IMG/VR virus record: IMGVR_UViG_3300034374_009547 | Origin: a virus | Lineage: Duplodnaviria; Caudoviricetes | Reading direction: 5' to 3' (one strand) | Length of the DNA stretch: 64,000 bases | Shown here: piece after piece, positions 1 through 64,000 of the stretch | Numbering within the stretch: position 1 is the first letter of the stretch | How the letters are laid out: every line of letters begins with the position of its first letter | Notes under the pieces: generated by a model | What the model was told of the DNA's origin: nothing | The model's database searches: none | Seen by the model: the letters and a program-made list of their open reading frames with translations, nothing else | Program-made: the position numbers and the translations under genes

Positions 1-3000
1 TTGTCTGTAGCACTACGAATAAAAGTTCTGTATCTAAAATCACTAATATTTTTTGACTTTAATGCAAGACCAAATTTTTCATCTGCAACAGGTTCAGGTG
101 AAACAAATCTTTCTAATAAGTTAAAACTATTGTTTGTATCTTTTTTATAAACACTTACATATCCCATATTATTGTAAGGAATAGTATAACCTTCTGCATC
201 AATGTTAATAACATCAACTTCTTCCCAATCTTGACTTAAAAGATTGATTGTGCTACTTTCTGGAATAATGTCTACTTTGGCTCTCCAAAGAGTACCTTTT
301 TGACTTACTATGTCTCCTGTTTCATATGCACCAGCTGGATCTAATACGCCGCGATATCTTGTTGCAACATTTGATGCATCAGGAGAGCCTACAAACAAAT
401 AATTTGAATCTGGTGATATAGAAACACTAGTACCAAATTTACCTAAAGGATCAAATAATAATTTTGCCATATCTCCTCTAGTAGTATGTACTAAAGGATT
501 GTAAACATATGCACCAAATCCAGTTCCGTCTACAGAAGATGTTAATGCCCCATCATTATACAAATTAAGTGTAGTATCGTCAACAACTTCTATGTAATAG
601 TTGTTGTCGTTAATATCAGTCATACCTGGTACATTTGTAAATCTTACTCTTCTACCGTCAACTAAATTATGATTTTCCGATGTAGTAATTACAACAGGAT
701 TAGTTTGAGTAGCATTTGTAATTTCTATAGAAATTTGATCTACTGGAGATAGAGTTTGTATTAGTACAAAATCAGACGCTTCGCTAAGTCTTGCATAAAT
801 GTAAACTTCGCCATCTTCGTATTCAGGTGCGCCAACAGCCATTATTGTATTATTATCGCTTACTGCAATAACGCTACCAAAACCAGTATCTCCTGTTCTA
901 GGGTTTAGTAACTCTTTTTTGAATTCAAAAACAGGTTTGTTATCAAACACTTCAAACTTTCCTGTTCCGTTGTCATCTACCCAAATACGTTCGTTATCTG
1001 TAATATCATATTTTTGCACAATATCATTAATATTTTCAGATGTTGTAACACGTCTTGAATTCATTTGTGTAACAATACCTAATGTGCTATCTGACAAGTC
1101 TATAAACTCATCTGATATAGGTGTATCAAGATATATTTCCATTTTGTTATATGTAATATTTCTTGCTAACCAAAAACCGTTTATTTCATCGTTTATGTTG
1201 TTAAAACCTACAATTTCGCCATCTGCAAATGGAACAGGTTTATCAAATTGTGCTTCAAACCCGTTGGCTGTTTGTGTAATAGACAAAATTCTAATAGGAG
1301 ATTGAATATGCTTGTATACATTCCATGTCTGGTTATTTTCTGGAACCCATACATAATCTCCTATGTCAACTGAATCAACATCTAATGCTAAAATGTCTAC
1401 AAAAGTTTTTGCAATAAAATCAATTTGATCTAATTTTACATAACCACCAGTTTTGCTATATTCTTCTTCTCTGTAAATAACAGGAAATGGTTCGTTATTA
1501 TACTCTGTTGTAGAAAGATATATGTCTTTCTTAGGATACTGGTAAACTAAATCTGTTCTAGTATTATTAACACTTTGTACTAATTCAATAGTTTGAGGTT
1601 CTATTCTAAATTTGCTTTCATCAAGTTGGAATTCAACTTCTTCATAACTGCTAGTAGCACCGTATTGTCCGACACGAATTGCCCATTCTTCAAAGAACTC
1701 TAAACTATCTTTATCAGCACTGCCTAGTTTATCAAATAATTTAGTTAATGCATTATTTGTGCCTTTGTCTTGAATAAAACCTTGATAGAATTTATACTGA
1801 CTAACATCATCTTGAATAATGTTTTGTAAATAATCTCTTTTTTGGTACCCAATCAAATGCTGTGCAAGTCTTTGTTGTTCGCTATCAAAATTATCTGTAT
1901 CTAAATCGTAAAAATCTGTAAACTGATTCGCTTTATAATCCCAGTTAGGCGTTAAGGATTTTTGAGGACGTTCAGGTAAACGTTGCCATAAACTATAATT
2001 AAATTCTTCAGTACCGCTGTGCTTTACATTTGCAGAATAATAAAATTCTTTAAATTTAACTAAATCTCCAATTTGGTAATCTTTCCAACTTTTCCATTCT
2101 GTAACTTTAGAATCATCATACGTAAATCCAGGAATGTTTAAGCTACCGTTCCATCCGTCTGTTCTATAACCTACAACTTTTAAACGTTCTTGTCTATAAC
2201 CAGTTTCAGGATCATATATTGTATCATTGAAAACCGTTTTGTTATCTAAAATAACAACATGCTCTTTTTGAATTAAATTTAATTTACAGAAATAGATACC
2301 TTCATTATCAGATTTTAAACTAAACAAATTTGTTTTGTCTCTAGCAATATTAGACTTTGCATTTTTAATAGGTTTTTTTGATTCGTTTAAAACTGCTCCA
2401 GTAATAGAATCAAAAATATTATCTACAACAAAATATTCACTACTAAACAATAATCTATTAGCACCTGGACTTAATGTTATAACACTATTTTCTGACCAGT
2501 TTTGTGTGGTCCAGAATAAAAATTCTTTAGCACTTAAACTCCAATTTTCTATAGCATTAATTGAAGAATTATAATAATCAAAAACAAATCCTTGGTTTTG
2601 TAATTGTTTACCATATCCAATGATAAAATCAACTACTTCTTGCACACTCGGTAAAATTGTTCCATAGTCTAAAACGCTTACTTGACTTTCAAAGTTTTTA
2701 CGTAATGTTGCAGTTACACCGCCGACAATAGGTAAACTTGATAATAAAGAAAATTTAGAACTATCAAAATCATTTGTACTAGTGTGTGTTTGATTAACTC
2801 TATAGTATTTGTCTTGGTATTGAACTATTTTTCCAGCAACATAAATTTTGTTTTCTGCCCAAGGAATAAAACTTTCACTTATACCGCCAACACTAAAATT
2901 AGGATCATTGGCTGTTGTTCTATGTGCAAAATATTTGAATGTTGGATTTTGATCATCAAATCCATTAATTTTATATCCGCCGCTAACTCTTTCAATTATT

Positions 3001-6000
3001 ATACCACTATAAGTTACAACATCTAACACACTGCTTTTACGTAAACTAATATCATAATTTTCAAAAGGAACAAATACATTTCCTTTATTCAACGGTGTTT
3101 TGCTGTCCAACACAAGTTTTAATTTATTTTTATCTGCAAATCCTGCAAGTTTAAATGCAATTTTATTATCAAATGTTTGTATGTTGGTAATGTATTGACT
3201 ATAATCAGCATCAACGTTTGTGTTGCTATATTCAGTAATCCAATTTACAAATCCACCAGTTATGCAATATCCATCATCTAATTCTTGTTGAGGAAATTTA
3301 ATATCTTGTAATCTTATTGTTTTGTTAGTATCTGCATAAATTAAATCGCCAGACAAATCTCTAGTGATTCTGCTTCTGTCAAAACCAACACCGATTACAT
3401 GAGAAGGTTTTAAAACGATAGCTGCTACCATTAAACTAAACGGATATCCGCTACTACGTCTCCATGCTGTTTCAGTAGGACCATGATCACCAAATTTGAA
3501 AGGTAAAAAATTAGATGTTGTATAACTGAAAGATCTTGAATATCCAGACTCAACAGGGGAAACAACTTGCCCATTGCTATTTACAGGCAAATGCTTTAAC
3601 AAATTTGGACGAACATATTTTGGGTTTATTCTAACAGGTTTATTAGGTTCTCTAATTATACCTTTTGACAAGTCGTTCCATAAAACTAAGTTGTCTGAAG
3701 TATACGGCGCAGGACCATACTGCGCTTCCCACCATGAAGGTTTTATACTAAAACCAATCATTTGCCAAGGTGTTAGGTGCGGAGTATCTGTATCATACGC
3801 AAACTTGTATACTCCTCTCCAAAATCCTGGTAGTTGAACATTACTAGGACTTGTACTTAATCTATAATTGTAAGTAAAAGGAGAACCAAATGTTACAAAA
3901 TCATTATTAGTATAATCTTTTACTTTTGCAATTTTATTCCAATCAAGAAAATCTTTAATCATGATTGCATCTATTTGCCTATTTGTAATTTTAGTATTTC
4001 TATTTTGTCCACCTATAATATCATGAATGTCAAAGATACTAGTGTCATAGGCAACTTTTAAATTGTTGAAAATACGCTTTTCTAATTCTAAAAGTAATTC
4101 ATCTCTGTAATCGTTAAATGCAACGGTTAAACTACCATCATGTCCTTGTATTACTTGAGTAGGTGTGCTATAAGATGTATCTAAAAACTTTTTTGGTTCA
4201 AATGCAGGATACATTCCAATTTTAGTCGGAGTAGGAGGTACAAAGCTACCTTCTGTATTAGCGTATTCAAAAATTTCAATTTCGTCACCATTTGATAAAG
4301 TTGATGTAATTTTTACAAATCCATTTTCATCAAATTCATAATCAATACCGTGAGTTAATTGAATGTTATTAACATAAACGTTTACAGCTTTGTTGCTAAT
4401 TTTTGTTTTATCAAAAAGTTCTGATAATGCATAATACTGATTTCTAAAATCTAAAACTTCATAGGAAAGTTTTTTAGAACCGCCAACACCTAACATGTCT
4501 GAGCTGTAAAAAGGCATACGTTTATTTTTTTCAGAGTTTATAGAATAAAATATTTGATCTACTTGTTCTTTTACATTTCCTGTAAAACTATTTTCTTTTG
4601 CCACTTGTAAAAATAATCTTTTGAACTTTGTATATTCATTTAATGCAAATCTTGCTGCATTTACAATGTTATTTTCTTTTGATACTAAATGATATAGTGC
4701 TAAATTAAACGGACCTGAATGTTTTACAAATTTTCTTCCAAATGGAATAATGTCTCCGAGATCTCTTAAATTATTTTCACCAGGATGAATACCAGAAAAA
4801 TTAGATAGCTCTTGTACTAAACCTTCTACGTGATCGTTTACTTGACCTAATGTAAATTCTATTATATTATTGTTTAATGGATTTCTTTCAAAGTTATGAG
4901 GTATTTCATAATATCCATTTTCATTTTTGTTTGCACTACTATATGTTTTAACAATTACAATGTCTGTAAATTCTATATTTTTATTAAGAACAATTTTACG
5001 AACATTATTTTCATTTATAAATGCATAATCAACACCAGCAATTTTATAATCGTTATTAACAAATACTCGCACATCAATATCAGTTAAATTTGCACTATTT
5101 GTGTAAACATCAATAGGAAAATTATTAGTAAATTCTTCGCCGGTGTATTTTCTTACAACATATTGTCTACTTTTTCTATTGGCTTTTTTCCATGCATTTA
5201 CTAATGTAGTTCCATTATCAGTTTTCTTTAAAAATAATGTATCGCTAGAAATAGTGCCAGTAGTGTTATCAATTTTTTCATAGCTATAAGTTTTATTCAA
5301 CATAGAAAAATCAAATACAATATCACCAATATTAACAAAGTTTTGATAAGTTAATGGAAATCCTAATTCTGTATCGTTAGTTCCTTCTCCAACTCTGTAA
5401 TTAAAAATTCTATTTCCAGTAAAATCATTATTCAAATAATAGTTTGTATCACTTATACTATATCCGTCTTTGTCAAATAAATCAAATAAAGGTGCTTGAT
5501 TAACACCTGATTTATCTTGTGCTAATTTCCACTCAGTTCCGTTGTACCAAAAACTTTTGCCGCCGTTTTTGTTACCTTGGCTTGCAAGTATTGTTTGATC
5601 TAAAATAGGATCGGTATCATCAGTTTCAATTAATGCAATTTGTTTTACATTGTTATGTGTAATAAATTTAACTTGGAAAATTTTTCCGTTTACAAGATAA
5701 TCTTGATCTGCTGTAAACAAAACACGCATGCCTTCCGCTAAATCTATTCCATCAACATTATATCCTACACTGCCTTCGATTGTAGACATTACATCTTTTG
5801 TAAAATTGTCAACAAGATTTACGTTTTGTTTAAATGTAGTGCCGTGATTGTATAAACGTAAATTTGGCTCAAATTCAATAATTGGACGTTTTGCTCTTGA
5901 ACTTTGATCTAATTCTAAAAGTTGATTATTAATCTCAGCACTTTTAACAATTACATCTCTATGGAACCATTTGTTATATCTAGCCCATGCATTTTTACTA

Positions 6001-7232
6001 TTATCTCTTCTAGAAATCACAAAGTAATCTTTTGTTCCAGCAAATGTTGTTGCATCACTAAAAGGTACTCTATCAAAACCATTAGTATCAAACGGAACGA
6101 AAGTGTTGGTTGTAAATGTAGCAGGAACTTCTAAACTATCAACCGAAATAAGTTGAATTTTTGATCCTACTCCTTCTACATAAAACAAACCGTTAGCATA
6201 TTCAGCAGGCGTAACTTCGCCTGTAAAATACACTTTCATTCCATTGCTAAATTCCCACCCTGATTCTGTAGTATAAGTTTTTTTACCAATAATTTCTTCT
6301 TCAACATTTATTTCAGTATTTTCCTCAATGTCGAATATGTTAAAAACACCACTTGTGTTAATATCGTTTTGACTGATGTAATATAAAGTGTCTGGTGCAT
6401 TAGTCGGAATAGTAAATTCTAATACTCCATTTTCAACAAAACCTTCTTTAATATAGTCATCTTTGTCAATTACAGGATTATCAGTTTCATTATGTGTAAT
6501 GGTTACACCGTCTGTAAAAGGATTAATTATTAAAGCACTATCTTCAAATACACCACTTTGATATGCACGTGATAAAGCAATACCAAAAGGATTTCCTGGT
6601 GCGTTTACTTCAAATCTATAAGTTTGTCCTCTAAACAATTTTATAGATTTATTACGTGTCAGCCCATCTGGTGTAATTAAAAATGCAGTATTGTCATCAT
6701 CAACTACCGTTTCAACTACATAAGTGCTAGTTACTTCTTTGCTTTGTCCTCTTACAGGAACTTCTTGAGGCCCATTTGGCAGCCAATAATATTCACGGAA
6801 ATTTGTAAATTTATCAAAATCAATGTGAGGATCCCAAGCATAAAATTCTTGTTCAAAAAGGTTGTTATGATTGTCAATAGTACCATTAAATGATTTTAAT
6901 GTGCCTAACATATCAAGGTAGTCAGCATCAAAATTTACATTTCCTAAAATATCAGTTACAACACCAAAAGTTTCTAATTGATAATCTTCTCTATTTTTTG
7001 TAATGTCTGCAACATATTGATCATTAATATTTGCAGCTTTAGCTTCTCTACGTCCAACAAAACCGTTGATCTTTTCTACTACACCAGGATTAGTAAATTG
7101 ATCAAGTGTAGCACTTAAAAACTTTTTGTTTTGATCAGTCCTAAAATATCTCGGTAGCAAAGCATCGTTGTTTCTTTGCTCGTTGCTATTTTGTGGAATA
7201 GGATATTCGTTTTGATTATCGTTGTAAGCCAT
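1..7232 (-). CDS. Very large virion/baseplate wedge-type protein (>2400 aa), truncated by the left window edge; contains FG-GAP-like repeats
   Basis: ATG at 7232 (MAYNDNQNEYPIPQ...LLPRYFRTDQNKKFL). I checked by hand that the frame matches at ~6900 (LKSFNGTIDNH), 881, 437 and 59-3 (KSKNISDFRYRTFIRSATD). Its absence from the ORF track is consistent with no stop inside the window. It starts 2 nt after the gp6-like stop. FG-GAP-like motifs at 881-825 and 437-381. Confidence 0.85.
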   Translation of the reverse strand, partial: MAYNDNQNEYPIPQNSNEQRNNDALLPRYFRTDQNKKFLSATLDQFTNPGVVEKINGFVGRREAKAANINDQYVADITKNREDYQLETFGVVTDILGNVNFDADYLDMLGTLKSFNGTIDNHNNLFEQEFYAWDPHIDFDKFTNFREYYWLPNGPQEVPVRGQSKEVTSTYVVETVVDDDNTAFLITPDGLTRNKSIKLFRGQTYRFEVNAPGNPFGIALSRAYQSGVFEDSALIINPFTDGVTITHNETDNPVIDKDDYIKEGFVENGVLEFTIPTNAPDTLYYISQNDINTSGVFNIFDIEENTEINVEEEIIGKKTYTTESGWEFSNGMKVYFTGEVTPAEYANGLFYVEGVGSKIQLISVDSLEVPATFTTNTFVPFDTNGFDRVPFSDATTFAGTKDYFVISRRDNSKNAWARYNKWFHRDVIVKSAEINNQLLELDQSSRAKRPIIEFEPNLRLYNHGTTFKQNVNLVDNFTKDVMSTIEGSVGYNVDGIDLAEGMRVLFTADQDYLVNGKIFQVKFITHNNVKQIALIETDDTDPILDQTILASQGNKNGGKSFWYNGTEWKLAQDKSGVNQAPLFDLFDKDGYSISDTNYYLNNDFTGNRIFNYRVGEGTNDTELGFPLTYQNFVNIGDIVFDFSMLNKTYSYEKIDNTTGTISSDTLFLKKTDNGTTLVNAWKKANRKSRQYVVRKYTGEEFTNNFPIDVYTNSANLTDIDVRVFVNNDYKIAGVDYAFINENNVRKIVLNKNIEFTDIVIVKTYSSANKNENGYYEIPHNFERNPLNNNIIEFTLGQVNDHVEGLVQELSNFSGIHPGENNLRDLGDIIPFGRKFVKHSGPFNLALYHLVSKENNIVNAARFALNEYTKFKRLFLQVAKENSFTGNVKEQVDQIFYSINSEKNKRMPFYSSDMLGVGGSKKLSYEVLDFRNQYYALSELFDKTKISNKAVNVYVNNIQLTHGIDYEFDENGFVKITSTLSNGDEIEIFEYANTEGSFVPPTPTKIGMYPAFEPKKFLDTSYSTPTQVIQGHDGSLTVAFNDYRDELLLELEKRIFNNLKVAYDTSIFDIHDIIGGQNRNTKITNRQIDAIMIKDFLDWNKIAKVKDYTNNDFVTFGSPFTYNYRLSTSPSNVQLPGFWRGVYKFAYDTDTPHLTPWQMIGFSIKPSWWEAQYGPAPYTSDNLVLWNDLSKGIIREPNKPVRINPKYVRPNLLKHLPVNSNGQVVSPVESGYSRSFSYTTSNFLPFKFGDHGPTETAWRRSSGYPFSLMVAAIVLKPSHVIGVGFDRSRITRDLSGDLIYADTNKTIRLQDIKFPQQELDDGYCITGGFVNWITEYSNTNVDADYSQYITNIQTFDNKIAFKLAGFADKNKLKLVLDSKTPLNKGNVFVPFENYDISLRKSSVLDVVTYSGIIIERVSGGYKINGFDDQNPTFKYFAHRTTANDPNFSVGGISESFIPWAENKIYVAGKIVQYQDKYYRVNQTHTSTNDFDSSKFSLLSSLPIVGGVTATLRKNFESQVSVLDYGTILPSVQEVVDFIIGYGKQLQNQGFVFDYYNSSINAIENWSLSAKEFLFWTTQNWSENSVITLSPGANRLLFSSEYFVVDNIFDSITGAVLNESKKPIKNAKSNIARDKTNLFSLKSDNEGIYFCKLNLIQKEHVVILDNKTVFNDTIYDPETGYRQERLKVVGYRTDGWNGSLNIPGFTYDDSKVTEWKSWKDYQIGDLVKFKEFYYSANVKHSGTEEFNYSLWQRLPERPQKSLTPNWDYKANQFTDFYDLDTDNFDSEQQRLAQHLIGYQKRDYLQNIIQDDVSQYKFYQGFIQDKGTNNALTKLFDKLGSADKDSLEFFEEWAIRVGQYGATSSYEEVEFQLDESKFRIEPQTIELVQSVNNTRTDLVYQYPKKDIYLSTTEYNNEPFPVIYREEEYSKTGGYVKLDQIDFIAKTFVDILALDVDSVDIGDYVWVPENNQTWNVYKHIQSPIRILSITQTANGFEAQFDKPVPFADGEIVGFNNINDEINGFWLARNITYNKMEIYLDTPISDEFIDLSDSTLGIVTQMNSRRVTTSENINDIVQKYDITDNERIWVDDNGTGKFEVFDNKPVFEFKKELLNPRTGDTGFGSVIAVSDNNTIMAVGAPEYEDGEVYIYARLSEASDFVLIQTLSPVDQISIEITNATQTNPVVITTSENHNLVDGRRVRFTNVPGMTDINDNNYYIEVVDDTTLNLYNDGALTSSVDGTGFGAYVYNPLVHTTRGDMAKLLFDPLGKFGTSVSISPDSNYLFVGSPDASNVATRYRGVLDPAGAYETGDIVSQKGTLWRAKVDIIPESSTINLLSQDWEEVDVINIDAEGYTIPYNNMGYVSVYKKDTNNSFNLLERFVSPEPVADEKFGLALKSKNISDFRYRTFIRSATD

Positions 7233-7234
7233 TA

Positions 7235-10200
7235 TTAGCTATTGCCTCCAGTATAATAGGTAGTAGTAACTTCACTTTGTATTCCTGTGTTTAATACTTC
7301 GTCACTTGTAACAACTTTACCTGATGCTTTAAGTCTAGTTGCAGTTAATGCATCAATAATTTCAACATCTTCAACTGCTGCTGCACTTATAAAAATTTCA
7401 TCATTTTCACTTTTTATTTCATATAAGCTACCAAACACTTGTGTTTCGTCTCTTGGAACAAGCACAATATTACTTACATCTGGACTTAGCTGTTTCATAA
7501 TATAAGTTGCTAATTCACTAAAATAAAATGTTTCACCAAAATCCCAATTTTCTAATGCAAAAAATTCATTTATAGCACTAATTGTTCTTGATTTTACGTC
7601 ATTATCATTTACAACTCTGTTTGGATTTTTAACAATTTTAATATCAGCTTGTAAATCAACAGGTGCTTGACTTCCAAACAATGGTTTATATTTTACAGGA
7701 TGATAAACCACTTCGTCACTTACACTTTTAATTTTATTAATTTCAGCACCATAACTTAAATACAATGCATCACTACTTGGCGGTAATGGTTTTACACTAA
7801 CTTGCCCTGACAAATATTTTCTATAATTTTCATCATAATTTTTAGTAAGCAAATAAACATCCATTATGTTACTACTACTTGGATCAATTCGTCTATTTTC
7901 AGCAGCGGCATGAACATAATCAAATCTAATTTTATCTCTACCTACATATGCAACATAATCCACTGAAAGTGTAAGTGCTGTTTTTGTTGAATTAAAGACC
8001 TTGAAAATGTCCTTTGTTTTTATGTAGAATACCGCATCTGCATCATATTGACTATAAGCACCTATACCGCTTTCAGTTTCAACAATAGTAATTTTTGCTT
8101 CGTCTTTGTCAATATAATTAAAATTTTCACTGCCATTTTGAACAACTTTTTTACCAAATACCAATTTTGTTAAAGGCGATGTGTCTGGCTGTACTATATG
8201 CACAAATAAATCAGGATCGTCAATTACTCCGTCGTTGTCTGTATCGATAAAACTTAATTCTAATTTTTTACTATCAACATATCCTGCTTTATTTCTAAAT
8301 GCAGCACTAACTTGCCAAGTCCAATTTTGTGTAAAATTAATTAAACTATCTGGTTGATTATTGTTGCTTAGTACACTAATACTATCAGTAACAATTTTTC
8401 CTGTTTTACTATCATAAATTCTATCTAATCCATCAAAATAAAATCTAATTTGCTCATCGCTTTCAAATACATATCTTGTACCGCGACTTTTAATTGTATA
8501 TTTTTCACCATTAGTTTCAAATAATAATAACCAACTAGAATCTAATTGTTGATTACTTGCATCTCCAGTTTTACTTGTACTAAAATTATCTTTTGTGTTT
8601 AAATTATTTGCAAAAACTACGGCCCATTCTCTACTATTTGTATCATAACGTAAACCAAAGGTTTTGTATGCAAATGTTTGATCGATTATTTCTGTAATTA
8701 CATCATCATTTATTGTAATATTAAGTTTTGGAATAATTTCACCAATGCCGCAACCGTTAGGAATTTTTTCATTAAACACAATCGGTCCTAATCCGTTTTC
8801 GTCTGCACCTGTTCCATCTTCTGTAATAGAAACAACTTTTGCCCAAATATAATTTTTATCGCCAAGCACCGACGGTGTTCCTGTTTTTAAATTATTGTAT
8901 TTGTCAAAATATTGATTTGCGGGAGGTAAAAATTTAATTAAAGAATCTTTTTCTACAAATTTCATTATTCCTGATGTAAATGTTGATACTTGTACTGAAA
9001 TGTCAAACTGATCAATAAATTTGCCAGTACCTCTATTTGTTTCATTTGAAGAAGACGACCATGAGTACCCTAAATCTTGTATACTTTTGTTTCTATCAAA
9101 ATTATCAAAGTAAAAGTTTTTCACATATGTATTTTTGATAATAGGTACTATTTGATTATATATTACACCTTCAATATCAGTTCTATTTGTAAATTCAAAA
9201 CTATCTTTTGAATCTATGTTTTCTTTATATAAACTTCCGTCATCACCAAACATCAATGTGTTACTATATTTTCCAGTAGCATCTTTCAAATCGTAATATC
9301 GACTAATACCGCTACTAGTTCTGTTCACACTTTTTGCTTTAATAATTTGTTGGCTTACACCTAAAGGACCAACATTATAATCTTCTGCTGTAATTAATCT
9401 ATTTTGAGTGTAATAATTACTAGGAGCATTTATTTTAATGCTTTCGTTTGACTCTTCTGCATCTGCATTTTCAACAACTGATTTTAATTCTAAAATAATG
9501 TTTAAAGTTTCTTGTGTACCGTTTTTACTTACATATGGAATTTGCAAATTAATACCAATTAAATCACTTGGTAAAATTTTGTAACTTTCGTTTTCACTTT
9601 GACGATAGTATGCTTTAAATTTTCCTTTTGGTAATTCTCCAAACGTGCCATCACTAAAAATTAAACTAATACGATTGTTAACTCTACTTAAAACACTATA
9701 GATTGAACGTATACCTTTTGATATACTATTGTATATAATATTATTGCCTTCGGTATTTGAAACTTTATTCCAAAGGTCTGATTCTGTTTCGTTACTATCT
9801 AATTTGTAAAGCCAAATATCATCATTGTTAATATTATCAGCATCAATATTAATAATTGTGTTAGGTGTTGAATTACTTACAGCAAAAGTTGTATTATTTA
9901 AGGTACCTTGTCTAAAATGAACAAAGAAACCACTATTTGAGCTGCCTGCACCTTGTCCGTTGTCACGATATAAAAATCCTAATCTATTACCAGGATAGGG
10001 TGCTTCTTCAACAATACTAGATGTATCGTTATCAATACCTGTGCTAACAATTTCAAATCTTTTTGTTGTTCCGCTTACTAACTTACTAAAGCTGTATACT
10101 GGAACATCGGTATTATTACTATTAAATCTGTATTGTTCTGTACTAACACCATCAATTTGCATTTTACTAACTGGTCTACCAAAAACATTATTAGCAGGTA

Positions 10201-10690
10201 ATGCAGCATTTAATATTTTAACAAATTGCTCATACCAATTAGGATTGGTATTGTCATTCCAAATAATACTTTGGTTGGCAAGATTATTTCCATTGCTGTC
10301 TACAATATCTTCTGTGGTGCTTATTGTTTCAAATTTTAACAAGCCACTAGCAGCAATATTACGATTAGAATTATAACTAATTAATCTTGCTAAACGTAAA
10401 ATACTTTCTCTTCTATCTGCAAGTTCGATATAGTTTTCTCTTGCATTTAAGTCTGTACGGAAAGCAAGGTTTTGACCTAAAAATGCAATCAAATCGATTA
10501 AGGCAAGATATTCCGAACTTTCAATATAATCATTGAAATCTTCAGGATAATTTTCCCTAATGTAATTAATCATTGTTCTACGCAAATTATCAAAGTCATA
10601 ACTTTGGAAATCTGCATATCTAAAACTCTGGTAAATTGTTTTCCAATCTTCTGCCAGAAGTAATCTATTTTGCCTGTCGGTTGTTGACAT
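7235..10690 (-). CDS. gp6: Baseplate wedge subunit, T4 gp6-like
   Basis: N-terminus DFQSYDFDNLRRTMINYI...EYLALIDLIAFLGQNLAFRTDLNARENY and later NAPSNYYTQNRLITAEDY match the gp6/baseplate-J pattern. It sits next to a gp25-like gene. ATG 10690 is preferred over GTG 10696. Confidence 0.8.
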   Translation of the reverse strand: MSTTDRQNRLLLAEDWKTIYQSFRYADFQSYDFDNLRRTMINYIRENYPEDFNDYIESSEYLALIDLIAFLGQNLAFRTDLNARENYIELADRRESILRLARLISYNSNRNIAASGLLKFETISTTEDIVDSNGNNLANQSIIWNDNTNPNWYEQFVKILNAALPANNVFGRPVSKMQIDGVSTEQYRFNSNNTDVPVYSFSKLVSGTTKRFEIVSTGIDNDTSSIVEEAPYPGNRLGFLYRDNGQGAGSSNSGFFVHFRQGTLNNTTFAVSNSTPNTIINIDADNINNDDIWLYKLDSNETESDLWNKVSNTEGNNIIYNSISKGIRSIYSVLSRVNNRISLIFSDGTFGELPKGKFKAYYRQSENESYKILPSDLIGINLQIPYVSKNGTQETLNIILELKSVVENADAEESNESIKINAPSNYYTQNRLITAEDYNVGPLGVSQQIIKAKSVNRTSSGISRYYDLKDATGKYSNTLMFGDDGSLYKENIDSKDSFEFTNRTDIEGVIYNQIVPIIKNTYVKNFYFDNFDRNKSIQDLGYSWSSSSNETNRGTGKFIDQFDISVQVSTFTSGIMKFVEKDSLIKFLPPANQYFDKYNNLKTGTPSVLGDKNYIWAKVVSITEDGTGADENGLGPIVFNEKIPNGCGIGEIIPKLNITINDDVITEIIDQTFAYKTFGLRYDTNSREWAVVFANNLNTKDNFSTSKTGDASNQQLDSSWLLLFETNGEKYTIKSRGTRYVFESDEQIRFYFDGLDRIYDSKTGKIVTDSISVLSNNNQPDSLINFTQNWTWQVSAAFRNKAGYVDSKKLELSFIDTDNDGVIDDPDLFVHIVQPDTSPLTKLVFGKKVVQNGSENFNYIDKDEAKITIVETESGIGAYSQYDADAVFYIKTKDIFKVFNSTKTALTLSVDYVAYVGRDKIRFDYVHAAAENRRIDPSSSNIMDVYLLTKNYDENYRKYLSGQVSVKPLPPSSDALYLSYGAEINKIKSVSDEVVYHPVKYKPLFGSQAPVDLQADIKIVKNPNRVVNDNDVKSRTISAINEFFALENWDFGETFYFSELATYIMKQLSPDVSNIVLVPRDETQVFGSLYEIKSENDEIFISAAAVEDVEIIDALTATRLKASGKVVTSDEVLNTGIQSEVTTTYYTGGNS

Positions 10691-10715
10691 TTGCACTTAT
10701 CCTCGCTGTATAGTA

Positions 10716-10721
10716 TATTTA
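10716..10721 (-). promoter_or_regulatory. Putative late promoter core (TAAATA)
   Basis: TAAATA in the short intergenic gap upstream of the gp6-like gene. The same motif recurs upstream of many virion genes. Confidence 0.55.
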
Positions 10722-10744
10722 CCTGATATGATAAAGTGCGTAGT

Positions 10745-11179
10745 TTAAATTAAACCGTTGTTTTGATCAAATCTTAATCGTAATGTTTCTGTAATGCTGT
10801 ATGGCAAATATGTAATACTACAATCAATTTGAATACCACTTTCGTATGTATCAATAATAATATCTTTAACATTAACACGAGGATCATAATTTATTATTTC
10901 TGTGACATTTTTAATAATTGCTTGTTTTACATCTTCTGTAAACGGTTCAAAAAGTATATCCCAAATAATTGTTCCAAATTTAGGATTTTCTAACTTTTCT
11001 CCTTGACGAATATGGAAATGATTTATAATATCTTGTTTAATAATTGCAATATCATATAAATTAAAGTTTTTTGAATTAGCTACCGTGCTAATACCTCGAT
11101 AGGTTTTACTTGCAGGAATAGAATCTTTCTTTCCTTCAATGGTAATATTTTTGTATAAGGGTTTTTCACTTGTAGCCAT
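10745..11179 (-). CDS. gp25: Baseplate wedge protein, GPW/gp25 family
   Basis: 144 aa; IIKQDIINHFHIRQGEKLENPKFGTIIWDILFEP...EIINYDPRV matches the gp25 family signature (R.GE....P.FG......LFEP, ..EPRV). Confidence 0.85.
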   Translation of the reverse strand: MATSEKPLYKNITIEGKKDSIPASKTYRGISTVANSKNFNLYDIAIIKQDIINHFHIRQGEKLENPKFGTIIWDILFEPFTEDVKQAIIKNVTEIINYDPRVNVKDIIIDTYESGIQIDCSITYLPYSITETLRLRFDQNNGLI

Positions 11180-11183
11180 AACG

Positions 11184-11189
11184 TATTTA
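11184..11189 (-). promoter_or_regulatory. Putative late promoter core (TAAATA), 4 nt before the ATG (leaderless)
   Basis: Minus strand reads TAAATA-CGTT-ATG(11179). Confidence 0.55.
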
Positions 11190-12350
11190 TTCCGTTATTA
11201 AGAACACAGATCCATTAATTACTTTGCGTACTTGTTCTATTCTTTCATTTGTAGTTTGCTTACGCAAACCGTATCTACCATTAGATTTTCTTATAATTTC
11301 TTTATCAAATTCGATAGCTGCTTCTCTTGCACTTGAATACAATTTGTCAAATAAAGGATCGTTTATAGTTGGATTACACAAAGTGTGCAATTCTCTTGCA
11401 CGATCAGATACATTTTTACACGCCACTGCTGGATGTTCGTCAAACTCTAAATTTGCTGCTATTGCAACAGCATCTACAGCAGAAATGTTTGGCTTTGATC
11501 TTATTGCTCTATTAACTAAATTAGCGCCCACACCAACTGCTGCGGCCTGCATTAATGCTTTTTGATCTGCTGGCAATCTATTAATAGCACCATTAATGTT
11601 TGAAACTAATCCACCAACATCTCTGGTAAATTGTCCAAAAACTGGGCCTACACCTGGTATAGACGATATTGCCTTTCCAATTCCTTGTGCAAGACCGCCA
11701 GCTGCTTGTCCTAATGCATTACTTAAACCTCCTAGTGCTCCATTTAGCGCACCGCCAAAAGCACCTCCAATACTAGCTAATGATCCTGTAAGTCCTGTGC
11801 TGTTTAGTAATCCACCTAAAGCACCACCTAACATAGCACCAAATATATTGCCTCCGCCTATACTAGACAAACTTCCTTGCACACCTTGCAAAAAACTATC
11901 AATTGTTATTTCAACAGCTTCTCCTGCTGGATCAACTATACTTGTACGTTGAGGTGCATAATTGCTTGCTGGACTTGTGCCACTAAAAGTGACACCACCA
12001 GCACCGCCAACACCTCCAAAACTACCAAATGCTTCTCCTAGAACACCTTGTAAATTAGGTAATCCCGGTAAATTAGGTAATTGCGAAAGTGCACCTTGTA
12101 ATTGTCCTACAGCATTACCAATTAATGCATTTGCTGCGCCACTTACTGCACCTTCTAATGCACCTTTTAAACTGCCCCCTGTTGCAAGAGCACCTACAGC
12201 ACCAGTTAATGCACCTGCTGCTGCAATATTTCCTTGTGTTATATTGCCAATAGTAGCATCTACTTGTCTATTTGCAAGTCCAAATGCACTTTGTCTAATA
12301 GTGCTATCAATACGTCCTAAGCTGCCTTTTTTAACTGGAAATGTTGCCAT
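11187..12350 (-). CDS. Gly/Ala-rich probable virion protein (glycine-zipper-like)
   Basis: 387-aa ORF inside the baseplate operon, with many GxxxG runs (GALGGLLNSTGLTGSLASIGGAFGGALNGALGG). Preceded by GAGGG SD-like sequence and TAAATA at 12372-12367. Confidence 0.7.
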   Translation of the reverse strand: MATFPVKKGSLGRIDSTIRQSAFGLANRQVDATIGNITQGNIAAAGALTGAVGALATGGSLKGALEGAVSGAANALIGNAVGQLQGALSQLPNLPGLPNLQGVLGEAFGSFGGVGGAGGVTFSGTSPASNYAPQRTSIVDPAGEAVEITIDSFLQGVQGSLSSIGGGNIFGAMLGGALGGLLNSTGLTGSLASIGGAFGGALNGALGGLSNALGQAAGGLAQGIGKAISSIPGVGPVFGQFTRDVGGLVSNINGAINRLPADQKALMQAAAVGVGANLVNRAIRSKPNISAVDAVAIAANLEFDEHPAVACKNVSDRARELHTLCNPTINDPLFDKLYSSAREAAIEFDKEIIRKSNGRYGLRKQTTNERIEQVRKVINGSVFLITE

Positions 12351-12366
12351 GTTGTTACCCTCATAA

Positions 12367-12372
12367 TATTTA
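12367..12372 (-). promoter_or_regulatory. Putative late promoter core (TAAATA)
   Basis: Overlaps the gp5-like stop, 16 nt upstream of ATG 12350. Confidence 0.5.
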
Positions 12373-13869
12373 TTCTAGCTCGTTTAATGGCGTTCTATCA
12401 GTGTGTACAGGTCTACCTTCCATATGAATATCTTGACTTTCTTCAACTGCTTCAGTTTTATCTGGTGCAGTTTCAGGCGGATTCCAATTTTCATGTCCAT
12501 CCCAAGGTTCGTGCTGTGGCACACGCTGCGGAAATTTTGCTTTAATTGCAGCGGTTGCTGTTTCAGCTTCGGGTCCATTCATATGAATAACAGCCGCAGT
12601 TTCGTAATGTCCGCTACTACTACTAATATGACTCTTGCCAGTACTTGTAATTTTTGTATCAACTGCTGTTGTTTCAAGAAAGTTGTTAGTTGTTATTTTT
12701 CCATCAACTCCTACTTTAACTTCCCAGTTTACTGCTGCTGTTTGATATATGTTAGATACAGCATTAAAGTTGATATTTCTGCCTGCTTCAAAATTAATAT
12801 CTCTATCAGCAACAAAATTTAAATCATTTTCACTATGAATACTAATACTATCTTGAGCGTAAATATCAATCTTACCATTGCTTGACATTTCAATCCATGC
12901 TGTGCCTCTACTATTATTGATGTATATTAAATCTTCACTAGTGTTCATCATTATTTGAGCACCTGTTCTTGTACGAAGTTTAATCATTTCGTTTGCAGGT
13001 CTAGTTACATCGCCGCCTTTTTCACTAGCTTCTTTGTTCTTGTATTTGTAAGGTGTATCTGCTGGTGATCCTTCTCTAATTAATTTGTCATCGCCATCAT
13101 CAATTACAATACTACTACTTCCTAGTCTGTTAACATGTACGGTTGCTCTGCTTTCTTTTAAACCAATTTCACCTTGAGGTGATCCACCACGTTTGTCTAT
13201 TGGACCAGGAGAACTAAAACCGTAAACTGCACTTGGAAATTCACGTTGAGCACTTGTTGTGGTAATACCACGTATATCATCTTCAACTAAACCTTGTTCA
13301 GTTAATGCAGAAACTAAATCTTCATTTACCGGTCTTTTGTATTTTACGACATTATTAGTTTGAGGCTTGGTAATTTTTTTGTTGTACTCACCTGCAGGAA
13401 GTCTTTTTCCTTTTAACTCACTAGGAACAGGACCACTTAATTGTTCTGTACTTGCTTGCCCGCTCGGCAGCATAAATGTCATGCCAACTTCAGGTACACA
13501 ACCAAACCAATAACCAAATTCTCTGCTACCTTCAACAAATGTACACAAAACAAGTGTGCCTGGATCAGGTGGAACTGCCCACCACCCGTAACTTTTTTGT
13601 GTATTTGAATAGCTGTCATTTTTTCCTAAGTGTTGGGCTCCAGTAACACCATAAAAAGGACTTGCATAATAAACAATTGCAGTTTGTCCTAATGTTTCGC
13701 CTTGGTTGCCTGCTTCAGTCATTTTAAGAAGTTCAACTTCTAACCCACCAAGATAATAAGGATCAGTGTGTTTTACAACTCTTCCAATATATGGACCACT
13801 ACGAGATATTTCTGCACCAGAATCAGGTGTTCTAGTAAGTTCCGGAGTCATATTCTTTTTGTTATCCAT
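12370..13869 (-). CDS. gp5: Baseplate central spike, T4 gp5-like (OB-fold plus beta-helix, no lysozyme domain evident)
   Basis: N-terminal GPYIGRVVKHTDPYYLGGLEV...SYGWWAVPPDPGTLVLCTF OB-fold pattern; LRTRTGAQIMMNTSEDLIYINNSRGTAWIEM beta-strand repeats; C-terminal IHMNGP. Confidence 0.75.
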   Translation of the reverse strand: MDNKKNMTPELTRTPDSGAEISRSGPYIGRVVKHTDPYYLGGLEVELLKMTEAGNQGETLGQTAIVYYASPFYGVTGAQHLGKNDSYSNTQKSYGWWAVPPDPGTLVLCTFVEGSREFGYWFGCVPEVGMTFMLPSGQASTEQLSGPVPSELKGKRLPAGEYNKKITKPQTNNVVKYKRPVNEDLVSALTEQGLVEDDIRGITTTSAQREFPSAVYGFSSPGPIDKRGGSPQGEIGLKESRATVHVNRLGSSSIVIDDGDDKLIREGSPADTPYKYKNKEASEKGGDVTRPANEMIKLRTRTGAQIMMNTSEDLIYINNSRGTAWIEMSSNGKIDIYAQDSISIHSENDLNFVADRDINFEAGRNINFNAVSNIYQTAAVNWEVKVGVDGKITTNNFLETTAVDTKITSTGKSHISSSSGHYETAAVIHMNGPEAETATAAIKAKFPQRVPQHEPWDGHENWNPPETAPDKTEAVEESQDIHMEGRPVHTDRTPLNELE

Positions 13870-13871
13870 AA

Positions 13872-16211
13872 TTAAATGTCCTTATATGGCGACGGCATTT
13901 TTTGGCTTGTTTGTGCTTCAACAACTTTATTAGAATTCGCTGCACCATCAACACCCAAATCTTCTGGTTGATTTCTTCTTCTTAATAATTTAAGACGTTG
14001 TGTGAATTGATTTTGTCGCACAATGTTTTCAATTTCTATAACTTTATATAGTCCACTAAATGCACCTACAGGTACCGTATCCTCAGGAAATATCATGTTA
14101 CCAAGTTCATTGTCATAATCAATAGGTGTTCTAAAGTTTAATATAACATCGCATTCACTTCTTTGGTATTCTATTTGCCCAGACGAAGTTTCATTTAAAC
14201 TAGCTGCCGTATCAGTCCAATTTCCTAGTCCTGAATCAAACATATAGTAAGGATCACCGTGTATTTCTAAGTCAACTTCAACTAAATCTACACTACCTGA
14301 TCCTAAAATTTGATCATGGAATTGTCTTGCCCAACGTATTGCACTATTATCAATGCCACTACCACCGTTGCCCATTGTACTTGTTGAATTAGTAAACATT
14401 TGTACGGTAGCACCTGACGCACTTATAGATCCTGCAGGGTTTGTATCCAGTGAAAGTGTTTGTACAGGTTGTTTTACTGCTCTGTTTTGTGTTCCGCCTT
14501 GTTTAAAATCATTTGAACCGTTATTTACATCACTTTGAACATATTGAAAGAAACTTGCGTTAAATCTAATATTAAAATTAAGTATGTCAATGTTTTTTCC
14601 TGTGTAAATGTAATTGTATTCTTTCACAGCATTATTTTTTAGTTGAACATAACTAGGACCTGGATCATTAGGTTTTTGGAAATGGCTAGTATGCACCATA
14701 TATTCAGTAACTTTGTAATGATAAACCTTTGCATCAGTACCATAAACCGTTTCTTGGTTTACATTTGGTTTCAAATATGTTTCTGCATCTATTCTAAACC
14801 AAGGAACCATACCATTAGCATCAGGAGAACGCTGCCTTAATTCTTTTGCCCAAGCAGTTGTAAGAATTACTTCTTCTATCATTCTAGTAATTTTTGTTCC
14901 TGCAGGCCAAGAAAACATTCTTTCATCGTTGCTGATAACGTTTTTTGCTCTGGTCATAACTTTATTTTTTGCATCATAAACTTGTCCAGTTTGTGCCATA
15001 GGTGCTTGACCTTGTTCTGTAAAGTCTTCTACAATTTTACTTGCTCCAATGCTATTTGCACTGCCTTCAGATTGAGCAATTCTCGCTAAATTTTGGCCAA
15101 TATTACTTTTCGTTAATACTTGACCAGTAATCATACTTAAAAATGCCTCAAAATTTTGTGGTGCTTGAGCTCCTAGGAAGCCACTTATGTTTTGAAAGAG
15201 TCCATTAATGTCTCCAGACTTGAATTGTGTTAGTAATCCTCCAAGTCCTTGTCCTAATCCACCAAGTAGACCGCCGCCGAAACCACCTAATGCACCACCT
15301 AACGCACCTTGAAGTGCGTTTTGACCAATATTTTTGTTTCCGCTTAATGCACCACCTATAACTCCACCTATTGCTCCTGCTGCAATTTGCCCAAAAATAC
15401 CGCCTGACTTACTTTTCCGTCTTGTTGCACCTGTATTTGTATTTGATGAAGTTTGTGCTGCATTTGTTTTTGTATCAATGTCTGTAGGAAACGTAATTAC
15501 AATTTCATCTGCTTCTAACAATTGATCTTGTTGTTTTAATTCTTGTAATCTACCATTTAAAATTGTTGTTAAACTTTGCTCTCCGTTTTGTAATAACTGA
15601 ATTGAAGTTTTACCTTTGATTTGGATATCACTGCCAATACCTTGTACTTGATCGCTAAATGCTTGTTCATTCCAAGGCATTGCTTCTACAGAATAAGTAC
15701 AACCACCTTGATCAACTTCAAATTCTATGTTTGTTATTTTAATTGGAAAATCTCTTCTAATGTTTTCGCCATTTTCTGTAACAAGAACATCACCGTCGTC
15801 ATCATATCCAACAAATTCAACACTTAACATAAAAGGTGAAGCAATATAATTTCTATATCCGCTATTTGTTGCTGCAATTTGTAGTGTTTGCATGAATAAA
15901 CCCATAGAATACGGTTCATAAATTGTAAATTCAAAGTAATTTGCGTTTGCAACACGAGATTTATTATTAGGCGCAACTAAACTTTTAATTGCTAAATTGT
16001 CTATAAAATATTCTAGCTTACCACCTATTAAATCTTCATAAATTGTGTTTACTTTGTTTGTTGCGCCGCCGCCACTACGTAAAATAACATTAGCAGGAAT
16101 ATTATTTTTATATGTTTCATTAGGCATTGCCAACTCGTCTCTAGTTAAACAAGACAGAGTAAAAATAGTGTTGTAACTTGCAAAATAATTTAAAATATTT
16201 TCTTTTACCAT
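13872..16211 (-). CDS. Probable baseplate hub protein (gp27/gp44-like) with a Gly-rich insertion
   Basis: 779 aa, immediately upstream of the gp5-like gene. C-terminal VDLEIHGDPYY...FSGLYKVIEIENIVRQNQFTQRLKLLR resembles hub/tail-D C-termini. The assignment relies partly on position. Confidence 0.55.
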   Translation of the reverse strand: MVKENILNYFASYNTIFTLSCLTRDELAMPNETYKNNIPANVILRSGGGATNKVNTIYEDLIGGKLEYFIDNLAIKSLVAPNNKSRVANANYFEFTIYEPYSMGLFMQTLQIAATNSGYRNYIASPFMLSVEFVGYDDDGDVLVTENGENIRRDFPIKITNIEFEVDQGGCTYSVEAMPWNEQAFSDQVQGIGSDIQIKGKTSIQLLQNGEQSLTTILNGRLQELKQQDQLLEADEIVITFPTDIDTKTNAAQTSSNTNTGATRRKSKSGGIFGQIAAGAIGGVIGGALSGNKNIGQNALQGALGGALGGFGGGLLGGLGQGLGGLLTQFKSGDINGLFQNISGFLGAQAPQNFEAFLSMITGQVLTKSNIGQNLARIAQSEGSANSIGASKIVEDFTEQGQAPMAQTGQVYDAKNKVMTRAKNVISNDERMFSWPAGTKITRMIEEVILTTAWAKELRQRSPDANGMVPWFRIDAETYLKPNVNQETVYGTDAKVYHYKVTEYMVHTSHFQKPNDPGPSYVQLKNNAVKEYNYIYTGKNIDILNFNIRFNASFFQYVQSDVNNGSNDFKQGGTQNRAVKQPVQTLSLDTNPAGSISASGATVQMFTNSTSTMGNGGSGIDNSAIRWARQFHDQILGSGSVDLVEVDLEIHGDPYYMFDSGLGNWTDTAASLNETSSGQIEYQRSECDVILNFRTPIDYDNELGNMIFPEDTVPVGAFSGLYKVIEIENIVRQNQFTQRLKLLRRRNQPEDLGVDGAANSNKVVEAQTSQKMPSPYKDI

Positions 16212-16513
16212 TACAATCCTAGTTCTTGCGCCAAAGATGACGACTTAGGCAAATAAATTTCTACGCCAGGAATCATATCAAATACCGGATCTTTTAAAAT
16301 ATCCATGTTTCTTTGTGCAAATACCCACCATAGTTTACTTGTCCCATATAAATCAAATGCTAACAGGTCTGGCCTATGGGTATATTGCGCTTCTATTTTA
16401 TACAGATAATCGTCGTCTTCTGCAGGAATAGGTCTGATTGTTAAAATATCTAGTTCACCTGACGTTGATATTGTAGTTTTTGACCAAGGACTGGTTTTTG
16501 TATAACTTGCCAT
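16211..16513 (-). CDS. Baseplate protein, gp53/LysM-like
   Basis: 100 aa; YTHRPDLLAFDLYGTSKLWWVFAQRN...PGVEIYLP is the gp53/tail-X pattern (RPD.LA..LYG...LWW). Confidence 0.75.
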   Translation of the reverse strand: MASYTKTSPWSKTTISTSGELDILTIRPIPAEDDDYLYKIEAQYTHRPDLLAFDLYGTSKLWWVFAQRNMDILKDPVFDMIPGVEIYLPKSSSLAQELGL

Positions 16514-17292
16514 TAGATGTATCCTTCATCAGATAATTGTCCAGCAACAAATTTATCAAAACTAAATTGTTCAACTTTTGATCTGCTGTATGTTGGTTTG
16601 AGAGTAAAGTTTAAGATACTACTTGTTGGTACATATTGAGTTTTACCTGCAAAATCTCCTGGTAAAGGTGCAACATTAGTTTCAATATAATCTACATTAT
16701 TTGGAAGTTCTATTGTAAAACTAGTGCAAACCACAGGTACATTGTTCAATACATAATCTCCATACCCATTCAATTTACATAATGGAGGCGGACTGCCTTT
16801 ATTACTTGTTTCACCATATGCCATTTTAGTAATACTTCTACCAAAATGACAAACTGCAAGCCAATATGCTGCATCTTGAGGTGTTTGCACAGGAAATTCA
16901 CCTGCAACATTTATGTCTTCTGTTCTGCTGTGTTGATACACAGGAAAAGGATAATTATTATGTATAGGAGCCATTTCACCATACGCAGCCGATGTCACTA
17001 ATGATATTTGAGGAACTAAAGGAAAAACAACTTGATAATCAGTTGCTGCTAATGGACGCAAAATTTCACTACTTCTAAAGGTGCTTAGGTAAGGAACACT
17101 AATTTTGACTCGCCAATCTGAACTTAATTTATCAGTATTAGCAAATCTTGCTGTAGAAGCATTTACAGAATCGTTTTCTGCACCTGCAGGACCTGTCCAT
17201 CTTCTCGATCTACCGTAATCGTTGTAGTTACCTACACTTAGTTTTTGATTATTTTGATCAAATCTTTGTTGTTCTGGATTTCTAGTAACCAT
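16513..17292 (-). CDS. Probable baseplate/tail-tube initiator (gp48/gp54-like)
   Basis: 259 aa; VVFPLVPQISL...PPPLCKLNGYGDYVLNNVPVVCTSFTIELPNNVDY resembles tube-initiator family proteins. First gene of the baseplate operon, with GGAG SD. Confidence 0.55.
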   Translation of the reverse strand: MVTRNPEQQRFDQNNQKLSVGNYNDYGRSRRWTGPAGAENDSVNASTARFANTDKLSSDWRVKISVPYLSTFRSSEILRPLAATDYQVVFPLVPQISLVTSAAYGEMAPIHNNYPFPVYQHSRTEDINVAGEFPVQTPQDAAYWLAVCHFGRSITKMAYGETSNKGSPPPLCKLNGYGDYVLNNVPVVCTSFTIELPNNVDYIETNVAPLPGDFAGKTQYVPTSSILNFTLKPTYSRSKVEQFSFDKFVAGQLSDEGYI

Positions 17293-17310
17293 GATATCAC
17301 TCCTATATAG

Positions 17311-17316
17311 TATTTA
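17311..17316 (-). promoter_or_regulatory. Putative late promoter core (TAAATA) for the baseplate operon
   Basis: 18 nt upstream of ATG 17292, back-to-back with the sigma70 promoter of gp55. Confidence 0.6.
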
Positions 17317-17317
17317 G

Positions 17318-17346
17318 TTGACAAAATTATCTACGTATATTATAAT
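17318..17346 (+). promoter_or_regulatory. Consensus sigma70-type early promoter
   Basis: TTGACA(17318-23)-N17-TATAAT(17341-46), a perfect consensus 21 nt upstream of the gp55-like ATG. Confidence 0.85.
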
Positions 17347-17367
17347 ATTAAAAAGGACTATTTTTTT

Positions 17368-18195
17368 ATGAGAAAAGTTAATTATCTTAACAATAAAGAC
17401 ATGCTTGCTGAAATACACAAATCGAAAAGCACGTTTTGTAGTTTTGTAGCACCTGAATATGCTACATACGACATAATTTTACCTGAAGTAGATAAGATTA
17501 ATATCAGAACTATAGCAGAAGCAAAGCGTAATAAAGCAAAAAAACAAAGTCAAGCAGCATACGAAGAAGCTAAATCAGCTGGTAGAAAAGTCAAAATGGC
17601 TGATTTTGAAGTAGACTACAGAACAATTGAAAAAAACGAATTAATTTTTAGAATTATGACATTTGAACACGTTCCAGACGAGCCAGGACGTAAAAAGAAT
17701 CCGAAATCAGTTGCAGACACTAAAACAAAACTAAACTTTCCGCCTTTTCAGCATTATAAATTTGACGAAGACGATAATTTAATATGTGTAGGTAAAAGCC
17801 ACTGGCAAGGTGGTATGCAAAACGGACATTTTTCAAAAGATCACGGTAAAGCTACAGATAAACTAGCAAGAATGTGGATGAAATTATGTGATCGTTATGC
17901 AACACGTGGTAATGTACGTGGATACACATATAATGACGAAATGAAAGGACAGGCAATCCTTCAGCTGGCACAAATAGGACTACAATTTGATGAATCTAAA
18001 TCCAATAATCCCTTTGCTTATTATACCGCTGCTGTTACTAATAGCTTTGTGCGTGTTATTAATATAGAAAAACGAAATCAAAACATTAGAGATGACATTT
18101 TAGAAATGAATAATATGGATCCTTCATATACAAGGCAAGCTGCCGGAGAATACGAAGCTTCAAAAGCAAGATTTGAGTCTAATGGCAAAAAATAA
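17368..18195 (+). CDS. gp55: Late-transcription sigma factor, T4 gp55-like
   Basis: N-terminal NYLNNKDMLAEI and C-terminal RGYTYNDEMKGQAILQL...FDESKSNNPFAYYTAAVTNSFVRVINIEKRNQ match gp55 conserved blocks. Confidence 0.85.
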   Translation: MRKVNYLNNKDMLAEIHKSKSTFCSFVAPEYATYDIILPEVDKINIRTIAEAKRNKAKKQSQAAYEEAKSAGRKVKMADFEVDYRTIEKNELIFRIMTFEHVPDEPGRKKNPKSVADTKTKLNFPPFQHYKFDEDDNLICVGKSHWQGGMQNGHFSKDHGKATDKLARMWMKLCDRYATRGNVRGYTYNDEMKGQAILQLAQIGLQFDESKSNNPFAYYTAAVTNSFVRVINIEKRNQNIRDDILEMNNMDPSYTRQAAGEYEASKARFESNGKK

Positions 18196-18199
18196 CAGG

Positions 18200-18228
18200 T
18201 TGATTTCTTAGTATTTTCCTATTATACT
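18200..18228 (+). promoter_or_regulatory. sigma70-type promoter
   Basis: TTGATT(18200-05)-N17-TATACT(18223-28) upstream of gp47. Confidence 0.65.
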
Positions 18229-18248
18229 AAAAAAAACGGAGTATCCTA

Positions 18249-19262
18249 TTGTTTAAAAAAGCAGCAGTATTTACTGACATACATTTAGGTATGAAAGGTA
18301 ATAGTCGTGTCCATAATCAGGACTGCGAAAGTTATATTGATTGGTATATTGAAACAGCAAAAGCAAATAATTGCGAAACAGGCATCTTTTGCGGTGACTG
18401 GCATCACAATAGAAATAGTCTCAACCTCACAACCATGGATACAACCATTAGATTGTTAGAGAAACTAGGCGAATCGTTTGATAAGTTCTATATGTTTGCT
18501 GGTAATCACGACTTGTATTACAAAGACAAGCGTGATGTAAAGTCAACTGAGTTTGCAAAACACATACCAGGCATTACTATGGTAGATGAAATGCAAGTTA
18601 TTGATGATGTTGCACTAGTTCCGTGGTTAGTAGGCGATGAATGGCGTAGAATCGAGAAATTACAAGCCAAATACCTGTTTGGACACTTCGAACTACCATC
18701 GTTTTATATGAATGCTATGGTACAAATGCCAGATCACGGTGAACTAAAGTCGGAACACTTCAAGAATCAAGAGTATGTGTTCAGTGGCCACTTCCACAAG
18801 CGTCAGAAGCAGGGTAAGATCCACTATATCGGTAATGCTTTCCCGCACAACTATGCAGATGCTTGGGATGATGACCGTGGTATGATGATATTGGACCGCG
18901 AGAACGATGCGGAACCCGAATATGTTAACTGGCCAGAGTGTCCCAAGTACCGTACCGTTAAGTTATCACAACTAATTGACGAAAAAGATACATTAATCAA
19001 ACCAAATATGTACTTGAGAGTTACACTTGATATTGATATTAGCTTTGAAGAAGCAACATATATCAAAGAAACATTCATTGACACATATAATTGTAGAGAG
19101 ATTACACTGATTCCTCAAAAACACATTGAGGAAATTAACACAGACTTGGATATTGAACAATTTGAAAGTGTAGATCAAATTGTTAGTAACGAGATCCAAG
19201 CAATTGACAGCGAACAATTTAATAAGAAATTGTTATTAGACATATACAACGAGCTAGTATGA
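18249..19262 (+). CDS. gp47: Recombination endonuclease subunit, gp47/Mre11/SbcD-like metallophosphoesterase
   Basis: Motifs DIH, GDWHH, GNHD, GHFE and SGHFH. TTG start with GGAG SD. Overlaps gp46 (ATGA). Confidence 0.92.
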   Translation: MFKKAAVFTDIHLGMKGNSRVHNQDCESYIDWYIETAKANNCETGIFCGDWHHNRNSLNLTTMDTTIRLLEKLGESFDKFYMFAGNHDLYYKDKRDVKSTEFAKHIPGITMVDEMQVIDDVALVPWLVGDEWRRIEKLQAKYLFGHFELPSFYMNAMVQMPDHGELKSEHFKNQEYVFSGHFHKRQKQGKIHYIGNAFPHNYADAWDDDRGMMILDRENDAEPEYVNWPECPKYRTVKLSQLIDEKDTLIKPNMYLRVTLDIDISFEEATYIKETFIDTYNCREITLIPQKHIEEINTDLDIEQFESVDQIVSNEIQAIDSEQFNKKLLLDIYNELV

Positions 19263-21034
19263 TTAAAATTAAAGACTTAACCGTAAAAAACTTTATGAGT
19301 GTGGGTAATGTCACCCAAGCAGTTGACTTTAATAAAGAACAACTTACTTTGGTACTTGGTGAAAACTTAGACCAAGGCGGAGACGATACAGGATCACGTA
19401 ATGGTACTGGTAAAACTACTATTATTAATGCATTATCATATGCATTGTACGGTACAGCATTAACAAACATTAAACGCAATAACTTAATCAATAAAACTAA
19501 CAGCAAAGGCATGCTGGTTACCCTTAATTTTGACAAAGGTGGTAACAGCTATCGTATCGAACGCGGTAGATCTCCAAATGTTCTTAAGTTTTATATTAAC
19601 GAACACGAACAAGAAGATTTAACAGACGAATCACAAGGCGATAGTCGTAAAACACAAGAAAGTATTAATAATTTATTAGATATGAGTCACGATATGTTTA
19701 AACATGTGGTTGCACTCAACACATACACAGAGCCTTTTCTTAGTATGAGAGCAAATGACCAACGTGCTATCATTGAACAGCTACTTGGTATTACTATTCT
19801 TACCGAAAAAGCAGATTTGTTAAAAGAAAAAGTTAAACAAACTAAAGATTTTATCACAGAAGAAACTCTAAAGATCAATGCTATAGAAGCAAGCAACAAG
19901 AAAATTGAATCTAGCATTGAAACACTTGTAGGTAGACAACGTGCTTGGGAATCAAAACGCAGAGACGATGTTAAAAAACTTGAAACTGCTATTGAAGAAT
20001 TAGAAAAACTAGATATTGATACAGAATTAGAAGCACACGACAAACTAACTAATTGGACAGAACTGAATAATCGCATAACTAGTTTGAATAAAGAAAAAGC
20101 AACACTAGAAGCAGCACTTATGAGAGCAACCAAAGGTGTTGACAAAGCAGAAAAGGATATTAAAGAACTTGACGATGCTATTTGTTACACTTGCGGTCAA
20201 ACGCTTCATGCGGAAAAGAAAGCAGAAATTGAAACTACAAAACAAAAAGAATTAAGCGATGCACTTGCTTATCAAACAGAAGTTGCAGACAAATTAGAAG
20301 CAACTATGAACTTATTAACAGAAATTGGTGACATCAACGGACGTCCTAACACGTTTTATGAGAGTGCTAAAGAAGCATACGAGCATAGAAACAACGTAGA
20401 TAATTTACGCAATTCGCTGATAAGTAAACAGCAAGAAGAAGATCCATATCTAGCACAAATCGATGACTTAAAAACAACAGCACTACAAGAAATCAATTGG
20501 CAACCTGTAAATAATCTTACTAACTTGCGTGAACATCAGGAGTTTCTGCTGAAACTTTTGACAAACAAAGACTCGTTCATTCGCAAAAAGATTATTGATC
20601 AGAACTTGGCGTACTTGAACAATAGGCTCACATACTATTTAGACAAACTAGGCTTGCCACATCAAGTAGAATTCCAAAACGATTTGTCAGTTGAGATTAC
20701 ACAGCTAGGACAAGACTTGGACTTTGATAACTTGTCTCGAGGCGAACGCAACAGGCTAATATTAGGCATGAGCTGGGCATTCCGTGATGTTTGGGAATCG
20801 TTGTATCAAGGCATCAACTTGTTGTTCATCGACGAACTTATCGACTCAGGTATGGACACTGCTGGTGTTGAAAATGCGCTCGCTGTACTCAAAAAGATGG
20901 GTAGAGAGCGTAGCAAAAATGTTTTCCTTATCTCACACAAAGACGAACTTGTTGGTAGAGTCAATCATGTAATGAAAGTTATCAAAGAGAATGGCTTTAC
21001 TTCATATGAAAACGATATCGATATTGTAGAATGA
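19259..21034 (+). CDS. gp46: Recombination endonuclease ATPase subunit, gp46/Rad50/SbcC-like
   Basis: Walker A GTGKTT, coiled coil with CYTC zinc hook, signature LSRGE, Walker B LLFIDE, H-loop ISHK. Confidence 0.93.
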   Translation: MIKIKDLTVKNFMSVGNVTQAVDFNKEQLTLVLGENLDQGGDDTGSRNGTGKTTIINALSYALYGTALTNIKRNNLINKTNSKGMLVTLNFDKGGNSYRIERGRSPNVLKFYINEHEQEDLTDESQGDSRKTQESINNLLDMSHDMFKHVVALNTYTEPFLSMRANDQRAIIEQLLGITILTEKADLLKEKVKQTKDFITEETLKINAIEASNKKIESSIETLVGRQRAWESKRRDDVKKLETAIEELEKLDIDTELEAHDKLTNWTELNNRITSLNKEKATLEAALMRATKGVDKAEKDIKELDDAICYTCGQTLHAEKKAEIETTKQKELSDALAYQTEVADKLEATMNLLTEIGDINGRPNTFYESAKEAYEHRNNVDNLRNSLISKQQEEDPYLAQIDDLKTTALQEINWQPVNNLTNLREHQEFLLKLLTNKDSFIRKKIIDQNLAYLNNRLTYYLDKLGLPHQVEFQNDLSVEITQLGQDLDFDNLSRGERNRLILGMSWAFRDVWESLYQGINLLFIDELIDSGMDTAGVENALAVLKKMGRERSKNVFLISHKDELVGRVNHVMKVIKENGFTSYENDIDIVE

Positions 21035-21288
21035 CAGACGACACGCATGATAAATTAATGCAAAAGGTACTAGACTACTTGGCTGCCAGCGAAGACTTTG
21101 AACGTTTACCAAGTGAACGCAGTAAAAGACGCATACGCAGAGAACTACGTGAACTAGTTACTTTGTGTAGACAACGAGCTGAAGAAGCTAAACAGAGATA
21201 CAAAGAGGAGTTAGCCGAAATACGTGCCAGTGGCAAGTGGGCTGTCAATATTGGCAAGGCTAATCACGAAAGGAAAAAGAAAAAATGA
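21031..21288 (+). CDS. Hypothetical protein (85 aa, helical, basic C-terminus)
   Basis: ATGA overlaps with both neighbours, suggesting translational coupling. Confidence 0.7.
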   Translation: MTDDTHDKLMQKVLDYLAASEDFERLPSERSKRRIRRELRELVTLCRQRAEEAKQRYKEELAEIRASGKWAVNIGKANHERKKKK

Positions 21289-28396: not shown

Positions 28397-30151
28397 ATGA
28401 GTTGGAAAAAATATTTTACTCCAGTTCCAACTGCTGACAATAGAAATGGCAGTTATTCGCCATTTTCTATGCGAGGTACAGGTAACGTAGGTCCTGCTGC
28501 TGCAAATTATTCTTCTCATTTGCCTGACGTATATGTAGGGTCTCCAAATCGTATTGAACGTTATAATCAATACAATACAATGGATAGTGATAGTGAAGTT
28601 AATGCTGCACTAGATATTCTTGCTGAGTTTTGTTCACAAAAAAACAAACAAAACGATACACATTTTGAAATTGATTTTAAAGGATCACCTACTAACAGCG
28701 AAGTACAAGTTATAGGGCAATATCTAAAGCAATGGTGTAAATTAAATCAATTTGAAACACGTATGTTTAGAACAATACGTAATGCATTTAAATATGGCGA
28801 CCAATTTTTTATTAGAGATCCACAGACACAAAAATGGTATCACGTTGATCCTAGTCAAGTAACAAAAATTATTGTTAACGAAAGCGAAGGAAAAAAGCCT
28901 GAGCAGTATGTTGTTAAAAATTTAAATTTTGCATTTGAAGCACTAGAAGCAACACCTTTAAACACAACTAATAGTTACGGACCTGGAGGAACAAGTCCAG
29001 GATATCAAACGGTTACAAAACAAAGCCAAACAGGTAATCATACACCAAGTGGTAACACAAGTAGATTTGCACAAGAACATGATGAAACTTATGTAGATGC
29101 AAATCATGTTGTACATTTGTCAATGAGTGAAGGACTTGATCAAAACTTTCCATTTGGTAATTCACTATTAGAAAGTATTTTTAAAGTATACAAACAAAAA
29201 GAATTATTAGAAGATGCGATTATTATCTATCGTGTACAACGTGCGCCAGAGCGCAGAGTATTCTACGTTGATGTGGGTAACATGCCTTCACACCTTGCTA
29301 TGCAATTTGTGGAGCGTGTAAAAACGGAAATACACCAAAGACGTATCCCATCCAAGACAGGTGGTGGCACAAATGTTATAGACTCAAGTTATAATCCTCT
29401 GTCAATCAACGAAGATTACTTCTTTCCACAAACTGCTGAAGGGCGTGGCTCAAAAGTTGAAACACTTCCGGGTGGTACCAACTTAGGAGAAATTGATGAC
29501 CTTAGATACTTTACTAATAAGTTGGTACGCGGCTTACGTATCCCAAGTTCGTACTTACCAACTGGAGCAGATGACGGTGCTTCACAATACAATGATGGAC
29601 GTGTGGGTACTGCCTATATTCAAGAACTTCGCTTTAACAAATACTGCGAACGTTTGCAATCCATGGTTGAAGAAGTATTCAACAAAGAGTTCAAACTATT
29701 CTTAGGTTCAAAAGGTGCAAATATTGATTTTGCAATGTTTGACTTAAGGTTAACACCACCACAAAACTTTGCAGCATATAGACAAGCAGAACTTGATAAC
29801 AACAGAATAGGAACGTTTACGCAAATGGCAGGTATACCTTATATCTCAAATAGATTTGCTATGCAACGTTTCTTAGGATTAAGTGCAGAAGAGATTGCAG
29901 AAAACGAACGTTTGTGGAGAGAAGAGAACGACGAAAATCTAGTAGATCTAGTTAACGATGACATGGCAGGTGAAATGCGTGGTGCAGGCCTTAGCGGTGC
30001 TGACCTTGCAGGAGACCTAGGTGGTATGGAAACTGATCTAGAAGGAGACTTGGGCGGCATTGATGGCGGCACTGGAGAAGCACCGGCAACAAATACAGAA
30101 AATGATTTAGGCGGAACACCAGCACCTACTGAAACGGCACAAACTATATAA
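28397..30151 (+). CDS. gp20: Portal vertex protein, T4 gp20-like
   Basis: LLEDAIIIYRVQRAPERRVFYVDVGNMP...EDYFFP...GRGSKVETLPGG.NLGEIDDLRYF.NKL.RGLRIP.S is the hallmark gp20 block. Confidence 0.95.
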   Translation: MSWKKYFTPVPTADNRNGSYSPFSMRGTGNVGPAAANYSSHLPDVYVGSPNRIERYNQYNTMDSDSEVNAALDILAEFCSQKNKQNDTHFEIDFKGSPTNSEVQVIGQYLKQWCKLNQFETRMFRTIRNAFKYGDQFFIRDPQTQKWYHVDPSQVTKIIVNESEGKKPEQYVVKNLNFAFEALEATPLNTTNSYGPGGTSPGYQTVTKQSQTGNHTPSGNTSRFAQEHDETYVDANHVVHLSMSEGLDQNFPFGNSLLESIFKVYKQKELLEDAIIIYRVQRAPERRVFYVDVGNMPSHLAMQFVERVKTEIHQRRIPSKTGGGTNVIDSSYNPLSINEDYFFPQTAEGRGSKVETLPGGTNLGEIDDLRYFTNKLVRGLRIPSSYLPTGADDGASQYNDGRVGTAYIQELRFNKYCERLQSMVEEVFNKEFKLFLGSKGANIDFAMFDLRLTPPQNFAAYRQAELDNNRIGTFTQMAGIPYISNRFAMQRFLGLSAEEIAENERLWREENDENLVDLVNDDMAGEMRGAGLSGADLAGDLGGMETDLEGDLGGIDGGTGEAPATNTENDLGGTPAPTETAQTI

Positions 30152-30154
30152 ATA
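30147..30154 (+). promoter_or_regulatory. T4-consensus late promoter TATAAATA, 5 nt before the ATG
   Basis: Exact TATAAATA overlapping the portal stop. Confidence 0.6.
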
Positions 30155-30159
30155 ATAAT

Positions 30160-30411
30160 ATGATACTACGAGAACTATATTACTTCGATAAAGATACAAT
30201 GGAACCAGTTGAGGACGAAACATACGATCCGCAAGACGACCAAAGTGTGATTAAAGTTGATGATACAAGAAAAAGTAGACTAACATTAAAAGATATAAAC
30301 AAAGCCCGCAAAGCCAGTGATGCACATAGAAAAGAGTCAATGAAAGATCTAAACTACATTAGACAAATGTACGGATTAGCAGCTCAAGCAGCACTTGGCG
30401 GAGGCGTATGA
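30160..30411 (+). CDS. Hypothetical protein (83 aa) in the head module
   Basis: ORF between the portal and downstream genes; overlaps the next start. Confidence 0.75.
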   Translation: MILRELYYFDKDTMEPVEDETYDPQDDQSVIKVDDTRKSRLTLKDINKARKASDAHRKESMKDLNYIRQMYGLAAQAALGGGV

Positions 30412-31013
30412 TAAAAAGAGCATTTGTTTTAGGTAACGGTGTCAGCAGAAAAAAAATCCATCCAAACTACTTAAAGGAAATAGGCAAAGTCTATGGATGT
30501 AATGCCTTGTATAGAGAATTTGCTCCTGATCATTTAGTTTGTGTAGACACTAAAATGATTATAGAATTATCTCAAACTGAATATTACAAAAATAATAGTG
30601 TTTGGAGTAATTCAAATAAAGTTACAAAAGGTTTACCTCAAATTAATATTATGAATCCAAACAAAGGATGGAGTAGTGGACCTACTGCATTACTTTTAGC
30701 TAGTCAACATTCATATGACGAAATTTACATTTTAGGTTTTGATTATGAAGGAATTGGAAAAGATAAGCAATTTGTTAATAACATATATGCTGGATCGCAA
30801 AATTATAAAAGAACAGAAGACAGAGCAACTTATTTTGGAAATTGGACAAGACAAACTATGATGTGTATAAATCAGTTTCCAAAAACTAAATACTATCGAA
30901 TAATAGAAAATGAAGGATTTATACCAGATCATTTAAAAGATTTACCCAATCTAACACATATAGATGTTGAAAATTTTGTAGAAAAATTCAACATCACCAC
31001 TTCAATACACTAA
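30408..31013 (+). CDS. DUF115/MAF-like glycosyltransferase-related protein
   Basis: AFVLGNGVSR...VYGCNALY...PDHLVCVD...SSGPTAL...IYILGFD resembles the MAF_flag10/sialyltransferase-like pattern. Confidence 0.6.
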   Translation: MIKRAFVLGNGVSRKKIHPNYLKEIGKVYGCNALYREFAPDHLVCVDTKMIIELSQTEYYKNNSVWSNSNKVTKGLPQINIMNPNKGWSSGPTALLLASQHSYDEIYILGFDYEGIGKDKQFVNNIYAGSQNYKRTEDRATYFGNWTRQTMMCINQFPKTKYYRIIENEGFIPDHLKDLPNLTHIDVENFVEKFNITTSIH

Positions 31014-31060
31014 AATACGCTGTTTTGACCCCATTTTACACGTATATTTTCTAAAAAGTG

Positions 31061-31066
31061 TAAATA
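31061..31066 (+). promoter_or_regulatory. Putative late promoter core (TAAATA) for the head operon
   Basis: Upstream of AGGAG SD (31089-93) and ATG 31100. Confidence 0.6.
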
Positions 31067-31099
31067 TAACTGACAGCCTTGACAATAAAGGAGAATGAC

Positions 31100-32086
31100 A
31101 TGACTGATCGCAATAAGTTTGAAGAAATGCTTGAGCGTCTCGTCAATGAAGACAGAGAAGGTGCAGAAGCATTGTTCCACGAAATCGTGGTAGAAAAATC
31201 AAGAGATATTTACGAATCACTACTTGAAGATGAAGAAGAAGTAGAAGAAACAACTGATGAAGAAGTTGATGAAGCTACAGATGAAGAAGTAGATGAATCA
31301 GAAGAAGACCTAGACGAAGCAACTGATGAAGAAGTAGACGAAGCTGCTGATGAAGATTTAGATGAATCTGATGAAGAAGTTGAAGAAATGTTTGATGTTG
31401 CAGAAGGTGACCCAGTAGACGACATGATGGGCGACATTGCAATGGACGGTGGCGACGACATGGATATGGAACCAGAAATGGGTGACGACGACATGGGTAT
31501 GGGTGACGAAGAAGGCGATGTAGAAGATCGTGTTGCTGACCTAGAAGACGAATTAGAAGCTCTAAAAGCAGAATTTGAAGCTATGATGGGCGACGAAGAG
31601 CCAGGTGATGAAGAGCCAGGTGATGAAATGCCAATGGACATGGATTCAGAAGAAGGCGACGACGAAGAAGAAGCCGAAGAAGAATCATATGCTTTTGAAG
31701 ACGAAGAAGTAGATGAAGCAGCTGACGAAGAAGTTGAAGAGTCAAAATCAGCAAAATCACATGCAGAGATTATGCGTGAATACACAGATAAAGTGTCAGC
31801 AACAATGGGTGACAATGGCGCAAATGCAAAATCACCAGTAGCAAAGCCAAACAACATGGGCGGCACATCAGCAAACATCGCAAAAGGCGGTTCAGCTGAC
31901 GAAAGCGGTACAGGTGCAAGTGCTCCAAAAGAAGATAACGCTGGTAACGTAAACGTTCCTGGCGCGAAAGGTGCTACTAAGTTAGCATCACAACCTGGCC
32001 ACGGCGCTGAGAAAAAGGGCAAGCCAGAGACAGCCGATAAAGGTGCAGGTTCACCTCTAAACGGTGCTCCAAAAAGAGCGAAGTAA
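31100..32086 (+). CDS. Highly acidic prohead core/internal protein
   Basis: Asp/Glu-rich EEVDE-type repeats, directly upstream of the prohead protease. ATG 31100 with AGGAG SD is preferred over the track start 31079. Confidence 0.75.
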   Translation: MTDRNKFEEMLERLVNEDREGAEALFHEIVVEKSRDIYESLLEDEEEVEETTDEEVDEATDEEVDESEEDLDEATDEEVDEAADEDLDESDEEVEEMFDVAEGDPVDDMMGDIAMDGGDDMDMEPEMGDDDMGMGDEEGDVEDRVADLEDELEALKAEFEAMMGDEEPGDEEPGDEMPMDMDSEEGDDEEEAEEESYAFEDEEVDEAADEEVEESKSAKSHAEIMREYTDKVSATMGDNGANAKSPVAKPNNMGGTSANIAKGGSADESGTGASAPKEDNAGNVNVPGAKGATKLASQPGHGAEKKGKPETADKGAGSPLNGAPKRAK

Positions 32087-32096
32087 GGACTGACGT

Positions 32097-32720
32097 ATGA
32101 GACTACTGAACGAACATTTGAGCTTTGATGCTGCTAAAATGGTTGTTGAGTCTGCCAACGAAGGCAAAGATCTTTACATGAAAGGTATTTGCATTCAAGG
32201 CGGAGTACGCAACGCAAATCAGCGTGTTTATCCCGTTAACGAGATTGGCAGGGCTGTCACCACACTCAACGAACAAATTAGTGGTGGCTACTCAGTGTTA
32301 GGCGAAGTAGATCATCCAGATGGACTTAATATTAACTTAGATCGTGTAAGCCATATGATTACAGAAATGTGGATGGATGGCCCAAACGGTTACGGTAAAC
32401 TAAAAGTACTACCAACTCCGATGGGACAATTAGTTAAAACAATGCTAGAAAGCGGCGTTAAACTAGGTGTTTCATCGAGAGGTAGTGGTAATGTAAGCGA
32501 AAGCGGTAACGGTGAAGTATCAGATTTTGAAATTATTACCGTAGACGTTGTGGCGCAGCCAAGTGCGCCAGGCGCATACCCAACACCGATATACGAACAC
32601 CTTATGAACACCCGAGGAGGGTATAAGGCGTTCCAAACATCAAGGGAAGTTCAAGGCGACAAACAGGCACAAAAATATTTAAAAGAGAGCTTATTAGATG
32701 TAATAAGCAAACTCCGCTAA
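32097..32720 (+). CDS. gp21: Prohead protease, T4 gp21-like
   Basis: NANQRVYP, LGEVDHP, NLDRVSH, KLGVSSRGSG and DVVAQPSAPGAY. Confidence 0.93.
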   Translation: MRLLNEHLSFDAAKMVVESANEGKDLYMKGICIQGGVRNANQRVYPVNEIGRAVTTLNEQISGGYSVLGEVDHPDGLNINLDRVSHMITEMWMDGPNGYGKLKVLPTPMGQLVKTMLESGVKLGVSSRGSGNVSESGNGEVSDFEIITVDVVAQPSAPGAYPTPIYEHLMNTRGGYKAFQTSREVQGDKQAQKYLKESLLDVISKLR

Positions 32721-32737
32721 CTAGGAGAGGATATAAA

Positions 32738-33829
32738 ATGTTAGATGCACTAAAATCACTCTTCGAAAACACTGCACTATCGGAAGAAGTGCGCTCAGAA
32801 CTAGAAGAAGCATGGAACGCAAAGGTGAAAGAAAATCGCCTTCAGGTCACTGCGGAACTACGTGAAGAATTTGCTAAAAAGTATGAGCATGATAAAGACA
32901 CAATGGTTGAAGCCATTGATGCTATGATGACTGAGAAACTTAGCGAAGAAATTGCAGAATTCCAAGAAGATCGTAAGCAATTAGCTGAAGCAAAAGCAAA
33001 ATTTGCTATTGCACAGCGTAAAAATGCTAATCTAATGAAATCATTTGTTAGTGAACAACTAGCAAAAGAAATCAAAGAACTACACTCAGATCAAAAAGCA
33101 ATGGCTGACAAGTTTGTTGCTCTAGAAGAGTTTGTAGTTGAGTCGCTTGCAAAAGAACTTGCAGAGTTTTATGAAGACAAAAAAGATCTTGCTGAAACAA
33201 AAGTACGTCTTGTACGTGAAGGCAAAGCTCATGTCAATAAAGTTAAAAAAGACTTTATTGAAAAAAGTGCAGCGTTGGTATCTGAAACCGTGTCAAAAGG
33301 TCTTAAAAAAGAGATCTCGGCACTTAAAGAAGATATTGATCAAGCACGTAAAAATGATTTCGGTCGTAAATTATTCGAAGCATTTGCTAACGAATATTCA
33401 CATAGCTATTTAAATGAGAAATCAGAAACAGCTAAACTTTTAAAAGTTATTGACGCAAAAGACAAGCAACTTTCAGAAGCTAAAAATGTGGCGGCGAAAG
33501 CAGTAAAACTTGTGGAAAACAAAGAATCGCAAATTAAAACAATTAACGAATCGGTGGCCCGCAAAGAAACAATTAGCGGTCTAATCTCACCATTGAGCAA
33601 AGACCAACAATCAATTATGATGGATTTACTGGAATCAGTTCAAACAGCAAAACTACGTTCTGCTTTTGATAAGTATCTACCGGCAGTATTAGACGGTAAA
33701 GGTCCAGCAAAACAAAAGGCAGTATTAGCAGAGGCAAAAGAAGTAACAGGCAACAGAACACAAAATGACGTAAAAGCAGACGTAGATCACAATGTGATTG
33801 ATATAAAACGTCTAGCTGGATTAAATTAA
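32738..33829 (+). CDS. gp22: Prohead scaffolding/core protein, T4 gp22-like
   Basis: Coiled-coil E/K/A-rich 363-aa protein between the protease and the major capsid gene, with AGGAGAGG SD. Confidence 0.8.
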   Translation: MLDALKSLFENTALSEEVRSELEEAWNAKVKENRLQVTAELREEFAKKYEHDKDTMVEAIDAMMTEKLSEEIAEFQEDRKQLAEAKAKFAIAQRKNANLMKSFVSEQLAKEIKELHSDQKAMADKFVALEEFVVESLAKELAEFYEDKKDLAETKVRLVREGKAHVNKVKKDFIEKSAALVSETVSKGLKKEISALKEDIDQARKNDFGRKLFEAFANEYSHSYLNEKSETAKLLKVIDAKDKQLSEAKNVAAKAVKLVENKESQIKTINESVARKETISGLISPLSKDQQSIMMDLLESVQTAKLRSAFDKYLPAVLDGKGPAKQKAVLAEAKEVTGNRTQNDVKADVDHNVIDIKRLAGLN

Positions 33830-33839
33830 GGAGAAACCT

Positions 33840-35012
33840 ATGTCAGAACTACTAGAAAGTCGCTGGCAAGATACAAAAACAGCACTTCTTGAAGGCCTAT
33901 CAGGCAATAAGAAAGCAGTAATGGCTTCAACATTAGAAAATACTCGCAAGTATTTGGCTGAAACTGCAACTGCTGGTGCTACATCTGCCGGTAACATCGC
34001 AACACTTAACCGTGTTATCCTACCAGTGATTAGACGTGTTATGCCAACCGTCATCGCTAATGAAATCGTTGGTGTTCAACCAATGACTGGACCAGTTGGT
34101 CAAATTCACACACTACGTGTTCGCTACAGCGACACAGCAGGCTCAGGCGCAGCAGGCGCAGTAGCTGGTGAAGAAGCACTATCACCATTCAAAATCGCAG
34201 AAGCATATTCAGGTAATGCTACAACAGCAAAAGCTGATGCAACTGCGGCACTAGAAGGTGCAGCTGGTAACAGACTAAGCATCCAGATCTTGAAACAGAC
34301 CGTGGAAGCTAAATCACGTAAGCTATCAGCACGTTGGACATTTGAAGCGGCACAAGACGCTCAAGCACAACACGGTATCGACGTAGAAGCAGAAATCATG
34401 GCTGCACTAGCACAAGAGATTACTGCAGAAATCGACCAAGAGATTCTAGCATCTCTAAACACACTAGCAGGAACAGGTACAGACACATTTAACCAAGCGG
34501 CTGTATCAGGTACTGCAACATTCGTTGGTGACGAACATGCTGCACTAGCAGTATTAGTTAACCGCGCAGCAAACCGCATCGCACAGCGTACACGCCGTGG
34601 TGCAGGTAACTGGGCTGTTGTTTCACCAGCAATCCTAACCGTACTACAAAGTGCAACTACATCAGCATTTGCACGTACTACAGAGGGTACATTTGAAGCA
34701 CCGACAAACACAAAAATGGTTGGTACATTGAACAATGCAATGAAAGTATATGTAAACACATATGCAGCAGACGACGATGTACTAGTTGGTTACAAAGGTA
34801 CTAGCGAATCAGACGCAGCAGCGTTCTACTGCCCATACATCCCATTGATGAGCAGTGGCGTTGTACTAGATCCGACATCATTCGAACCAGTTGTGAGCTT
34901 CATGACACGTTACGGATATGTTGAGCTATCAAACACAGCATCGTCGCTAGGTAACGCAGCTGACTACCTAGAAAAGGTAGAAGTAAACAGCGGAAACCTA
35001 AGCTTCAGCTAA
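33840..35012 (+). CDS. gp23: Major capsid protein, T4 gp23-like
   Basis: VIRRVMPTVIANEIVGVQPMTGPVGQI, VEAKSRKLSARWTFEAAQD, EITAEIDQEI, FYCPYIPL and TRYG. Confidence 0.95.
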   Translation: MSELLESRWQDTKTALLEGLSGNKKAVMASTLENTRKYLAETATAGATSAGNIATLNRVILPVIRRVMPTVIANEIVGVQPMTGPVGQIHTLRVRYSDTAGSGAAGAVAGEEALSPFKIAEAYSGNATTAKADATAALEGAAGNRLSIQILKQTVEAKSRKLSARWTFEAAQDAQAQHGIDVEAEIMAALAQEITAEIDQEILASLNTLAGTGTDTFNQAAVSGTATFVGDEHAALAVLVNRAANRIAQRTRRGAGNWAVVSPAILTVLQSATTSAFARTTEGTFEAPTNTKMVGTLNNAMKVYVNTYAADDDVLVGYKGTSESDAAAFYCPYIPLMSSGVVLDPTSFEPVVSFMTRYGYVELSNTASSLGNAADYLEKVEVNSGNLSFS

Positions 35013-35032
35013 GTTTAAACTTATATGATTTT

Positions 35033-35060
35033 AAAATAGGCCCTACGGGGCCTATTTTTT
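35033..35060 (+). terminator. Intrinsic terminator after the major capsid gene
   Basis: AAAATAGGCCC-TACG-GGGCCTATTTT followed by a T run. Confidence 0.9.
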
Positions 35061-35074
35061 TGGTATATATTACA

Positions 35075-35914
35075 ATGAAGTTTAATGTTAATAAACATAT
35101 TGAATATAGAAACAATCGATTTACCAAAGTATCAATATCTAATCCTAAGTTATTAGGATTAGCTACAATAGAAATTAATCCAACAGAATTATGCAACAGA
35201 ACTTGTAGTTTTTGTCCTAGAGTTAATCCTTTATTATATCCAAATCGTAATTTAAATATGACAATAGAAACAGCTCAATTAATTGTTGAACAATTATTAG
35301 ATGCTGAGTATAATGGAGATATTAATATTACAGGATTTGGCGAACCATTATTAAATAAAGACATTGTACAAATATGTACTATATTTTCTAAACATTATCA
35401 TACTGAATTAATAACAAACGGCGATAATATTTTAAATGGTAAAATTACTTTACAAGATTTAGAATTCTTAGATTTATTAATTATTGATTGTTACGATGGC
35501 AAAGAACAAGTAAAAAAATTTAAAAATTTACTTAAAAATAAAAAAAATAAATTTATATTGCGTCCACATTATGACACTGGAGATCCTGCATTAATTAATC
35601 AATATGGATTTAACAACAGAGGTGGATTATTATACAAAAAATCTAACAGCAATCCTTGTTATATGCCGTCATATAAAGGATTTATAGATTGGAATGGAGA
35701 TGTAAGACTTTGTTGTAATGATTGGAGTAGGAAGCAATTACCATTTGGAAATATACATAATAATACATTTTCAAAAATATGGATGAATAATAATTTTGTA
35801 AAATTAAGACAAGAATTATACAACGGTAATAGAAATTTTAGTAATGCTTGCGAGACTTGTGATGTATGTGGTACAAAAGTAGGAAAAAATAGTGCTGAAT
35901 TATTTTTAAGCTAA
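35075..35914 (+). CDS. Radical SAM protein with SPASM/twitch domain
   Basis: CNRTCSFC (CxxxCxxC), GFGEPLL, and C-terminal PCYMP...IDWNGDVRLCCND...GNI...CETC. ATG 35075 is preferred because the track start lies inside the terminator. Confidence 0.85.
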   Translation: MKFNVNKHIEYRNNRFTKVSISNPKLLGLATIEINPTELCNRTCSFCPRVNPLLYPNRNLNMTIETAQLIVEQLLDAEYNGDINITGFGEPLLNKDIVQICTIFSKHYHTELITNGDNILNGKITLQDLEFLDLLIIDCYDGKEQVKKFKNLLKNKKNKFILRPHYDTGDPALINQYGFNNRGGLLYKKSNSNPCYMPSYKGFIDWNGDVRLCCNDWSRKQLPFGNIHNNTFSKIWMNNNFVKLRQELYNGNRNFSNACETCDVCGTKVGKNSAELFLS

Positions 35915-35921
35915 GTACATA

Positions 35922-36623
35922 ATGGATATTAGTATTGAAAAAACTCCAAAACAAAAGTTAAGTAAATATGCAATTGATACTGCAAGCGGTATTAGTATTA
36001 CTCATTTGCCTAACACAAGTCTTTCAAAGGTAAAAGATGCAGCAATAGAAATTAATGATTTAGCTGGAAGTTCAAAAGCTATGGCACATATTGCTGCACG
36101 TAATATACAAAGTGAAACTGAACTACATGAAAATTGTATTGCAATGCGCAAAGCAGGTGTTGATAAAGTTTTACTTATTGGAGGCAGTACGTATCATGGA
36201 AAAGTTTTTCAAACATTTTATGAAGTAAGAGATGCTATAGAATCATATGGCTTTGATATGTATTGTGGTGTATATCCACAAAGTGAAACTTACTCTAACA
36301 TGGCATACACAAAGTATTTGCATTTTAAAGGAGGAATAAGTCAACTATGTTTCAATCCTAAAATGTTAAATACTTGGGAAAAGAAGACACGGTACGGTGT
36401 TGCAACTAACTGCTCTCTAGACGGTTTATGGAAATATGCAAAAATTTGTGGAATAACAGATAGTGTTGCTTATGCATTAGGCAATTTAAGAGGATTAACA
36501 TACGTTACTATGAAAGGATTTAACACGGTAAAGTTTGTAAAAGATTTAAGAAATGACAATCCTATACATCTTTATAATTTTGGAAAGTTAGATCAAACAC
36601 TATTACAATTGGAGATGATGTAA
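35922..36623 (+). CDS. Divergent methylenetetrahydrofolate reductase (MetF)-like protein
   Basis: SIEKTP, SITHLP, AHIAARNI, AGVDKVLLIGG, GVYP, SQLCFN and KYAKICGI resemble short MTHFR-family proteins (by recall, not searched). Confidence 0.6.
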   Translation: MDISIEKTPKQKLSKYAIDTASGISITHLPNTSLSKVKDAAIEINDLAGSSKAMAHIAARNIQSETELHENCIAMRKAGVDKVLLIGGSTYHGKVFQTFYEVRDAIESYGFDMYCGVYPQSETYSNMAYTKYLHFKGGISQLCFNPKMLNTWEKKTRYGVATNCSLDGLWKYAKICGITDSVAYALGNLRGLTYVTMKGFNTVKFVKDLRNDNPIHLYNFGKLDQTLLQLEMM

Positions 36624-36820
36624 TGCCAACAGGAACAATTTACAAATATAATAAAAATAGAAAGTTTAGTGTTATTAGACCTGATAACTGGAAAACAGGA
36701 TTAATTGATGTACTATTTGAAACAATTACTTTTGATGCAAAACTAGGTGATCGTGTTGAATACGATCAAATACAAATAAAAAGTAAAAGATATGCACAAA
36801 ATCTTAAAAAAATAGGTTGA
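36623..36820 (+). CDS. Cold-shock-domain-like small OB-fold protein
   Basis: MPTGTIYKYNKNRKFSVIRPD...GDRVEY...AQNLK aligns with the CspA pattern (TG.V..FN..KGFGFI.PD...G.RVEF...A.NV), but RNP1/RNP2 are degenerate. Confidence 0.6.
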   Translation: MPTGTIYKYNKNRKFSVIRPDNWKTGLIDVLFETITFDAKLGDRVEYDQIQIKSKRYAQNLKKIG

Positions 36821-36845
36821 CCTTTGTGTATTCTTTTGCTATATT
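36817..36845 (+). promoter_or_regulatory. sigma70-type promoter for a non-coding unit
   Basis: TTGACC(36817-22)-N17-TATATT(36840-45). Confidence 0.7.
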
Positions 36846-36851
36846 AAGAAC

Positions 36852-37100
36852 ATAACAAAGACGACGGTCCGAGTTAGATAGTGCAAGGAAACGCTGCTTG
36901 GTAGAGGCAGTAACTTGGCTAGTAGTTGTAGTGACAGCGCATGAGCAAGGAGACTTGAAGATGTGTTTTTGGAAGTAACTATCCGATGCTAGGCTTCGCT
37001 TTTATGGAAGGATCTACAAAGGCGATTGTTGGTAATCCTTAATCCAACCTATCATATATTATTAATCGTAATACGCGATGCTGAACCTCGATTAATAAAT
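36852..37100 (+). ncRNA. Candidate structured non-coding RNA (family not recognised)
   Basis: ORF-free unit between a promoter and a terminator. Helices: CCGAGTT/AACTTGG (36869-75/36912-18), GATAGT/ACTATC (36877-82/36978-83), GCTGCTT/AGGCAGT (36893-911), CAAG-GAGA-CTTG (36946-57), hairpins 36997-37024 and 37028-48, TTATTAATCG/CGATTAATAA (37059-68/37089-98). Confidence 0.65.
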
Positions 37101-37101
37101 T

Positions 37102-37131
37102 AAAAAGGTCTACTCTGGTAGGCCTTTTTTT
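37102..37131 (+). terminator. Intrinsic terminator
   Basis: AAAAAGGTCTAC-TCTG-GTAGGCCTTTTT followed by a T run. Confidence 0.85.
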
Positions 37132-37163
37132 GTGAACATAATAACCCATTTTTATGTTTTTGA

Positions 37164-37169
37164 TAAATA
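37164..37169 (+). promoter_or_regulatory. Putative late promoter core (TAAATA) for the fibre operon
   Basis: About 90 nt upstream of ATG 37262, followed by a structured leader. Confidence 0.6.
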
Positions 37170-37261
37170 CTTATGTTAAGGTAACGAGCCTCAACGAGGA
37201 CTTATGAGGACCCAACCTCGTAGACCATAGAACGGCAAATGATTAAAAAAAGGAGAAAATC

Positions 37262-37627
37262 ATGGGACGCCCAGTAAACAAAAGAAACTTCGGTACAACC
37301 GGTGTAGACGCAACACCAAAGGTGCCAATTAGATTCCACGACGGATCAAGTTTAATTGAAGGATATATTCTTTCACAAAGAGGAACAAATAAATTTAATT
37401 GTTCAAACGACGGTGACACAATCACAAGAGTATGCAGACTTACATCAGACGGTTCAGCACCAAACGCAAATTTCGAATGTCAACTAATTGGTATCGGTGC
37501 AGGCGGCGGTGCAATTGCAATTAAGAAATTGTTCAACAGAACAGCAGTAGATTACAATAACAATCGTTATACATGGACAACAGAAGACGACTCTACAGAA
37601 TCATTGCTAAGATTAACTGCAATTTAA
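37262..37627 (+). CDS. Small probable virion structural protein
   Basis: 121 aa, strong AAAGGAG SD, first gene of the fibre operon. Confidence 0.75.
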   Translation: MGRPVNKRNFGTTGVDATPKVPIRFHDGSSLIEGYILSQRGTNKFNCSNDGDTITRVCRLTSDGSAPNANFECQLIGIGAGGGAIAIKKLFNRTAVDYNNNRYTWTTEDDSTESLLRLTAI

Positions 37628-37638
37628 GGAGTTAAACT

Positions 37639-38646
37639 ATGGGTATCTTTGTTAATCGAATAGGTGGTAACTACTACAAATTACAAGTTGATACAGGCGG
37701 AGATATTATTCTTGATGTCGGTACAACGGGTAAAGTTACCATTGACGGTGACTTAGATGTGTTAGGTGAACAAACCAGTGTTGGATCCACTCAACTTGTT
37801 GTAGACGATAATACTATTACCGTTAACAACGGAGAGACTGGAAATGGTATAACACTAGGAACTGCCGGACTTATTATGGATCGCGGTACTGATGATGATG
37901 CTCACTTCTTTTTTGATGAATCATTAGTCGGTAAAGGTGCTGAAATTGATGGTGCATTTGTAACAAGAATTGCCACAGGCGATTTAGTTAGCTTATACAC
38001 CAATGCAATATTAACAAACGGCGAGCCACTATATTTGGTAGGTACTGGTACAGGACTTGCAACGGTAACTGGTACAACTGATTATGAAAAACAAATTTGG
38101 AATTACACAGGCGATAACATTAACTTAGAACCTTTAAATCCAGATGGATTAGTTGCACCTAACGATGACGATGCTTTACTCAATGTAAAAGGTTTACAGG
38201 ACTATGTCCGAGACTATTTTGCAATTAACTTTCAAGAAAAAATTACCACAGGAACTTTAACTCCTACAAGAGTTGAAGCATTTGATACAGAAACTGGTGG
38301 AGTTACAAGTAGAGTTGAAATTAGTGTAGATGATACAATAATTGCAACTTTTTATGAAACTAGAGTAGAATTTGAAAATTTAAGATTTGACGATGACACT
38401 ATTACTAGTAACGGAATCAACGGTGATGTTGTGCTAAGAGCAGCAGGAACTGGATTTATTAAAATGGATGATTACACAAATTATACCATTCAAACAGATC
38501 CAGCTAGTCCTCCAACAGAAGGCACATTATTGTATAGTAAAACATTAGGAGATGGTGGTACAGGTTTGTATTTTAAAAATGAAGACGGGACATCAGACGA
38601 ATTGGTTAGTAGGAATAAAGCATTACTTTATAGTATTATATTTTAA
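37639..38646 (+). CDS. Probable virion/fibre-associated protein
   Basis: 335 aa, Thr/Gly/Asp-rich beta-type sequence (VTIDGDLDVLG, VDDNTITVNNGE), AAGGAG SD. Confidence 0.7.
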   Translation: MGIFVNRIGGNYYKLQVDTGGDIILDVGTTGKVTIDGDLDVLGEQTSVGSTQLVVDDNTITVNNGETGNGITLGTAGLIMDRGTDDDAHFFFDESLVGKGAEIDGAFVTRIATGDLVSLYTNAILTNGEPLYLVGTGTGLATVTGTTDYEKQIWNYTGDNINLEPLNPDGLVAPNDDDALLNVKGLQDYVRDYFAINFQEKITTGTLTPTRVEAFDTETGGVTSRVEISVDDTIIATFYETRVEFENLRFDDDTITSNGINGDVVLRAAGTGFIKMDDYTNYTIQTDPASPPTEGTLLYSKTLGDGGTGLYFKNEDGTSDELVSRNKALLYSIIF

Positions 38647-38657
38647 GGATAAACAAC

Positions 38658-38990
38658 ATGGCAATAGTAAACGCAGCAATAGCAACAACAGATACGACAC
38701 TACTTACCGTGCCAGCAGGCAAGAAGTATGCTATCACTACTTTGCTTGTTTGTAATACTGCTACAGATGATGGTACAGGTGCAGGAGACACTAAGTTTGA
38801 TTGTCACGTCATACCTGATGGACAAAGTAAAGCAACAACAAATTTAATCATTAATGATTTAGAAGTTGCAGCAGCAGATACTTTTACGTTTGCAGCTGAA
38901 AGATTAATTTTAGAAGAAGGTGATAGAGTTGTAGTTGTTGGAACAACACCTACAAATTTAAGCGCCACACTTAGTTATTTGGAAGTTTAA
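38658..38990 (+). CDS. Small probable virion structural protein
   Basis: 110 aa, beta-rich, AAGGA SD, abuts the giant fibre gene. Confidence 0.7.
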   Translation: MAIVNAAIATTDTTLLTVPAGKKYAITTLLVCNTATDDGTGAGDTKFDCHVIPDGQSKATTNLIINDLEVAAADTFTFAAERLILEEGDRVVVVGTTPTNLSATLSYLEV

Positions 38991-41900
38991 ATGAGTTTTA
39001 TTAAGAAGCAGTCATTACACAAAAGAAAAGTAGGAGATAAGTCATTTATTCTTACTGCCGACGGCAACATTGAGATGAATCTTGCTGCCGGTAAAACATT
39101 TACGGTAGATGCAGATTTCATAGCAACTGGAGATGTATCAGGTCCAAAAACAGAAAATGTTTTTTATGTTACAAAAGATGGTAGTGATGATAATGACGGC
39201 CGAAGTTCTGACGGTAAAGGTGCATTTGCAACAATTAAAAAAGCAGCTGAAGTAGCACCTTCTGGCTCAACAATCATTGTTGCACCAGGCGATTATTTTG
39301 AAGAAAATCCTATTACACTTAAAGACTTTGTAACCATTACAGGACAAGGTGAATTACGTAATACAAGATTATTTCCAAAAAATAATACATCAGACTTCTT
39401 CTATATGGGTAATGGCTGTTACTTGTATCAACTTACATTTAGGGCACTTCGTGCGCCAGGATGGTGTGTAAAGATTAGACCAGGTGCATTGGTTACAACA
39501 TCTCCTTATGTACAAAACTGCACAAATATGAACGGTCCTTGGTTAAACGACGGTACTGAATTTATACCGTTTGAAACCGTTCAAATTGAAGGAATTGAAC
39601 CGGGCGCAAGACCACTAACGTTAGCAGATAATCCAAGTCTTCCATTTGACAAACAAGTAAACTTAACCGGTGGCGGTGGCGGGATGTTTGTCGACGGCGA
39701 CCAATATGATCCAGCATCACTTGTGTTTTCATTTGTTGCAGACGCATTTACACAAATTGCTCAAGGTGGTCCAGGATTTGAAGTTACTAACTTTGGTTAT
39801 ACTCAGATTGTTAGTTGCTTCTCTGTTTTCTGTTCAACAGGATTCAAAACAACAAAAGGCGGCTATTTAAGTATCTCTAACTCGGTATCTGACTTTGGTA
39901 CATTTGGTTGTGTTGCAGATGGATTTTATCCAATTGCATATACACAAGCTGTGCCAACTGAAGATTATTTTAGTACCGTTGGTAGTATTACAATCAATCA
40001 ACCAGGAGTTGGATATACCAGCAATCCTACAATTACAATCGAATCCCCAGACGGTGCAGGTGGTGTAACAGCTACCGCTACTGGACAAGTCGACCTTACC
40101 ACAGGACAATTAGCTGCTATTACAATCACAAATAATGGTAGTGGATATACATCAGTACCAACCGTTACAATTACAGGCGGTGGCGCAACTATTCAAGCAG
40201 AAGGTACCGTAAACTTAACAACAAATAGTGTTATATCATTAGCAAGTTTACGAGATAAACCACAAACTGGTAGTATTATAAAATTTGATGACGACGATAC
40301 ATATTACTACATTACAGCAAACTCAATTACAAAGACGCCATTTAATTATAATGAAGAAACTTGTAAAAGAGATGTAAGACGTATTGTTGATGCTGTAACA
40401 GGTGATATTGTTTTAGGAACATATTATCAAACAACAGCAGCCGCTACTAGCTATTTACGTAGTACATCAACAAAGGTTATTTTAGATCAATTAGAACCTA
40501 CAATATATGCAATTGAAGCTGCTAGAGATCAAATGAAAGCAAGAACAACAAATCTTGCAATGAAAGAAGAAATTGATCAGCGTTTTAATATTATTACAAC
40601 AACTTTAGCAGCAGGTGACAGCACTGAAACAGAATTTGTTGGTAGTGACTTTGTAAATGCATTAAATGATATTAATAGTATTGATAATGAAATAATTGAA
40701 GCAAAAAATAACATTCTTGCTAATAGAGATTTTATTATAGAAGAACTTACTGCTTATATTAATGATCAGTTTACAGAACTAAGTTATAACCAAACAAAAT
40801 ATACTAGTGAAATGTCAGAATTTATTACAAGTATGGCATACTACGTAGGCTTTAATGGAAGCGATCATAAAGTTTTAAGGGCTGCTCGCGAATGGAGCAA
40901 TAGTAGAGCAAGATTTAATGATATGATGATATCTAGCTTTAGATATTTACAACAACGTTTCCTTGCATTATCTGAAGTACAAGCAAGTGCAGTTGCAGTT
41001 ACAAATGTTAATGAAGCATTTGAACAACTTGCAAACATTATTGACGAAGGCGATAGTGCAGGTATTACTACAGAATTTCCGGCAGCAGTTGGTACTAATC
41101 AAAATGAAATTGATGCTAGAGATCAATTAATTGCAAATATGGATTTCTTGAAAGCAGAATTTATTGCATATCTTGATAGCATTAACTCAACTATAAGTTA
41201 TACTCAAAGTAAGTTTGAACAAGATGTTGAAAATGCTGTAAATAGTGTAATTTACGATATTATGTACGGAGGTAATACTGCAACTAAAAAAGAAGCTGAT
41301 TATTACTTCAATAGCGAAACTTGGAGTTCTAATTATACTCAAGTTGAAAGACAAGCTATTATTGACTCATGGGCAAGAACACGTTTTGCAATGCAACGTA
41401 TTGTAAGAGGATTGTCAATTACTCCAACTACTGGTAATGCGCAAACACAAGATTTTACAAGTGGCACTGCAACTCAAATCGAAGCAAATATTGCTGATAG
41501 CTTGATTCAGTATTACGAAACCGTTTTGACCGATTTAGCATTAACTAATCTACCACTTGATGTTTTACCGTTATACGATGATGAATCTGTATTACAACAA
41601 GCAGCAGCAAATACTATTTTAGCACAAAGAGATAATTTCATTGAGGATGCAATTGCTTATAATTTAGCAAACAACCCAACTCTAACATATGATGTATCAA
41701 AATGTAAAAGAGATGTAGAATATATTATAGATGCAATATACAGCGATGCACAATTAGGCACAAACCATCGCAGTATTACTGCTGGTTTAGCTTACCAGAG
41801 AGCTAATGTTGCTTATTTGAATACAGAACAAAAACCTGCTACAATTATTGCTATGCGTGAAGCAAAACGTTTGTTAGTTGCAGCGGCAAATGGTAATTCA

Positions 41901-44900
41901 ACATTCCAAACTGATGTAAGCAATTTGTTCGATGTAGTGCTTGACATTATTGAATTTAATCAATTACCAAGTGAAGGAACCGTGTATCCTGAACCAGGGC
42001 CTGCAAGTACTGAATTAATTAATTCAACAAATCAACTAATTGCAAACAAAGATTTTTTAGTAGCTGAAGTTATTGCAAAGATTGCAGTAGATAACTTTGT
42101 TTATGATCAAGCAAAGTGCGAAAGAGATACTGGAATCATACTAGATGGTGTATATTATGATGCAGCATTTGGAACCAATTATAATGCAGTGACAAGCGGT
42201 CTTGCATATCAAAGAGGTAATAGTGCAAAAGTAATTAGTGATCAAATTACAGAAACCGTTGGTGCATTAACATTTGCAAAAGGTGAAGCAGCAACAGCTT
42301 TAGTATCTAATACTACCGCAGTGTCTAGAAGTAATGCAGCATTTGATGAAATTATTGATATTATTCAAAATGGAGCCGAAGGTACAGATCAAGCAGCAGA
42401 TCCTTTAACGTTTCCTAATCCAACAAGTGCAACCGCAGCACAAATTGCTGCAAAAGATCAACTACAGAATAACAGAGACTTCTTAGCAGCGGAAGCAGTA
42501 TCTTACATTCAAAATAACTATCAAAACTTTACTTATAATAGTGAAAAGTGTGAACGTGATGTTGGATTAATCATGGATGCTGTTGCACTTGATGTTGTAT
42601 TAGGAACAAACTTTAATGCAGTTACAGCAGGTTTAGCATATCAACGTGCAAGCAATGACTACTTACAAGACAATCAAAAAATACAAACACTTAGTGCTTT
42701 ACGTCAACTTAAAAAAGAAATAGTAGAAATTGGATTAAGTGACGATGCTGAACCATTAGCTGAAGCAGCTATGGACGAAGTTATTGATATTTTAGAAAAT
42801 GGTGTAATTAGTACTGATACAGCCGCGGACGCACTAGTATTTCCTGCACCTAGTAGTCTACCAACTGCAAATGCAGTTGAAGCAAAAGATCAACTTGTTG
42901 CAAACAAAGAGTTTATTAAAGACGAAATAATTGCATGGATTGGTGTAAACTATCCTGCTTTAACATATGATGCAGTAAAATGTGAACGTGATGTTGGATA
43001 TATTATTGATGCATTATGTCATGACATTTTATACGGTGGAAATAGTGCCACTAAAATTGCAGCAGAAAGTTACTTTGTTGGTGCTGCAAGTCAACTAGGA
43101 TCAGGTCAACAAGCTGCGACCGTAGCAGCATATCAGAGACTAAAAGATGTTGTTGGTGACGTAGTTATGGAATTATCTGTTGTTAAATCAGCAGGTAATG
43201 CGTTAAATCAAGATACTTCAGGAACACCAGCAAGTTCTACTGAAGCAGATGATGTAGAAGGTTTAGTTCAAATAATTGAAGATGTAATTGCAGCAGGAAA
43301 CATAAGCGGGTTACCTGCAACACAATATCCATCTTTAACTTGGGCTGCAAATGATTTACAAGAAGCATATAGTCAAATTAAAGGAAATAAAGAATTTGTA
43401 CAAGAGCGTATATTAATTCATATTGCAAATAATTTCCAAAGTTTTGATTATGATGAAGTAAAATGTCGTAGAGATGTAGGAATTATGATAGAAGCAGTTG
43501 CTTATGATGCAGCAATTGGTACAAATTACAATTCTGTAACAGCAGGTCTAGCCTATCAAAGAGCAAATAGTTCATATGTTTTAAGTGGACAAAACTTACA
43601 AACGGTGCTGGCAATTAGATATCTAAGAGATCAAATTGCAGCTAACGGAACTTTACAAAGTAGTTTTAGAAGTGCTACAACTGCTGGGTTTAATGAAATA
43701 ATTGATATTATCGAAAATGGTGTAGTAAGCACAGATACAGCAGCTGACGCTCTTGTATTTCCAGATCCTGGTATAGATGCAAATCAAGTCAATGCAAAAG
43801 ATAGAATGATTGCTAACAAAGAATATGCAGCAAAAGAAACTTCTGCATTTGTTACAAATAACTATCCAGCGGTAGTTTTTGATAGCACAAAATGTGAAAG
43901 AGACGTAAAATATATCATTGATGCATTATGTTATGATATTATGTATGGCGGCAATCTTGCAACTAAGCAAGCCGCAGAAAGTTACTTTGTTGGTGCTGCA
44001 AGTCAGTTAGGTGCTGGACAAGCTACCGCTACCGTTGCTGCATACAACGAATTAGCAAACTTGCTATCAGATATTGTTCAAAACATTGCTCATGCAAGTA
44101 ACGAACAAGTTGTTGTAACACAAGACACAAGCGGAAGCGCATCAGATGCAGGTACTGGTGGTGAAATACAAGACTTGTTACAAATAATTGAAGATGTTAT
44201 TGCAGCAGGAAATATTACTAATATTCCAGCAGATTCTAACACTGATATTACTTGGACTAGCGTATTAAATCAAGATAATTTTACTTCATTAGTTGCTACT
44301 ACAAGTGATTATCAAAATTTAGTTATAAACTATATAGAAAGAACATTTACAAGAACATTTACATTTAATGCTACAAAATGTAATAGAGATACCAAGTACA
44401 TTGTTGATGCTTTAACATATGATATTATTTACGGTGGTAATGCTGCAACACTTGATGCTGCTAGAAGCTATTATGTTGGAACAACAAGTCAAGTTACAGG
44501 ACAACAACAAGAAACAGCAAATGCTCTTGGATGGATTAAAACTTTATTAGGTGATGTGTTATTAGATGTTGCAGTTGCCGATCCAGAACAAACTGCCGAA
44601 ACACAAGATGTTACAGCAGGTGCAGCAAGTGCAACTGAAGTTACTAGAGCAGAAACATTATTACAAATTATTCAAGATGTTATTACTGATGGTTTAGATC
44701 AACTGCCAACAGAAACATTCCCTTCTACAGGGTGGATTTCTGCAGGAATTCAAACTGCAATTGATAACTTAGTAAGTGAAAAAACAACAATTGTTAATGA
44801 TACTATAAGTTACATTGAAACAACATATAATGGCTTCAGTTATGATATTGATAAGTGTTCAAGAGATACAGGATACATTATTGATGCTGTTACACACGAT

Positions 44901-47900
44901 TTACTTTATCAAGGCAACATTGCGACACTTATTGCAACTAGAGCTTATTTCTTAGGTACAGCTAATTATTTGCCAGATGAACAAAAAGATATAACCGTTG
45001 CAGCATATGAACATTTAGCTCAAGTTGCAGCTGATTGTATAGAAGGTACAGCAGTTACTCCGTCTGTAGGAAACACAGAACCACAAGTTCTTGGCGGAGC
45101 ATATGGTACATCTACAGAATCAGGTCAAGCTGTATTATTGTTTAGAATTCCAAAAAATGCAATTGACAACGGAACACTTGTAGGTACACCTGCTGAAATA
45201 CAACCAGATTTTGCTTGGTTGCCAGCAACTATAAAATCAGCAGCAACAGACATGTTAGCTCAAAAAGTTAATATTCAAAACGGTGTTATTTCTTATATTA
45301 CAGATAATTTAATTGATTTTGAATATAATATTGTAAAGTGTAAAAGAGATACAGGATACATTATTGAAGCATTAATATATGATTTAATGTATGGTGGTAA
45401 CAAACAAACACGTAGAGCTGCACAAGCATATTACAATGGTGCAATTTTAGGAGCAGCAAAAGTTGGTAATGCAGATCAAGTTTTAGTTACAGCATATTCA
45501 TATTACTACTTAGGTGATATATTAGCAAAAGTTGCAAAGAACGAAACGGTTACAAAAAGTTACAACAATACTGAAGTACAGGTAATTACAACACCCGATA
45601 GTGATGATACAACAGCAACTAGAATTGAATTGTTAATTGATAGAATAGCTTTAAGTGTTCTTGAAGGATACACAACAGGTTGGCAAGAGAATAATCATAA
45701 CTACGAATTAGGTAGTGGTGCTTACTTAACTGAAAGAAACACTATATTAGCAGACTTAGAAAGTATTGTAACAACAACAATTGACGACTTAAATGCTGAA
45801 TACGGTGGTGAAGCAACTATTACTATCTTCCCAGGTGTTATTAGTGTAACACAAGATAAAAAGGCAAATCTTTATAATGTTAGTACAATTTCTACATCGG
45901 GACATGCATTTGAATATGTAGGTGCAGGTGTTGATTATAATGCTCTACCTTTCTTTGGCGGCACAGCAATTTCAGAAAACGAAATTGTACAACTTAACCA
46001 AGGTAAAGTATTTGCTGGTGGTACGGTTGACCAAATTGGTAACTTTAGAGTTGGTGACTTATTTGCAGTTAATGCTCTAACAGGTGCGATTGATCTAAAT
46101 GCTAACCAAATTAGTTTAGAAGGCTTGACAAGTGTTGGTCCGTTTATTAGAAATGGTATTCCAGTTGGTGTCGAATTAAAAGAGGTTAGCGACAATACTA
46201 ACTTACTTGCAAGTACAGGTACTCAAGACTTCCAAACTGCTCCTACACAAAGAGCTGTTGGAATTTATGTAGAAAATAGATATCTAAACAAATTAACTGG
46301 TGGTACGGTTACTGGTAATATTGTATTGAACGGTGACTTTGATGTTAACGGTGATGTTATTAGTACTGATACAAGTGGTACATTTAACCTACTTAATACA
46401 AGTGCTACTACTATAGAAGCATTTGGTGATGCAACTACCATTAACATGGGTGCGCCTACAGGTACATTTACAATTAATCCAGATTTAGTTGTAGAAGGTG
46501 ATTTAACCGTTAATGGTGATATTGTACTTACAGGTGATTACTCACTAAACATTCCAGATGAGAGCTTACAAGCGTATAGCATCAGTACTGAAGGTAGCTT
46601 AGACTACGTTAGTATTAACACAAGAACAGACGAAGAAAAAATTACTTTTGGAGAAAGACCACAAGTTGAAATTCAAAATCTAATAGAGTCTACAAGCACT
46701 ACAACAGGTGCATTAGTAGTTGATGGCGGTGTTGGAATAGCAAAAAGTTTGTATGTAGGTATTGATTTTACTGCTAATGGTAATGTTATTCTTGGCGATG
46801 ATAGAGCAGTTGACACTCTTGATATTAATGCTACAACAGATATTGATGTTCCAGATAACGCAACCGATGTGTTTAGAATTCATGAAAATATTAATGATTA
46901 CATTAGTATAAACACAACAGATAATTCAGAAGTTGTAGAATTTGGCGCAACTCCTAATGTAATAATTCTAAATGCAGATGATGCTACTGATAATGTAACT
47001 GGTGCATTACAAGTTACAGGTGGTATTAGCACTCAAGTTAACGTTCATGCAGGACAAGATATTGTTGCTGACAGAGACATAATTGCAGACAGAGATATTG
47101 AAGTAAATGGTACTAATATCATTACTGACGAAACTGGAACATTTAATGTCTTTAACACAAACGCAACTACAATCAATGCATTTGGCGATGCTACTGCAAT
47201 CAACATTGGTGCAGATACCGGTACATTAACCGTTGCAAACGAAATAACAATTTTTGATAGTGTGGAAGCAATCCAAATTCCAGTCGGTACTGATTTAGAA
47301 CGTCCAACAGAAGCAACAGGTCAAATACGTTTTAACACTGACAGCACAAGTTTTGAAGGCTATGACGGAACAGCGTGGGGTAGCTTAGGCGGAGTAAGAG
47401 ATGTTGATCAAGATACATTTATTAGACCAGAATCTACTCCAGGTGCAGACGAAGATACTATTACATTCCATACAAACGATGTTCAAAGGATGTCATTAGG
47501 CAATACTTTGTTAAACATTGATGCTACCGTAAAAGTAACAATAGATAGCACAGAAGTATCATCTAATTATAACACAGGCGCATTAGTAGTAGCCGGAGGT
47601 GTTGGTATTGCTAAAGACTTGTATGTTCAAGGATTTATTAGTGGTAATAATTCGGGTGTGTTACAGCTAACAGATCTTGCAAGTGACAAGATTTTAATCA
47701 AAGCTGACACAATTGAATCTCCAGAATCTATTAAATGGATATCAAATGCACCTGATAGTGCAGCAGATGATATTGTTTATCCAATCAGTTTAGCACACCA
47801 TAGTGTAAGCGGATCGCCAGCTGTTGGAAGCGGTACAGGACTAAGATTTGAACTTGAAACATCAAACAGCAATTATGAAATTGGCGGACAAATTGATTCA

Positions 47901-48380
47901 ATTGTGCAAGACATAACTGGAAACCAAGAAGACTTTGACATGGTATTCAGCACTATGAATTCTGGTTCTGTTACTGAAAAGTTTAGACTGAGTGAAAATA
48001 CAGCAACAATTACAACAAGTTTACAAGTTAATCAAAACTTAACCGTAACAGGATTGTTAGACGCAGCAAGTATTACAGCAAGTATATATTCAGATGATAG
48101 TACTGAAATGCTTGATGCAATTAACAATAGACTTATTGTAACTACAGGTCAAATTGGTGAACTAACACTTACAACAGATCTTGAAGTACAATACGGTGGT
48201 ACTGGTGTAAGCACATTTACAACAAATGGTATACTTTATGGTAACACAGCAGATCCAGTACAAGTTACAGATGCAGCAGGTACAAGTGATGCAAGCGAAT
48301 CGTTCCAAATACTTACCGTAACAAGTGATGTTGATGCAACACCAGTTTGGACAGATACTATCGACGGTGGTAGCTTTTAA
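38991..48380 (+). CDS. Giant virion fibre/structural protein (3129 aa): beta-helix-like N-terminal domain, KCxRD repeats, fibre-shaft-like C-terminal part
   Basis: One uninterrupted ORF. N-terminal FYVTKDGSDDNDG..AFATIKKA / TTSPYVQNCT module, 10 clear CxRD..I.DA..D...GxN repeats, Thr/Gly-rich shaft repeats, ends IDGGSF. Confidence 0.85.
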   Translation: MSFIKKQSLHKRKVGDKSFILTADGNIEMNLAAGKTFTVDADFIATGDVSGPKTENVFYVTKDGSDDNDGRSSDGKGAFATIKKAAEVAPSGSTIIVAPGDYFEENPITLKDFVTITGQGELRNTRLFPKNNTSDFFYMGNGCYLYQLTFRALRAPGWCVKIRPGALVTTSPYVQNCTNMNGPWLNDGTEFIPFETVQIEGIEPGARPLTLADNPSLPFDKQVNLTGGGGGMFVDGDQYDPASLVFSFVADAFTQIAQGGPGFEVTNFGYTQIVSCFSVFCSTGFKTTKGGYLSISNSVSDFGTFGCVADGFYPIAYTQAVPTEDYFSTVGSITINQPGVGYTSNPTITIESPDGAGGVTATATGQVDLTTGQLAAITITNNGSGYTSVPTVTITGGGATIQAEGTVNLTTNSVISLASLRDKPQTGSIIKFDDDDTYYYITANSITKTPFNYNEETCKRDVRRIVDAVTGDIVLGTYYQTTAAATSYLRSTSTKVILDQLEPTIYAIEAARDQMKARTTNLAMKEEIDQRFNIITTTLAAGDSTETEFVGSDFVNALNDINSIDNEIIEAKNNILANRDFIIEELTAYINDQFTELSYNQTKYTSEMSEFITSMAYYVGFNGSDHKVLRAAREWSNSRARFNDMMISSFRYLQQRFLALSEVQASAVAVTNVNEAFEQLANIIDEGDSAGITTEFPAAVGTNQNEIDARDQLIANMDFLKAEFIAYLDSINSTISYTQSKFEQDVENAVNSVIYDIMYGGNTATKKEADYYFNSETWSSNYTQVERQAIIDSWARTRFAMQRIVRGLSITPTTGNAQTQDFTSGTATQIEANIADSLIQYYETVLTDLALTNLPLDVLPLYDDESVLQQAAANTILAQRDNFIEDAIAYNLANNPTLTYDVSKCKRDVEYIIDAIYSDAQLGTNHRSITAGLAYQRANVAYLNTEQKPATIIAMREAKRLLVAAANGNSTFQTDVSNLFDVVLDIIEFNQLPSEGTVYPEPGPASTELINSTNQLIANKDFLVAEVIAKIAVDNFVYDQAKCERDTGIILDGVYYDAAFGTNYNAVTSGLAYQRGNSAKVISDQITETVGALTFAKGEAATALVSNTTAVSRSNAAFDEIIDIIQNGAEGTDQAADPLTFPNPTSATAAQIAAKDQLQNNRDFLAAEAVSYIQNNYQNFTYNSEKCERDVGLIMDAVALDVVLGTNFNAVTAGLAYQRASNDYLQDNQKIQTLSALRQLKKEIVEIGLSDDAEPLAEAAMDEVIDILENGVISTDTAADALVFPAPSSLPTANAVEAKDQLVANKEFIKDEIIAWIGVNYPALTYDAVKCERDVGYIIDALCHDILYGGNSATKIAAESYFVGAASQLGSGQQAATVAAYQRLKDVVGDVVMELSVVKSAGNALNQDTSGTPASSTEADDVEGLVQIIEDVIAAGNISGLPATQYPSLTWAANDLQEAYSQIKGNKEFVQERILIHIANNFQSFDYDEVKCRRDVGIMIEAVAYDAAIGTNYNSVTAGLAYQRANSSYVLSGQNLQTVLAIRYLRDQIAANGTLQSSFRSATTAGFNEIIDIIENGVVSTDTAADALVFPDPGIDANQVNAKDRMIANKEYAAKETSAFVTNNYPAVVFDSTKCERDVKYIIDALCYDIMYGGNLATKQAAESYFVGAASQLGAGQATATVAAYNELANLLSDIVQNIAHASNEQVVVTQDTSGSASDAGTGGEIQDLLQIIEDVIAAGNITNIPADSNTDITWTSVLNQDNFTSLVATTSDYQNLVINYIERTFTRTFTFNATKCNRDTKYIVDALTYDIIYGGNAATLDAARSYYVGTTSQVTGQQQETANALGWIKTLLGDVLLDVAVADPEQTAETQDVTAGAASATEVTRAETLLQIIQDVITDGLDQLPTETFPSTGWISAGIQTAIDNLVSEKTTIVNDTISYIETTYNGFSYDIDKCSRDTGYIIDAVTHDLLYQGNIATLIATRAYFLGTANYLPDEQKDITVAAYEHLAQVAADCIEGTAVTPSVGNTEPQVLGGAYGTSTESGQAVLLFRIPKNAIDNGTLVGTPAEIQPDFAWLPATIKSAATDMLAQKVNIQNGVISYITDNLIDFEYNIVKCKRDTGYIIEALIYDLMYGGNKQTRRAAQAYYNGAILGAAKVGNADQVLVTAYSYYYLGDILAKVAKNETVTKSYNNTEVQVITTPDSDDTTATRIELLIDRIALSVLEGYTTGWQENNHNYELGSGAYLTERNTILADLESIVTTTIDDLNAEYGGEATITIFPGVISVTQDKKANLYNVSTISTSGHAFEYVGAGVDYNALPFFGGTAISENEIVQLNQGKVFAGGTVDQIGNFRVGDLFAVNALTGAIDLNANQISLEGLTSVGPFIRNGIPVGVELKEVSDNTNLLASTGTQDFQTAPTQRAVGIYVENRYLNKLTGGTVTGNIVLNGDFDVNGDVISTDTSGTFNLLNTSATTIEAFGDATTINMGAPTGTFTINPDLVVEGDLTVNGDIVLTGDYSLNIPDESLQAYSISTEGSLDYVSINTRTDEEKITFGERPQVEIQNLIESTSTTTGALVVDGGVGIAKSLYVGIDFTANGNVILGDDRAVDTLDINATTDIDVPDNATDVFRIHENINDYISINTTDNSEVVEFGATPNVIILNADDATDNVTGALQVTGGISTQVNVHAGQDIVADRDIIADRDIEVNGTNIITDETGTFNVFNTNATTINAFGDATAINIGADTGTLTVANEITIFDSVEAIQIPVGTDLERPTEATGQIRFNTDSTSFEGYDGTAWGSLGGVRDVDQDTFIRPESTPGADEDTITFHTNDVQRMSLGNTLLNIDATVKVTIDSTEVSSNYNTGALVVAGGVGIAKDLYVQGFISGNNSGVLQLTDLASDKILIKADTIESPESIKWISNAPDSAADDIVYPISLAHHSVSGSPAVGSGTGLRFELETSNSNYEIGGQIDSIVQDITGNQEDFDMVFSTMNSGSVTEKFRLSENTATITTSLQVNQNLTVTGLLDAASITASIYSDDSTEMLDAINNRLIVTTGQIGELTLTTDLEVQYGGTGVSTFTTNGILYGNTADPVQVTDAAGTSDASESFQILTVTSDVDATPVWTDTIDGGSF

Positions 48381-48406
48381 TTAAGCTACTACTTTTTCTC
48401 CTATGA

Positions 48407-48412
48407 TAAATA
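48407..48412 (+). promoter_or_regulatory. Putative late promoter core (TAAATA)
   Basis: In the gap before the 3617-aa gene; a second copy at 48471-76 lies next to AGGAGG SD. Confidence 0.55.
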
Positions 48413-48489
48413 ACATTACAGCGATTTCTATCGTGTAGTTTTGGGCGTCTATATAGACCTGACCCGTACCTAAATAGGAGGCATGCCGA

Positions 48490-51400
48490 ATGGCAACAAC
48501 AATTAGACACAAGCGAAGTGCGGTCGCGGGTAAGCAACCGTTAGTTTCTCAATTAGAATCAGGCGAATTAGCAATTAATACAGCAGATGGTAAAGTATAC
48601 CTATTGCGTGATGATAATACCGTACAAGATATTACTAAAAGAATTTTTGAAGGTAACTCAGAAGTAAAAGTTGATGACCTTGGCGATAGTACGGTAGCTC
48701 AAATTAGTGCTACGGTTAATGGTAATGAAGCATTAACAATCACTAATGCAGGATTTAATTTTAAAAATAATATAGATATTGAAAATGCAGGTACCTTAAC
48801 TTTTAGAGAACTTACAGCTTCAGGTGAAGACGGTGTAACTTTACAGCCTCCAAGTACACTAGACGCAGGTTATACTTTAACATTGCCACCTAACAAAGGT
48901 TCAGTCGGACAAATTTTAGCAGTTAATGCTAGTGGAGAATTGTTTTTTAATGACGCAGATATTTTTGGCGGAAACGTTCTCTATGTTTCGCAAGAGCAAG
49001 GTGACGATGAAAACGATGGACAAAGTGCTCCAGTTAAAACGGTTAAACGTGCATGTCAAATTGCCTCAGGACTAGTTTATAATTCAGATGGTAGTATCAA
49101 CTTCCGTAGAATCAACATCAAAGTTGCGGTTGGCGATTATACTGAACAAAACCCAATCATTGTTCCTGATAACACGGTTATTAAAGGTGATGGTTTGCGT
49201 GGTTGTATTATTCGCCCTGCAAACGCTAACTTAGATATTCTACGTGTCAGAAACGCTTGTTACTTTGGTGAATTTACTTTCCGTGATGGTGTCGACGATA
49301 ACTTCGTGCCATTGATTACAGGTGATTATTGTGTTGCATTTGATGATCCGGATGCAGTAGATGTGACAGATAGAAATACCTATCCAAACTTACCTAATAC
49401 TAAACCAACTATTACAACATCACCATATATTCAAAACTGCTCTATTCTTTCTTTCCTTGGGTTAAATGGTGCTAAGATCGATGGTAGTAAAGTTGAATCT
49501 CCTAACGTTCCTGTTAACCAAATTGAAGCAGAAAATCCAGTTGTTGGCGCAATACCTGAACAAGGTAAATCGATGGTTGCCAACGCATTTACCATGCTTT
49601 CGTTTGGTGGTACTGGGTGGCGACTAACTAACGATGCTTATGCACAGATCGTTTCGTGTTTCCAAATTTTCTTGCTTAACGGTGTGTATACACAATCAGG
49701 TGGTTATTGTTCAATTACTAACTCTGCTACAAACTTTGGTTTGTATGCTCTACGTTCAAGTGGTTATTCTCCAAAAGCATTCTCTTTTGACCGTTCGTTT
49801 GTAACTCAAACTGGTTCTAGTGAAGGTAAACAAACGGTTAGTGTTGTTGGTATTAATAGAGATGCTCCTGTTGAAGAATTTATTTTACGTTTTAGAGATC
49901 CAGATTATAAAACTGCTCATGATTTACTTCTTTCAAATAAACTATCTATTGCAGAAGATACGGTAACATGGATTAATGCACAAATTGCAGCTTCATCACC
50001 TAGTATATGGGCTGGATTTACATATAATGAAGACAAGTGTCGTAGAGATACTAGACTATTAGTTGATTCTATTAGATATGATATTATTTTTAATAGCAAT
50101 TATAGAACAATCAGTTCTGCACTTCGTTATTTTAGTGGAAGTTTTACAAATTTTGCAGACCAAAAAGATCAACATATTGCAGCGTTTGCACAAGCAAAAG
50201 CATACACAGCAAATATATTAAATGATGCAACTGCAACAAGTAGATCAAATGCACTTTGGGATGAAATTATTGACATTTTAACAAATGGTGATGCAAATAC
50301 CGTTCCAGGCGATGCTGTTGCTGATGCTTATAGTTTTCCTGATCCGACTAACTATAACACATCTTACCTAGTAGGATATGGTGATGCAAGAGATCAACTG
50401 CAAGCAAACAAACAATTTATTATTGATGAAATAACAGCTTGGATCGCTGTTCAAGTTGCTGCTGAAACTCCTCCTTTTGCTGGTTCATTTACATATGACG
50501 CAGCAAAATGTGAAAGAGACGTAGGATTAATTATAGACGCATTAATTTATGATATTACATATGGCGGCAACTTACAAACAAAACGTGCAGCAGAAGCATA
50601 CTTTGTTGGCACAACTGCACAATACGGAGCAAACCAAAAAGAAGAAACTATTGCAGCTTACGAAAGACTTAGAGACGTAATAGCTGATGTTATTTTAGAA
50701 GTAGCAGTTACTAAATCAACAGGTAATGCTCAAACACAAGATACAAGTAATACAGCAGGTAGTGCAGCAAGTAAAACATTTGCAGTGGCTAGAATTCAAG
50801 AAATTATTGATTTTATTGATGGTGGTGGTGTAAACGAAGTAACAACTATCGAGCCAGGCACAGATTGGGTTTCAGGTAATAATGAATTTGAAGCATATAA
50901 TAGACTTAACAACGAGGGTGCTGTTAATATTGCTCAAAATACAACTGAATGGATCAATGAACAAATTCAAGCCAATATTTGGTATGGATTTACATACGAT
51001 CAATCTAAGTGTCAACGTGATACACAATTGATTGTTGAAGCTGTTGCAAAAGATACTTGGGATACTGGTAACAGATATTCACGTAGTGCTGGCCTATCTT
51101 ATTATACACAAAACTTACAAGACTCGACTAGAATAAGCATTAGTGGACAAGAATTACAAACAATTGCAGCTATTGATCAAGCAGCAGTATATGCTAACAC
51201 GTACATTACTAGTACAAGTATTGCTGTACAAGATTTTGTTAATACTAGATTTGGAATCGTTACAACGGTTATTAATGATCCAAATGATTTACCACAACCA
51301 ACTGAAGTAAGTAGTGAAGGTGATATTACAAACTCTTACAAAACAACACCAACAGAAACAACGTTTAATGCTGCTACAAACGTAAACGCTGATACAAATA

Positions 51401-54400
51401 TTTTTACTATTACTAGTCATGGATTTACTAATGGACAAAAATTAATTTATGATTCTGATGGTAATACTCCTATTGTTGGACTTGATAACGAACAAACATA
51501 TTATGTTAAAATTTTAGATGCAAACGAGTTTACTCTTACGTTTGACGAATCAGGAGATTTTGATGTTGATATTAGAGCAGTAGGTGCAAATACTCACAAG
51601 TTCTTCTCAAATGTTATTGAATTTTTTGTTGAAGAAGTTTTAAGTTCACATCAAACATATCAAACACTTATATTAGAATCGGGCGCAGAAAGTTATAACT
51701 TTGTTCCAGGTAGACAAATTTCAGGTACTACAGGTGCTAACAACAATAGTGCTCTTGTTTATGAATGGGAACCAAGAGATCGCAGACTTGTTGTAAGTGT
51801 TGAAGAAGTAAGTGTTGGTGCGTCTACATTACGAGTTCAATTTGACGAAACAAGTATTATTAGTAGTGACCATTCACCAAGTCCTAACAACACAATTTCA
51901 ATTAACGAAGTTGCTGCTAAAACTGGTTTAGGTACAGCAACATTTAGTATTACAGCTACAGATGGTAGTGCAAGTTTAACTAATCTAGTTAACTTGCCAG
52001 AAAAACAATGTTGGTTCCATAGACCAAGTATTGTTAACTCATCATCGCATACTTGGGAATATGCAGGTTCGGGTACAGACTATAACGCTCTACCACAGAA
52101 CGGTGGTAATACAAAAGAAGAATTTGAACAATTCGAAGAACTGCCAGGGCGTGTGTACTCATCAGGTACAAACGAACTTGGTGACTTTAAAGTTGGTGAC
52201 TTTATTACAGCGTTCAACAGAACTGGTAACATTACATTTAGAAACAAAGTTCAGGTGGATGAACTTGATGCTTTGAGACTGAGCTTGTCAGATGTTGCTA
52301 TTGAAGAAATCTCAACAAGTGTTAACTTAGGTGACGACGAACTTGGTGGCCCGAGTGATTCACGCATGGTTACTCAGCTTGCTGTTAGATCGTTTATTTC
52401 CAACAGACTAGGTGGCTTTGTTGATAAGTCAGTTTCAACTGCGGCTGTTCCTGGTGCTATTGTTCAATTGAATACAAACGGTCAGCTTAATCCTGACTTG
52501 ATTCCAGCAACACGTCAGTTTACAAACACAAACTCAAATGGTTATTTAAGTAGACTACTATTGATTAACACTATTCCTGCAACAGACTTAAAAGCTGGTG
52601 ATATTGGTACTGAAAATTATGAACAAGTTGAATTAATTCTTAGTGGAAACATCACAGCAGCTGATGGCGCCACAATCACACAACCTGGTGTTGACGGTGC
52701 AATTGGTTATGCTAAAGGTTCGTATAGTGCTAGTGGAAACATTCTTGTTGCAACAATCGGCGAAGCATGGGATGCCAACGAAGATAGTACAGGCGATCCA
52801 TGGGAAGTAAGCGCAGGAAACTTATTTGTGAATGGCGTAGACAGCGGTGTAAATATAAGTTCAAAAGGCGTTAGTAGTGAAATTATTGACAATTTCTTCT
52901 TACGTAGTAGTAATTCAAGTCAGTATCTAGTATTAGATGTAGACGACACATATAACTTTACTACAGGAGTTACTATCAGTAACTTGGCAAGAACTAGTAA
53001 TGTTGTTACCGTAACAACTAGCACTGCTCATGGATTTAAAATTGGAAACGTGGCTAGAGTTTATACTAGCGACGACGAAACATTCATACAAAACGGAGAA
53101 GTTTTAACCGTTCCTACTAGTACTTCATTTACAATTGCAAATACAGGTATAGATGTTAGTAGTTTTGCAGTTACAGATGGAAAGGTTTACACAATTGTTA
53201 CATCTGCTGATGGAAATGCTCAAGGTGCTGTTACAGAATCTAGATTTGGCGTATTAACTAATATTGATAATACAAGCATCACAGCTGGTAGTGGTTATCT
53301 ACCATCTGGAGGTACTCTAGTGTACAAAGATGTTCCTTTGACTGCAAACACAGGCGTAGGAACTGGTGCTACAGCTGATATTACGGTTACAGCAGGAGCT
53401 GTTACAGATGTTGATATTGCAACTGGTGGTAGTGGATATGCAGTAGGAGATTTATTAAGTGCAAATAATTCTAATTTAGGAGGCGCAGGCTCTAGCTTCG
53501 AATGTGAAGTTGTAAGTGTAGAAAAACGTGCATATGTTGATATTTTAGGAGGTGAATTATTTGTTGCTAGTGCATCAAGTATTGACTTTGTTGAAGATAA
53601 TGATAGTGTTGACACAAAGAAAACTATTAACCTAGATGATACAAGAGGATTTAATTTCTTAGCAGGTACTACAGGCGGCGGCGGTGCTGTTGACTATATT
53701 GATTACAGAATTAATATTCCAAATCATGGATTTACAAGCGGTGATCCTTTAAAATATGATACATTAGGCAATGTTGCAATTGGTGGGTTGTTGAATGGAA
53801 ATGTATATTATGCAAAAAGTATCGACGCAAATAATATAGAATTATACGAAGGATTTTCTCTTTTAAACAAAGTTGAATTTACTAGTACACCTGCAAACAA
53901 CAACCATAATTTGACTAGATATGTAGTTAATGTTGTTGATAATAGTATTTTAGTTGAAGGACATGGATTAACAACAGGCGATGCTATCAGAATTGAAAGT
54001 TTAGACGACGGTTCTAGTGCAAATGTTCTTCCTGATATCACAGGAGACGCAATTACTAGTGGTAGTAGATTCTTTGTAGGATCTGTAACAACTAATTCAT
54101 TTACTTTGCACGAACTTAGAAGTGATGCATTGAGCAGTATTAATGACCTAGTAACAAACGCTAAAGATATCGACGATGTAGGTGTAGGTAGTGCAGATAT
54201 TATTGCAAACAACGTTAGTGTACAGGCAGTTGTAAACACATCGAGTAAAACAAAAGATAACTGGAGTACACTTGCTGTCACAAACATTGATGCAGAAAAT
54301 ATTATTTCAGGTACTATTTCTCCATCACGCTTAGGTGCAAGTGGTACACCAAACAGCGATACAGCATTATTTGGTGATAGTGGATACAAGGTTGTTGTGC

Positions 54401-57400
54401 AAACACTGAAAAAAGCAACAACAACAGACAATCCAATTACACTTACAGGCTCAAGTATAGGTGCAGAATTCTATGGTGATCCTGTAAACATTGGTATTGC
54501 AAACGTTGATTTTGATGCACTTGCAACATTCTCAAAACTAGGTACAGCAAGATTCTTACAAACACAATTTGATGTTGCAAGTGATGGTAGCGGACAAGTG
54601 TTTATCAAAGACGGTGTAGTAGATGCTGGTACACTTGACGGACTTGATAGTAGTTATTTCTTAAACCCTGCTAACTTAACTAGCCTTGTACCAGTTACAA
54701 GAGGTGGTACTGCTATCGGTACATATGCTATAGGTGATATACTTTATGCACAATCTTCAGGTTCATTAAATACTCTAAATATAGGTAGAGCAAATAACTT
54801 CTTAAAGTCAAATGGTACTACACCAGAATGGGGTACAGCACTTGACTTGTCAGAAGGTTTGGACGTTGGATCTGCAAAACTAAGCTCAACTAGTACAGGT
54901 ACAGGTAGCTTATATAATGAAAATGTAACAAGTTTAGATATTGGCGGCGCAGCAACAAATATTAAAATTGGTAGTGTTGATGTAACTAGAAACTTGTTAC
55001 CATTTATTGATGGGTACGAAGCTACTATTTCTCAAAGTGTTGTTGTTAATTTAGGAAGTTTAACTGCTAACACAAATGATCCAGTAGCCAACGGTGAAAC
55101 TGAAGTTCCAATGGCAGACACAAGCTCAATACTTGTTGGTATGCTTGTTACTGGCAGTGGTAGTATTCCTGCAAATACAACGGTTAGTGGTGTTACAGAT
55201 GATTACATTTACTTGAGTGCAAATACAACAGGAACTATCTTTAGTGGTACTACACTAACCTTTACTTATACACCGTTTACAATTGGTGTACGTGATGGTG
55301 ATACTATCAACTTAAACGGCACAACGGTAACTAATTTAGACGGTAGCTGGCCTGTAATTGGTGCAACAAGTATTGCTACATCATTTACAATTAGAACAAC
55401 ATCTAATGTGACAGCTGATCCTAATGATGTTGTACAAGGTACAGCTACTATTGATGCTAACATGGTTATTAAAACACCAAAAGTTATTATTGGTGCTGCT
55501 GAAGCAAGTACAAGTCCAACAAATGCATCACTAGAAGGTAGTGATGGTATTGGTACTGATGTTGCTGGCGGATCTATGACAATTGAAGCAGGTATCGGTA
55601 CAGGTAATTCAACAGGCGCAGATATTATCTTTAAAACAGGTGAAGTTTCTACTACAAGCAATAATCCTCAAACATCAACAGAACGTTTGAGAATTGATAC
55701 TAGTGGTAAAGCAACCTTCACTGGTGAAGTAGAAGTTAACAACACTATTAGTACAACTGAAACCACGGTTGCTCTTTTAGACGATACTGCAACTACAATT
55801 AATATGGGCGGCGCTGCAACTACCGTCGAAATTGGTGCAGCTACAGGTACAACTACAATCCATAACAATGTTGATATTGATTTAGATTTAAATGTAGATG
55901 GTAGTGATATAACAACTAATCAAACAGGTACATTTAATCTGATTAATACAAACGCTACAACACTTAACATAGGTGGTGCAGCTACAACAATTAACATGGG
56001 TACAGGTGGTGATGGCGGTGGTACTACTACTATTGGACATGATTTAGTTGTTACAGGCGATCTTACCGTAAACGGCAATACAACAACAATCAATAGTACA
56101 ACATTGACCGTTGATGACTTGAATATCGTTATAGCAAGTGGTGCTGCAAGTGCAGCAGCAGCTAATGGTGCTGGATTAACAATTGATGGTGCAAATGTAA
56201 CATTTACATATGACAGCGGTCAAGATAGAATGGATCTTAATGAAGATCTAAACTTAGAATCTGGTAACGCATTCTTTATAAATGATCAAAGTGTGTTAAA
56301 TGCCACAACACTTGGTGCAGCAGTAGTAAACTCTAGTTTACAAACTCTAGGTACAATTAGTACAGGTATATGGCAAGGTACAATTATTTCTCCAACCTAC
56401 GGTGGTACAGGAATAAACAATGGTACTAAAACTATTACTTTAGGCGGAAATTTAACAACAAGTGGTGCATTTAATAGTACATTTACTATGACAGGTGCAA
56501 CAAGTGTTACATTCCCAACAAGCGGTACACTTGCAATTACAGGTAATCCGTTAAGTCAGTTTGCGTCTACAACAAGTGCTCAATTACGTGGAGTGTTAAG
56601 TGACGAAACAGGTACAGGTGTTGCAGTGTTTGGTACAAGTCCAACATTTACAACAGGTATTAATGCTGCAAGCACAACTATGGCATTGTTTGATACAACA
56701 GCAACTACATTAAACTTAGCTAGAGCTGCAACATCAATTACAATAGGTGCTACAACAGGTACTACAAACATTAGACATAACTTAAATGTTACAGGCGATC
56801 TAGACATAGATGGTGGTGACTTAACATTTAGTGATGCAAGTATTAATATTGCAAACACTACACCAACTACAATTACCATGGGTAATGCAGCAACAACATT
56901 TACATTAGGTGCTACAACAGGTACTTTAACCGTTAGAAATGCTACTACAACACTTAATGGTAATTTGAACGTTAACGGAAACACAATTGATACTGACGAA
57001 ACAGGTACATTTAATCTTGTAAAAGATAACGTAACAACGTTAGCATTTGCACAAGCAGCAACTGAAATAGTTGTTGGCGAAACCAAAGCAGCAGCAGATC
57101 TTGCTGGTGCGCTAGGTGAAATGGTTGTTAGACTAGATTTACGAACCAATAACGACATGTACATTGATGGTGATCTATTTGTTAGCCAAATTAACAACAC
57201 ACCAATTGGTAACGTAACTCCGAGTACAGGTGCATTTACTACACTTGCTGCAAATAACTTTGTAACATTCACTGATGCAACAAATGCAACAGGTGCAACA
57301 TTTGCAACAGGAACAGCAGCAGTAAAAATTACAGGCGGGTTGTACGTTGCAAAAGATATACGTGCAGATAATTTTATTGGTGATATGGATGCTAGTTACT

Positions 57401-59343
57401 TAACAAGTGGTATAATTCCAGATGCACGTATTCAATCAAGTGGTGTTACACAGCACCAATTGGATATCACAGGTACTGGTGCGCTAAACGCAGGTAGTAT
57501 TACAAGTGGCTTTGGCAACATCAACATTGGTACAAGTATCTTCTCAGGTAATGGTAGTGGATTAACAACGCTAAATGCAAGCAACTTATCAAGTGGTACC
57601 GTTGCAGATGCACGTATTCAATCAAGCAGTATTACACAACACCAAGGAGATATCACAGGTACTGGCGCACTAAACAGCGGTAGTATTACAAATGGATTTG
57701 GTAGCATTGATATTGGTACTGACATATTTACTGGTAATGGTAGCGGACTTACAACTCTAAATGCAAGTAACTTGTCAAGCGGTACCGTAAGCGGTAGTAG
57801 ACTTGGTGGAAATCAGTCAATGGCAGGTGTAAAAACATTTAGCGACACAACTGCTTCTACAAGTACTACAACAGGTGCAGTAAAAATTGCAGGCGGTTTA
57901 GGTGTTGCAGGCGACTTATATGCAGGTACACTTAACGGTAATGGTGCCGGATTAACCAGTCTAAATGCTTCTAATTTAGGTAGTGGAACCGTGCCTAACG
58001 CACGTATCAGTGGTACATACAGCAACATAACTGGTACAGGTGCTCTTAATGCAGGTGAGATTACAAGCGGCTTTGGTAACATCAATATTGGTACAAGTAC
58101 ATTTACTGGTAACGGTAGTGGATTGACCAGCGTTAATGCTGCTACACTTGATGGCATTGATAGTTTAAGTTTCCTACGTAGTGACCAAGCAGACACAATG
58201 ACCGGACTACTTACACTTAATCATGCTGGTAATGAAATGTTACGTATGCAAGATACTGCTGCTGATGGATCGCCATATATTACATGGTATCAAGCAGGAA
58301 CACGTAGAGGTTACATCCAATATGTTGACGGCGGTGATAGAATGTATATTGCTAACGAAGGTGGAAGTACTGCTATCGATCTTGACGGAGGTGTTAACGG
58401 ACTTATCTTTAGAAATGGCGCAAATGCCTACACCGTTTGGCACAGCGGTAACGATGGTGCAGGTAGCGGACTAAGTGCTGATAACCTAGATGGTATTAGT
58501 TCAGGTAGTTTCTTACGCAGTGATGCTGATGATAGTTTCTCAGGAACACTTAGTGGTGCCGGTGCTATCAATATTACAGGTAACGTAACTGCTAATGCAT
58601 TTAGTGGTGACGGTAGTGGACTTACTGGTATTAGTGCAGACGATGCTAATACACTAGACGGTATTGATAGCAGTCAGTTCTTACGTAGCGATCAAAATGA
58701 CACAATGGATGCAGGAGTCAACACTACACTAACTATTTTGTCAGACGACACCGGTGCGTCAACTATTCAGTTGTACGGAAACAGCCAAGGTACTGGTAGA
58801 GTTTATGTAGGACAAAGTAGTGCATACGGTGGTGGTATTGAATACAACGGTGATAACTCTCCAGCAACAACTGGCGCTGGTAGTGATTACATCACACTAT
58901 GGCGTAGAGATAACGGCACAGATAGTTGGACAGGTAGAAACCAGTATAACAGCAACAACTGGGAGTTTAGAGGCGAAGTTACAGCGTATGCGTCAGATGC
59001 TAGACTCAAAGATGTTACAGGCAATATTGATAATGCTATAGAAAAAGTCAAAGCACTAAACGGTGTAATTTATACTTGGAATGATACTGCATATGAAAAA
59101 GGTTTAAAAACTTACGCAGATGATAAAGCACCAGAAGCTGGTTTGCTTGCCCAAGAAGTTCAAAAAGTATTACCAGAAGTAGTTGTACCTGCTCCGTTTG
59201 ATAAAGAATACCTAACTATCAAATATGAGCGTGTTGTACCACTACTTGTTGAAGCAATCAAAGAGCAACAAGCACAGATTGATGCTCAAGCAACGGAGAT
59301 TGCAGAACTACGTGAAATGGTACAAAAACTACTGGATAAATAA
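48490..59343 (+). CDS. Giant tail fibre (3617 aa) with C-terminal peptidase S74 intramolecular chaperone
   Basis: N-terminal HKRS...LESGELAINTADGKVY fibre anchor motif, beta-helix module paralogous to the 3129-aa protein, and LDG.DS..FLRSD repeats. C-terminal SDARLKDV...GLLAQEVQKVLPEVV...YERVVPLLVEAIKEQQ is the S74 pattern. Confidence 0.9.
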   Translation: MATTIRHKRSAVAGKQPLVSQLESGELAINTADGKVYLLRDDNTVQDITKRIFEGNSEVKVDDLGDSTVAQISATVNGNEALTITNAGFNFKNNIDIENAGTLTFRELTASGEDGVTLQPPSTLDAGYTLTLPPNKGSVGQILAVNASGELFFNDADIFGGNVLYVSQEQGDDENDGQSAPVKTVKRACQIASGLVYNSDGSINFRRINIKVAVGDYTEQNPIIVPDNTVIKGDGLRGCIIRPANANLDILRVRNACYFGEFTFRDGVDDNFVPLITGDYCVAFDDPDAVDVTDRNTYPNLPNTKPTITTSPYIQNCSILSFLGLNGAKIDGSKVESPNVPVNQIEAENPVVGAIPEQGKSMVANAFTMLSFGGTGWRLTNDAYAQIVSCFQIFLLNGVYTQSGGYCSITNSATNFGLYALRSSGYSPKAFSFDRSFVTQTGSSEGKQTVSVVGINRDAPVEEFILRFRDPDYKTAHDLLLSNKLSIAEDTVTWINAQIAASSPSIWAGFTYNEDKCRRDTRLLVDSIRYDIIFNSNYRTISSALRYFSGSFTNFADQKDQHIAAFAQAKAYTANILNDATATSRSNALWDEIIDILTNGDANTVPGDAVADAYSFPDPTNYNTSYLVGYGDARDQLQANKQFIIDEITAWIAVQVAAETPPFAGSFTYDAAKCERDVGLIIDALIYDITYGGNLQTKRAAEAYFVGTTAQYGANQKEETIAAYERLRDVIADVILEVAVTKSTGNAQTQDTSNTAGSAASKTFAVARIQEIIDFIDGGGVNEVTTIEPGTDWVSGNNEFEAYNRLNNEGAVNIAQNTTEWINEQIQANIWYGFTYDQSKCQRDTQLIVEAVAKDTWDTGNRYSRSAGLSYYTQNLQDSTRISISGQELQTIAAIDQAAVYANTYITSTSIAVQDFVNTRFGIVTTVINDPNDLPQPTEVSSEGDITNSYKTTPTETTFNAATNVNADTNIFTITSHGFTNGQKLIYDSDGNTPIVGLDNEQTYYVKILDANEFTLTFDESGDFDVDIRAVGANTHKFFSNVIEFFVEEVLSSHQTYQTLILESGAESYNFVPGRQISGTTGANNNSALVYEWEPRDRRLVVSVEEVSVGASTLRVQFDETSIISSDHSPSPNNTISINEVAAKTGLGTATFSITATDGSASLTNLVNLPEKQCWFHRPSIVNSSSHTWEYAGSGTDYNALPQNGGNTKEEFEQFEELPGRVYSSGTNELGDFKVGDFITAFNRTGNITFRNKVQVDELDALRLSLSDVAIEEISTSVNLGDDELGGPSDSRMVTQLAVRSFISNRLGGFVDKSVSTAAVPGAIVQLNTNGQLNPDLIPATRQFTNTNSNGYLSRLLLINTIPATDLKAGDIGTENYEQVELILSGNITAADGATITQPGVDGAIGYAKGSYSASGNILVATIGEAWDANEDSTGDPWEVSAGNLFVNGVDSGVNISSKGVSSEIIDNFFLRSSNSSQYLVLDVDDTYNFTTGVTISNLARTSNVVTVTTSTAHGFKIGNVARVYTSDDETFIQNGEVLTVPTSTSFTIANTGIDVSSFAVTDGKVYTIVTSADGNAQGAVTESRFGVLTNIDNTSITAGSGYLPSGGTLVYKDVPLTANTGVGTGATADITVTAGAVTDVDIATGGSGYAVGDLLSANNSNLGGAGSSFECEVVSVEKRAYVDILGGELFVASASSIDFVEDNDSVDTKKTINLDDTRGFNFLAGTTGGGGAVDYIDYRINIPNHGFTSGDPLKYDTLGNVAIGGLLNGNVYYAKSIDANNIELYEGFSLLNKVEFTSTPANNNHNLTRYVVNVVDNSILVEGHGLTTGDAIRIESLDDGSSANVLPDITGDAITSGSRFFVGSVTTNSFTLHELRSDALSSINDLVTNAKDIDDVGVGSADIIANNVSVQAVVNTSSKTKDNWSTLAVTNIDAENIISGTISPSRLGASGTPNSDTALFGDSGYKVVVQTLKKATTTDNPITLTGSSIGAEFYGDPVNIGIANVDFDALATFSKLGTARFLQTQFDVASDGSGQVFIKDGVVDAGTLDGLDSSYFLNPANLTSLVPVTRGGTAIGTYAIGDILYAQSSGSLNTLNIGRANNFLKSNGTTPEWGTALDLSEGLDVGSAKLSSTSTGTGSLYNENVTSLDIGGAATNIKIGSVDVTRNLLPFIDGYEATISQSVVVNLGSLTANTNDPVANGETEVPMADTSSILVGMLVTGSGSIPANTTVSGVTDDYIYLSANTTGTIFSGTTLTFTYTPFTIGVRDGDTINLNGTTVTNLDGSWPVIGATSIATSFTIRTTSNVTADPNDVVQGTATIDANMVIKTPKVIIGAAEASTSPTNASLEGSDGIGTDVAGGSMTIEAGIGTGNSTGADIIFKTGEVSTTSNNPQTSTERLRIDTSGKATFTGEVEVNNTISTTETTVALLDDTATTINMGGAATTVEIGAATGTTTIHNNVDIDLDLNVDGSDITTNQTGTFNLINTNATTLNIGGAATTINMGTGGDGGGTTTIGHDLVVTGDLTVNGNTTTINSTTLTVDDLNIVIASGAASAAAANGAGLTIDGANVTFTYDSGQDRMDLNEDLNLESGNAFFINDQSVLNATTLGAAVVNSSLQTLGTISTGIWQGTIISPTYGGTGINNGTKTITLGGNLTTSGAFNSTFTMTGATSVTFPTSGTLAITGNPLSQFASTTSAQLRGVLSDETGTGVAVFGTSPTFTTGINAASTTMALFDTTATTLNLARAATSITIGATTGTTNIRHNLNVTGDLDIDGGDLTFSDASINIANTTPTTITMGNAATTFTLGATTGTLTVRNATTTLNGNLNVNGNTIDTDETGTFNLVKDNVTTLAFAQAATEIVVGETKAAADLAGALGEMVVRLDLRTNNDMYIDGDLFVSQINNTPIGNVTPSTGAFTTLAANNFVTFTDATNATGATFATGTAAVKITGGLYVAKDIRADNFIGDMDASYLTSGIIPDARIQSSGVTQHQLDITGTGALNAGSITSGFGNINIGTSIFSGNGSGLTTLNASNLSSGTVADARIQSSSITQHQGDITGTGALNSGSITNGFGSIDIGTDIFTGNGSGLTTLNASNLSSGTVSGSRLGGNQSMAGVKTFSDTTASTSTTTGAVKIAGGLGVAGDLYAGTLNGNGAGLTSLNASNLGSGTVPNARISGTYSNITGTGALNAGEITSGFGNINIGTSTFTGNGSGLTSVNAATLDGIDSLSFLRSDQADTMTGLLTLNHAGNEMLRMQDTAADGSPYITWYQAGTRRGYIQYVDGGDRMYIANEGGSTAIDLDGGVNGLIFRNGANAYTVWHSGNDGAGSGLSADNLDGISSGSFLRSDADDSFSGTLSGAGAINITGNVTANAFSGDGSGLTGISADDANTLDGIDSSQFLRSDQNDTMDAGVNTTLTILSDDTGASTIQLYGNSQGTGRVYVGQSSAYGGGIEYNGDNSPATTGAGSDYITLWRRDNGTDSWTGRNQYNSNNWEFRGEVTAYASDARLKDVTGNIDNAIEKVKALNGVIYTWNDTAYEKGLKTYADDKAPEAGLLAQEVQKVLPEVVVPAPFDKEYLTIKYERVVPLLVEAIKEQQAQIDAQATEIAELREMVQKLLDK
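57421..58140 (+). repeat. Intragenic tandem ~62-aa (186-nt) repeats in the distal fibre
   Basis: DARIQSS...ITGTGALN.GSIT.GFG.I.IGT..F.GNGSGLTTLNASNLSSGTV starts at 57421 and 57607, with a third copy from ~57997. Confidence 0.85.
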
Positions 59344-59348
59344 AATTA

Positions 59349-59377
59349 AGATAGCCGGATTTTTCGGCTATCTATTT
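59349..59377 (+). terminator. Probable intrinsic terminator after the fibre gene
   Basis: AGATAGCCGGA-TTT-TTCGGCTATCT hairpin followed by ATTT (short U tract). Confidence 0.65.
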
Positions 59378-59404
59378 GACACAATGTAAATAGTATGTTA
59401 TTAT
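59376..59404 (+). promoter_or_regulatory. sigma70-type promoter with extended -10, overlapping late-promoter cores
   Basis: TTGACA(59376-81)-N17-TATTAT(59399-404) with TG at 59396-97. TAAATA at 59387-92 and 59409-14. Confidence 0.7.
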
Positions 59405-59423
59405 AGAGTAAATAGGAAATAAT

Positions 59424-59603
59424 ATGGCACTACCAGCAACTGGATCTACGATTAGTATGACAAACATCAACAATTATTTTGTTGCTGGTGGTTTTACATC
59501 TTCTTTTGTTTTAAGTGTATTAGGTACATACATCGGAATTTCTGCTGGTACTACAATAAGTATGAGTAGTTCGTTTGGTGGTTATTATTTCCCAGCAACT
59601 TAG
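59424..59603 (+). CDS. Unannotated 59-aa fibre-associated protein
   Basis: Hand translation: MALPATGSTISMTNINNYFVAGGFTSSFVLSVLGTYIGISAGTTISMSSSFGGYYFPAT*, with AGGA SD. Below the ORF-track length cutoff. Confidence 0.75.
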   Translation: MALPATGSTISMTNINNYFVAGGFTSSFVLSVLGTYIGISAGTTISMSSSFGGYYFPAT

Positions 59604-59611
59604 GAGTTACA

Positions 59612-59992
59612 ATGAAATCTTTATACGAAGTGTTAAACATTGATTTAGCACAAGAATATACTAAAACTAGAAAACTAGCAAAATTACAAACACTAGAAAT
59701 CAGCGATGCTCAACTAGAAATTGAAGTTAAAAAAGCAATTGATAGCATGGATATTCCAGACGACGACGATCGTTATCATTGGATTCAAAAACTAGGTCAC
59801 GCAGCAGGTGCAGATTTGCTTACTATTGGTAAAGTACAACCTGAAAATATGCTTGCAATGGCAGCATTAAATGCTGATGATTTTCAAGAAGCAGTAAAAG
59901 TAGCTACAGGTACTGCACGTAATTGGAACAAACAAACTATTGAAGCTGAAAAGCAACTAGCAGAAGAATCTATGCCAACAACTATCTTGTAA
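59612..59992 (+). CDS. Hypothetical protein (126 aa)
   Basis: AGGAG SD, translationally coupled (TAATG) to the next gene. Confidence 0.75.
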   Translation: MKSLYEVLNIDLAQEYTKTRKLAKLQTLEISDAQLEIEVKKAIDSMDIPDDDDRYHWIQKLGHAAGADLLTIGKVQPENMLAMAALNADDFQEAVKVATGTARNWNKQTIEAEKQLAEESMPTTIL

Positions 59993-60576
59993 TGAAACTA
60001 GCAATTTGTGTTCCAACAAGAGACACGGTACATACATTATTTGCAGTAAGTTTGTGTAATCTTACAAACACACTTACAAAAAACAATATAGATTTTAATG
60101 TCCATATTGTTGCAGGAAGTGTAATATGCAATAGTCGAACTAGATTAGCCAAAGAAGCATTAGAAACAGGTGCAACACATTTGCTTTGGTTAGATAGTGA
60201 TATGGCTTTTGCATCAAATGTTGTAGAACAACTACTAAACCACAACAAAGACATAGTGGCTGCAAATTACAGCACACGGTATGCTCCTTATCAAAGTGTT
60301 GCTTTTGTAGACCCTGACGATATGGATTGTAGATTAAATGCAACCAATGGTTTACATAAAGTTTGGGCTGTAGGCATGGGTTGTATGCTTGTAAAATCAC
60401 AAGTTTACAAAGATTTACCAAAGCCTTGGTTTGATCACGAATATAATAAAAAATTAGACAACTTCAGCGGCGAGGATATATATTTTTGTAATCAGGCGAT
60501 GCATCACGGTTATGAAGTATATGTTGATGCAGATGTAAAATTATCGCATATAGGAATAAAGGCAAACACATTATGA
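59992..60576 (+). CDS. Glycosyltransferase family 2-like (GT-A) protein
   Basis: KLAICVPTRD, SRTRLAKEAL..GATHLLWLDSDM (DxD), VGMGCMLVK, GEDIYFC and HIG. Confidence 0.8.
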   Translation: MKLAICVPTRDTVHTLFAVSLCNLTNTLTKNNIDFNVHIVAGSVICNSRTRLAKEALETGATHLLWLDSDMAFASNVVEQLLNHNKDIVAANYSTRYAPYQSVAFVDPDDMDCRLNATNGLHKVWAVGMGCMLVKSQVYKDLPKPWFDHEYNKKLDNFSGEDIYFCNQAMHHGYEVYVDADVKLSHIGIKANTL

Positions 60577-63206
60577 CAACAGCTTTTTCAGTTTTTGATA
60601 AATTTCAAACTAATCTTCACAATGGACAAGATTATTTAAAAAATCACATATTTGATAAATTTCCTATTTTATATACAGATAATCCAAATGATTTAACACA
60701 AGTTTGGGATAGAAATCTTGATACTGAATATGTTTGGCTTGTTGATAAAAACATAAAAATTTATGATAGTTTTCCTTGGTTTTTTAGACCAAAGCCTGAT
60801 GCACAAGTAGCAATTCATGCCTATCCATATGTTTATAAAAAAAGTAGAGATGTTAAAGACTGGAACAGAGTAAGATTAGTTCCTACAAAACCAGGAGAAT
60901 ATGAAGTAACTCAACATCCTCACATTTGTGGACATTATGATCCATACAAAGGTGTTGACAAGTTTGATATCTTTTACATTGGAAAAAACAAAGACAATTT
61001 AAAGCAACTTGAAGAAAGAGGTTTGAGTATACAGGTTGTTGAAGACTATGAATCTGCTAGACAACAAAGTTATACTGATATGTTTTGGATTGTTTATGAT
61101 GACACCGTTGTAAGAGAAACTTTTAAATTTAGTTATACACCTGACGAATGGAGCACAGATTTTGTTCATGTGTTTGGAAATGGTGATATTGATACATTAG
61201 ATGGAATTGCTCTGTGTCCAAAAAGTTACAATCCTAGCAAAAAAGAATTAGACAATAGATTTTTTATTAATAAAAAAGAAATAAGAATTTTAGCAAGTAA
61301 TCCAAGAAAATACGATAAGTTTGAAATGGACAACTATCAATCATATCTACATATGATGCGTCATAGTACCACAGATTTATTTTGGGGAATTCCTAAGGAT
61401 ATTGTAATTGATGATAATTTTAAATTTGATTTTTATATTCCATATCACAATGTTGCAGATAAAAAACAAAATCATGCTTGGCTAAATGGTAACAAATATG
61501 ACGGAATTTATTTGTTCAGCAAAGAAGCAATCATTACAGAAAATGAATTTAACTATAGATTTTTAGTTAATAAAATTGAACATGATGTTGTAGCAAGTAA
61601 ACCAAAAGACTTTGAAAGATTTACAATCGATACTTACGAACAATATAGAAGTGCAATTGAAAGCTGCGGTACAAGTATGTTTTGGGCTATCCCTAGTGAC
61701 GTAAAAGTATCACCGGATTTTGCTTGGGATGAATATATTAACAATCTTGATAGTTTAGATAGAAGTACTAACCATGTATTTTTAAACGGTGATAGTTACG
61801 ATGGTATTGTGTTAATGAACACAAAAGAATTTGTAAATGATAAAGAAATTAGACATAGATTTTATACCAATAAAAAAGAACATGAAGTAATTGCAAGTAC
61901 ACCAAAACCTTACGATAAATTTACAATTGATACATACGAAGATTACACTACAGCATTGTATCATACAGAATCTGAAATGTTTTGGGGTGTCCCTAGTGAT
62001 GTTAATGTTGCTGAAGATTTTGACTTTAGTTTATATTTTAGCTATCATAATCAATACGATCGTAATATGAATCACGTGTTTTTAAATGGAGAAAATTATG
62101 ATGGTATTGTTTTATATAGTAAAAACTTATTAGTTAGTGAAAAAGAAATTGAACATAGGTTCTACATTAAGAAAAAAGAATGGGAAGTAATTGCAAGTAA
62201 TCCTAAACCTTTCCCTGTGTATACAATTAATGATTATGAAGATTATTTGAATGTAAAAAATGAAACTAGTGCTGATATGTTTTATATGATTAATGATAAT
62301 ATAAATTTGAAAGATGAATTTAATTTTGATTTGTATATTAGTCATCATAATCAGTACGAACGTAAAATTAATCATGTTTGGAAAAATGGAGAATTTTATG
62401 ATGGTGTTGCACTTACAAGTAAACACATCAATTTAAGTCAAAGAGAAATTGATTATAGATTTTATGCTGTAAAAAAAGAATACGAAGAAATTGCAAGTTT
62501 ACCTGTGCCTTATGATATTGTTTTTATTCAAAACGGTGAGCCAAATGCTGACGAAAACTATGCTACACTTTTACAAAGATTTCCCCGTGCTAAACGTGTT
62601 CAAAACATCAAAGGTATACACCAAGCACACCAACGAGCAGCAGAACTTGTTGACACTGAAATGTTTTGGGTTGTAGACGCAGATGCAGAAATATTAGAAG
62701 AATTTGATTTTAATTATTATGTTCCTGCATACGATATTGATGGTAAGGATACCGTACATGTATGGCGTAGTTTCAACCCTGTTAACGGATTGGTATACGG
62801 GTATGGTGGAGTTAAATTATTGCCAACAAGGCTAACACGTACAATGGATATGACTACAACTGACATGACTACAAGTATCAGTGATAAGTTTAAAAGTATT
62901 CCTGCAATGAGTAATGTTACAAACTTTAATACAGATGCCTATAGTGCATGGCGCAGCGGATTTAGAGAATGCGCAAAGTTAGCAAGTAAAACAATTGCAA
63001 GACAGGAAGACGACGAAACTGAATTTAGACTTAATGCTTGGTGTACCAGAGGCGACGATAAACCGTTTGGTAGAGCAGCAATTGCTGGTGCAAAAGCAGG
63101 TCGAGAATTTGGCGAAACTTACAAAGACAATAAAGAAGAATTAGAAAAAATTAACAATTTTCATTGGTTACACGACCAGTTTATAAAATTATATCAATCA
63201 ACTTAA
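60573..63206 (+). CDS. Multi-repeat glycosyltransferase-like protein (877 aa)
   Basis: Tandem ~120-aa units (..F.IDTYE.Y...MFW.....V...F.F..Y...HVFLNG..YDGI.L...EI..RF...K..EVIAS.PK). The final unit has MFWVVDAD (DxD) and NPVNGLVYGYGGVKL. Confidence 0.7.
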   Translation: MTTAFSVFDKFQTNLHNGQDYLKNHIFDKFPILYTDNPNDLTQVWDRNLDTEYVWLVDKNIKIYDSFPWFFRPKPDAQVAIHAYPYVYKKSRDVKDWNRVRLVPTKPGEYEVTQHPHICGHYDPYKGVDKFDIFYIGKNKDNLKQLEERGLSIQVVEDYESARQQSYTDMFWIVYDDTVVRETFKFSYTPDEWSTDFVHVFGNGDIDTLDGIALCPKSYNPSKKELDNRFFINKKEIRILASNPRKYDKFEMDNYQSYLHMMRHSTTDLFWGIPKDIVIDDNFKFDFYIPYHNVADKKQNHAWLNGNKYDGIYLFSKEAIITENEFNYRFLVNKIEHDVVASKPKDFERFTIDTYEQYRSAIESCGTSMFWAIPSDVKVSPDFAWDEYINNLDSLDRSTNHVFLNGDSYDGIVLMNTKEFVNDKEIRHRFYTNKKEHEVIASTPKPYDKFTIDTYEDYTTALYHTESEMFWGVPSDVNVAEDFDFSLYFSYHNQYDRNMNHVFLNGENYDGIVLYSKNLLVSEKEIEHRFYIKKKEWEVIASNPKPFPVYTINDYEDYLNVKNETSADMFYMINDNINLKDEFNFDLYISHHNQYERKINHVWKNGEFYDGVALTSKHINLSQREIDYRFYAVKKEYEEIASLPVPYDIVFIQNGEPNADENYATLLQRFPRAKRVQNIKGIHQAHQRAAELVDTEMFWVVDADAEILEEFDFNYYVPAYDIDGKDTVHVWRSFNPVNGLVYGYGGVKLLPTRLTRTMDMTTTDMTTSISDKFKSIPAMSNVTNFNTDAYSAWRSGFRECAKLASKTIARQEDDETEFRLNAWCTRGDDKPFGRAAIAGAKAGREFGETYKDNKEELEKINNFHWLHDQFIKLYQST

Positions 63207-63615
63207 ACAAATCTAATAATTTAGTTCTATTTCTTTTAACACGTAATGTATTTTGTAATCCGTGATGCAATGGCTTTGGCCACTTATCAAATGAAGTCCA
63301 AGCATATCCATCGTGTTCTCCGTTTAGCTTAGGCATAAATTCTTCTTGCACTATACACAAATATGTGTGAAAATGGAAGTGTTCGTCATTACTAATAAAT
63401 GTTTCTAATGGAATAGTTTTTTTAATATTAGGTATAAAAGATATTTCTTCTTGTATTTCACGTTTCAATCCTTCCCAAGGTGTTTCGGTTCCTTCGTTAG
63501 TACCGCCAACTAATCCCCATAGGTTTTTTGCTTTACCCTGAGTACGATGTAAAAATAAAAAACGTTTTGTTTCTAATGAATAAAATAGTGCACCACTACA
63601 AATAATTTTCTGCAT
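63181..63615 (-). CDS. Nudix hydrolase
   Basis: Nudix box GGTNEGTETPWEGLKREIQEEI. ATG 63615 (MQKIICSGALF) is preferred over the track start 63669. Confidence 0.88.
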   Translation of the reverse strand: MQKIICSGALFYSLETKRFLFLHRTQGKAKNLWGLVGGTNEGTETPWEGLKREIQEEISFIPNIKKTIPLETFISNDEHFHFHTYLCIVQEEFMPKLNGEHDGYAWTSFDKWPKPLHHGLQNTLRVKRNRTKLLDLFKLIDIIL

Positions 63616-63628
63616 AAAAATAATTATT

Positions 63629-64000
63629 TTATAATTGTATACGCCATGTTCCTCTTGGATAATATCCATCTACACTGCTTTGCCAATAATATTGATTCCA
63701 ATAATATTGTTGTCCATTATCTAAATTAGTAATATATGTTTTTCCAGATTCACTAGCATCAAAAACAATATTCCATTTTGATCCGTCCCATTCGATAATG
63801 TCATTCGCATCTGCTACAAAGTCAGAGTTGTCTAAATTTTTCCACGCATCTGCTCCATCTTCGTTTAAGTTTAAGATGTAAACAATTTTGTCATCAACTG
63901 ATGGCATTTCGTCTAAGTCTATTACAAACTTATCATCAATATTACGTGACGTTGAAGAAACAGGAATATCATTAATAACAACTTGCCAACTTGTTACCGT
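63629..64000 (-). CDS. C-terminal part of a probable virion protein (possibly neck/tail completion), truncated by the right edge
   Basis: Frame is open to the window end (TVTSWQVVINDIP...DIIEWDGSKWNIVFDAS...YYPRGTWRIQL*). The functional guess is weak. Confidence 0.6.
   Translation of the reverse strand, partial: TVTSWQVVINDIPVSSTSRNIDDKFVIDLDEMPSVDDKIVYILNLNEDGADAWKNLDNSDFVADANDIIEWDGSKWNIVFDASESGKTYITNLDNGQQYYWNQYYWQSSVDGYYPRGTWRIQL

What the first reader, a model, noticed from the sequence alone, without database searches (positions are those of the whole stretch)
1..64000. Apparent window-wide avoidance of ACWGT (ACAGT/ACTGT), with forced ACC/ACG codons at Thr-Val junctions
Seen in sequence: Thr is normally ACA/ACT in this AT-rich genome. 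Yet every Thr-Val dipeptide I inspected (over 50, in gp46, gp47, the halogenase, protease, scaffold, capsid, both giant fibres and the GT genes) is ACC-GTN or ACG-GTN. Examples: GAAACCGTT, GGTACGGTT, TTAACCGTA, CCAACCGTC, GATACGGTA. Asn/Asp-Ser and Asn/Tyr-Cys junctions I noticed also used AGC/TGC. I noticed no ACAGT or ACTGT while reading, though I did not count exhaustively. A simple base-composition estimate would predict on the order of 100 sites. ACCGT/ACGGT are abundant, so the avoided site is ACWGT, not the ACNGT of HpyCH4III-type enzymes. Inference: selection against a host restriction or defence system, or against a phage-encoded nuclease that destroys host DNA. The small GIY-YIG is a candidate for the latter: Hpy188I is a small GIY-YIG enzyme cutting a 5-bp pseudopalindrome, and T4 EndoII is a stand-alone GIY-YIG that attacks host DNA.
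Basis: partly seen in the sequence, partly recalled or inferred. Interest (0 to 1): 0.72.

Follow-up and report, generated by a model that had tools for sequence, protein, structure and literature searches.

The report
Phage genome purged of ACWGT
An uncultured aquatic giant phage has removed every copy of the 5-letter DNA word ACWGT by silent codon changes, while its closest relatives have each removed a different short palindrome, which is the classic footprint of escaping bacterial restriction enzymes, here pointing to an enzyme specificity I could not find described.

Summary
ACAGT/ACTGT occur 0 times in the 64-kb window, where 111±7 are expected from codon shuffles and 113-193 from Markov nulls. 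They also occur 0 times in 46 kb of flank that I recovered, so 110 kb is free of the word (184-319 expected), in several independent assemblies.

The loss is real selection on the DNA word. Thr before GT is ACC/ACG in 77 of 77 cases, Ser after NAC is AGC in 32 of 32, and Cys after NAC is TGC in 8 of 8. Gln and Leu in an A_T context are never CAG or CTG. All one-letter neighbours of the word are present, and ACSGT is in 3-fold excess.

The trait is lineage-specific. Of 156 related loci, 64 totally lack some palindrome, and the word differs between close kin (CATG, GTAC, CTAG, AATT, AGCT, CTNAG, GCWGC, CTGCAG, TTTAAA and others). A co-occurring sister phage has 0 GTAC but normal ACWGT. Total loss is about 220-fold enriched for palindromes.

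The best explanation is avoidance of a host orthodox Type II restriction enzyme that cuts ACWGT.

This is a known kind of counter-defence, which this scan has already logged in other phage genomes and on the overlapping window of this genome.

The parts
1..64000 (.). Stretch with no ACAGT or ACTGT on either strand. It continues for at least 46.3 kb beyond position 64000 in the source contig.
   Evidence: 0 observed; 111-193 expected. (the flank is also 0).
22951..23376 (+). 141-aa SegE-type GIY-YIG protein.
   Evidence: PF19835, E 5.7e-33. PHROG homing-endonuclease families. No PDB match to Hpy188I, Eco29kI or EndoII. 48 of 51 carriers keep ACWGT.
23268..23272 (+). ACAAT inside the GIY-YIG gene, at the position where 27 of 38 homologous gene copies read ACWGT. 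All three ACWGT-avoiding genomes read ACAAT here (a silent CAG to CAA change).
   Evidence: and the sequence read.
18249..21034 (+). gp47/gp46-like (SbcD/SbcC-type) genes, used to place the window next to L132, a second ACWGT-free genome.
   Evidence: Pfam Metallophos and AAA_23/SMC_N. Tree (94% aa identity, SH-aLRT 87).
32097..35012 (+). Prohead protease, scaffold and major capsid genes, used for the phylogeny that shows different avoided words within one tight clade.

Best explanation
This is restriction-site avoidance. The phage lineage reproduces in host strains that carry an orthodox (dimeric, palindrome-reading) Type II restriction-modification system specific for ACWGT. Any phage genome with an unmethylated ACWGT is cut on entry. 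Mutations that create the word are therefore removed, and existing copies have been replaced by silent codon changes until none is left. With no site, the phage is invisible to the enzyme whatever host it last grew on. Shown here: the total, genome-scale, synonymous and lineage-specific loss of one exact palindromic word, and the parallel loss of other classical restriction words in sister lineages. Inferred: that the agent is a nuclease, that the host encodes it, and that it is a Type II enzyme.
For: (1) There are 0 sites in the 64-kb window against 111+/-7 expected from codon shuffles, and 0 in the 110 kb of window plus flank against 184-319 expected from Markov nulls. (2) Escapes are silent and change a different motif position in each reading frame. 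All neighbours of the word are present and ACSGT is in excess. (3) 143 related loci from two independent samplings have observed/expected about 1. Only L132 (0 of 25) and L106 (0 of 12) share the trait. (4) 64 of 156 related loci of at least 7 kb lack some other palindrome completely: CATG, GTAC, CTAG, AATT, AGCT, CTNAG, GCWGC, CTGCAG, GTGCAC or TTTAAA. One 132.6-kb relative has 0 of 400 expected CATG. (5) Five different forbidden words occur within the window's own clade of 11 rows. A co-occurring sister phage seen in at least 7 assemblies has 0 of 67 GTAC and 51 of 52 ACWGT. (6) Near-absence hits 55 of 5,375 palindromic tests but only 6 of 128,875 non-palindromic tests. This matches the published rule that avoidance is mostly against orthodox Type II sites in non-temperate dsDNA phages (PMC6286503). 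(8) The same genome also shows significant partial depletion of CATG, AGCT, CTGCAG, GTGCAC, AAGCTT and GCTAGC, as expected from a host population with many restriction systems.
Against: The host is unknown, so no cognate methyltransferase, nuclease or methylated ACWGT motif has been seen. I found no described enzyme with ACWGT specificity, but REBASE itself could not be queried. Earlier notes on this genome report a 7-deazaguanine (DpdA-type) DNA-modification locus upstream of the window. DpdA3-type systems can replace all guanines and block many enzymes whose sites contain G (PMC10516641), so it is not obvious why a G-containing site must still be avoided. About 90 kb of the source contig, and perhaps 240 kb of the genome, were not examined, so a phage-encoded agent is not excluded.
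Confidence: 0.72

Rival explanations
1. The nuclease is encoded by the phage. It cuts ACWGT in host DNA, or in co-infecting sister phages, and the phage protects itself by lacking the word rather than by methylation.
For: No DNA methyltransferase appears among the called genes of the 46-kb flank, and no N6/N4 or C5 methyltransferase hit appears in five long relatives. Sister phages with mutually exclusive forbidden words occur in the same waters.
Against: Both nuclease-fold genes found fail the association test. GIY-YIG: 48 of 51 carriers keep ACWGT. The TnsA-like protein is a core head-closure-type gene (phrog_218), and 63 loci carrying it have 2305 ACWGT observed against 2160 expected. No gene is shared only by the ACWGT-free genomes in the regions they have in common. 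I know of no precedent for a nuclease-only, avoidance-protected system in phages.
Confidence: 0.1
2. A host defence that reads ACWGT on modified DNA: a Type IV-like or modification-tolerant enzyme acting on 7-deazaguanine-substituted DNA. Base modification fails against it, and only loss of the site helps.
For: Earlier notes place a DpdA-type locus in this genome (not verified here). FolE is present in 4 of 5 long relatives and QueD in 1. Full guanine replacement normally blocks enzymes with G in their site (PMC10516641), yet the word is still purged.
Against: Neither the modification nor its extent has been shown for this phage. The Pfam TGT model found nothing in five relatives, though it may miss DpdA3. 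An avoided word without G (AATT, TTTAAA) in relatives shows that the phenomenon does not need guanine modification.
Confidence: 0.1
3. It is a sequencing or assembly artefact, in which a modified motif is systematically miscalled.
For: The genome may carry modified bases (earlier notes). The missing ACWGT is roughly matched by the extra ACSGT.
Against: The substitutions are silent in all three frames and hit different motif positions: 3, 4, 5 or 2, or a Ser codon-family switch. There are only 3 CGG codons in total, so CAG is not being read as CGG. Independent JGI, ENA and Logan assemblies give the same result. Diverged genomes L132 and L106 also lack the word.
Confidence: 0.01
4. It is mutational decay, for example deamination of a methylated cytosine in ACWGT, or a constraint at the RNA or translation level, rather than selection against DNA cleavage.
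For: C to T changes (positions 2 and 4 of the word) are among the escapes.
Against: 77 of 77 Thr-Val junctions escaped by W to S transversions at position 3, which deamination cannot produce, and position 5 changes are as common. Decay gives depletion, not 0 of about 190. The ban covers all three frames of genes on both strands. Forbidden words differ between near-identical relatives that share the same translation needs.
Confidence: 0.03

Closest known systems
Restriction-site (palindrome) avoidance in non-temperate dsDNA phages, as surveyed by Rusinov et al. 2018 (PMC6286503)
   Same: Complete elimination of a short palindromic word, by silent changes, in a large virulent-type dsDNA phage. 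The signal is restricted to palindromes, as that survey found for orthodox Type II sites.
   Different: The host and its enzyme are unknown. Only one word is fully purged here, not dozens.
ACNGT enzymes (HpyCH4III / Tsp4CI / TaaI type). ACNGT systems are listed in the REBASE-derived table of PMC6286503
   Same: A 5-bp pseudo-palindrome with the same outer letters, AC..GT.
   Different: ACCGT and ACGGT are not avoided here but are in 3-fold excess, so the agent must require A or T at the centre. I found no enzyme described with that specificity, and REBASE was not available.
   Same: The window encodes a small stand-alone GIY-YIG protein.
   Different: It belongs to the SegE/homing-endonuclease family. 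It has no detectable similarity to solved GIY-YIG restriction enzymes. Its distribution is unrelated to ACWGT avoidance. Most copies of its gene contain the site.
Chlorovirus-encoded restriction-modification systems, such as the CATG- and GTAC-specific enzymes (from my own knowledge; chlorovirus methyltransferases are reviewed in PMC7248222, listed)
   Same: A virus-side nuclease that attacks short palindromes of the same kind (CATG, GTAC) in host DNA would be the model for the phage-encoded rival.
   Different: Chloroviruses protect themselves with cognate methyltransferases, not by deleting the word. I found no such nuclease or methyltransferase gene here.

Membership tests
Restriction-site avoidance against orthodox Type II R-M | The word is significantly under-represented against a null that keeps composition and coding. 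| tested here: met
   0 against 110.7+/-7.0 (codon shuffle); z = -10.6; 0 against 184-319 in 110 kb.
Restriction-site avoidance against orthodox Type II R-M | The word is a short (4-6 bp) palindrome or pseudo-palindrome, and asymmetric words are not purged. | tested here: met
   ACWGT is self-complementary as a class. Near-absent words: 55 of 5,375 palindromic tests against 6 of 128,875 asymmetric tests.
Restriction-site avoidance against orthodox Type II R-M | Sites are removed at the DNA level without changing proteins. | tested here: met
   Frame-specific silent escapes.
Restriction-site avoidance against orthodox Type II R-M | The trait is specific to a lineage or host rather than a family-wide compositional trait. 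| tested here: met
   Relatives have observed/expected about 1. Other words are purged in sister lineages. The CTTA, AACC and CACA depletions are shared background.
Restriction-site avoidance against orthodox Type II R-M | A cognate R-M system of that specificity is present in the host. | not testable with these tools
   The host is unknown. MetK gave no host signal. REBASE was not available. The literature searches were negative.
Restriction-site avoidance against orthodox Type II R-M | The phage is a non-temperate dsDNA phage. | tested here: inconclusive
   T4-like portal, baseplate, sheath, terminase and gp46/47 genes, and no integrase family among the called genes of 110 kb. The rest of the genome was not seen.
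GIY-YIG restriction or host-DNA-degrading nuclease as the cause (Hpy188I, Eco29kI, T4 EndoII) | A GIY-YIG catalytic domain is present. | tested here: met
   PF19835 SegE_GIY-YIG, 5.7e-33.
GIY-YIG restriction or host-DNA-degrading nuclease as the cause (Hpy188I, Eco29kI, T4 EndoII) | Sequence kinship with those enzymes. | tested here: not met
   phmmer against all PDB chains at E up to 10 returned only an unrelated gene 33 protein at E 0.13. The PHROG hits are homing endonucleases.
GIY-YIG restriction or host-DNA-degrading nuclease as the cause (Hpy188I, Eco29kI, T4 EndoII) | Presence of the gene goes with absence of its target word in the same genome. | tested here: not met
   48 of 51 carrier contigs have normal ACWGT counts. 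27 of 38 gene copies contain ACWGT.
ACNGT (HpyCH4III-type) specificity | All four central letters are avoided. | tested here: not met
   ACSGT 172 observed against 55 (dinucleotide null) or 140 (maximal-order null).

The most novel reading that the evidence does not exclude
Each lineage of this abundant aquatic jumbo-phage group carries its own restriction-like nuclease without a methylase. It protects itself simply by not containing the target word (ACWGT here, GTAC or CATG in sister phages). It uses the enzyme to destroy host DNA and the genomes of co-infecting sister phages. On this reading the forbidden words are weapons of phage-against-phage competition rather than scars of host defence.
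Probability: 0.07. Interest if true: 0.85.

Novelty: new member of a known kind. Interest (0 to 1): 0.5.

Why it matters
Restriction-site avoidance is textbook, so the mechanism itself is not new. Three things make this case useful.

First, the purged word, ACWGT, matches no enzyme I could find. If REBASE confirms this, it predicts a new Type II specificity in an uncultured aquatic host. The prediction can be tested by looking for ACWGT methylation in long-read metagenomes from the same waters, which would also name the host.

Second, at least a dozen different forbidden words alternate among near-identical, co-occurring relatives of one jumbo-phage group. This gives a culture-free readout of strain-level restriction diversity in the host population and of how quickly phages re-tool.

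Third, the genome reportedly also replaces its guanines with a 7-deazaguanine. If that holds, site avoidance marks the enzymes that this modification does not stop.

Tried and rejected
- **Own contig, first attempts.** Megablast of 21 kb against GenBank phages found no match. A 46-mer from the window's start was not in the JGI metagenome collection. The own contig was reached only by exact-protein look-up.
- **Tool limits.** The ACWGT pattern is too short for the genome search. Metagenome records are not searchable there.
- **Upstream walk.** It failed because the 1153-aa product is not on record. About 90 kb of the contig, including the reported deazaguanine locus, was therefore not examined.
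- **Literature.** No paper pairs ACWGT with methyltransferase, restriction or endonuclease; all hits are degenerate primers. It is absent from the held supplements of Blow 2016 and Rusinov 2018, but the two Rusinov files that held any of the searched motifs were cut when stored and ACNGT is also absent from the former, so this is weak evidence.
- **Host identification.** MetK is about 50% identical to many phyla and gave no signal. There is no tRNA in the window.
- **Rfam.** A scan of the window found nothing.
- **Shared escapes.** The window and L132 share too few Thr-Val sites to test whether their escapes are inherited.
- **Population variants.** In four runs, 0 of 40 listed variants create ACWGT, but only 0.5 would be expected and contigs of related phages are mixed in. 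The test has no power.
- **Other anti-restriction genes.** The TGT, N6/N4-methylase and C5-methylase families are absent from five long relatives, but these are 38-53% fragments and Pfam TGT may miss DpdA3.
- **Mosaic contig L227/L229.** Its left part is GTAC-free and its right part ACWGT-free. Only one assembly shows the junction, so I treat it as a possible chimera and draw no conclusion about viability.
- **Rejected readings.** The base-calling artefact, methyl-cytosine decay and codon-pair readings are rejected for the reasons given under the rival explanations.


Full report
**What the window is.** The 64-kb window is the virion-structure region of an uncultured aquatic jumbo myovirus. 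It has a T4-type portal (PF07230), baseplate proteins, gp46/gp47-like nuclease subunits, a prohead protease, a scaffold and a major capsid protein. It also has two giant fibre genes, a tryptophan halogenase and a radical SAM enzyme. The capsid protein is 65-69% identical to those of GAP32, PA5oct, Vibrio phage 2.275.O and Sinorhizobium phage Phosso. It is 80-95% identical to hundreds of IMG/VR contigs. The window matches, with 0 mismatches over the 10.8 kb compared, a 201,730-bp JGI metagenome contig (3300025828, Ga0208547_1000001). Near-identical copies lie in other JGI and ENA assemblies. Twenty public runs from 16 studies, labelled freshwater, aquatic or marine, hold it.

**Observation.** ACAGT and ACTGT each occur 0 times.
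- Expected numbers are 113 (maximal-order Markov), 135 (base composition) and 193 (dinucleotide).
- Shuffling synonymous codons within each gene gives 110.7 +/- 7.0, and never fewer than 93 in 500 shuffles.
- ACWGT is the only absent 5-mer and the strongest outlier (z -10.6).
- Every single-letter neighbour (NCAGT, ANAGT, ACANT, ACAGN) is at or above expectation. ACCGT+ACGGT number 172 against 55 from the dinucleotide null.
- The word is therefore exactly A-C-W-G-T. It is not explained by a shorter or longer motif and is not ACNGT.

**Out-of-window replication.** I walked beyond the window's end by exact-protein look-ups and obtained 46,302 further bases. They also hold 0 sites (71-127 expected). 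That gives 110,302 contiguous bases without the word, where 184-319 sites are expected.

**Selection, not artefact.** The codon context is all-or-none.
- Thr followed by GT is ACC or ACG in 77 of 77 cases. Elsewhere these two codons make up about 7% of Thr.
- AGY-Ser after NAC is AGC in 32 of 32 cases, and Cys after NAC is TGC in 8 of 8.
- Gln between a codon ending in A and one starting with T is CAA in 38 of 38 cases. Leu in that context is never CTG.
- Only 3 CGG codons exist in the window's 37 genes, so CAG has not been misread as CGG.

I also looked at 63 aligned positions where relatives have ACWGT and the amino acids are the same. There the window changes motif position 3 when the word starts a codon, and position 4 in the third frame. 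In the second frame it changes position 5 or 2, or switches Ser codon family. A miscalled modified base would give one substitution regardless of frame. Methyl-cytosine decay would give C to T changes, not the W to S transversions seen at all 77 Thr-Val junctions. Independent assemblies agree, and Logan contigs of one run reproduce stretches of up to 7.3 kb with 0-2 differences.

**Lineage specificity.** Eighty capsid-linked relatives have observed/expected about 1. So do 48 of 51 contigs found through the GIY-YIG gene (1126 observed, 1162 expected over all 51), and 63 loci found through a TnsA-like gene (2305 observed, 2160 expected).
- Two other genomes share the trait: L132 (18.3 kb, 0 of 25) and L106 (10.3 kb, 0 of 12).
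- L132 is the window's sister in a gp46+gp47 tree (94% aa identity, SH-aLRT 87), yet 27% of its identical-residue codons differ. The ban has therefore been kept through substantial divergence.
- L106 is ACWGT-free on a far more divergent backbone; one neighbouring gene is only 48% identical.

**The decisive context.** Relatives have purged other words.
- Of 156 related loci of at least 7 kb, 64 have at least one palindrome at 10% of expectation or less, usually at 0.
- The words include CATG, GTAC, CGCG, CTGCAG, ACWGT, GCWGC, CTAG, CTNAG, AATT, AGCT, TTTAAA and GTGCAC. CATG and GTAC are the commonest. The loci are not all independent phages.
- One relative lacks CATG over its whole 132.6-kb contig (0 of 400) and is strongly depleted in AGCT (55 of 381). 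A 186-kb relative has no forbidden palindrome.
- The window's starred clade of 11 rows in the protease+scaffold+capsid tree holds five different forbidden words (ACWGT, CATG, GTAC, TTTAAA, CTGCAG+GTGCAC) and three members with none.
- A sister phage seen in at least seven assemblies has 0 of 67 GTAC and 51 of 52 ACWGT. The window's phage has 402 GTAC sites in the 110 kb and no ACWGT.
- In an unbiased scan of all 4- to 6-mers over 103 sequences, near-absence hit 55 of 5,375 palindromic tests and 6 of 128,875 asymmetric tests.
- This matches the published survey finding that avoidance concerns orthodox Type II sites in non-temperate DNA phages (PMC6286503).
- The depletions of CTTA, AACC and CACA in the window are shared by all relatives and are background. 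Partial depletion of CATG (222 of 372), AGCT (247 of 376), CTGCAG (16 of 47), GTGCAC (2 of 23), AAGCTT (2 of 15) and GCTAGC (0 of 11) suggests further or past restriction pressures.

**The GIY-YIG candidate.** The 141-aa protein (22951-23376) is a SegE-type GIY-YIG domain (PF19835, 5.7e-33) that matches PHROG homing-endonuclease families. phmmer found no solved GIY-YIG restriction enzyme among all PDB chains. A 40-mer of its gene occurs exactly in 51 IMG/VR contigs, and 48 of these have normal ACWGT counts. The gene is also a natural experiment. At gene position 317, 27 of 38 copies read ACWGT, and all three ACWGT-avoiders read ACAAT. At position 120, 28 of 38 copies read TTTAAA, and the two TTTAAA-avoiders read TTCAAA. 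A nuclease that cut ACWGT would cut its own gene in most carriers.

**Other phage-encoded candidates.** A second nuclease-fold gene lies just past the window: a TnsA-like PD-(D/E)xK protein of 145 aa (PF08722, 7e-24). It matches the phage head-closure family phrog_218 and has relatives in at least 475 contigs, so it is a core gene and is not associated with the trait. No gene is shared only by the ACWGT-free genomes in the regions they have in common. No DNA methyltransferase or restriction-type family appears among the called genes of the flank. The two Methyltransf_21 genes there sit in a sugar-nucleotide cluster.

**Mechanism.** The best reading (about 0.72) is that host strains carry a dimeric Type II restriction enzyme with a protecting methylase for ACWGT. 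A single unmethylated site exposes the incoming genome to cleavage, so the lineage that lives on these strains has been cleared of the word by silent substitution and is kept clear. The word statistics, the silent escapes, the phylogenetic turnover and the palindrome bias are shown. The nuclease, its host location and its type are inferred.

I did not find an ACWGT-specific enzyme in the held literature or in the partial REBASE-derived tables. The nearest known specificity is ACNGT. From memory I also know of none, but REBASE must be checked.

**An open point.** Earlier notes of this scan place a 7-deazaguanine (DpdA-type) modification locus 73-86 kb upstream in this genome. I could not reach that DNA. 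FolE is present in four of five long relatives and QueD in one, while the Pfam TGT model found nothing. DpdA3 systems can replace all guanines, and such DNA resisted many enzymes with G in their site (PMC10516641). If this phage modifies its guanines, then either the modification is partial or context-dependent, or the ACWGT-reading agent tolerates or needs the modified base. Alternatively, the ban may predate the modification.

**Verdict.** This is a new member of a known kind. It has a possibly undescribed specificity and an unusually clear picture of sister phages carrying different forbidden words. The scan has logged restriction-word purging in at least eight other phage genomes, and it noted this same ACWGT ban on the overlapping window of this genome.

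Noticed in passing
window 22951-23376, and L081-L131: The GIY-YIG gene is 94-96% identical in DNA between lineages whose flanking DNA is only 73-83% identical, and an exact 40-mer is shared by 51 contigs. This looks like a homing-endonuclease gene spreading laterally through the phage group.
   Followed up: partly
window 23377-23841: About 460 nt of ORF-free sequence, GC-richer than its flanks and apparently structured, lies just downstream of the GIY-YIG gene. It has no Rfam match at gathering threshold. Indels cluster here in diverged populations (table 4).
   Followed up: partly
L227 / L229 (ENA ERZ27275062 k141_723101): This is a mosaic contig. Its left 13.7 kb is the sister-phage type (34 ACWGT, 0 GTAC) and its right part is the window type (0 ACWGT, 24 GTAC). 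The switch lies inside a DEAD/ResIII helicase gene. Only one assembly shows the junction, so it is either a rare recombinant or an assembly chimera.
   Followed up: partly
L228, L230-L235: A co-occurring sister phage, present in at least 7 independent assemblies, lacks GTAC completely (0 of 67) and has normal ACWGT counts (51 of 52). This is the mirror image of the window's phage.
   Followed up: yes
window plus 46-kb flank (merged 110,302 bp): Several other restriction-type palindromes are partly depleted in the same genome: CATG 222 of 372, AGCT 247 of 376, CTGCAG 16 of 47, GTGCAC 2 of 23, AAGCTT 2 of 15 and GCTAGC 0 of 11. These may be further or past restriction pressures.
   Followed up: partly
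L140:11684-12121 (about 9.4 kb beyond the window's end): A 145-aa TnsA-like PD-(D/E)xK nuclease-fold protein (PF08722) lies 3.2 kb upstream of the terminase gene. It matches the phage head-closure family phrog_218 and is conserved in at least 475 related contigs.
   Followed up: partly
window 21285-22928: The tryptophan halogenase gene (PF04820, 2e-77) has homologues in only about 10 of the related loci that cover this region, so it is a variable accessory gene in this phage group.
   Followed up: no
L236-L242 (G008, the record behind L072): This 132.6-kb relative has 0 of 400 expected CATG and only 55 of 381 AGCT, so two 4-bp words are under selection in one genome. G006 (186 kb) has no forbidden palindrome.
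   Followed up: yes
related loci of at least 10 kb: A few asymmetric words are also nearly absent in single relatives (CACTC in two loci; ACGGC, ACGCC, ATTGAG and CACGA in one each). These could be Type IIS-like targets or chance.
   Followed up: no
G006, G007, G009, G010 (records behind L061, L063, L059, L123): GTP cyclohydrolase I (FolE) is present in 4 of 5 long relatives, and QueD in one. One FolE carrier is a CATG-avoider. Precursor genes for 7-deazaguanine may therefore be common in the group and can coexist with site avoidance.
   Followed up: partly

Follow-up and report, generated by a model that had tools for sequence, protein, structure and literature searches.

Between a capsid gene and a late structural gene, the window (the whole stretch of 64,000 nucleotides analysed here) carries a cassette-like unit with its own promoter and terminator, for which no protein product is evident. 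This raises the question which kind of RNA is encoded there, and whether it acts by itself or on the gene that follows. A first-pass annotation had regarded the unit as an unclassified non-coding RNA. The unit is a real, transcribed, structured RNA gene of about 280 nt of a freshwater T4-like giant phage. Our best explanation, to which as a whole we assign a probability of roughly three in four, is that this RNA is a divergent member of the manA family (RF01745) which forms a gene of its own instead of a leader for its neighbour, and that it is a free-standing early RNA and not a riboswitch leader.

The transcription unit and its surroundings

The features of the locus outside the RNA fold are the following, all on the plus strand.

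36623..36820, plus strand: 65-aa ORF, predicted cold-shock-domain fold, directly upstream of the manA promoter
36817..36822, plus strand: -35 hexamer TTGACC
36837..36845, plus strand: extended -10 element TGCTATATT (TG at 36837-38, TATATT at 36840-45)
36852..37131, plus strand: predicted primary transcript of about 280 nt, its start placed by promoter geometry and its end by the T-run of the terminator
37058..37097, plus strand: private insertion of about 40 nt with its own 10-bp AU-rich hairpin, between manA core and terminator
37102..37131, plus strand: intrinsic terminator (A5, stem GGUCUAC/GUAGGCC at 37107-13/37118-24, loop UCUG, U7)
37162..37170, plus strand: GATAAATAC box, T4-late-promoter-like, serving the downstream gene
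37188..37264, plus strand: freshwater-2 RNA motif (RF02980), 5' leader of the 121-aa ORF
37262-37627, plus strand: 121-aa ORF, a structural gene, which starts at the next ATG (37262)

The promoter had been recognized before by its two hexamers, and the arrangement TTGACC-N17-TGCTATATT at 36817-36845 (17-nt spacer, 10/12 matches, extended -10) agrees with that proposal. TTGAC followed by C or T is kept in 22/22 distinct manA loci, and all of them have a TATATT or TATTAT box whose end precedes the RNA model by 0-10 nt, in most cases by 4 nt. The upstream 65-aa ORF terminates with a TGA codon that falls within the -35 hexamer. The terminator, which had been described as strong, has a hairpin that folds at -8.3 kcal/mol and lies between A5 and T7. 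The promoter is present in each of the 22 distinct copies. Detection of a terminator succeeded in 21, and in the last one (L062) it is visible by eye only. In the homologues it lies 8-13 nt past the core and its stem varies in a compensatory manner (GGTCTGC/GCAGGCC, GCCCGA/TCGGGC, GGCATG/CATGCC). The insertion at 37058..37097 is missing from the 20 other aligned copies. The unit had further been claimed to be free of ORFs, and the only ones that overlap it are indeed short (25, 26 and 36 aa).

Assignment to the manA family

In a search of 901 nt the RF01745 model matched the flagged RNA over its whole length (model positions 1-192 of 192) with 39.2 bits and an E-value of 1.9e-8, and so fell short of the gathering score of 55.2 bits set by the Rfam curators. 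An Rfam scan of the window at default thresholds therefore gives no match, and manA surfaces only if E-value thresholds are used. The low score is partly due to the interruption of the first hairpin in this copy. Six syntenic lineages exceed the gathering score (L046 with 89.3, L018 with 85.3, L062 with 66.5, L012 with 62.5, L001 with 59.0 and L009 with 55.4 bits), and the alignment of the window copy with L001, L006 and the syntenic homologues that pass it runs from end to end. The RNA is thus not the unclassified candidate for which it was taken, and it was the Rfam scan proposed by the first-pass annotation that revealed the match. None of the other Rfam families matched the unit convincingly in these scans. 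As was supposed earlier, it is neither a tRNA nor a tmRNA, none of which were found by a tRNA and tmRNA scan of the window; for the suggested ribozyme nothing in the analysis points that way.

The unit shares with manA the order of the helices (5' hairpin with a GACG-type loop, closing helix, P2, three-hairpin junction and two 3' hairpins), two loop complementarities and a GNRA loop on the middle hairpin. Like the manA copy of the cyanophage P-SSM2 it is carried by a T4-like phage and directly preceded by a sigma-70-type promoter. The carrier, however, is a freshwater giant T4-like phage and neither a marine cyanomyovirus nor Photobacterium, and the 40-nt insertion ahead of the terminator also distinguishes it from known manA RNAs. 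The closest relatives of the phage by its capsid are of the GAP32, Phosso and Vibrio 2.275.O types. A blastn search of the unit and of its best-scoring homologue against 50,697 phage records gave no match, so among these there is no cultured relative at the DNA level.

Fold and covariation

The elements of the predicted fold are listed below; A4 denotes one of the alignments.

36854..36875, plus strand: P1 hairpin with GACG loop, imperfect here (3 + 3 pairs flanking a 3x3 internal loop)
36877..36881, plus strand: 5' strand GAUAG of the long-range closing helix, recovered by the minimum-free-energy fold
36884..36917, plus strand: P2 (CAAG/CUUG) around the hairpin P2a (36894-36910), from covariation
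36919..36992, plus strand: P3 (CUAGUA/UGCUAG), closing the three-hairpin junction, 100% paired in A4
36925-35, plus strand: P4 hairpin in the P3 junction, from covariation
36929..36932, plus strand: P4 loop UAGU, first side of contact A
36937-66, plus strand: P5, which bears P5a, 96.7% paired in A4
36969-86, plus strand: P6 hairpin in the P3 junction, 98.1% paired in A4
36978..36981, plus strand: P6 loop ACUA, second side of contact A
36996..37025, plus strand: P7, a long hairpin with apical loop AAGGA (37008-12), outer stem 98.3% paired in A4 with 5/5 pairs changed on both sides
37028..37048, plus strand: P8, a 5-bp hairpin with an 11-nt loop, from covariation
37036-40, plus strand: P8 loop UCCUU, pairing with the P7 loop AAGGA in contact B, from covariation
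37049..37053, plus strand: 3' strand CUAUC of the closing helix and end of the manA core, from fold and covariation

Two alignments were used for the covariation statistics. The first one was made by MAFFT only, is not fitted to the structure and comprises 15 distinct copies. In this alignment 89.2% of the cells are paired in comparison to 28-42% in slid controls, 33 of the 70 pairs show changes on both sides (3-14 when slid), and the covariation score of 0.312 (at most 0.09 when slid) was reached by none of 500 shuffles. The second, model-based alignment of 25 distinct copies gave 92.2% paired cells, 58/70 pairs changed on both sides and a score of 0.486 versus at most 0.067. Compensatory changes in homologues are therefore abundant, and they strongly support the manA fold. 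The plus strand also folds better than its shuffles (z -2.46), while the minus strand is unremarkable (z -1.14).

Most of the pairings that had been drawn from the single sequence reappear in this fold. The CTAGTA/TGCTAG pairing corresponds to P3, the hairpins at 36997-37024 and 37028-48 to P7 and P8, all of them supported by covariation, and the GAGA-tetraloop hairpin at 36946-57 is P5a, for which 4/4 pairs are changed on both sides (96.4% paired in A4). Nearly every pair of P3, P5, P5a and P6 is altered on both sides in A4, and the loop of the middle hairpin is retained as GAGA, GUGA or GCGA among the copies. P1, although interrupted in the window, has 9/9 pairs changed on both sides in A4 and forms a continuous 6-bp stem in L024 and L010. 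The closing helix is 95.5% paired with three pairs changed on both sides, and covaries in L019, L062 and L046. In spite of the square brackets that Rfam uses for it, it is nested and makes no pseudoknot. The two crossing helices (36869-75/36912-18 and 36877-82/36978-83), from which a pseudoknot had been proposed, are complementary, but their covariation score is 0.138 compared with 0.095 after a slide by one position. They also clash with better supported helices, and the pseudoknot drawn from them is not the conserved one. Hence the self-contained structured RNA, the host-type (sigma-70-like) promoter and the kissing-type loops of the earlier interpretation stand, and its novelty, its pseudoknot and its ribozyme are not supported.

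The conservation could in principle be caused by a small peptide, either MCFWK or the products of the 25- to 36-aa ORFs, or by an antisense transcript instead of the RNA fold. An AAGGAG motif 8 nt ahead of the ATG at 36961 and the overlapping short ORFs would fit to such a view. However, the start codon of MCFWK is not conserved among the copies, where its column reads ATG, ATA or TTG, its frame is disrupted by indels, and the peptides differ from copy to copy. The putative AAGGAG is made up by the covarying P5a stem and the GNRA loop, the 36-aa ORF on the minus strand spans the insertion that is private to the window copy, and the minus strand folds no better than its shuffles. A small peptide is contradicted by both the covariation and the unconserved start codon, and we regard a coding or antisense origin of the conservation as extremely improbable.

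Two loop-loop contacts

Contact A, between the loops of P4 and P6, was found unprompted by RNAalifold. It is 100% paired in the MAFFT alignment, with a centre pair that is AU in 10, GC in 4 and GU in 1 of the copies. Contact B joins the loops of P7 and P8 and is 88.9% paired in the same alignment with three pairs changed on both sides. The complementarity of AGGA and UCCU had already been noted as possible kissing loops; it is real and covaries through at least six sequence versions (AGGA/UCCU, CAGA/UCUG, AUGA/UCAU, CUGAU/AUCAG, GUGG/UCAC and GGUA/UACC). The Rfam consensus is likewise complementary at both places (GUGGUG with ACCA and CUGU with ACAG), where the window copy has UAGU/ACUA and AAGGA/UCCUU. 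Among the copies compared, contact A is absent in L019 and L070 has no obvious contact B. The covariation indicates that both loop-loop contacts are under selection, and it would be the same for contacts within one molecule and between molecules.

According to a recent preprint, manA forms RNA-only cages in vitro, in which protomers assemble via loop-loop contacts to pentamers, decamers and a 60-mer cage as seen by cryo-EM (Ren et al. 2026, bioRxiv 10.64898/2026.07.01.735769). Contacts A and B would correspond to L5-L7' and L8-L9' of that text, a mapping that was made by counting helices alone. By analogy the window RNA may oligomerise, and the prerequisites in its sequence are present, namely two hetero-complementary loop pairs and a GNRA loop. 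Its likeliest action would then be a head-to-tail self-association via the two covarying contacts.

Expression in freshwater metatranscriptomes

That the transcript exists is seen in three freshwater metatranscriptomes, in which RNA contigs span from 36867/36870 to 37076-37092; those of the exact window strain extend into the private insertion. The contigs that contain only manA have k-mer depths of 119, 29.6 and 47.6, the adjoining late-gene contig has 10.6, 9.4 and 14.1, and the upstream genes have 2-4, so that manA exceeds the neighbouring late-gene contig in depth by a factor of 3-11, where k-mer depth adds up over strains sharing sequence and assembled contigs give neither strand, exact ends nor true levels. 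The manA copy of a second strain, whose sequence differs through compensatory changes, reaches depths of 522 and 87.

A sequencing adapter adjoins position 36867, and 37185 is the first position of the late-gene RNA contigs in three runs. Among the assembled contigs none covers 37093-37184 and none joins manA to the late-gene contig, although gaps of this kind are no proof by themselves. RNA ends are at most weakly hinted at by the places where contigs stop in two studies (37091 and 37092) and start in three (37185). One of the four RNA runs, X15, contains no manA-only contig; there a contig of depth 2.9 connects the 65-aa gene with the initial 30 nt of manA, which shows that upstream read-through or DNA carry-over exists to some extent. 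Joints as in a circular form were sought at the unit and not seen in the RNA contigs, which are a poor test for them.

Free-standing RNA or leader of the downstream gene

In the literature manA is still regarded as cis-regulatory, and it has been rated a riboswitch candidate since 2010 (Weinberg et al. 2010, PMC2864571). The window unit could accordingly be a riboswitch or attenuator leader, in which a ligand-sensing manA controls the terminator at 37102-37131 and gates transcripts from the early promoter that read through into the 121-aa gene. Transcription-terminating riboswitches likewise have a promoter, a complex conserved fold and an intrinsic terminator in succession, all in the orientation of the next gene. 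The element is always followed by a terminator and invariably precedes the same gene, with which it shares the strand. The canonical copy of P-SSM2 (181.6 bits) is a true 5' UTR with the same kind of promoter, without a terminator and with an ATG 15 nt after the RNA. The lack of a terminator in that phage makes the one in the window a true difference: here a terminator follows the RNA instead of a start codon, and for that reason the window manA is not a 5' UTR. The Rfam type 'Cis-reg' refers to a location as 5' UTR directly in front of a coding gene, a feature of context and supposed function and not of homology; in the window the terminator, the ATAAATA box and the freshwater-2 leader lie between manA and the ATG at 37262.

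Several observations speak against a switch. The ATAAATA within the GATAAATAC box is invariant in 21/21 aligned loci, and the box and the freshwater-2 leader of the 121-aa gene are retained irrespective of the presence of manA. In L021, L004 and L066, which miss the manA cassette, the upstream terminator or gene is directly followed by them. The freshwater-2 motif of the window scores 44.9 bits at a gathering score of 49.9, which more than 20 homologous loci exceed. The RNA contigs of the 121-aa gene begin at 37185 and, as described above, are less deep than those of manA. In contrast to terminating riboswitches, fold and terminator neither overlap nor compete. Their spacing is variable, with an AU-rich linker of 8-13 nt in the relatives and, because of the insertion, 50 nt in the window copy, and the terminator sequences vary freely among the copies. 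An antiterminator was sought by folding, and no competing pairing between manA and the terminator was found; every copy in which the terminator is fully included forms its hairpin, both in the full-length fold and when the 3' 110 nt are folded by themselves. A ligand for manA is not reported in the literature. A regulatory leader is thus quite improbable.

ATAAATA was also considered as a general late-promoter mark across the window and was discarded. There are only four copies on the plus strand, of which those at 37163 and 48406 clearly lie between genes, ahead of structural ones, and the other two are ambiguous. With one mismatch allowed, GATAAATAC is not enriched in the window.

We infer instead that manA would be made early in infection by the host RNA polymerase as a free RNA of about 280 nt, and that it may act as an RNA particle itself and not as a cis-acting leader. 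ROOL, GOLLD and OLE are free-standing, abundant and highly structured RNAs of phages and prophages, which, as reported from cryo-EM in 2024-25, form symmetric closed assemblies in vitro via intermolecular contacts; to our knowledge none of them has a known function. They are 2-4 times longer than the window RNA and unrelated to it in sequence and fold, and they gave no match in the Rfam scans of the unit.

The neighbouring cold-shock-fold protein

The 65-aa ORF had been described as cold-shock-domain-like, and several methods agree with that description. The Pfam CSD profile (PF00313) covers it at positions 2-65 of 66, with an E-value of 0.061 and 13.6 bits at a cut-off of 27, and a profile of the protein matched PDB 2lss with an E-value of 0.005. 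An AlphaFold2 model has five strands and a pLDDT of 87.4, and its top Foldseek matches are nearly all Csp proteins (CspC, CspA and CspB, also YB-1) with TM values of 0.74-0.77. The protein is therefore predicted by modelling to be a five-stranded OB-type beta-barrel with similarity to Csp.

Such a fold makes it conceivable that the RNA is the scaffold, cargo or substrate of this protein, which would chaperone its folding or assembly or be sequestered by it. In 13 of 20 distinct lineages with manA the gene directly adjoins the manA promoter, and its stop codon lies inside the -35 box of manA. Nevertheless this frequency also means that the pairing is not obligatory: seven lineages (L006, L012, L018, L046, L059, L062 and L033) have manA without the protein, and L066-L069 have the protein without manA. 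The slot shared by both collects unrelated cassettes, so the adjacency may reflect an insertion site. We consider a ribonucleoprotein of this kind unlikely.

Implications for the manA family

At this locus and in 21 distinct relatives from freshwater T4-like giant phages, the manA fold forms a self-contained unit equipped with a promoter and a terminator, and the unit is abundant in environmental RNA. A whole freshwater sub-family of manA is missed by the Rfam gathering score. According to the preprint, contacts of the same loop-loop type hold manA cages together in vitro (bioRxiv 10.64898/2026.07.01.735769). Promoter and terminator, the insertion as a cassette, the abundance of the RNA and the selected contacts argue for a trans-acting RNA particle over a cis switch.

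A more far-reaching proposal, which we put forward only tentatively and consider rather doubtful, is that the free-standing early manA RNA forms pentamer-based particles or cages inside the cell via both contacts, possibly helped or loaded by the cold-shock-fold protein. The unit is a compact and well-bounded test object for it, with the cold-shock-fold gene frequently adjacent. If the proposal is true, the phage would provide the first in vivo setting for a natural RNA-only cage, and 'manA' would never have been a riboswitch.

Genomic setting

The flagged stretch (36817-37131) is found between a T4-type major capsid gene and an ORF of 121 aa, in an interval that also contains a radical-SAM/SPASM gene, a 233-aa ORF and a 65-aa ORF. 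The main features are:

33840-35012, T4-type major capsid gene (Pfam Gp23, E 3e-101)
36817-36845, predicted promoter TTGACC-N17-TATATT with upstream TG
36929-32 with 36978-81, putative contact A (P4 loop UAGU with P6 loop ACUA)
37008-12 with 37036-40, putative contact B (P7 loop with P8 loop)
37102-37131, predicted intrinsic terminator (A5, GGTCTAC/GTAGGCC, T7)
37262-37627, 121-aa ORF downstream of the flagged stretch

The closest cultured relatives of the capsid are giant phages, for example Sinorhizobium phage Phosso, Vibrio phage 2.275.O and Cronobacter phage GAP32 (65-69% amino-acid identity). A search of IMG/VR with the 121-aa protein yielded 64 loci, about 35 of which carry upstream DNA homologous to 36817-37261 (67-89% identity).

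Assignment to the manA family

The default Rfam scan gave no match in the window. An E-value-based scan of 36500-37400, a check already proposed by the first-pass annotation, identified a full-length manA RNA (RF01745) at 36858-37058 with 39.2 bits (E 1.9e-8), which is below the gathering score of 55.2. The syntenic element exceeds this score in six distinct lineages of the homologous loci (L046 89.3, L018 85.3, L062 66.5, L012 62.5, L001 59.0 and L009 55.4 bits), and the window copy can be aligned with them over the full length. With a covariance model derived from 15 distinct copies, 44 of 70 loci each gave a single copy, as did the window. The flagged RNA thus belongs to the known manA family, as a divergent member that scores below threshold. 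This membership rests on homology and fold; the sole feature that fails is the 5'-UTR context, and no new class is involved.

Short manA variants of about 176 nt, which lack part of the P2/P5 region, occupy the same slot in two loci (L012:2683-2862 and L025:2677-2853). The L012 type is the one scoring 62.5 bits, above the Rfam gathering score, while the L025 type is detected neither by Rfam nor by the copy-built model.

Fold and loop-loop contacts

The Rfam consensus was mapped to the window and pairs were counted on a structure-blind MAFFT alignment (A3) of 15 distinct copies. In this alignment 89.2% of cells are paired, compared to 28-42% with slid 3' partners, and both-sided changes occur in 33 of 70 pairs (3-14 in the slid controls). 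The covariation score of 0.312 (controls <=0.09) was matched by none of 500 shuffles. A model-based alignment of 25 distinct copies, which is biased towards structure, gives 92.2% paired cells, 58 of 70 pairs and a score of 0.486 versus <=0.067. The P3 pairing, the GAGA hairpin and both 3' hairpins described in the first-pass annotation match mapped manA helices and are correct, whereas its two crossing helices are unsupported by the covariation test. The helix 36877-81/37049-53, written in square brackets in Rfam, is no pseudoknot but a nested closing helix, which is recovered by the minimum-free-energy fold and covaries in L019, L062 and L046.

The real cross-links in the manA fold are two loop-loop complementarities. 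Contact A surfaced unprompted in RNAalifold and is 100% paired in A3, its central pair alternating between A-U and G-C. Contact B corresponds to the AGGA/UCCU loop complementarity noted in the first-pass annotation and is kept in other copies by covarying versions (CAGA/UCUG, AUGA/UCAU, CUGAU/AUCAG, GUGG/UCAC and GGUA/UACC). The same two complementarities are present in the Rfam manA consensus (GUGGUG/ACCA and CUGU/ACAG). L019 is without contact A, and L070 without an obvious contact B.

Promoter, terminator and late-gene leader

The only ORFs overlapping the flagged stretch comprise 25, 26 and 36 aa. All 22 distinct copies have a promoter TTGAC[CT]-N16/17-TATATT or TATTAT whose end lies 0-10 nt ahead of the RNA model, and in 21 of them a clear intrinsic terminator starts 8-13 nt past the model, with stems that vary by compensatory changes. 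In L062 a terminator whose T-run is interrupted is visible by eye only. In the window a private hairpin insertion of 40 nt widens the gap between core and terminator to 50 nt. No pairing in competition with the terminator was observed in the folds.

In cyanophage P-SSM2 the canonical manA (181.6 bits) is preceded by a comparable promoter, TTGACA-N16-TATAAT. In contrast to the terminated window copy it is without a terminator, and the ATG of the next gene follows 15 nt past the RNA. The terminator is thus a real difference in architecture from the P-SSM2 copy and no general trait of the manA family.

In every locus, manA-free ones included, the 121-aa gene is preceded by an invariant ATAAATA box (GATAAATAC, 37162-70) and a freshwater-2 leader. 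The box directly follows an upstream terminator in L021 and L004, and the 65-aa gene in L066 and L067. Because the 121-aa gene keeps box and leader even in manA-free loci, manA together with its promoter and terminator behaves like a cassette that can be inserted into a variable slot.

The T4 late-promoter consensus is TATAAATA. Freshwater-2 (RF02980) matches at 37188-37264 with 44.9 bits (gathering score 49.9) and extends over the start signals of the 121-aa ORF (Shine-Dalgarno sequence and ATG); it starts about 18 nt past the T4-late-promoter-like box. Box and leader span 37162-37264 in the window and occupy the corresponding position in more than 20 loci (e.g. L039:2921-3003). In T4-like freshwater phages this motif, to which to our knowledge no organism has been assigned so far, here forms the 5' leader of a late gene that is conserved, encodes 121 aa and lies next to the capsid gene. 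A second intergenic box, GATAAATA (48405-48413), is located 84 nt ahead of a 3617-aa giant ORF; the leader behind it is different, with no freshwater-2 similarity. Between manA terminator and ATAAATA box most manA-carrying loci contain the strongly conserved block ACATTATAACCCATTTTT (window 37131-37161; columns 384-406 of alignment A1), which is absent from L018, L046, L062 and L012 and could be a candidate upstream promoter element.

The capsid-to-late-gene slot

The variable cassette site extends from the capsid gene terminator to the ATAAATA box (window 35060-36820; loci L021, L012, L040, L052). L021 has nothing in it, L012 and L006 have only manA, and L040, L052 and L056 have small ORFs with a sigma-70-type promoter of their own. 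Its content in the window is the radical-SAM/SPASM gene, the 233-aa ORF, the cold-shock-fold ORF and manA. Other lineages contain a glutamine riboswitch and a small ORF, or small ORFs only. The riboswitch aptamers (RF01739, 50-56 bits) are placed just 5' of manA in two loci (L018:2214-2264, L046:2298-2345) and ahead of a small ORF in a third (L050:2733-2781). The slot gathers small regulatory-RNA cassettes.

Environmental RNA

The flagged stretch is present in 14 freshwater metagenome and six freshwater metatranscriptome runs, and four RNA runs were compared with 35000-39000. These data are assembled contigs, for which depth is summed over strains, strand and exact ends are unreadable and coverage gaps are uninformative. 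Three of the four runs contain contigs confined to manA (36870-37076, 36870-37091 and 36882-37092) that match the window without any difference. Their k-mer depth, which pools strains, is 119, 29.6 and 47.6, compared to 10.6, 9.4 and 14.1 for the adjoining late-gene contig and 2-4 for upstream genes. In three runs the start of the late-gene contigs is at 37185, which is 15 nt past the ATAAATA box and 3 nt short of the freshwater-2 model. The remaining run has only a low-depth contig reaching from the 65-aa gene into the manA start. In one record a sequencing adapter abuts 36867, marking where a fragment ends, some 15 nt into the predicted transcript. The contigs, a weak test for this, gave no support for a circular form of the RNA.

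Compared with the window, the manA of a second strain (k-mer depth 522 and 87) carries compensatory changes in P4, P5 and P5a. Its transcript (runs X16 and X17; window 36900-36966) has 3-4 times the depth of the window's transcript. In P4 36926 T>C is paired with 36934 A>G, in P5a 36948 A>T with 36955 T>A, and in P5 36964 T>C turns G-U into G-C. These changes are compensatory variation visible directly in environmental RNA.

The neighbouring 65-aa protein

The neighbour had been described as cold-shock-domain-like, and such a fold is borne out: Pfam CSD matches over the full domain (E 0.061), a profile search against PDB finds a cold-shock-like protein (E 0.005), the AlphaFold2 model has a pLDDT of 87.4, and nearly all of the best 30 Foldseek matches are Csp or YB-1 domains (TM 0.74-0.77). 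Of 20 distinct manA lineages, 13 have the gene next to the manA promoter and seven have manA without the gene; L066-L069 have the gene without manA. A partnership of manA and this protein is possible, not required.

Mechanism and proposed assembly

The manA fold is conserved and covarying, its flanking promoter and terminator are conserved, and it is transcribed in nature. Whether manA is a leader or an independent gene was judged on its flanking signals, the downstream gene's box and leader, the contrast with P-SSM2 and the environmental RNA; in the favoured reading host polymerase would make a free early RNA of about 280 nt. A cryo-EM preprint of July 2026 describes manA RNAs forming pentamer-based decamers, octamers and a 60-mer cage, in which intermolecular kissing loops (L5-L7', L8-L9' or L3-L8') and a GNRA-receptor contact (L6-P6') connect the subunits (10.64898/2026.07.01.735769). 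By helix count, contact A, contact B and the GAGA loop of the window would correspond to L5-L7, L8-L9 and L6 in that preprint. We favour the reading that the RNA acts as a self-associating particle, because contacts A and B covary and, if the mapping holds, equal assembly contacts.

The locus contributes a clean case of a single module that has promoter and terminator and behaves as an insertion cassette. It also offers a contrast to the leader copy of P-SSM2, support at the RNA level and explicit covariation of both loop-loop contacts. If the helix mapping holds, this covariation would mean that the assembly contacts of manA are under natural selection.
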